A stretch of DNA of 26,667 nt from a virus. Taxonomy: Duplodnaviria > Caudoviricetes. The notes beneath the pieces were generated by a model. That model was not told the DNA's origin. It saw only the letters and a list, made by a program, of their open reading frames with translations, and did no database searches. Shown piece by piece: positions 1-26,667 of this stretch (position 1 is the stretch's first letter; every line of letters starts with the position of its first letter). Where the stretch lies: the IMG/VR virus record IMGVR_UViG_3300008119_000142, positions 1 to 26,667 of that record; one strand, written 5' to 3'. The translations under genes and the position numbers were made by a program.

Positions 1-1
1 T

Positions 2-2086
2 GCGCCACAAAGAGAAATAACTGAATCCGATTTGTTTGGAATTCAGTCAACTGCAAGCGCACCAACAACTGCAACTAAAACACTAACAAAAGATGATTTA
101 AAAAACACTAAAATAAAAGTTGATGGTGATAAAGATTTAGCATTAAAAGTTATTGAAAAATTTATAGAACTTGGTTTTCAAGATAATTTAAGCTTATCAG
201 AAGGTATTAAAGGTAATGATGTGCCTTTTGGATTATCAATAGATGATTTAGGTATAATCCGTAGAAGAACCAGTGAAGAAGCTTTTATCGAATTAAGTAG
301 AAAAGAAATTTTTCCATCCGACTTAGGTATCGATGTGAATAATTTAGGTGCAAGCGGTTCGACTGCAAGTTCACCAACAACATTAACAATAGACAATTTA
401 GATGGAATTAAGATAAAGGTTAATAATGATAGAGATTTAGCAAGAAAGATTGTAGATAAATTAGAATCTTTTGGCTTTACTGATAATAAAGACGTATTAG
501 ACCTTATAAATAATTCATCAGTAGATATTTATGCAATAACTACAAGCAAAGATACAACTTCAAGTTATGTTGGATGGTTCAATACCGAAAGAAGTTTTTT
601 TCAATTTGATAAGGTTCGAGAAGTAAGCGCATGGGATTTATTAAATCTTTCGGCAACTGCAATTAACAATCAACTGCCAACTGACTTAAGTCAAATACCG
701 AAAGGTAGAATGAAAGTTTTGTTTGAAATTAAAAAGTTTGTAGACGATAATAAGCTAACTCCTAATACGTTTATTGGCGATTCTTTTGGTAACCAAATAG
801 ATTTTGTAGACGAAGAAACTGGTGATGTTTTTGAATTTAATTATGGTGATGACCCCAACTTAATTGATGTTAAATCTTTAAGTCCGATGACAAAATCGGC
901 AAGCGACTTATTAGTGCAGTTTTTAGATTTTGAAAAAAGCTTTAATGATTTTGCAAGTAAAAAAGTAAAAGACCTATCGGGCGGTATTGCAGACCTTGAT
1001 TTGCTTGCCGTTTCGGAAGTAACAACATTTGAGAAGGAAAGAAAGGAAATAGATGCCTTAATTAAGCTTTTACCAGCGTTTCAAGAAAGTAAGTTTGCGC
1101 CACAAAAGGCTATGATACTTAAAGAGATAGGTAGGCTACACAAAAAGATTACCTACGAAGGTTTTATTTTTCAAAACGAAAGGTATTCTGATGCAAAGCA
1201 GTTGTTTACACCACAAGGGTTGTTGAAGTATTATTATACTCAAACAACACAAAGTCCAGTAGCATCGCTTGAACCAGCTTGTGAACTTGAAACACCTAAT
1301 GGTGCGAAAAGTAAGTTGCCTTTAAGTGCATACCTAAACGTAAGAACATCACGTTTTAAAAAGTGGTTTGGGGATTGGGAAAAAGCATACGAAACAAACA
1401 ACTATGTTGATTGCTCAAAAATGATTGACGAAGAAACTAAAGAGCCAAAAATATTTTATCATGGAGTGCGCAAGTATGTTCCTAATTTTGGTCAGTTTTC
1501 AAATATGGGGCAAGGGGTTGTAAGACCTTATGGTTCGTTTGAACCGCCTACGGCTTTTCCAGCTTCTTATTTTTCAGATAGCGAAGAATATGCAAAATTC
1601 TATGGTGGTATTGCACCTAATATGCCTAAACCAAGTGCAGACTATGAGCCGTTTATTTATAAAGTATTTTTATCAGCTAAAAACCCTATATCTTTATTGC
1701 CATTAGGATTTGAAAGTAGCTATAAGGACATGATTGATTACTTGTTAGTTGCTTATGGTGTGCGTGTTCAACCAAGCAGAAATGTATTGAATAGAATACA
1801 AAATGATATGAAAGCCAAACATCCAGTATGGGTGTATGTTCGTAATGATATAGCATTGTTGGAAACGTTAAAAGATTATGGTTACGATGCCTTAATTCAA
1901 ACTGGGGATATTCCTACCTTTGACGATAGTGGAAACGTTATAAACGATAGAAGTAAATTTATTCAAGACGAAGAATACTTAACTTTTTACCCAACGCAAG
2001 TTAAAAGCGCTACTGTGAAAAAAAGTTTCTATTTTGATTTTTTCAAAGATATAAGATTTAATAAAGGAGGATATGTTCGTATATAG
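2..2086 (+). CDS. 5'-truncated large polyvalent protein with tandem N-terminal repeats and a C-terminal ADP-ribosyltransferase-like (ART-PolyVal type) domain
   Basis: Frame is open from base 2 (APQREITESDLFG). C-terminal TPNG..L...VRT..FKKWFGDWE..SKMIDEETKEPKIFYHG, YFSDSEEYAKFYG and EEYLTFYPTQVKSA match the H-Y-E ART pattern of phage polyvalent proteins. Confidence 0.75.
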   Translation, partial: APQREITESDLFGIQSTASAPTTATKTLTKDDLKNTKIKVDGDKDLALKVIEKFIELGFQDNLSLSEGIKGNDVPFGLSIDDLGIIRRRTSEEAFIELSRKEIFPSDLGIDVNNLGASGSTASSPTTLTIDNLDGIKIKVNNDRDLARKIVDKLESFGFTDNKDVLDLINNSSVDIYAITTSKDTTSSYVGWFNTERSFFQFDKVREVSAWDLLNLSATAINNQLPTDLSQIPKGRMKVLFEIKKFVDDNKLTPNTFIGDSFGNQIDFVDEETGDVFEFNYGDDPNLIDVKSLSPMTKSASDLLVQFLDFEKSFNDFASKKVKDLSGGIADLDLLAVSEVTTFEKERKEIDALIKLLPAFQESKFAPQKAMILKEIGRLHKKITYEGFIFQNERYSDAKQLFTPQGLLKYYYTQTTQSPVASLEPACELETPNGAKSKLPLSAYLNVRTSRFKKWFGDWEKAYETNNYVDCSKMIDEETKEPKIFYHGVRKYVPNFGQFSNMGQGVVRPYGSFEPPTAFPASYFSDSEEYAKFYGGIAPNMPKPSADYEPFIYKVFLSAKNPISLLPLGFESSYKDMIDYLLVAYGVRVQPSRNVLNRIQNDMKAKHPVWVYVRNDIALLETLKDYGYDALIQTGDIPTFDDSGNVINDRSKFIQDEEYLTFYPTQVKSATVKKSFYFDFFKDIRFNKGGYVRI

Positions 2087-2777
2087 ACAAGGTAAGTTAA
2101 AGCAAGAGGTAATTGGTGTTAGTCCTACGGAACAAATTTATAGGCTAACGCATTTATCAAGCGGTATGGTTATAGAGGTTGAATTTGACCCTTCATCGCA
2201 AGGTTCGTATTCAGCTAATACAAACCCATATAAAGTTTACAAAGAAGTTAATGGTGTTTATACTATCTATGAGGAGTTTTATGCCAAAACAAAGTCAATG
2301 AAAGAGAATTTTGAGGAGGCTATTTTGTTTTTTGAAGATAATATTTATAAAGCTTTGAACGAAAAACCACCTCAACAACAACAACCACCATCGCCACCAA
2401 CAAAACCGCCTAAAAAAGTGGATGTACCACCAGAACAAGGTGATATTGTAAAAGTGAAAAATGAATTTGGTATTGTAACGGATGTTTACGGAACAAAGGT
2501 TATTACAAGAAAATTAACCAAAGAAGAAGCAACCCGAATTTTACAAGATAGGAAAAACGCAAGTATTTCTATTGGAGTAGCTGATACAAGTTCATCAAGT
2601 TCTACACCTATGTTCAAGAAAGGTGGAGTTACACCAAAAGTAGCAAAACCAATTGTTGGGGATGTTGTAAAGGTAAAAGGTAAATACGGAGTTGTTACTG
2701 ATGTTATCAATAACAAAGTTGAAGTAAAAAACATAAGTCAAACGGATGCTTTTCGCATTTTAAAAAATAAAAACTAA
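2073..2777 (+). CDS. Hypothetical protein with Pro/Gln linker and two KOW/SH3-like repeats
   Basis: GDIVKVKNEFGIVTDV...EATRILQ and GDVVKVKGKYGVVTDV...DAFRILK, separated by MFKKGG. Confidence 0.7.
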   Translation: MFVYRQGKLKQEVIGVSPTEQIYRLTHLSSGMVIEVEFDPSSQGSYSANTNPYKVYKEVNGVYTIYEEFYAKTKSMKENFEEAILFFEDNIYKALNEKPPQQQQPPSPPTKPPKKVDVPPEQGDIVKVKNEFGIVTDVYGTKVITRKLTKEEATRILQDRKNASISIGVADTSSSSSTPMFKKGGVTPKVAKPIVGDVVKVKGKYGVVTDVINNKVEVKNISQTDAFRILKNKN

Positions 2778-2782
2778 ACAAA

Positions 2783-3424
2783 ATGGCAGAAAATAAATTA
2801 CCGAGTAGTTTTTCGGAATACGACATGGAAACAGATAACATTGTTATTTTAAGAGTGAAACCATCAAGTCCACCACCACCAGAAGGAGGTTTTCCACCAC
2901 CGCCACCCGAAGATGAAGAACAAGAAGTGCCTAAAAACATTGAATACCCATTAGACGAAGAACCACCAACACCCGAAGGAGAAGGTGAAGGAGAAGGAGA
3001 AGGCGAAGGAGAAGGAGAAGGCGAAGGAGAAGGAGAAGGCGAAGGAGAAGGTGAAGGAGAAGGCGAAGGTGAAGGTGAAGGAGAAGGAGAAGGTGAAGGA
3101 GAAGGAGAAGGTGAAGGTGAAGGTGAAGGCGAAGGCGAAGGCGAAGGCGAAGGTGAATTCGGAGGTACAGACGATGAAGATTTATCATTAGAAGAACTTA
3201 TGAAAAAAATTCAAAAGGAATTTGAAAGTGGTAAGTCAGCGAAAGACATACAAAACCAAAGAGATATTGAAGCTATTGAAAGCGCTTTAGCCACATCACA
3301 AGACCGAATAAAAGGTATGTTTAAAACAAAAAGTGTTGCAAGGGTAGCTATTGGAAATAGAGTATTATTTGCACAAGACAACGAACAAAGAATAGATAAA
3401 GCTTTAAATCAAATTTTTAACTAA
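2783..3424 (+). CDS. Acidic protein with poly-Pro and (EG)30 tract, coupled to the MoxR ATPase gene
   Basis: ATG start after an A-rich spacer; TAATG overlap with the next gene. Confidence 0.8.
   Translation: MAENKLPSSFSEYDMETDNIVILRVKPSSPPPPEGGFPPPPPEDEEQEVPKNIEYPLDEEPPTPEGEGEGEGEGEGEGEGEGEGEGEGEGEGEGEGEGEGEGEGEGEGEGEGEGEGEGEGEGEGEFGGTDDEDLSLEELMKKIQKEFESGKSAKDIQNQRDIEAIESALATSQDRIKGMFKTKSVARVAIGNRVLFAQDNEQRIDKALNQIFN
2975..3157 (+). repeat. Hexamer tandem repeat (GAAGGN) x30 encoding (Glu-Gly)30-Glu
   Basis: Directly visible; only the Gly third codon position varies (A/C/T). Confidence 0.95.
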
Positions 3425-4767
3425 TGGAAAATACCACAAAAAAAGACTTAATGGATATTGTTGGGGAAACTGATAACCCACTAATACAAACACTTGCTAA
3501 ACAAAAAATGCAAGACGAATTTGAGGGCGATGCAGTGGCTCAAAAAATGATTCAGCTATCACAATTATTAAGTGCCTCACAACAATCGTCTAATTTAGAC
3601 GAAAACGAGGTAAAACGAATTGTTCGTGAAGAAATTGAAACTGATAAAATCAAGTTTGATGATTTAGACGATACTATTAAAAAGTTGTTGAATAATCAAC
3701 CTACAAATGTAACCTTGACTATTAATCAAGGAACTGCCGTTAGAGTTGTTACAACAACAGTAGATGAATTTATTTTAAGACCACTTGTTCAGAAAATTTT
3801 GAGTGATATTTTAGCAAGAAATAACGTTTACTTGTATGGTGGTGCTGGAACTGGTAAAACCTATTTAGCTGGTGAGTTGAAAAAGTTTTTAGGGTGGAAT
3901 TTAATTGTGGTTAATTGCAATCAATTTACTTCTGCTTTAGAATTAATTGGAGGACAAACTATTGATGGTTACCAAGAAGGTAAAGTTGTTCGTGCTTTTG
4001 GAAATTTAAACCCCGATGGTTCGCCTATGGGGAAAGGTTGTATTTTGCTATTAGACGAGTTGCCAAAAATTGACCCAAATACTGCTGGTATTTTAAATTC
4101 AGTTTTAGCCTCTATTGGTGAATACAATAGTAGTGGTGAACCAGCAACAATACAAAACGCTAAGGGCGATGTAATTCAACGTGGTGAGTGTTTTATCATG
4201 GCTACTGGAAATAGCTTACTTAACACCAAAGATGCCGAGTATGAAGCTAACTTCAAACAAGATTTGTCTTTACAAGATAGGTTTACTGGCTCAACTTATA
4301 AGGTGTTTGTTGACGAAAAATTTGAGTGGAATAAAATCATGAACCAAAAATGGGCATTTATTTTCTTGTACTTAACTAAATTGAGAAAACTTATTCAAGA
4401 CGAAGGATTTACTTCTAAAGCGTTTGTTTCAGTTCGACTTATGTTGTCAGTTCAAAAAACTTACAATGTATTCAGAAGCATTAAAAGCGCAACTGGTAGT
4501 AGTAAAAGTATCACTCCAGATGGTTCTGTTTCATTTACACCAGCGCCAATATCCCAAGCATTAATAGGAGTACAACCGCCAAGTGTAAAAACAGTTGAAG
4601 ATTCATTAAACGAATTTTTCAGTTTATTTACAACCGAGCAAGCCGATATTTTGAAAACTAAAAGCGACTATAAAGGTTGGTTGAATATTGTAAAAGAAAA
4701 AAACAAGTTGCCTTTAGACAAAATTAATAGTGATGCCGAGTTAGCTGAAATTAATAGCAAGTTTTAA
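3424..4767 (+). CDS. MoxR/CobS/CbbQ-like AAA+ ATPase
   Basis: Walker A GGAGTGKT, Walker B LLLDE, sensor-1 ATGNS, arginine finger QDLSLQDRF. Confidence 0.85.
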   Translation: MENTTKKDLMDIVGETDNPLIQTLAKQKMQDEFEGDAVAQKMIQLSQLLSASQQSSNLDENEVKRIVREEIETDKIKFDDLDDTIKKLLNNQPTNVTLTINQGTAVRVVTTTVDEFILRPLVQKILSDILARNNVYLYGGAGTGKTYLAGELKKFLGWNLIVVNCNQFTSALELIGGQTIDGYQEGKVVRAFGNLNPDGSPMGKGCILLLDELPKIDPNTAGILNSVLASIGEYNSSGEPATIQNAKGDVIQRGECFIMATGNSLLNTKDAEYEANFKQDLSLQDRFTGSTYKVFVDEKFEWNKIMNQKWAFIFLYLTKLRKLIQDEGFTSKAFVSVRLMLSVQKTYNVFRSIKSATGSSKSITPDGSVSFTPAPISQALIGVQPPSVKTVEDSLNEFFSLFTTEQADILKTKSDYKGWLNIVKEKNKLPLDKINSDAELAEINSKF

Positions 4768-4772
4768 AGCAA

Positions 4773-6605
4773 ATGAAATTAGACAATTTATTTGATGTAA
4801 TTCAACAAGTAGGGCAAAAGCCATATCGCATATTTGTAAATGATTGGGCGAGAAGCGCTATTACACAAGGTCAAGCTGATTATTCGGGTATTAGTTCTAA
4901 TGGTTTTGTTTTTAAGCAATACAAAAATTTAGAAGATGCTTTTGCCCACATAGAAGAAATTAAAAATAAGCCAAACAAAAGTAGCTATGAAAATTCAGCT
5001 TTGACTTTTGTAAGCGGTTCTGTAAACGGTTCTAACTATCAAGATTTTAAATCTTTTAAAGATTTTATTAATCAACCAAGTAGAAGTTTTGAGAAGATTA
5101 AAGAAATAAGCAAAACTTTAGTTGAAAACATAAAAACGCTTATCAATTTAGGTGGTTTGTATAAGAATGATAGGATTGTTGTAACCGAAGATACAAGAGG
5201 TATTTTTGATTTTGGATTAGCAAGCTTAGGTTTGTTTAGACCTATTGAGTTCTATTCACAAAAGTTGCAAGAAGATATTAAAAAAGGCGCAATTGAAAAT
5301 CCTTTTAAATTTGAGGGATTAGAAGCTGGTGTTGTAAATCCAGATAAGGTAAATAAAAAAATAATTGGTGGATTGACATTTTTTATATTCAATCACATGG
5401 GCAAGGAATATGATTGCGAAAAAAGACAAAGAGGGGCAACTAAAGTGTTTAATAGTTTTTCTAATGAATGTTTTTTAAAGCCTAACGATGATGGAATTAT
5501 TTTAACTTATTACTTGAATGACCAAAACAAGGTTTATAATGGGAAGGATAATATAAGGCTTAAATATGCATCGACCAATAAAAAATCATATCTTATATAC
5601 AACAAGAAGGATGATTCTGTAAAGAATGTTGATATTTTTATGCCAATTAATTTTATTGGAAATGTAAATGATAGTTCAAGGGGTTTGTTTTTGTTTCCAG
5701 CATATTTAATTTCAGCTACTTTAGAGCAATATGGTATTCAGTCAAGAATAAGCGCAATGAGGTTAGGTAGCGATGATAAAACGCAAATTACTGTTTCAAT
5801 ACCAGTTAAGGATTACAATGAATCAACTACTGAATCTTTTGATAGTATTTATGCTTTATTATCAAAATCTGGTTCAGCCGATAGTTTTTTTGCTTTTTTT
5901 AAAATTATAGCAGAAAATGAAGGAATTCAAGCAAAGCCTACTGGTGTTGCATACGCAAGTTTTAACGATGTTTATTACTATGAAAGAGATTATATGAATG
6001 ACATGATGCAACGCTATAAAAATTGGTGTGAGGCTAATAAAGACAAAGATTTTGTAAACACAAAAGTTGTAAACCCAAACTTTCAATTTGCACTAAGTAC
6101 AACTGCTTCAAACATTGCTGATTCAAGTATAAAATATGATAATATTTTAGAGTATTTACACCAAATTTTCTATAATTTTTATTACTATATGGATTTTTTA
6201 GCCATAGAAATGATTGATATGGTAGAGTTTGAAAAAAGTATTTATAAGCGAATTACAGAGGATGTTACCTTTAGAAAAATTTATAGCGTGCCAAGTTCAA
6301 AACAAGAAATTAAAGATTTGATGCGAAGCTATAGTGGTATGGCATTTCCGAATAAGCAACAAAAAAAGGATTTAAAAATTTTTTATAATCCCCTTACACC
6401 AAACGATGTTTATGTAAAATATACGGCTTATTCTTTGCAACCCGATAATAGCATTGAATCAGAAGTAAGAGTTCATTGCATAAAGCCTAATGGCTCAAAA
6501 ATGAATTGTGCAGAGCAATTTGAAGATTTAAGACAACGTATGCAGTTTGAATCTAATTTTATAGAGGTTGATTTGGATGCTAATGGTAATATAGTATTTG
6601 TATGA
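4773..6605 (+). CDS. Putative MoxR partner (degenerate VWA-like); the last ~88 aa may be a separate gene starting at 6339
   Basis: Directly follows the MoxR gene. The strand-helix-strand segment NVDIFMPINF..AYLISATLEQYGIQSRI resembles VWA-like partners, but no canonical DxSxS is seen. Confidence 0.5.
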   Translation: MKLDNLFDVIQQVGQKPYRIFVNDWARSAITQGQADYSGISSNGFVFKQYKNLEDAFAHIEEIKNKPNKSSYENSALTFVSGSVNGSNYQDFKSFKDFINQPSRSFEKIKEISKTLVENIKTLINLGGLYKNDRIVVTEDTRGIFDFGLASLGLFRPIEFYSQKLQEDIKKGAIENPFKFEGLEAGVVNPDKVNKKIIGGLTFFIFNHMGKEYDCEKRQRGATKVFNSFSNECFLKPNDDGIILTYYLNDQNKVYNGKDNIRLKYASTNKKSYLIYNKKDDSVKNVDIFMPINFIGNVNDSSRGLFLFPAYLISATLEQYGIQSRISAMRLGSDDKTQITVSIPVKDYNESTTESFDSIYALLSKSGSADSFFAFFKIIAENEGIQAKPTGVAYASFNDVYYYERDYMNDMMQRYKNWCEANKDKDFVNTKVVNPNFQFALSTTASNIADSSIKYDNILEYLHQIFYNFYYYMDFLAIEMIDMVEFEKSIYKRITEDVTFRKIYSVPSSKQEIKDLMRSYSGMAFPNKQQKKDLKIFYNPLTPNDVYVKYTAYSLQPDNSIESEVRVHCIKPNGSKMNCAEQFEDLRQRMQFESNFIEVDLDANGNIVFV

Positions 6606-7021
6606 GTAGTTTACAAGACATTGCAGATTCTTTAATAAGAATAGCATACACCGATAAGGAAGAAAGGTATAGTTGGATTCCGCTTTTAGCTAATAAGTTA
6701 AAAAGCGTTCCAAGTAGTGAAATTACTAACGAGCAAAGGCTACTAATATCAGAAATATTAGATAGCTTAGGTGAAGAAGTTTTCTATGCTCAAAAATCAG
6801 AAGCAGAAGCTACTGGCGAAGCGAAAAAGCAAGCTAAACCTACAAAAGCAAAAGCTACCAAAGCCGTAGCGGTAAAACCACAACCGCAAGTAATTGAGGT
6901 CGTAGAACCAAAAGTCGTTGTTGAAGAACCCGAAGTGATTGTTCCTACACCTACACCAAAAGTGGAAGCTAAACCTAAATCGGTTAATCGACCAAAGCAA
7001 GCTTGCACAAGCACAAGTTAA
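6602..7021 (+). CDS. Hypothetical protein with helical N-terminus and K/A/P/V/E-rich linker; probably frameshifted near 6985
   Basis: ATG overlaps the upstream stop; coding character moves to another frame at about 6985. Confidence 0.6.
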   Translation: MSSLQDIADSLIRIAYTDKEERYSWIPLLANKLKSVPSSEITNEQRLLISEILDSLGEEVFYAQKSEAEATGEAKKQAKPTKAKATKAVAVKPQPQVIEVVEPKVVVEEPEVIVPTPTPKVEAKPKSVNRPKQACTSTS

Positions 7022-9206
7022 TATATTGAAAATGATGGCTGACAAAACCGACAATTTCAAGACTAAAGACAAAGAAACTTTAGAAAAAATCGATGCAAGC
7101 TTAGACAAAATTATTGCAAAATTGAAAGAGAGTAATCCCGATGCTTTAAAATCAACGGCAAGAAAAACTACTGGTAAGGCAAAAGCCAAAACCACAAGTG
7201 CTTCAACTACTGGAGGGAAAAACAATGTAATGGCATTAGCTAAAAAAATTCGTAAACCAAACGAATCATGGACAGATGCACAAAAAAGAGCAAAAGAAAG
7301 CTTGCAAGGAGAAATTAAACAAGCTAATAAAGTAGTTACTTCGGAATTACAAAAGCTTAAAGCTTTTATTAATAGAAGAAAGCAATTAAAAGGTATTGCT
7401 GGAACTGACTTGCTTAGGGATTCCAAAAGACAAGCCAAACCGAGAGGTCAAAGAATATCAAAAGATGGAAATGTTTACTACGAGTACCGAGAAAATCGTA
7501 TTGATAGATTAGCGCCTAACTATCCTAAAAATGCGCCTTTATTAGCTGGAGGCGGAAGCTTAAATAATCCAAAAAAATATGTGGGTAAGCATTTTATAGT
7601 TGCTGACGAACTTTTTTATATTGGCGCTTTTAATGATACAAACCTACAAAGGTCTGTTCGTTATCTCAATAAATTAGGACAAGAAAATAATATTAAAAGT
7701 CAAAAATATCCAATGTTTCGTGTGTTGATTATTGAAAGAAATAATAAACTAAATTTTTATGATGAAAACCAGTCTGTTGTTGAAACAAGTTTGGTTTACA
7801 TGACTTTAGATAGACTAAAAAATATATTAAAAAACACTAAATTAAGCAGTCAAAAGTTGCCACCAAAATTTGCTAAAAAAGTACAAGAATCAAAAAAATA
7901 TTTTGACGAATTTGAATCCAAAAAATTTGCCGATGGCGGTGGTGTTGATGGTATCGAAGAAGATATTGACATGACTGATGATTATGTTTTAAGAGTAAAC
8001 AAAGGTGTACAACCCGAAGATAGAGCAAGTATGAAAGAATGGATGGCTAAAACAAACGAATCAAGAGAAGCAATGGCTTACAAATTAGGAGGCACTGTTG
8101 TTTCTGATTTAGCTGGTCATACTGGAGGTTCATTTGGCACTGGCAATCCAACATTGTTAAATGGAAACACTGGCGAATATTATACTGGATTAGTTGGTGA
8201 AACTGGTGCTTTGTCAAGCGGTGAAATGTTTGAAGGTGGCGGAAATTTGTCAAGAGATAGAAAATATGTAAACTATCGTGAAGATTACGAAGTTCGTTAC
8301 TCAAAAGGTAAAGGCAGACATGGTTATGGTAATTTGAAATTTGATGATGGCGGTGGAGTTTCTAAATCGCTTCGTTATGAGGATATTTTAGAAGTTTTAA
8401 AAGAAAAAATTGAAGATTCTGTTCAAGAACTACCAATAGAGTATGAGCAATCTGAAAACTTTGTAGGTGAGGAGGTAGAAAAAAATTCAAGGGATGGTTT
8501 TATTGCCTACACAGATGGTGGTTACGAGGTAAGATGGTTTGAAAGTGTTAATATGTTCAATAGTGGCGGTTATTCTTTGCCTACAAAAGTTTTAGATGCA
8601 GAGATGCAAAGACAAGTAGATAATAATTATCAGTATGCTAAAGAAAGATTTGAAAATGAATACCCAAGCATAGTTGAAGAACTTGGTGAGGAAAATATAG
8701 ACTACAATTCTTTATACGAAGCTGGTTATGAAAGTGAAGCAGAGGAACTTTCAGAGTTTGAAAGCGATAACGATGATACTATCATGTGTGAAATAGGTGC
8801 ATATTATTACGACACAAATAATTATAGAGGTATTGAAGGTAAACATACACTAAGGTTATTTGGTAACGTGAATTTGGAAAGTCCTTATCATAGACAAGGA
8901 AACTTGGATGACAGTTACGACATTGACATAACTTTTAATTCAATTAAAGAGTTAAAAGAAAAAGTTGATGCTGGATTAAAACAAATTTTAGATTGGTTTG
9001 ATGGCAAATACTACAATGATTCAAAAGCCGAAATGAAAATACGCAGAATGGCTAAAGGCGGTGGAGTTCGTAAAGTAGGAAACCGAGTGTATTCTTTAGG
9101 TAGAAATTGGACAAACGACCATAAGCACACTAATAAGTCTGAAAAACACGAAGTAAATTATAATAGAAAAATAATATGGATATATCACAAAAATTACATT
9201 TTTTAA
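6939..9206 (+). CDS. Modular GG-motif protein (basic modules plus an acidic ~230-aa domain); true ends uncertain
   Basis: Long ORF containing LAGGG, FADGG, YKLGG, FEGGG, FDDGG and MAKGG. Both the start and the last ~11 residues look artefactual. Confidence 0.7.
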   Translation: MFLHLHQKWKLNLNRLIDQSKLAQAQVNILKMMADKTDNFKTKDKETLEKIDASLDKIIAKLKESNPDALKSTARKTTGKAKAKTTSASTTGGKNNVMALAKKIRKPNESWTDAQKRAKESLQGEIKQANKVVTSELQKLKAFINRRKQLKGIAGTDLLRDSKRQAKPRGQRISKDGNVYYEYRENRIDRLAPNYPKNAPLLAGGGSLNNPKKYVGKHFIVADELFYIGAFNDTNLQRSVRYLNKLGQENNIKSQKYPMFRVLIIERNNKLNFYDENQSVVETSLVYMTLDRLKNILKNTKLSSQKLPPKFAKKVQESKKYFDEFESKKFADGGGVDGIEEDIDMTDDYVLRVNKGVQPEDRASMKEWMAKTNESREAMAYKLGGTVVSDLAGHTGGSFGTGNPTLLNGNTGEYYTGLVGETGALSSGEMFEGGGNLSRDRKYVNYREDYEVRYSKGKGRHGYGNLKFDDGGGVSKSLRYEDILEVLKEKIEDSVQELPIEYEQSENFVGEEVEKNSRDGFIAYTDGGYEVRWFESVNMFNSGGYSLPTKVLDAEMQRQVDNNYQYAKERFENEYPSIVEELGEENIDYNSLYEAGYESEAEELSEFESDNDDTIMCEIGAYYYDTNNYRGIEGKHTLRLFGNVNLESPYHRQGNLDDSYDIDITFNSIKELKEKVDAGLKQILDWFDGKYYNDSKAEMKIRRMAKGGGVRKVGNRVYSLGRNWTNDHKHTNKSEKHEVNYNRKIIWIYHKNYIF

Positions 9207-9652
9207 GCGACCATGCAGAAGAAGTTTATGGAAGTCCAATTGTAAAAGGACAAACAAATCCAAAAATGAATGAATTTTTTGGAAAATTAATTTATGAAAA
9301 ATATGACGATTTGCCCTTAAATACAAAAGTTGCTTTAGTTATGCACACAACTCGTGGTCAATACGCAAAAGGCGCTATTGTTCCAAGCAAGTATAACGTT
9401 TCAATTCAATACCCAACAAAATCGTCAAGGTCTAATTGGGCAAGTAATGATAATGTAGATATTAAAGTTGTTGCTAAAAATAAAGTAGAAGCAGAAAAGA
9501 AAGCTTTAGATGAATTTTCAAAAAAGTTTCCAATGCAAAAACCAAATTATGTACGAGTAACTAAAGACGAAGTTTCTTCTTTTGATAATTTAAGTTTAAA
9601 AAAAGGCGGTATGATGCCAAAAGTATCTGCCAAAAAACACAGAAACGATTAA
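9176..9652 (+). CDS. Hypothetical GG-motif protein
   Basis: YAKGA and LKKGG motifs flank a small domain; basic tail. Confidence 0.75.
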   Translation: MDISQKLHFLSDHAEEVYGSPIVKGQTNPKMNEFFGKLIYEKYDDLPLNTKVALVMHTTRGQYAKGAIVPSKYNVSIQYPTKSSRSNWASNDNVDIKVVAKNKVEAEKKALDEFSKKFPMQKPNYVRVTKDEVSSFDNLSLKKGGMMPKVSAKKHRND

Positions 9653-9668
9653 TTATAAAATTGTAAGC

Positions 9669-11546
9669 ATGAAATTATTTACAAAAGCCGAAAACGCTAA
9701 ATTGTTTGCCAATTACTCCAAAGGGAGTAATATGGCAAACCAAAACGTAGTGGTTAAGATATTTAATCCGTATGGCAATGGGCGATGGTACATTATGAAT
9801 TCAGACCCTAATGACCCAAACTATTTGTGGGGTATTGTTGACTTAGGCTATGGTGCAGAAGTTGGTAGCATTTCTCGAAGCGATTTGGAAAATTATAGAA
9901 ACCGATTTGGTTGGGGGTTTGAAAGAGATATGTCTTTTAGACCAAAAAATGCAAAAATGGTTTTAGAAGGATTGCGAAATGGTGAGTTTTTTGCTGGCGG
10001 TGGCGAAGTAGAGTTTATCGATTATGGTGATTCAGAAATCATGTTTGAGCCAAATTCCAAAAAATATTATGCTAACGAAATGGAATTCGATACCCTTGAA
10101 CAAGCTAAAAAGTTTATAGATAGTGGCGAAGTTCCGTATTTTATTAAAGATGCTTATTCAAAAGGTATGTTTAAAAAAGGCGGTGCTTTATTAACACCCA
10201 AACAAAGATACATAGCCGAATTAAAAGGCTTAACTGGTTTGCAACAAAAAGCTATTGAGGACTACATTGACGAAAACAATTTGACAAGCGATGAAGTATT
10301 GCGTATTGTTATTGGATTAGGTAGAAAGCAAATTAGCAGTAGCGATGTTAGCACTGCAATCGTAGGTAAAAAAAACAATTCTGAAAGCAAAAAGTTGTTA
10401 GCTTTTGCAATGTCAGACGAAGCTTTAAAAGCAGAATATGGTGCTTTTATGGATGGTGTTTATGCTGGCGGTGGAAGTATTTCTAATTTTGACCCAATGA
10501 GTTTAATGGGAAAAACATTTTATAGCTTACAAAGTCATGGTAAAATAATTAATGTTAGAATTTTATCAGACGACAACATCAAAATTAAGTACGAGGTATC
10601 AAACACTTTTAGTGTTGAAAAAAGCTTTACTAAAAAAGAACTTTTTGATATGGCTAAAGGGAAAGAAGTTGATGGCAATAGTATATTAAAAAGCACGATG
10701 GCTAATGGTGGGTTTATGGATGGTGTTTATGCTGGCGGTGGTGGTGTTTCTGATAAATTCGTAATAACCAAAAAACCCGATGCAAATTCATTATATTATA
10801 TAGTTTATTCTGAAAATGGCAAAAAAGTTCCAAGTAGCGAATTACCAACCAACATTGGATATGGTAAAATCAAAAATGAATTTTTATCAAAAAGAAAAAG
10901 ATATGATAATTCACTTGGTTTGCAAGATGCGGTTACTATCGTTATGAAAATGAATGATAAAGAAAGTTATTCTGGCGGTGGCAAAACAACCTTTGCTGAT
11001 AAGTCAAGTGCAATAGCCAAAAACTTTGTTGGGAAAGCCGTAGAACCTAAATACCAAAAAGAATACGGAAAACGCTACGATGCAAAAGAGGCTAAAGAAG
11101 TTGGTAACAAGATTGCTGGAAAGCAAAAAGCTTCTTACAACCAAAAATATATGGATTATGGAGGTGATTTCCCAGATTATGGTGAAACAGTTAGTGGTGA
11201 AGATATTGACTATGATATGAAAGATTATTTCAATAGAACTAACAAAAAATTGTTAATAACCACCAAAGACAAAAAGCAACACATAAATGGCGCAGTAACT
11301 AAATTTTACAATGATTTAATATTTGTAGCTAAGGATAAGCACGATATTCCAGTTAAAGATATTTTAAAAGTAGAAATTTTAAAAGATAATACCGCTAATG
11401 TTGAAAAACCAAAAAAGAGCATGAAAAGCGGTGGCAGTGTAAAAAGCGATAAACTAAAGCAAGTAACCCAAAAAGCGAAAGAAATTCGTAAAGAAGGTGA
11501 AAAATGGCAAAGTGCTATGAAGCGTGCTTATGCTATGATGAAGTAA
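9669..11546 (+). CDS. Modular GG-motif protein with N-terminal DUF2958-like domain
   Basis: VVVKIFNPYGNGRWY..LWGIVDLGYGAEVGSISRSDLE..GFERD resembles DUF2958; followed by modules separated by eight [FMY]xxGG motifs. Confidence 0.75.
   Translation: MKLFTKAENAKLFANYSKGSNMANQNVVVKIFNPYGNGRWYIMNSDPNDPNYLWGIVDLGYGAEVGSISRSDLENYRNRFGWGFERDMSFRPKNAKMVLEGLRNGEFFAGGGEVEFIDYGDSEIMFEPNSKKYYANEMEFDTLEQAKKFIDSGEVPYFIKDAYSKGMFKKGGALLTPKQRYIAELKGLTGLQQKAIEDYIDENNLTSDEVLRIVIGLGRKQISSSDVSTAIVGKKNNSESKKLLAFAMSDEALKAEYGAFMDGVYAGGGSISNFDPMSLMGKTFYSLQSHGKIINVRILSDDNIKIKYEVSNTFSVEKSFTKKELFDMAKGKEVDGNSILKSTMANGGFMDGVYAGGGGVSDKFVITKKPDANSLYYIVYSENGKKVPSSELPTNIGYGKIKNEFLSKRKRYDNSLGLQDAVTIVMKMNDKESYSGGGKTTFADKSSAIAKNFVGKAVEPKYQKEYGKRYDAKEAKEVGNKIAGKQKASYNQKYMDYGGDFPDYGETVSGEDIDYDMKDYFNRTNKKLLITTKDKKQHINGAVTKFYNDLIFVAKDKHDIPVKDILKVEILKDNTANVEKPKKSMKSGGSVKSDKLKQVTQKAKEIRKEGEKWQSAMKRAYAMMK
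10446..10741 (+). repeat. Exact 29-bp direct repeat (10446-10474 and 10713-10741) flanking one in-frame module
   Basis: TTTATGGATGGTGTTTATGCTGGCGGTGG occurs twice, 267 bp apart, encoding FMDGVYAGGG. Confidence 0.9.
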
Positions 11547-11551
11547 TTATA

Positions 11552-11592
11552 AGCGAGGTATTAAATTCAACCCTTAATGCCTTGCTATTTAA
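11552..11592 (+). terminator. Stem-loop, probable terminator of the left gene block
   Basis: AGCGAGGTATTAA pairs with TTAATGCCTTGCT (two G-U pairs); AT-rich tail with only a weak U-run. Confidence 0.55.
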
Positions 11593-11608
11593 TTAATTAT
11601 TATATTTG
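11582..11608 (+). promoter_or_regulatory. Bacteroidota-type housekeeping promoter
   Basis: TTG-N16-TATATTTG matches the -33/-7 (TAnnTTTG) consensus, with a slightly short spacer, in an intergenic gap before ATG 11642. Confidence 0.6.
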
Positions 11609-11641
11609 TCAATTAATAACCTAAACAATAAAATAAACACT

Positions 11642-12046
11642 ATGGAAACGATTAAAGATTTATTGAGTAAGCTTGACAACCAAGTAACACCATCGATGGC
11701 TAAACGTTTAGATGGATTGCAAGCGTTGCAAGAAAAAGCAGAAATTGCCAAAGAAGAATACGAGGCAAACCCAACGGATGAAAAAGAAGCGGACTTGAAT
11801 GAAATTCAAGAATACATTGTTGACCAAATGGAAGATATTGTAGAAGATTTAAAAGTTCTTGTTCGTAGAAAAAAATTCGCAGAAGAAGAAGCAAGTTCAA
11901 GACAAGCTACTCCTAAAGGTGATGAAAAACCTAAAGGTGAAGAAAAAGAAGAAAAAGAAGGTCTTGGAATGTTTGGTTGGATTTTCGGGGGTGCGTTACT
12001 TGTTGCTTCGTTTGGCGCAATTAACTATTTCAGAAATAATAGATAG
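11642..12046 (+). CDS. Acidic coiled-coil protein with C-terminal membrane anchor
   Basis: ATG 11642 preferred over TTG 11606; TM segment GMFGWIFGGALLVASFGAINYF followed by RNNR. Confidence 0.8.
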   Translation: METIKDLLSKLDNQVTPSMAKRLDGLQALQEKAEIAKEEYEANPTDEKEADLNEIQEYIVDQMEDIVEDLKVLVRRKKFAEEEASSRQATPKGDEKPKGEEKEEKEGLGMFGWIFGGALLVASFGAINYFRNNR

Positions 12047-12213
12047 TGGACAGAAAGAAAAAAATATTTTTAGCTATTGGTGTTGTCGGAATGGCAGTAG
12101 GGGGTTTCGTGCTTGCTAAATTTTTGACCAGAAATGTTCGGAAAATTAGAGGTGGTTCGGTAACCCTACAAACATTTGATACACCGCCAGTAGAAGAACC
12201 ATTAACCGAATAG
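12046..12213 (+). CDS. 55-aa single-TM protein (not in ORF track)
   Basis: GTG overlapping the upstream TAG; MDRKKKIFLAIGVVGMAVGGFVLAKFLTR...; fills the gap exactly. Confidence 0.7.
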   Translation: MDRKKKIFLAIGVVGMAVGGFVLAKFLTRNVRKIRGGSVTLQTFDTPPVEEPLTE

Positions 12214-12216
12214 GAT

Positions 12217-12921
12217 ATGTCGAAGTACACAAAAGTGAATATCAAAGTACCCGATGTAAATAGAACCTATGTTAGTGGTGCATATAATTATTCAAAACCA
12301 GAAGTTATTACGGCTAATAAAGCCATGATGGACAAAATATACAAGCAGTACGGAACTTTTATTAACAAGTGGGGTATTGAATTTGAAATTGACGATTCAG
12401 TTTTAGTAGGATTCATAGCCACTGAAAGTGGAGGTATCAATGCACCGCCAAATAGATATAACGCTACTGGATTAATGCAAATGACACCCGATGCAGTTTG
12501 GGAAACTATTGTAAAGTGGGATAAAATGGTTGGAAGCGCTTTGTCTAAAACGGCTTTGTCGTATTTTAATAGAATTATACCATCAAGCAAAAAGTATGAC
12601 CCAAACGTTTTGCCATCAAGTGCAGTAAAAGCAGAAATTTCCAATGCTTTGAAAAACAATAGTGAGTTTAACATTGCAATTGGAACGGCTTGTATAAGAT
12701 GGTTGTTAGAGGCATTTAGGTCAGATGGTAAAACAGAATTAAACAAAGTAATGGTATCTTACAACGCTGGATACTATTCAATGAGGAATCTTGTTAAAGG
12801 AAACCCAACTTCTGAAAGCTTATTGAAAAACAAAAAGATACCATTAGAAAGTAGAAGCTACTTACTAAAAATGCTTGGAGTTAATGGCTTCATGGATTTA
12901 TGGTTTCAAAATAAAAAATAA
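12217..12921 (+). CDS. Soluble lytic transglycosylase (SLT/GH23-like)
   Basis: Motifs ATESGG, ATGLMQM and SYNAG. Confidence 0.9.
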   Translation: MSKYTKVNIKVPDVNRTYVSGAYNYSKPEVITANKAMMDKIYKQYGTFINKWGIEFEIDDSVLVGFIATESGGINAPPNRYNATGLMQMTPDAVWETIVKWDKMVGSALSKTALSYFNRIIPSSKKYDPNVLPSSAVKAEISNALKNNSEFNIAIGTACIRWLLEAFRSDGKTELNKVMVSYNAGYYSMRNLVKGNPTSESLLKNKKIPLESRSYLLKMLGVNGFMDLWFQNKK

Positions 12922-12925
12922 AAAA

Positions 12926-13228
12926 ATGTTTAAGTTTCTTTATTTGTGTTGGAAAAGTTTTACTAAAGGCGACTATTGGATTTACTTCGGTAGTTCACTG
13001 GTATTAGGATTACCTTTTATTCAGTGTTTTAGTGTTTTTTTTGAATTGCCTTTTAAAACTGGTAATTTCAATTGCAGACAAGTTTTGTTACTCGGATTAA
13101 GTTGGTTGTTTTTTCTACTTGTATCTGAATTAGCAAATATGAAATTTAATAATAAGTTCTATTACAATCATGGTAACATTTACTGGGGTTTAATAGGCTT
13201 TAGTATAGCTTTATTCTTAATGCGATAA
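12926..13228 (+). CDS. Small polytopic membrane protein
   Basis: About three hydrophobic segments; ATG 12926 just after the upstream stop. Confidence 0.65.
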   Translation: MFKFLYLCWKSFTKGDYWIYFGSSLVLGLPFIQCFSVFFELPFKTGNFNCRQVLLLGLSWLFFLLVSELANMKFNNKFYYNHGNIYWGLIGFSIALFLMR

Positions 13229-13230
13229 GT

Positions 13231-13524
13231 ATGGCTTACACAATTAAAAAATATTCGTTTACGCAAGCTAAGAAGCTTGGTGTTGAGATAAAGCCATCAA
13301 CAAACATATTGAAAAAAATCGATGTGTTTAAAAATGGAAAAAAGGTAGCTTCGATTGGGGCAAGGGGTATGAACGATTACCCTACCTATTTGGAAAAAGA
13401 AAAGAAAGGGTATTACCCAAAAGGTTACGCACAAAAACGTAGGATGCTTTATAAAGAAAGGCACAAAAAAGACCGAAACGTGCTTTACTCGAATGGATAT
13501 TACGCTGATAAAATACTTTGGTAA
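13231..13524 (+). CDS. Small basic protein, DUF5754-like
   Basis: PST..KKIDV....ASIGARGMNDYPTY...RR.LYK.RH...YYADKILW pattern recalled from NCLDV-associated small proteins. Confidence 0.55.
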   Translation: MAYTIKKYSFTQAKKLGVEIKPSTNILKKIDVFKNGKKVASIGARGMNDYPTYLEKEKKGYYPKGYAQKRRMLYKERHKKDRNVLYSNGYYADKILW

Positions 13525-13591
13525 AAAGAAACTTGACAACACATAGTTAATGAGTTATTAAAAAAAAAATAATAACTTAAATTAAAGTAAA

Positions 13592-13867
13592 ATGACAAAG
13601 AAAACAAAAATGGTATTAGGTGGAGTAGCCGTATTAGGTTTAGCTTATTACCTATGGAAAAAAAGCCAAGATGGTGGAATGGCAAGCATGAGTGGTTATT
13701 CTAACTTCGATGGTGTAAGAATGAGCCGTTTTGCTAACGCAAGCGGAATGGGTTCAACTTCAACTGGTAGACAAAGAGTTTGTGTAAGACAAGAAAAAGA
13801 TGGTTCTACAACCACTTACACTTCTTTTGGAGGTCGTTGTCCTTATGGTGGAACACCAAGCGTTTAA
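13592..13867 (+). CDS. N-terminally anchored membrane protein with NAxG motifs and a two-Cys C-terminal hairpin
   Basis: TM segment VLGGVAVLGLAYYLW; YSNFDG and FANASG; CVRQ...RCPYGG. Confidence 0.8.
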   Translation: MTKKTKMVLGGVAVLGLAYYLWKKSQDGGMASMSGYSNFDGVRMSRFANASGMGSTSTGRQRVCVRQEKDGSTTTYTSFGGRCPYGGTPSV

Positions 13868-13877
13868 TATATAAATT

Positions 13878-14495
13878 ATGGCATTAGTATATGAAAATGT
13901 TGTTCCTAATTCGTATAGGAATGATTTCGTAAAAAAAGTTAGGGAGGTATCTACTCGATTAGATATTGACCCTAACTGGCTAATGGCAATTATGTATTTT
14001 GAAAGCGCCAAGAGTTTTTCACCGAGCATACAAAATAGTATTGGGGCGACTGGATTGATTCAATTCATGCCAAGCACCGCAAGAGGATTAGGTACTTCAA
14101 CTACTGCACTAAAAAATATGTCAGCCGTAGAGCAATTGGATTACGTTGAAAAATATTTGCGTGTGTACAAAGGGAAAATTAAATCTTATGTAGACACTTA
14201 TTTTGCAGTATTTTTTCCTTTAGCAATTGGCAAACCAGACGATTGGGTATTGCAAGGTGGTGGACTTACCGCAAAACAAGTTTACGATAGCAACCCAGCG
14301 TTCCGTAAAGTCAAAGATGGAAAATTGCGAGTTTGGGAAGTTAAAAAGGTAATGCTTGAAAAATTACCAAGAGAATGGGTAAATAATGGTACTTTAGGAT
14401 TAGCAATTAAGTCTTACAAAGATTATTTACTGATAGGATTAATATTAATAGCCGTTGGAGGTTTATACATTTACAGAAATGTTAGAAGAAAATAA
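13878..14495 (+). CDS. Lysozyme-like/lytic transglycosylase with C-terminal membrane anchor
   Basis: MYFES, GATGLIQFMP and EQLDYV motifs; TM segment YLLIGLILIAVGGLYIY followed by RNVRRK. Confidence 0.85.
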   Translation: MALVYENVVPNSYRNDFVKKVREVSTRLDIDPNWLMAIMYFESAKSFSPSIQNSIGATGLIQFMPSTARGLGTSTTALKNMSAVEQLDYVEKYLRVYKGKIKSYVDTYFAVFFPLAIGKPDDWVLQGGGLTAKQVYDSNPAFRKVKDGKLRVWEVKKVMLEKLPREWVNNGTLGLAIKSYKDYLLIGLILIAVGGLYIYRNVRRK

Positions 14496-14640
14496 CAAAG
14501 AAGAAATAAAAGGCGAGGTTAATAGCCAAATACATAAACACTTGTCTACAATATTCATTGTAGTGGGTATTGTTTCATTTACTTTGGGTGCAATTGTAAA
14601 CTATTATACTATTAAAAGATTAAACGGAAGTAAGCCATGA
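14479..14640 (+). CDS. 53-aa single-TM protein
   Basis: ATG 14479; TM segment IFIVVGIVSFTLGAIVNYY. Confidence 0.7.
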   Translation: MLEENNKEEIKGEVNSQIHKHLSTIFIVVGIVSFTLGAIVNYYTIKRLNGSKP

Positions 14641-15041
14641 AAATAAGCGGACAAGTTTTAGATAGTAGAGGTAATGAATTAGCCTTAGCCAATGTTACAA
14701 TTACAACTGGCGACAAAGCCAATAAATTAGGAGTTGTAGCAGACTTAGATGGTAAATTTGAAACTGAAAACGATTTAATTAATCCAGATTCAATTTTCAA
14801 AGTAAGTTACGTTGGATTTTTGCCACAATCTTTTAAAGCAAGCGAGTTAGTAGACAAAAAAATTACTTTATTAGAAAGCAATGAACTACTAACCGAAGTT
14901 AATGTATTTTCAAAACCTATACGAACTGCAAAACAGTCTGGTAGTGCCTTAAAAGCACATATTCAAAGCAACAAATTCACCTATGCTGGAATAGGTGGTC
15001 TATTGGGATTATTCCTTATAGTAAAATCATTTAAAAAATAA
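14637..15041 (+). CDS. CarboxypepD_reg-like (transthyretin-fold) domain protein with C-terminal TM
   Basis: KISGQVLD..NEL..ANV....GVVADLDGKF....VSYVGF...ITL....L.EV.V is the typical N-terminal domain pattern of Bacteroidota SusC/TonB-dependent receptors. Confidence 0.8.
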   Translation: MKISGQVLDSRGNELALANVTITTGDKANKLGVVADLDGKFETENDLINPDSIFKVSYVGFLPQSFKASELVDKKITLLESNELLTEVNVFSKPIRTAKQSGSALKAHIQSNKFTYAGIGGLLGLFLIVKSFKK

Positions 15042-15043
15042 TT

Positions 15044-15385
15044 ATGGAAGCACAATCAACTGCACCAGCAACTACTCCAGCGCCAGCTACTGCGCCAGCG
15101 CCCGAAGTTGCAAACGTAACATACCAAGCACCAGCTTCAACTCCACAAATGGAAACTGGCGGTGCTATGGAAACTATTGCCAAGCCTAAAATGAATATTA
15201 AGGATATTGTGATTAGCGCATTGTTAGTGGCTTTGTCTATTTATGGTATTTTCTATTATAGAAAGGCTATCAAAAAACTTGACGAACAACCAAGTTCCGA
15301 AGAATTTGATAACATGAGTGGCGATATTGAGGAAGTGAAATACAACCTTCAAAAAGCGTTAGGTAGAAAATATCAAAAAACCTAA
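15044..15385 (+). CDS. Membrane protein with A/P/T-rich N-terminus ending in METGG
   Basis: TM segment IVISALLVALSIYGIFYY followed by a coiled coil. Confidence 0.8.
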   Translation: MEAQSTAPATTPAPATAPAPEVANVTYQAPASTPQMETGGAMETIAKPKMNIKDIVISALLVALSIYGIFYYRKAIKKLDEQPSSEEFDNMSGDIEEVKYNLQKALGRKYQKT

Positions 15386-15397
15386 GATAAAGTTCAC

Positions 15398-15733
15398 ATG
15401 AAAGACAAGTGCTACAAAAAAGTAAAGGCTACTTATGATGTTTTTCCTTCGGCAAGAGCATCACAAGCTATTGCTAAGTGTAGAAAAAAGTCTGGCGAAG
15501 TGAAAAAATCAACTATTGGATTGAACCTTAAAAGATGGGGTGCTGAAAAGTGGATTGATACTTTAACTGGTAAACCATGTGGCGCTGGTGGAAGTAAAGA
15601 ATATTGTAGACCAACCAAAAAGGTTTCGTCTAAAACACCCAAAACGCTATCTGAAATAAGCAAAGCAAAGCTTAAAAGCAAGCAAGCGGAAAAAAGCAAA
15701 GTGGGTATGGGTAAAAGAGTAACAAAAATTTAA
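15398..15733 (+). CDS. Small highly basic Cys-containing phage protein (DUF5872-like)
   Basis: CY.KVK..Y.VFPSA.AS.AIAKCRK, LKRW..EKW, KPCG and CRP.K.VS.KTPKT patterns recalled from aquatic viruses. Confidence 0.55.
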   Translation: MKDKCYKKVKATYDVFPSARASQAIAKCRKKSGEVKKSTIGLNLKRWGAEKWIDTLTGKPCGAGGSKEYCRPTKKVSSKTPKTLSEISKAKLKSKQAEKSKVGMGKRVTKI

Positions 15734-15746
15734 GATTAAATAAGCT

Positions 15747-15926
15747 ATGGCACAAAGTAGAGGATTAGGCGATACGATTGAAAAGGTTACTACCTTTTTG
15801 GGAATTAAGCAATTAGTTGAAAAACTCAATCCAGATTGCGGTTGCCCTTACAGAAGGGATTATTTAAACGAAAAAGTTCCTTATAACTTTGAATCTTACA
15901 AAAGAATATTAAAAAATAAATTATAA
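15747..15926 (+). CDS. 59-aa phage protein with GLGDT..CGC motif (not in ORF track)
   Basis: MAQSRGLGDTIEKVTTFLGIKQLVEKLNPDCGCPYRRDYLN...; fills the gap. Confidence 0.8.
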   Translation: MAQSRGLGDTIEKVTTFLGIKQLVEKLNPDCGCPYRRDYLNEKVPYNFESYKRILKNKL

Positions 15927-15930
15927 AAAT

Positions 15931-16209
15931 ATGAAAGCAACAAATGTATTATGGTTTGGATTAGGCTTAGGAATAGGCTATGTGTTTATGAAAAAAGATT
16001 GGGGTCGTAAAGTTGTAGAACCAATAGCAGAAACAGTTTTGGAAGCTACTAAAGAAGTGGCTTTGGATGTAAAAGATACAGTTGTTGATACTGCAAAAGC
16101 TACTAAGTGCGAAGCCGAGTGGGTTAAGTTTTCTTCAACTGCAAGATTTGGCTCAAAAGAAGGCGCTGAACAAGCAAGAAAAGATTTTATGGCAAAATGT
16201 ATGGCATAA
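15931..16209 (+). CDS. N-terminally anchored membrane protein with Cys pair
   Basis: TM segment VLWFGLGLGIGYVFM; KCEAEW...FMAKCM. Confidence 0.8.
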   Translation: MKATNVLWFGLGLGIGYVFMKKDWGRKVVEPIAETVLEATKEVALDVKDTVVDTAKATKCEAEWVKFSSTARFGSKEGAEQARKDFMAKCMA

Positions 16210-16226
16210 CATAAAAGACAAAACCA

Positions 16227-16871
16227 ATGAACTTAAACGAAGTTACTTACGGAAACCCTTCAAAGGAACAATACCTAAAAATCACCAAAAGGTGTATGGT
16301 AGATACTTTGTTTGAAAAACTAAAACAACATAGTTTCCCGAATAATGATTCAGAAATGGTTAAGGATGAACTTAACGAAATTGTGGATTATTTGCACGTT
16401 ATGGATAATGATGAAAATGAAACTTATTTAAAAAGGTACAAGTCTTATGACCGAAACTTAATTCAAGTGATTAATGCTACCTTTTTAAAAAGGGGGATTG
16501 AAACGGATGAACTTTGCGTTGATGTGGTAAAAGACATTGAAAACTTAATTTTCAAACTAAAATTTTTTTTTCAAAGACCAAGACCAAGCCAATTAGCGCA
16601 ATATTATAAGTTGAAATTGTTTCCATACAATAGCTATGTGGCTAACACACCTTCTTACCCTTCTGGACACACCCTACAAGCCTTTGTTATTCTAAACATA
16701 ATTGGTAACTTGCACCCAAAGGAATATTCTTTTTGCAAAGAAATGATTGACGATATTGCTTATAGCAGATTGTACTTAGGGGTTCATTACCCAAGCGATA
16801 ATGATTTTGCAAAATTAGTAGGAGAAGAAATTTTGAAACAACCAGAATTTGCCAAGAAATATGGAATATGA
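16227..16871 (+). CDS. PAP2/vanadium-haloperoxidase superfamily phosphatase
   Basis: All three motifs present: KFFFQRPRP, PSYPSGH, SRLYLGVHYPSD. Confidence 0.9.
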   Translation: MNLNEVTYGNPSKEQYLKITKRCMVDTLFEKLKQHSFPNNDSEMVKDELNEIVDYLHVMDNDENETYLKRYKSYDRNLIQVINATFLKRGIETDELCVDVVKDIENLIFKLKFFFQRPRPSQLAQYYKLKLFPYNSYVANTPSYPSGHTLQAFVILNIIGNLHPKEYSFCKEMIDDIAYSRLYLGVHYPSDNDFAKLVGEEILKQPEFAKKYGI

Positions 16872-17251
16872 AACACACCGAATATGATTTACAAAGCGCA
16901 ATAAGTTGGTACTTGACAAGCCAATATAACGATGTGTTATTTTTGTCAGATACAATAGCTAACTTGAAGCTTACCAAAATGCAAGCCATTAGAAATAAAA
17001 AGATTCAAAAGCATGGTTTCAAAACACCAGACTTACTTATCTTAGAGCCAAGAAACGGATATAGCGGACTTTTTATTGAATTAAAGATAGCAACACCATT
17101 TAAAAAAGATGGTACGATTAAAGCAAGCAGTAAAGACCACCTTAAAGGGCAGTTGGAAAGCATTGAAAAGCTTAATCAAAAAGGGTACAAAGCTTGCTTT
17201 GCAGTAGGTTTTGAAGAAACCAAGAAAATAATAGACGACTATTTAAAGTAA
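16868..17251 (+). CDS. VRR-NUC (PD-(D/E)xK) nuclease
   Basis: E..LQ, G.PDLLI, LFIELK, Q...IE.L...GY pattern. Confidence 0.85.
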   Translation: MKHTEYDLQSAISWYLTSQYNDVLFLSDTIANLKLTKMQAIRNKKIQKHGFKTPDLLILEPRNGYSGLFIELKIATPFKKDGTIKASSKDHLKGQLESIEKLNQKGYKACFAVGFEETKKIIDDYLK

Positions 17252-17254
17252 ACT

Positions 17255-17698
17255 ATGGATAACCAAGAACAAAAAACAACAACAACCCTATTTTCCGAAC
17301 TAAACAAAACAATACAAGTTTTGGGAGTGGAAAAGTTAGTGGACATTCTCAAACACATTCGCAAAAAGAGTGTGGAAATTACACAAGACCAAGTTGACCA
17401 ATCAGAAGTTATCATTAAGACTGTTTGTGAGGAATTTGCTATTTCGATAGACGAGTTTTATTCGCACAAGCGGTTAAACGATAGGCGATACGCAGTAGGT
17501 GTATGTGCCTTATTGCTTCAAAACAAGGTAGGACTTGACAATTCTGATATATCATTCTTACTACGCAAGCCAGCAGATATTGTTTCTATTTACAAGAATT
17601 CAATAAATTTGCTTCGGGATGTAAGACCCGATGATTTAAAAATCCTTAAACGTATAGCCAATATAAATTCAAAACTAAAAGATTTACAAAATGAGTAA
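17255..17698 (+). CDS. DnaA C-terminal-like HTH protein
   Basis: IIKTVCEEFAIS..E..S.KR....R.......L....L....I...L.K resembles DnaA domain IV. Confidence 0.55.
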   Translation: MDNQEQKTTTTLFSELNKTIQVLGVEKLVDILKHIRKKSVEITQDQVDQSEVIIKTVCEEFAISIDEFYSHKRLNDRRYAVGVCALLLQNKVGLDNSDISFLLRKPADIVSIYKNSINLLRDVRPDDLKILKRIANINSKLKDLQNE

Positions 17699-18544
17699 CC
17701 AAGAAACATTTGAACCAGAAATTATTGATAGTGATTTTCACCGCTTGATGCGCCAGTAAAGCAAAGGAGTTATACTTCGCACAAGATTGATTCTACGCAA
17801 CCAATGCCCGAATTGGAAGTTCCAACTTTTGAAACACCAATGTACACTGCTTTTGACGAACCCGAAGCAGAAGAAAAAGAAGAAAGACGACCATTCAACG
17901 AAGCGTATAGCGAATTAGATGGTAAGGAAAAGGCTATGGGTGCTGAAATGATGGCTGAAATGACTTTGGACTTATACGAAAAAGGTTGTGGATTCTTAGG
18001 TAAGTTACCCGAAATTAGCGAAGCTAAATTAGATAGGCGTATTGGTATGACTGACGAGCAATTGTTGGCTTACTATTTTGTTACCGACTTAGGTACAAAA
18101 GGGGTGCAAGCGTTCATGTTAAAGAAAACCGCTGACAATATTCTAAATAGCTTAAAAGAAAACACAATTGCTTTAAAAGAAAGTAGAGCGCCAAAACCAA
18201 GAGCAGAGCAACCAGCAAGACCGCAAGCTTCAAGCGTAGAATATACCGAAGATATAAGTGAGGTTGTTTCAGAAAGACCAAAAGCAAGCAAGCCAAAAAC
18301 AAACTTAGACGAACAAATTGAGTTTTTTGCCGAGCCAGAAGAAGTTGGTGTTTTTTCAAACTTGAAAGATAATGGTGGATTTAAAGAAGCGTTCCAAGAA
18401 CCCGATGGTATGCCCGAATTTGGTAACGCTGATATTTTAGCTGAATTAGAAAGATTGAGTGGCGAGCCAGAAAAGCCAGTTCGTAAAACAAGAGTTTCTA
18501 AAGCGCCAGTGAAAAAACCAAGAACACCAAGAAGTAAAAAATAA
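17691..18544 (+). CDS. Acidic protein with basic tail, coupled to the packaging ATPase; apparent 1-nt frameshift at ~17737
   Basis: ATG 17691 gives MSNQETFEPEIIDSDF; one extra T in the TTTT run joins it in frame (SPLDAPVKQRSY...) to ORF 17804-18544. Confidence 0.7.
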
Positions 18545-19362
18545 TGGAGTTAAGAGAACCAAAATTAGGAGTAGCCGTTGGTAGAAAAGGTTGCGGTAAA
18601 ACCTATACTACTAACTTGATGATTAAGCAATATGTTATGGGGAATCCAGCAAAAGGAGTTCCCCCTCGTAGAGCGTTGATTCTTGATGTCAATGATGAAT
18701 TTGAAGATATTAAGGCATTAAGATTGTCTGATGTTATGCGTTTTTCTGCACACCCACACATTGAAGCAAGAAGGATTAGACCATTCCATGATAGTGGAGT
18801 GCGTATGACTATTAGCGAAATTCAAGATACATTATTTAAAATTCTAAACGATTATAGAGGTGGATTATTACTTATCGAGGACATCAATAGATACATTTCA
18901 GACTACCTCCCAAACGACTTGGTTGGTGCAATATGTACAAACCGACACACTGATACGGACATCATATTACATTTTCAGTCAGTAGGTCGAGTTTCACCAA
19001 AGATTTGGCAAAACTTAAATTGGATTAGGTTTCACAAGAACACCGATTCAGTAGACAAACATCGTGGTAAGTTTGAGGACAAATACGAAATGCTAAAGCT
19101 GGTAGAGAATTATGTAAACCAAGAATACCATAGCGGTAACCAACGATACTTTTGGTACGTTGACATTGACGACGAAAAAATTAAAGGTGTAGATAGGAAA
19201 AAGTTCAGTGGAATTATAGAGCAATACCTATCTGAAAATTACCGAAAATTAATTTCGCCAATGCTACAACAAAAGGATTTAGGTGGTGGGCAAAAGAAGC
19301 ACACACCGCAACAAGCAGTTCAAATTCAAAAAGATAGGATTTTAAAATATTATTTAGGGTAA
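18544..19362 (+). CDS. Genome-packaging ATPase, FtsK-HerA superfamily (A32/PRD1 P9-like)
   Basis: Walker A GRKGCGKT near the N-terminus, Walker B LLLIED, then NRH (Arg finger) and IILHFQ (conserved Gln); stand-alone 272 aa. Confidence 0.8.
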   Translation: MELREPKLGVAVGRKGCGKTYTTNLMIKQYVMGNPAKGVPPRRALILDVNDEFEDIKALRLSDVMRFSAHPHIEARRIRPFHDSGVRMTISEIQDTLFKILNDYRGGLLLIEDINRYISDYLPNDLVGAICTNRHTDTDIILHFQSVGRVSPKIWQNLNWIRFHKNTDSVDKHRGKFEDKYEMLKLVENYVNQEYHSGNQRYFWYVDIDDEKIKGVDRKKFSGIIEQYLSENYRKLISPMLQQKDLGGGQKKHTPQQAVQIQKDRILKYYLG

Positions 19363-19625
19363 TGAAAAAAGAAGAAAGATGGTTTTTCACAAAGTTTTTT
19401 TGTGAAAAAAACGAGCCGAGTTCAAAACGGCTTGTAGGTATAGTGGGTTCATTTTGCTTATTTGCTTCGCTTATATTGGGTGGCTTTTCAGAAACATTCA
19501 AAATTCCAAGTGATGCTTTGGTAGATGCAATAGCTTTACTATCTTTTGGTTCATTAGGAATTACTGGTGCAGAACGTATTTTCAGTAAAAAAACAAATAA
19601 AGACGAACAAGAAAAAATAGATTAG
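19362..19625 (+). CDS. Putative holin (2 TM)
   Basis: SSKR followed by two hydrophobic helices and a charged tail; directly upstream of the endolysin. Confidence 0.65.
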   Translation: MKKEERWFFTKFFCEKNEPSSKRLVGIVGSFCLFASLILGGFSETFKIPSDALVDAIALLSFGSLGITGAERIFSKKTNKDEQEKID

Positions 19626-19626
19626 T

Positions 19627-20094
19627 ATGAAACTATCAGAACACTTAGACTTAGCCGAAGTTATTAAAAGTGATACGGCAAAAAGAAGCGGTATATCAAA
19701 TATGCCAACACCAGAACATTTGGAAAACTTTAAAAAGTTAGCCGTAAACGTTTTTGAACCAATCAGAAAACACTTTGGAGTTCCTATTCACATAAGCAGT
19801 GGGTATAGAAGCAAGGCTCTTAATACTGCTATTAAGGGAAGCTTGTCCTCTCAACATTGTTCGGGTGAGGCGATTGATATTGACATGGATGGTAGCGCAC
19901 ATGGAGTTACTAATAAAATGGTGTTTGATTTTATCAAAAACAATTTGTCTTTTGACCAATTAATTTTTGAGTTCGGTACAAAAGATGCACCCGATTGGGT
20001 TCACGTTTCTTACGAATCAACTGGAAAACAACGCAAGCAAGTTCTTAGAGCCGTTAAAAAAGGTGGTGTAACTAAGTACGAACCTTATAAATAA
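19627..20094 (+). CDS. Peptidase M15A family endolysin
   Basis: SSGYRS, SQHCSGEAIDI and WVHVSY zinc-ligand motifs. Confidence 0.9.
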   Translation: MKLSEHLDLAEVIKSDTAKRSGISNMPTPEHLENFKKLAVNVFEPIRKHFGVPIHISSGYRSKALNTAIKGSLSSQHCSGEAIDIDMDGSAHGVTNKMVFDFIKNNLSFDQLIFEFGTKDAPDWVHVSYESTGKQRKQVLRAVKKGGVTKYEPYK

Positions 20095-20105
20095 ATTTTA
20101 AAACT

Positions 20106-20756
20106 ATGATGCCGACAATTAGCACAAGCAAGCTTGCAAACCTTATATTATGCGTGGTCTGCTTAGTCTTATTTGCAATGTTATTTAACAAATGTGAAAA
20201 TGAAGATTTGCAATTGGCTAATGTTGATGCTTTAAATTCTCAACTCACAACTTATAAGCTGAAAAACGGACAACTTGTTACTTCGGCTAAAACATTGTCT
20301 TACACAAATGCTCAACTTAAAAATTCTTTGTTGGGCAAAGACAAAACTTTGAAAGAGGTTATGGCTAAATTTGCCAAAGTGCAAAGCGTAACCAAATACG
20401 TTACCACTACTAAAATTGATACCATAGCTATTACCTACACCGATAGCATACCTTGTATCTTTAATAAGGATGGTGCTATATTCCATGATTGGTACTCGCT
20501 CGGATACAAGTCAAATCAAAAGGGTATTACCATTACCGAATTGTACATTCCCGATTCAGTAGCAATAGTTACTGGAACTAAAAGAAAATGGTTCTTGGGC
20601 AAACAAACCCAAACCATAGATATTACCCACACAAACCCATTTGTGGAAACCGAAGCCGTACAACACATCGAGGTTGTAGCTAAACCTAAGTGGTATGAAA
20701 CCACAATCTTTAAAGTAGGTTTAGGATTTCTTGGAGGCTTCCTATTAGCTAAATAG
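20106..20756 (+). CDS. Putative spanin-like protein
   Basis: N-terminal hydrophobic helix ending near Cys, coiled coil, beta-rich body, C-terminal hydrophobic segment; follows the endolysin. Confidence 0.5.
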   Translation: MMPTISTSKLANLILCVVCLVLFAMLFNKCENEDLQLANVDALNSQLTTYKLKNGQLVTSAKTLSYTNAQLKNSLLGKDKTLKEVMAKFAKVQSVTKYVTTTKIDTIAITYTDSIPCIFNKDGAIFHDWYSLGYKSNQKGITITELYIPDSVAIVTGTKRKWFLGKQTQTIDITHTNPFVETEAVQHIEVVAKPKWYETTIFKVGLGFLGGFLLAK

Positions 20757-20814
20757 CTAATTTCAATCAAGGCATTAAAAAATTATTTTGTTTTATTTCT
20801 TTACTAAACTTCTA

Positions 20815-20860
20815 TTGCAGTAGTTCAATATTCTAATTTTGGATTGTTATTATATCTGCA
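20815..20860 (+). promoter_or_regulatory. Candidate Bacteroidota-type promoter for the capsid operon
   Basis: TTG-N16-TAATTTTG (20834-20841) and near-match TATATCTGCA (20851-20860) in the largest intergenic gap. Confidence 0.45.
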
Positions 20861-20903
20861 TATAATAATTATAAAAAATAAGTTTAATTTAATTCATTCT
20901 GTA

Positions 20904-21026
20904 ATGCAAAAAGAAGTTGTATCTGTTTTGAAAAGTGTAGCCGTTGTAGTAGCTGGTGTGTTAGTTGCAAACTACATTGAAAGAAAAGCATTGTTCTCTA
21001 AGGTGTTAGCACCAAAAGGAGAATAA
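20904..21026 (+). CDS. 40-aa single-TM protein preceding the capsid candidate
   Basis: ATG 20904; MQKEVVSVLKSVAVVVAGVLVANYIERK... Confidence 0.75.
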   Translation: MQKEVVSVLKSVAVVVAGVLVANYIERKALFSKVLAPKGE

Positions 21027-21064
21027 TAAAAAAAGTAAAGTATAAATTTTAAAAATTAATAAAA

Positions 21065-21763
21065 ATGTCAAACGTAAAAAGATATTTGCAAAATGCACAA
21101 CGTAGTGCAATGGAAAATTTCGCCAATGCTGATGGATTCATCGATGATGATTTGTCATTCACTGGAGATGATTTCTTCAACGCAGTTGGTTCAACTGTAA
21201 TGGCTAACGTACAAACTTCACAACCATACATCGTTGATATTACATCAACTTCTGGTTCTGCCGTTTCTAACTTTGAAATTTTAGGTTCTTACCAATACCT
21301 AAACAACGCTGGTTTCCAAACCAATGGTGATTTAGTAATTGGTTCAATCACTATTTCTTCTGGTATCTCTGATATTAACTATCGTGAAATGTTGTACCAA
21401 TTCATGAATAATCCTTATTCAGTTGGTTTAACTTACATTCAATCTGTTACTGCTAACCAAGTGTTAGAAACATTATCGATTAACACTCGTGATGCAAATG
21501 GTAACTTGGCGCAAAAAACCTTAGTGCCTACAATTGACCCTTACCAGCAACAAACTACTATTATCGCTATGAAGTATGCTTATCGTATCGATGGTTTCAC
21601 AAAAATCATCATTCGTCAAGTTCTTGCTAACGCAAGCATCAAATTATACTTCTACCCAGCAGATAATATCAACCTTGCTCGTGCATTGGCTGGTCAATCA
21701 GTAAGCAGACAATTCGGAACTCCGCCAGTAACTAATGGTCAAACCATTAAAATTAAAGCGTAA
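21065..21763 (+). CDS. Candidate major capsid protein (single jelly-roll size) with acidic N-terminal extension
   Basis: Alternating beta-strand patterns, no TM, conspicuous C-ending codons (TTC/AAC/ATC/TAC) and CGT typical of high expression, strong terminator, near the ATPase. Fold is inferred. Confidence 0.6.
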   Translation: MSNVKRYLQNAQRSAMENFANADGFIDDDLSFTGDDFFNAVGSTVMANVQTSQPYIVDITSTSGSAVSNFEILGSYQYLNNAGFQTNGDLVIGSITISSGISDINYREMLYQFMNNPYSVGLTYIQSVTANQVLETLSINTRDANGNLAQKTLVPTIDPYQQQTTIIAMKYAYRIDGFTKIIIRQVLANASIKLYFYPADNINLARALAGQSVSRQFGTPPVTNGQTIKIKA

Positions 21764-21804
21764 TTATCATAAAATTGGTATAACCGAATTAATTGTATAA
21801 TTTT

Positions 21805-21844
21805 AAAAGGGCAAGTTTGAATTAATTCTACTTGTCCTTTTTTT
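21805..21844 (+). terminator. Rho-independent terminator
   Basis: AAAAGGGCAAGT...ACTTGTCCTTTT stem ending in a T7 run. Confidence 0.85.
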
Positions 21845-21860
21845 ACTTAAAACAAAAATT

Positions 21861-22256
21861 ATGTCAGATTTTAATGATATTGCAAGAAGGAATCCTAAAG
21901 GTGCTGAAATGGTAATAACCAGCTTTGGTTATGAAATTGTAGACCGAAGGGATTTAGGCAGAAGCTTAAACGAATTAGTAGCCAGTGAAGGCGAAAATGC
22001 GTTACGCAAGGTGATGGAAATACACCCCGATAAAGACTTAATTTTAGAGTTGTTTTCCAAAGAGAAAAAAGAAGAAAAAGGTTGTTCATGTGGATATTGC
22101 AGAAATAGACAAATGGCTGATATGCAATACTTAAATGCAAGTGGCGCACAAGCCACACAAACTGCTTCTTCTAACACTTTAGCGCACCAAACAAATGCAA
22201 TTCTGGTTGTTTCGGCATTATTTATAGCAACTGCATTAATTATTAAAAATAAATAG
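21861..22256 (+). CDS. Tail-anchored membrane protein with CxCxxC and YLNASG
   Basis: C-terminal TM segment AILVVSALFIATALII followed by KNK. Confidence 0.8.
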   Translation: MSDFNDIARRNPKGAEMVITSFGYEIVDRRDLGRSLNELVASEGENALRKVMEIHPDKDLILELFSKEKKEEKGCSCGYCRNRQMADMQYLNASGAQATQTASSNTLAHQTNAILVVSALFIATALIIKNK

Positions 22257-22257
22257 T

Positions 22258-22806
22258 ATGAACGTACAAAAAGAATCAAAATTAGGCGCACACGCAGTTA
22301 TGTGGGCGGTTACTAATAAAAGACAAGAAGTTCAAGATTTACTTAAAAGAAATGGGTTTGTTCCTTTAACTGGAAGTTGGGATTCATTAAAGCCACAAGC
22401 TTTAGCAAGTTATGTTAAGAAGGCTCTTGAAACAAAAACATTTAAAGCTGATTTTCTTGCTTTGATGGCACAAAATCCACAATGGGCAACAAGTTATATG
22501 TCTATGCAAGGTGAGTTTTCTAACGCAAGTGGAAGTGTAGCTGATAGTTCTTTAAACTTAACTACTGCAATAGGTAGCGGTGATACACCTAAAAAATCTT
22601 GGTTTACTGCTGACAATATTCAAAATACTTTGAATACTGGTTTAAATGCTTTCTTGACTTTAGACAAAAACAAAACTGACAGAGAATTAGCGAAAGCTTC
22701 GGAAAACGTTGCAAAATTTAATGCGCAAACTGGAGGCACAACGGATGGAGTGCCATCTACAACAAAATCAAACACTGGCCGACTTTACCAAGTTGGTAGA
22801 AGCTAA
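22258..22806 (+). CDS. Putative virion protein with FSNASG; C-terminus possibly corrupted
   Basis: Helical N-domain, low-complexity linker, amphipathic helix; ends KSNTGRLYQVGRS where a TM might be expected. Confidence 0.7.
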   Translation: MNVQKESKLGAHAVMWAVTNKRQEVQDLLKRNGFVPLTGSWDSLKPQALASYVKKALETKTFKADFLALMAQNPQWATSYMSMQGEFSNASGSVADSSLNLTTAIGSGDTPKKSWFTADNIQNTLNTGLNAFLTLDKNKTDRELAKASENVAKFNAQTGGTTDGVPSTTKSNTGRLYQVGRS

Positions 22807-22832
22807 TGTAGAATTTATATAAAAAAAGTATT

Positions 22833-23276
22833 ATGAGTAGTTATTCTTTTAATTCTGGCACTTCATTTAACCCTTCTACTGGAGTAGGATATACTTTTGG
22901 TTCGGGTAGTACAAGCGGTACAACCGCAAGCACTCCAAGTGGCTCTCGTGTTGGAAATTTTTTCAATAGTCCTTCGGGTCAAAACATCATATCGCAAGGA
23001 GTTGGCGCATTATTTAATTTTGCTGGAACTGCTTTTGCAAGCAACCAAGCAAGACAAGACTTAAAAGGTCAAGCTAATATTGTCGCACAACAAGGTCAAA
23101 ATCAACTATCCGTTGCGCAAGAACAAACTAAGCAAGCACAACTTGCGTTAGAAACTGCAAGATTACAAGGCGCTGGTGGTGGTGGTAGTACCGCTTTATA
23201 CATAGGTCTTGGAGTAGTTGGTGTTGTAGTCTTAGGAGTAGTAATATTTGCAGTAACAAGAAGAAGTAATGTATAA
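22833..23276 (+). CDS. G/S/Q-rich tail-anchored protein (DNA-delivery/pilot-like)
   Basis: Gly/Ala amphipathic helix, Q-rich coiled coil, TM segment LYIGLGVVGVVVLGVVIFAV. Confidence 0.75.
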   Translation: MSSYSFNSGTSFNPSTGVGYTFGSGSTSGTTASTPSGSRVGNFFNSPSGQNIISQGVGALFNFAGTAFASNQARQDLKGQANIVAQQGQNQLSVAQEQTKQAQLALETARLQGAGGGGSTALYIGLGVVGVVVLGVVIFAVTRRSNV

Positions 23277-23500
23277 TGGAAGATGCTAAAGATTACATGA
23301 CAGAAGTGAAAGATATTGTTAACAAAGACAAACGAGAATTGTTAATGATGACTTCAAAAGCCTCCGTAAATGGTGCGGTAACTGGTCTTGTTTTAGGTCT
23401 TATGGTAGGTTACTACAAAAACAAAAACATATACGTTACTGGATTAGTAGGCGCAATTATTGGTGGGGTTTCCACCGCAATTTTAGTAAATAAAAAATAA
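23276..23500 (+). CDS. Two-TM glycine-zipper protein
   Basis: GAVTGLVLGLMVG and GLVGAIIGG. Confidence 0.8.
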   Translation: MEDAKDYMTEVKDIVNKDKRELLMMTSKASVNGAVTGLVLGLMVGYYKNKNIYVTGLVGAIIGGVSTAILVNKK

Positions 23501-23504
23501 AAAA

Positions 23505-23678
23505 ATGGAAAAATTAATGTCCAAAAAAGTATTAGTAGGCGCTGGTTTAGTATTGGTAGCCTATTTGGTTTATAAGGCTTATGTTAAAAAACAAGCTGAT
23601 AAAGTATTAGCTGATGCCGAAGCGGTTAAAAAAGCCGAAGAATTAAAAGTTCAACAATCTGCAAAACCAGCACGCTAA
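23505..23678 (+). CDS. 57-aa single-TM protein (not in track)
   Basis: MEKLMSKKVLVGAGLVLVAYLVYKAY... Confidence 0.75.
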   Translation: MEKLMSKKVLVGAGLVLVAYLVYKAYVKKQADKVLADAEAVKKAEELKVQQSAKPAR

Positions 23679-23679
23679 T

Positions 23680-23802
23680 ATGCAAGCTAACGACAAAAAC
23701 GTATTAATAGCACTATCAATATTGATAGGTCTATTTATGCTTAATAAGTCAAGGATTCAGATTAAAAGAAATAAATTGAAAGCTTCTGCTTATGCGGAAT
23801 AA
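23680..23802 (+). CDS. 40-aa single-TM protein (not in track)
   Basis: MQANDKNVLIALSILIGLFMLNKSR... Confidence 0.65.
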   Translation: MQANDKNVLIALSILIGLFMLNKSRIQIKRNKLKASAYAE

Positions 23803-23826
23803 TAATTAACTTAAAATTTTAAAATC

Positions 23827-23937
23827 ATGAAAAACAAAGGATTTTTAGCTGGTGCATTAGGACTTGCACTATCTTTAGCAGTAATTTACGGAATGGTATG
23901 GGTTGCTGGCAAAGGATGGAAGAAAAGCCAACAATAA
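23827..23937 (+). CDS. 36-aa single-TM protein (not in track)
   Basis: MKNKGFLAGALGLALSLAVIYGMVWVAGKGWKKSQQ. Confidence 0.75.
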   Translation: MKNKGFLAGALGLALSLAVIYGMVWVAGKGWKKSQQ

Positions 23938-23965
23938 TTAGTTATTTTTACTAAAAAATAATACC

Positions 23966-24100
23966 ATGAATGACAAAACAATAGGTAACGCTTTAATTGC
24001 AGTAGGTATAGGTGGATTAATCTATCTATACTTTGGTGTTTATAAGCCAAAGATGCAAGGTATAAAAGATGCCGAACAACAATTCAAATCCAAGAAATAA
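23966..24100 (+). CDS. 44-aa single-TM protein (not in track)
   Basis: MNDKTIGNALIAVGIGGLIYLYFGVYKPK... Confidence 0.7.
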   Translation: MNDKTIGNALIAVGIGGLIYLYFGVYKPKMQGIKDAEQQFKSKK

Positions 24101-24107
24101 CAACAAA

Positions 24108-24425
24108 ATGGAAGTAGTAAGAACCGACAAAAGCGCAAACCAATTATGGAAAGAAAGTGGAACTTCTTTAAGTTTTGCTGAATGGTTGCAAAGAGAAAAA
24201 GACAAAGGTAATTTTATACCAAACAAAAGTGTCGTTTTAGATACGGAACAATTCGTATCTGATTCAACCGCAACTATTCGGAATGTTTTAAAGTTAGATA
24301 CACCAGAAGCAGTTGTTGCAAAAGATGCAAACACTGTTTTTGGCTTAAACAAATGGCTTTTGTTAATGAGTTTAGCAATTATTGGAGGTGCGGTAGCTTA
24401 TAACGTTTACAAAAAAAGGAGGTAG
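24108..24425 (+). CDS. Tail-anchored membrane protein
   Basis: ATG 24108 preferred over 24069; SANQLWKESG..LSFAEWLQREK domain and C-terminal TM followed by KKRR. Confidence 0.8.
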   Translation: MEVVRTDKSANQLWKESGTSLSFAEWLQREKDKGNFIPNKSVVLDTEQFVSDSTATIRNVLKLDTPEAVVAKDANTVFGLNKWLLLMSLAIIGGAVAYNVYKKRR

Positions 24426-24427
24426 TT

Positions 24428-25213
24428 ATGAATATCCGTATGCAGACAAGGTACGATGAAATGTGCTTGGTTATTAAGGTAGCCGTTACAATGCCGACAG
24501 TCGTAAGGTTAAAAATCTATGACGAAGAAAAACCCAAAACCGTTTTTACCGATAGGTACAAAACAGTTGATGGGGAATTTACATTTTATGTTCGTATGCC
24601 TTTAACTTCAAAATCGATTGTAATTGCAATTTATGATGATAAGAAAGGTAATTTGCCTAAAGAAAAAGAAACAAACATAAAGGTTGTTTCAATCGACAAA
24701 ACACCGCTTGAAAAAAGATTGGATGTAGTTGATATTGGAAACAACAATGTTGCCAATTTTGTGAATTTTGCGCAAAGATTTTGCTTTAATTCAAATTATT
24801 TAGCGGTAAATCAATCGTATCAATCTGATAGTGGAAATTTAGTAATTGAGTATCTACCTACGATTGTAAACCAAAACGGAAAGGAATTGACTACACCAGC
24901 AAGGATTTCTAAAACCACTGGTAGGATTCAAGTTTCTAAAAAGCAATTTGACACATACACTGTGCCTATGAAATTTGCTATTCTTTGCCATGAATTTAGC
25001 CACTTTTATGTGAATGATGATATGAACAATGAAAGCGAAGCTGATTTGAACGGATTGCTAATATACTTGGGTCTTGGTTACCCAAGAATTGAAGGTTATC
25101 AAGCGTTCTTGGAGGTCTTTAAAGATTCACCAAGCAACGGAAACAAAAAAAGATACGATAGAATAGATAAGTTTATTAAGAACTTTGAGAAAAATAAAAT
25201 GGTAATGCAGTAA
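24428..25213 (+). CDS. Zinc metallopeptidase-like protein (HExxH..E), candidate maturation protease
   Basis: FAILCHEFSHF followed by NESEAD, a gluzincin-like arrangement; beta-rich N-domain. Confidence 0.7.
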   Translation: MNIRMQTRYDEMCLVIKVAVTMPTVVRLKIYDEEKPKTVFTDRYKTVDGEFTFYVRMPLTSKSIVIAIYDDKKGNLPKEKETNIKVVSIDKTPLEKRLDVVDIGNNNVANFVNFAQRFCFNSNYLAVNQSYQSDSGNLVIEYLPTIVNQNGKELTTPARISKTTGRIQVSKKQFDTYTVPMKFAILCHEFSHFYVNDDMNNESEADLNGLLIYLGLGYPRIEGYQAFLEVFKDSPSNGNKKRYDRIDKFIKNFEKNKMVMQ

Positions 25214-25509
25214 TGGTAAAATTAGATTCAACTCCGAAAAAATTAGTAGTAGCTGGTGCGCTTGTAGTAATAGGCGCAATTCTTATTGGTAAATGGTTAA
25301 AAAGTTTACCCAAGCCAGTTAATCCAGATTTGCCAGCAGAAGCAAATAACGATTTAAAGCTATCTAAGGGTATGCGAGGCTTAGAAGTAGGCTTGTTGCA
25401 AAAGAAATTAGGTGGATTGGTTGTAGATGGCATATTCGGTCAAAAAACCGAAGATAAGCTTGTGCAAGTAAAAGGAGTAAAAGAAATAACACTAAAAGAG
25501 TTAGCATAA
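25213..25509 (+). CDS. Membrane-anchored peptidoglycan-binding (PG_binding_1-like) protein
   Basis: N-terminal TM, then LSKGMRGLEVGLLQKKL...VDGIFGQKTE. Confidence 0.8.
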   Translation: MVKLDSTPKKLVVAGALVVIGAILIGKWLKSLPKPVNPDLPAEANNDLKLSKGMRGLEVGLLQKKLGGLVVDGIFGQKTEDKLVQVKGVKEITLKELA

Positions 25510-25964
25510 TGATTATTAGAGGAAGTTTAATATATGGTGGTTTAGCAATTGGTGCAGTAGGATTGTACTTATTAGCTAAAAACAAAAACAAAGAGGGTGG
25601 CTTATTGGAAAGCTTAGGATTTGATACTAAGGGCAATACAACCGAAGCACCAAAAAATGAAGTGCCAAAATTAGCAACACCACCTTTGGCTACAAACCCA
25701 ATTGCTGATGTAATTGTACAAGGTACTGATAGCTTGAATTTAGCAAGTGCGACATTATTATTAGGTCAAAGAAGTACCGCTTTAGCGCAATCACAAGAAC
25801 CAGCGCCAGATGCAAAAAGCGCTTTGTTAGGCAATTTAAGTTTTGCCAGAATACAATGGGCAATTCGTGTTGATGGGGCAAAAGCAAAAATCGGACAAAT
25901 AGATTCGCAATTAAGAAATTTGGGTTACAAAGTAGACGAAAGTGGTAAATTAGTAAAATTATAA
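25509..25964 (+). CDS. N-anchored membrane protein, paralog 1
   Basis: TM segment; LNLASATLL...L.NLGYKVD..GKLV shared with the next gene. Confidence 0.8.
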   Translation: MIIRGSLIYGGLAIGAVGLYLLAKNKNKEGGLLESLGFDTKGNTTEAPKNEVPKLATPPLATNPIADVIVQGTDSLNLASATLLLGQRSTALAQSQEPAPDAKSALLGNLSFARIQWAIRVDGAKAKIGQIDSQLRNLGYKVDESGKLVKL

Positions 25965-25968
25965 AATT

Positions 25969-26478
25969 ATGAAAACATCAAGTATAATATTAGTTGGAGT
26001 TTTAGGAGTAGGCGGTGTAGGCGCTTATATGTTCTTGAAAAACAAAAAAGCACAAGATGCTTTATTATCTGGTTCGTTACCAGCAACTAATCAAGGGGGT
26101 GGCTTTGTAGGCACACCTACAACAAGTGGCACTACTGCAAGCGGAACTGCCACAACACCAAGCGGAACTGCACCACAATTATCAACTACAAGCGATGGAG
26201 TAAGTCCAAGCGATGCTAACCTTAATTTGGCTAACGCTACTGTTTTGGTAGGTGATAGAAAAAGAATAGTAAGCGCAACAAAGGTATCTTGTTTGAGAGG
26301 TGGTTCAATACCATCTGGTGGCGGTTTTGGATTAGGAAGTTCTATGTCGGTAGGCGCAATTACTGCATCATGTGAAAGTTCAAAACAACTTGCAAAAAAA
26401 CAATTAGTTGAATTAGATGCAAAGTTGGCTAAATTAGGCTACAAAGTAGATGCAACTGGTTCATTAGTAAGAATTTAA
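25969..26478 (+). CDS. N-anchored membrane protein, paralog 2
   Basis: TM segment; T/S/G linker; LNLANATVL...LAKLGYKVDATGSLV. Confidence 0.8.
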   Translation: MKTSSIILVGVLGVGGVGAYMFLKNKKAQDALLSGSLPATNQGGGFVGTPTTSGTTASGTATTPSGTAPQLSTTSDGVSPSDANLNLANATVLVGDRKRIVSATKVSCLRGGSIPSGGGFGLGSSMSVGAITASCESSKQLAKKQLVELDAKLAKLGYKVDATGSLVRI

Positions 26479-26480
26479 TT

Positions 26481-26667
26481 ATGAAAACAACAAACATCAT
26501 ATTGTTAGGAGTTGTGGGTGTAGGCGCAGTAGGCGCTTATATGTACATGAAAAACAAGCAAGCGCAAAACGCTTTGTTAACTGGCTCGTTACCAGCAACT
26601 AATCAAGGAGGTGCTACAACACCAAGTGGTACTAATACAAGTGAGGCAACACCGCCAATCGTAAAAG
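26481..26667 (+). CDS. N-anchored membrane protein, paralog 3 (3'-truncated)
   Basis: MKTTNIILLGVVGVGAVGAYMYMKNKQAQNALLTGSLPATNQGG is nearly identical to the start of 25969. Confidence 0.85.
   Translation, partial: MKTTNIILLGVVGVGAVGAYMYMKNKQAQNALLTGSLPATNQGGATTPSGTNTSEATPPIVK

Follow-up and report, generated by a model that had tools for sequence, protein, structure and literature searches.

A Seven-Residue Gly-Gly Joint at the Module Seams of Viral Cargo Proteins and Its Likeness to the Tape Measure Cleavage Site of Phage T5

Introduction

The window analysed here, the whole 26,667-nucleotide stretch of virus record IMGVR_UViG_3300008119_000142, encodes long proteins that are punctuated by a short Gly-Gly motif, here called the joint. 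What this joint is for is the question that the locus raises, since it may be a site at which polyproteins are cut, a tag on proteins that act at full length, or a linker without any reader. Neither the joint nor the virus family that carries it was described in the literature searched (main texts of mainly open-access papers).

Occurrence and Consensus of the Joint

An earlier note on this DNA listed 18 [FMYL]xxGG sites and the two variants YAKGA and AEYGA. All of them are real and lie in the reading frames given there, but its position numbers mark the glycines, 6-9 nt downstream of motif residue 1. The true starts and the genes carrying them are:

Joint starts, + strand: 2057, 2613, 7542, 7926, 8079, 8229, 8340, 9048, 9362 (YAKGA), 9596
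Joint starts, + strand, continued: 9990, 10170, 10431 (AEYGA), 10461, 10698, 10728, 10968, 11151, 11421, 15149
32..2086, + strand: polyprotein 1, last ~700 residues; ART-PolyVal at residues 471-663 (Pfam PF18760, E 1.4e-9)
2057..2077, + strand: joint FNKGGYV, two residues ahead of the stop
2073..2777, + strand: two-repeat protein; joint FKKGGVT at 2613-2633 separates the repeats
3424..6605, + strand: AAA_5/MoxR-like ATPase with its partner gene, both in the cargo cluster; near 6335 either a frameshift or a fusion
6939..9652, + strand: polyprotein 2; indels near 6987 and 9170; joints at 7542, 7926, 8079, 8229, 8340, 9048, 9362 and 9596
9669..11546, + strand: polyprotein 3; DUF2958 at residues 3-94, then joints at 9990, 10170, 10431, 10461, 10698, 10728, 10968, 11151 and 11421
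15044..15385, + strand: small protein; Pro/Ala/Thr-rich N-terminal tail, joint METGGAM at 15149, hydrophobic helix, class II motif at 15305

Indel frameshifts were located in the contig near 6335, 6987, 9170 and 17740, so that 6939-9206 and 9176-9652 probably belong to a single protein. The first open reading frame (32..2086) aligns to residues 822-1505 of its orthologue in G008 and would be the C-terminal ~700 residues of a protein of 1,500-1,900 residues. Polyprotein 3 would fall into pieces of 10-108 residues; a single-sequence locus search with it confirmed no relative. The joint of the small protein is kept in 11/15 orthologues, and its hydrophobic helix is probably transmembrane. The ATPase and its partner, considered as a loader, are absent from G014, G023, G026, G029 and G031, which retain joints; the pair is thus not an obligatory joint reader.

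The earlier note had made enrichment over shuffled sequence a measure of its proposal, and the motif is indeed enriched. The pattern [FMY]xxGG, which was picked on the window itself and counted with overlapping matches, occurs 20 times in the 3,865 aa of the reading frames between 32 and 11546, where 1,000 shuffles averaged 2.5 matches and never exceeded 8, while the remaining 4,488 aa of the window's reading frames hold 2 matches versus 2.4 in shuffles. In 19/19 related records the count exceeded the maximum of 30 shuffles, these totals also counting a distinct F[IV]GGG repeat found in fibre-like proteins. The cargo set behind the consensus left such repeats out by rule; by hand, two more fibre-like proteins were taken out and the first reading frame of the window was put in. 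The resulting 504 sites in 57 cargo proteins, with up to 31 copies per protein, revealed a family-wide joint of seven residues, [YFM]-[AEK]-[KDN]-G-G-x-hydrophobic, in which position 2 is Ala in 53% (10x background) and position 7 is hydrophobic or Thr in 91%. Constraint on its free positions makes the joint resemble a recognition site. A joint that is only a flexible linker, without a reader and propagated through recombination and local duplication, would fit the exchange of modules at the joint and the many tandem duplicates; the conservation of positions 1, 2 and 7 over 504 sites, together with the retention of joints at C-termini and in non-modular proteins, makes it very improbable.

Joints as Seams between Modules

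According to the earlier note, the motifs sit at boundaries between modules, and this was confirmed: none of 181 joints fell inside the 41 Pfam spans, where 27.6 were expected. As it had also observed, motifs follow right after the ART-PolyVal domain (end at residue 663, motif at 676) and after DUF2958 (end at 94, motif at 107-108). In addition, LPD11 (654-721) is flanked by joints at 645 and 725, and ArdA begins 11-12 residues downstream of a joint. When joints were masked, alignments between genomes started just after a joint in 720 cases and just before one in 21 (of 1,492), and ended just before a joint in 758 and just after one in 83 (of 1,679). The G007 orthologue of the two-repeat protein lacks both the motif and the second repeat. 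The joint is a conserved seam between swappable modules, in a polyprotein-like layout.

Pfam matches were obtained for 21/30 scanned cargo proteins and comprise ART-PolyVal, LPD11, ArdA, zeta, RelA, N6 methylase, TopoIB, Nudix and GNAT. Several conflict-related domains in variable order on one chain are a feature of polyvalent proteins, and ART-PolyVal, LPD11, ArdA and adenine methylase are shared with those treated in the portion of Iyer et al. 2017 (PMC5512222) available to us. There, early delivery and proteolytic release are proposed, a fused zincin MPTase (HExxH) is the proposed peptidase in about a third of the proteins, and, unlike here, no junction motif is described. Our family instead encodes its zincin as a gene of its own, and the candidate that is fused is a small module of a different kind. 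Peptidase Pfam domains were not matched in any of the 30 cargo proteins. One cargo protein of G031 carries an HExxH string.

Comparison with the Tape Measure Proteins of T5 and Lambda

In PMC10038345, the T5 tape measure pb2 is reported, by mass spectrometry, to be cleaved after R1127 into pb2* and pb2C. This site reads R1127|AEGGMM and thus contains the string A-x-G-G-x-hydrophobic. With a matrix built from the virus sites only (positions 2-7), it ranked first in the 1,219-residue pb2, scoring 14.1 versus 5.2 for the next site. A short Gly/Glu/His-rich module follows the cut in pb2. T5 has only one such site, which lies in a tail protein and has Arg as its position 1, whereas the family has many joints per protein and Tyr, Phe or Met at that position. 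By this precedent, a joint would be cut after residue 1, before A-x-G-G, and not after the glycines.

The two best matrix sites in lambda gpH are FATGGFT at 733 and YATGGYV at 778, which flank an H-R-G-E segment and, as a difference from our family, enclose no effector cargo. A cut at 733 would give about 80 and 12 kDa, roughly as reported for the processing of gpH into gpH* and gpHC, for which a fragment of ~14 kDa is given (PMC12617516). This cleavage was reported in 1974, and the 2025 paper still states its site and catalyst as unknown (PMC12617516).

The earlier note had likened the joint to the sites of a protease of clan CE. Adenain and ASFV pS273R act on a short Gly-Gly consensus that recurs in numerous internal proteins of a jelly-roll virus, and the joint is alike in marking many proteins, possibly membrane-linked and genome-linked ones too. 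The likeness does not extend to the register: the adenain consensus, hydrophobic-x-G-G, has one residue before the glycines, whereas in the joint two residues precede them and a hydrophobic one stands at the second place after GG, and the bond predicted to be cut lies before the glycines. Nor was a clan CE gene found, as Ulp1 (PF02902) and adenain (PF00770) profiles matched 0/13 genomes each at E 0.1, a search which a remote member could escape and in which the C5 control gave no genome above cut-off. A PPPDE/DeSI-like permuted papain gene does occur in some members (PF05903, 30.3 bits versus a cut-off of 29.2). This PPPDE/LRAT-like peptidase was rejected as joint reader, being found in 10/30 records (8/15 near-complete ones) and absent from the motif-rich G004, G005 and G010. 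Since the T5 cut also falls four residues earlier, a clan CE (adenain/Ulp1/ASFV-like) or PPPDE cysteine protease cutting after GG is the least probable of all the explanations weighed here, and the T5 cut would be the better precedent. What stands of the earlier polyprotein reading is the module-seam motif and the polyprotein-like layout, not the clan CE cut after GG.

The His-Glu-Glu Module

A module of 70 residues that ends in a joint is encoded once per genome in 30/31 family records, 10 of these 30 lying outside the seed, and in 15/15 near-complete ones. In relatives it forms an upstream part of polyprotein 1 and thus lies beyond this truncated contig. Its His11, Glu28 and Glu33 are invariant in 120/120 best-scoring homologues, a conservation inflated by the choice of top scorers. 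Pfam, PHROG and PDB searches with the module gave no match of note. A tblastn search of 50,697 phages returned two proteins only, the tape measure of Cellulophaga phi46:1 (E 6e-4) and that of Elizabethkingia TCUEAP1 (E 0.06), which both terminate in a joint-like string, suggesting that the module has relatives among Bacteroidota tape measure C-termini. With the module profile, none of T5 pb2, lambda gpH and the L148 protein scored above shuffled controls (200 shuffles for pb2 and gpH), and including both Bacteroidota tape measures in the profile did not bring pb2 or gpH to detection; T5 and lambda are therefore linked here through the motif only.

The module is possibly both reader of the joint and protease. 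It could also be a cell-wall enzyme, given that the T5 pb2 C-terminal motif is described as muralytic in PMC10038345.

The Zincin, a Second Motif and the Putative Virion Genes

A further enzyme candidate lies among the putative virion genes:

13592-13867: third small class II protein, [FY]-x-N-A-x-G
18544..19362, + strand: P-loop ATPase, core gene, 272 residues; in 24/24 records; AAA_22 E 8e-4
21065..21763, + strand: candidate single jelly-roll major capsid protein; N-terminal arm of low confidence, class II motifs at 21119 and 21173
21861..22806, + strand: two small class II proteins; motifs at 22128 and 22516
24428..25213, + strand: beta-sandwich and M48-like zincin; HEFSH, invariant E202; universal core gene

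Residues H188, E189, H192 and E202 of the zincin are invariant in 48/48 aligned sequences, and its predicted fold matches BepA at Z 8.2 (rmsd 4.1 over 120 residues) and 3c37 at Z 6.7. With HExxH and a distal Glu on an M48-like fold, gene 24428 qualifies as an M48-like gluzincin. Foldseek gave nothing with E below 0.001 for it, and in the atlas it falls in unnamed clusters only (M48 lead 0.83; capsid candidate 0.75). Homologues form 1,145 clusters. The 66 loci contain the zincin by design, as it served as search bait; it is also encoded in the divergent record G031, which was reached by a different route.

Gluzincins often favour a hydrophobic P1', which position 7 of the joint would provide. 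It could be this universal zincin that cuts the joint, the His-Glu-Glu module being structural or muralytic. Its invariant residues, BepA-like fold and presence in G031 speak for such a role, whereas its presence in the 66 loci, a consequence of bait choice, does not. Moreover, three joint-bearing tailed-phage records, all fragments, yielded no zincin, and the gene sits in the capsid/membrane block, whose proteins bear another motif, class II ([FY]-x-N-A-x-G; 130 versus 48 in shuffles). On balance we regard it as unlikely that the zincin cuts the joint; it is a candidate processing enzyme, in rivalry with the module, and a candidate reader of class II.

The capsid candidate gene is present in 30/30 records. 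Its AlphaFold model has an all-beta core (52-200) and an overall pLDDT of 70.5, and matches capsids of phiCjT23, FLiP, PM2, PBCV-1, faustovirus and plant viruses at Z 4.7-6.7, these matches being mixed with non-viral sandwiches and none reaching Z 8. The P-loop ATPase, with a weak terminase PHROG match (E 1.3e-5) and no Terminase_6N match, may be an FtsK/A32-type packaging ATPase. Tape measure (PF10145) and terminase (PF03237) profiles matched 0/13 genomes with positive controls, and tail, portal and HK97 proteins had no match among the 105 proteins of G002. The family is probably tailless. None of the capsid candidate, the zincin, the module and a cyanophage-like segment gave a significant match when searched by sequence against the PDB, and three core proteins had no match in the cultured-phage collection. 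Tailless jelly-roll prokaryotic viruses (Yutin et al. 2018, PMC5894146) share linear genomes with inverted terminal repeats, a P-loop ATPase, a beta-sandwich capsid candidate and many small hydrophobic proteins. Our family differs by its size of 63-102 kb, a single-domain capsid candidate of 232 residues and motif-fenced polyproteins; the word "protease" does not occur in the main text of PMC5894146.

Cut Site or Tag

Our preferred reading, to which we give a probability of roughly 0.4, is that the joint is an inter-module seam and likely a maturation cut after residue 1, possibly made by the His-Glu-Glu module. The polyproteins would be loaded into a membrane-containing jelly-roll virion; the module would first cleave its own flanking joints and then act in trans. 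Products of 40-300 residues, most beginning with A-x-G-G, would include ART, ArdA, zeta-like kinase, RelA-like, DNA methylase, Nudix and basic DNA-binding pieces, and would accompany the DNA into the host, to act there early in counter-defence and takeover.

Some joints are placed where a cut would separate nothing, which counts against cutting: the last joint lies at most 9 residues from the C-terminus in 11/57 cargo proteins, and 32/447 joint-joint spacings are 6 or 10 residues. A single-domain protein adjoining a PolB-like gene (cluster 35) has one C-terminal joint in 9/11 orthologues. Such C-terminal copies, the tandem ones, including six in a low-complexity protein of an unrelated phage (L170), and the membrane-tail copies (11/15) would suit avidity or tethering and keep the encapsidation tag viable. 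The joint would then stay uncleaved and be bound, whether by the module, by a scaffold or by the packaging vertex, so that cargo is loaded into the virion or threaded out on entry, and the proteins would act at full length. N4 virion RNAP, ArdC and TraC1 are noted in PMC5512222 as delivered uncut. A tag, however, need not stand at nearly every seam and never within a domain, and at T5 R1127, the one place where experiment has mapped the string, it is cut; we consider the tag rather doubtful. Tag and cut site need not be mutually exclusive, since C-terminal and membrane-tail joints may be docking sites for the same module.

A host protease acting after entry or during assembly would account for the joint string in unrelated viruses, whose hosts are probably different, and a 1973 paper cited in PMC10038345 has host involvement in T5 tail-protein cleavage in its title. 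A virus-encoded, joint-ending module is nevertheless retained once in 30/31 records, which renders this explanation improbable. We know of no host enzyme with the specificity of the joint.

A bolder form of the preferred reading, which we offer as speculation, sees in the module an undescribed mini peptidase that catalyses tape measure cleavage in tailed phages and was co-opted by a large, unclassified lineage of tailless single-jelly-roll viruses as a trans-acting polyprotein protease for dozens of injected effectors, with capsid and membrane proteins bearing a second code that the zincin, as a second protease, reads.

Implications

This virus family, with 1,145 zincin homologue clusters and no cultured match, has provided 504 natural sites and thereby a sharp consensus which finds the one mapped tape measure cut, predicts that lambda gpH is cut after F733 and is accompanied by a candidate catalyst, the His-Glu-Glu module. 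As the family seems to be tailless, the joint would be separable from tail assembly. It also delimits some 500 modules of 40-300 residues, most of them unannotated, which lie next to known anti-restriction and toxin-like domains and make up a ready list of candidate counter-defence proteins.

The joint and its distribution in the family

Several features of the window are needed to follow the argument:

32..2086, 3' part of polyprotein 1
6939..9652, polyprotein 2
9669..11546, polyprotein 3
15044, start of a small hydrophobic protein
21065..21763, capsid candidate
24428..25213, M48-like putative protease (zincin)

The glycine-glycine motifs that an earlier note had listed in the window, and had read as processing sites of polyproteins, are all present; the sites are real, but their positions had been placed 6-9 nt late, on the glycines. 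Enrichment, which it had proposed as a check, is seen: the ORFs from 32 to 11546 hold 20 matches to [FMY]xxGG vs 2.5 (maximum 8) in 1,000 shuffles, while the rest of the window has 2 vs 2.4. The 26.7-kb fragment is the entire record; by comparison with relatives, it lacks roughly the first 820 residues of its first large protein. Near 6335, 6987, 9170 and 17740 it carries indels, frameshifts or junctions relative to close relatives, which are probably sequencing or assembly errors. Because of these indels and of the truncated start, relatives were needed to read the system. The conserved gene at 24428 led to 66 loci in IMG/VR and, separately, to 1,145 protein clusters; 30 of the 66 records were analysed further.

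In these relatives the motif resolves into a seven-residue joint, [YFM]-[AEK]-[KDN]-G-G-x-hydrophobic. In 19 of 19 records retrieved, motif counts lie above the highest value from 30 shuffles; two to five large ORFs hold the copies, as many as 31 in one protein. Statistics rest on 504 sites in 57 cargo proteins, a set chosen by rules plus hand changes. At the positions not fixed by this selection, Ala occupies position 2 in 53% (tenfold over background), Lys, Asp or Asn position 3 in 62%, and Val, Ile, Leu, Thr, Met or Phe position 7 in 91%.

The joints lie outside folded domains, as the earlier note had expected: a Pfam scan of 30 of the 57 cargo proteins plus two window proteins identified 41 domain spans, spread over 23 proteins; of the 181 joints in these proteins, 0 fell inside a span (27.6 expected). 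In cross-genome alignments with the joints masked, 720 starts lay just after a joint vs 21 just before, 758 ends just before vs 83 just after, and 43% of internal alignment ends came within 10 residues of a joint vs 10% at random. The direction of the effect weighs more than the counts, given that masked alignments can come out shorter and that the genomes are relatives of one another. The domains fenced in this way include ART-PolyVal, ArdA, LPD11, a zeta-like kinase, RelA/SpoT, an N6 methylase, topoisomerase IB, Nudix and GNAT, which is also the repertoire of polyvalent proteins (PMC5512222). Topoisomerase IB and Nudix occur together in the cargo of one relative (G023), and in homologues of polyprotein 1 (P0147, P0163, P0169 and others) the cargo includes DNA polymerase III beta-clamp domains according to precomputed Pfam assignments.

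Other copies separate no domains. The last joint lies within 9 residues of the C-terminus in 11 of 57 cargo proteins, the commonest short spacings are 6 and 10 residues, 11 of 15 orthologues of the small hydrophobic protein at 15044 bear a joint in the N-terminal tail, and a single-domain protein adjoining a gene that we take, from its motifs, to be PolB-like ends in one in 9 of 11. Because of such copies, we argue that some partner binds the string, whether or not it is cut. They suit a serious rival, that the joint is an uncleaved tag, which we rate as less likely; cleavage in one version or another is probable.

The polymerase-like gene and its neighbour in G002 are:

L070:7026-7733 (-), protein of about 240 residues whose motifs are reminiscent of a pared-down family B polymerase palm
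L070:7739-8602 (-), protein of about 300 residues ending in a joint

The pair may serve the family's genomes with inverted terminal repeats as a minimal polymerase and a terminal protein. Such repeats were found in six of the 30 records and in a seventh, the divergent G031, reached by a motif scan; records ending in them measure 63-84 kb, others up to 102 kb.

The virus family and its virion

A bacterial host is indicated by lysozymes, an M15 peptidase and a DnaA-type HTH; it may belong to the Bacteroidota, to judge from low GC, a CarboxypepD_reg gene and the tape-measure matches described below. Terminase_6N and PhageMin_Tail profiles had no match in 13 records, where positive controls worked, and none of the 105 proteins of G002 matched a tail, portal or HK97 protein. 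The capsid candidate is present in 30 of 30 records; the structure predicted for it is all-beta in its core and compares with several viral jelly rolls at Z 4.7-6.7, mixed with non-viral sandwiches and none at Z 8. The virus is probably tailless, and a jelly-roll capsid and a membrane are likewise probable. Three core proteins had no match among 50,697 phage records, and neither the joint nor the family was found described in the literature searched.

Paralogues of the capsid candidate occur in G006 (six matches), G007 (a tandem pair) and G026; in G006 a 406-residue frame holds two copies, possibly a step from a single to a double jelly roll. The virion may undergo lipid and sulfated-glycan modification, to judge from a conserved PAP2 phosphatase, three glycosyltransferases, a sulfotransferase and an APS kinase (window 16227-16871; L067:6685-10888; L069:15870-17212). 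At 2783-3424 of the window, a long Gly-Glu dipeptide repeat follows a proline-rich stretch, and is joined to the upstream gene in G004.

Candidate readers and a second motif

The clan CE protease (Ulp1/adenain) suggested by the earlier note gave no match with either profile in 13 records; the note's interpretation is partly supported, its enzyme family is not supported, and the bond it proposed is probably the wrong one. A PPPDE-like papain passes the Pfam cut-off, yet its gene is found in only 10 of 30 records, and the AAA ATPase pair of the cargo cluster is absent from five records that retain joints. In G002 the papain-like gene is:

L070:136-609 (+), permuted papain, PPPDE/DeSI- or LRAT-like, with a C-terminal hydrophobic helix; a short capsid-candidate paralogue adjoins

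Two candidates remain, the zincin and a 70-residue His-Glu-Glu module within polyprotein 1.

The zincin is predicted as a beta-sandwich plus a zincin domain (pLDDT 91.4), with an invariant HExxH and distal Glu and Z 8.2 to BepA. That it cuts the joint is a second serious rival, which we regard as somewhat less likely still than the tag; its gene lies among capsid and membrane genes, whose products bear another motif:

21119, 21173, 22128, 22516, 13697, 13730 and 15305, class II motif [FY]-x-N-[AVFLM]-x-G, in the N-terminal arm of the capsid candidate and in small hydrophobic proteins

There are 130 class II sites family-wide vs 48 (maximum 61) in 20 shuffles, and the motif stands twice in the arm of the capsid candidate. 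The protein at 15044 has its joint and its class II motif on opposite sides of a hydrophobic helix.

The His-Glu-Glu module varies in position, usually with joints on both sides. One copy and no more was detected in 30 of 31 family records, including 15 of 15 near-complete ones, with a profile seeded by 20 of those 30; the exception, G001, ends before the polyprotein 1 gene. It is absent from three unrelated tailed-phage fragments. The best 120 of 2,007 homologues all share His11, Glu28 and Glu33, most homologues have a joint directly after the module, and 29 of 32 extra copies lack the His part. Searches gave no family or structure match.

Joints outside the family and in tape measures

Scanning the DNA of IMG/VR for tandem motifs turned up 28 stretches. 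Among the matches listed, most belong to this family and others to unrelated tailed-phage proteins (L148, L156, L171; L170; L150, L160, L174); L151 and L162 are apparently chance matches. Two of these loci read as follows:

L148:9325-14010 (-), two adjacent proteins of about 780 residues, each with 4-5 joints near the C-terminus, in what we take to be a T4-like baseplate region
L170:9020-10282 (+), protein of low complexity, rich in Pro and Gly, from an unrelated high-GC phage; its six joints stand in tandem with a spacing of 6 residues

Among cultured phages the module matched only two tape-measure C-termini, those of phi46:1, a Cellulophaga phage (E 6e-4, in two records), and of TCUEAP1, an Elizabethkingia phage (E 0.06), both ending in a joint-like string. 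With the phi46:1 segment as query, 184 records matched weakly (E up to 10), and among the 60 listed most are annotated tape measures. The T5 tape measure pb2 is cut after R1127, according to PMC10038345; in the T5 record this site reads R|AEGGMM and leaves 92 residues, in agreement with PMC12617516 on pb2C. A virus-only matrix of positions 2-7 ranks it top in pb2 (14.1 vs 5.2). Lambda gpH loses a piece of about 14 kDa, with cut site and catalyst stated to be unknown (PMC12617516). In gpH the best two matches begin at 733 and 778, and a cut at 733 would give a calculated fragment of about 12 kDa. The link is weakened because the module profile detects neither pb2 nor gpH, T5 has Arg at position 1, unlike the [YFM] of this family, and PMC10038345 describes the T5 fragment as muralytic.

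Proposed mechanism

The most likely single version, to which we give a probability of roughly 0.4, is that the His-Glu-Glu module both recognises the joint and cuts it after residue 1. The module would cut first in cis and then in trans within the assembling particle, releasing small effectors as well as basic DNA-binding pieces that would accompany the genome into the host, and the zincin would act on the class II motif. We infer all four steps: packaging, cutting, catalysis and delivery. The locus contributes a joint in a lineage in which no tape measure was found, a candidate reader present as a single copy, and another motif paired with a second, putative protease.
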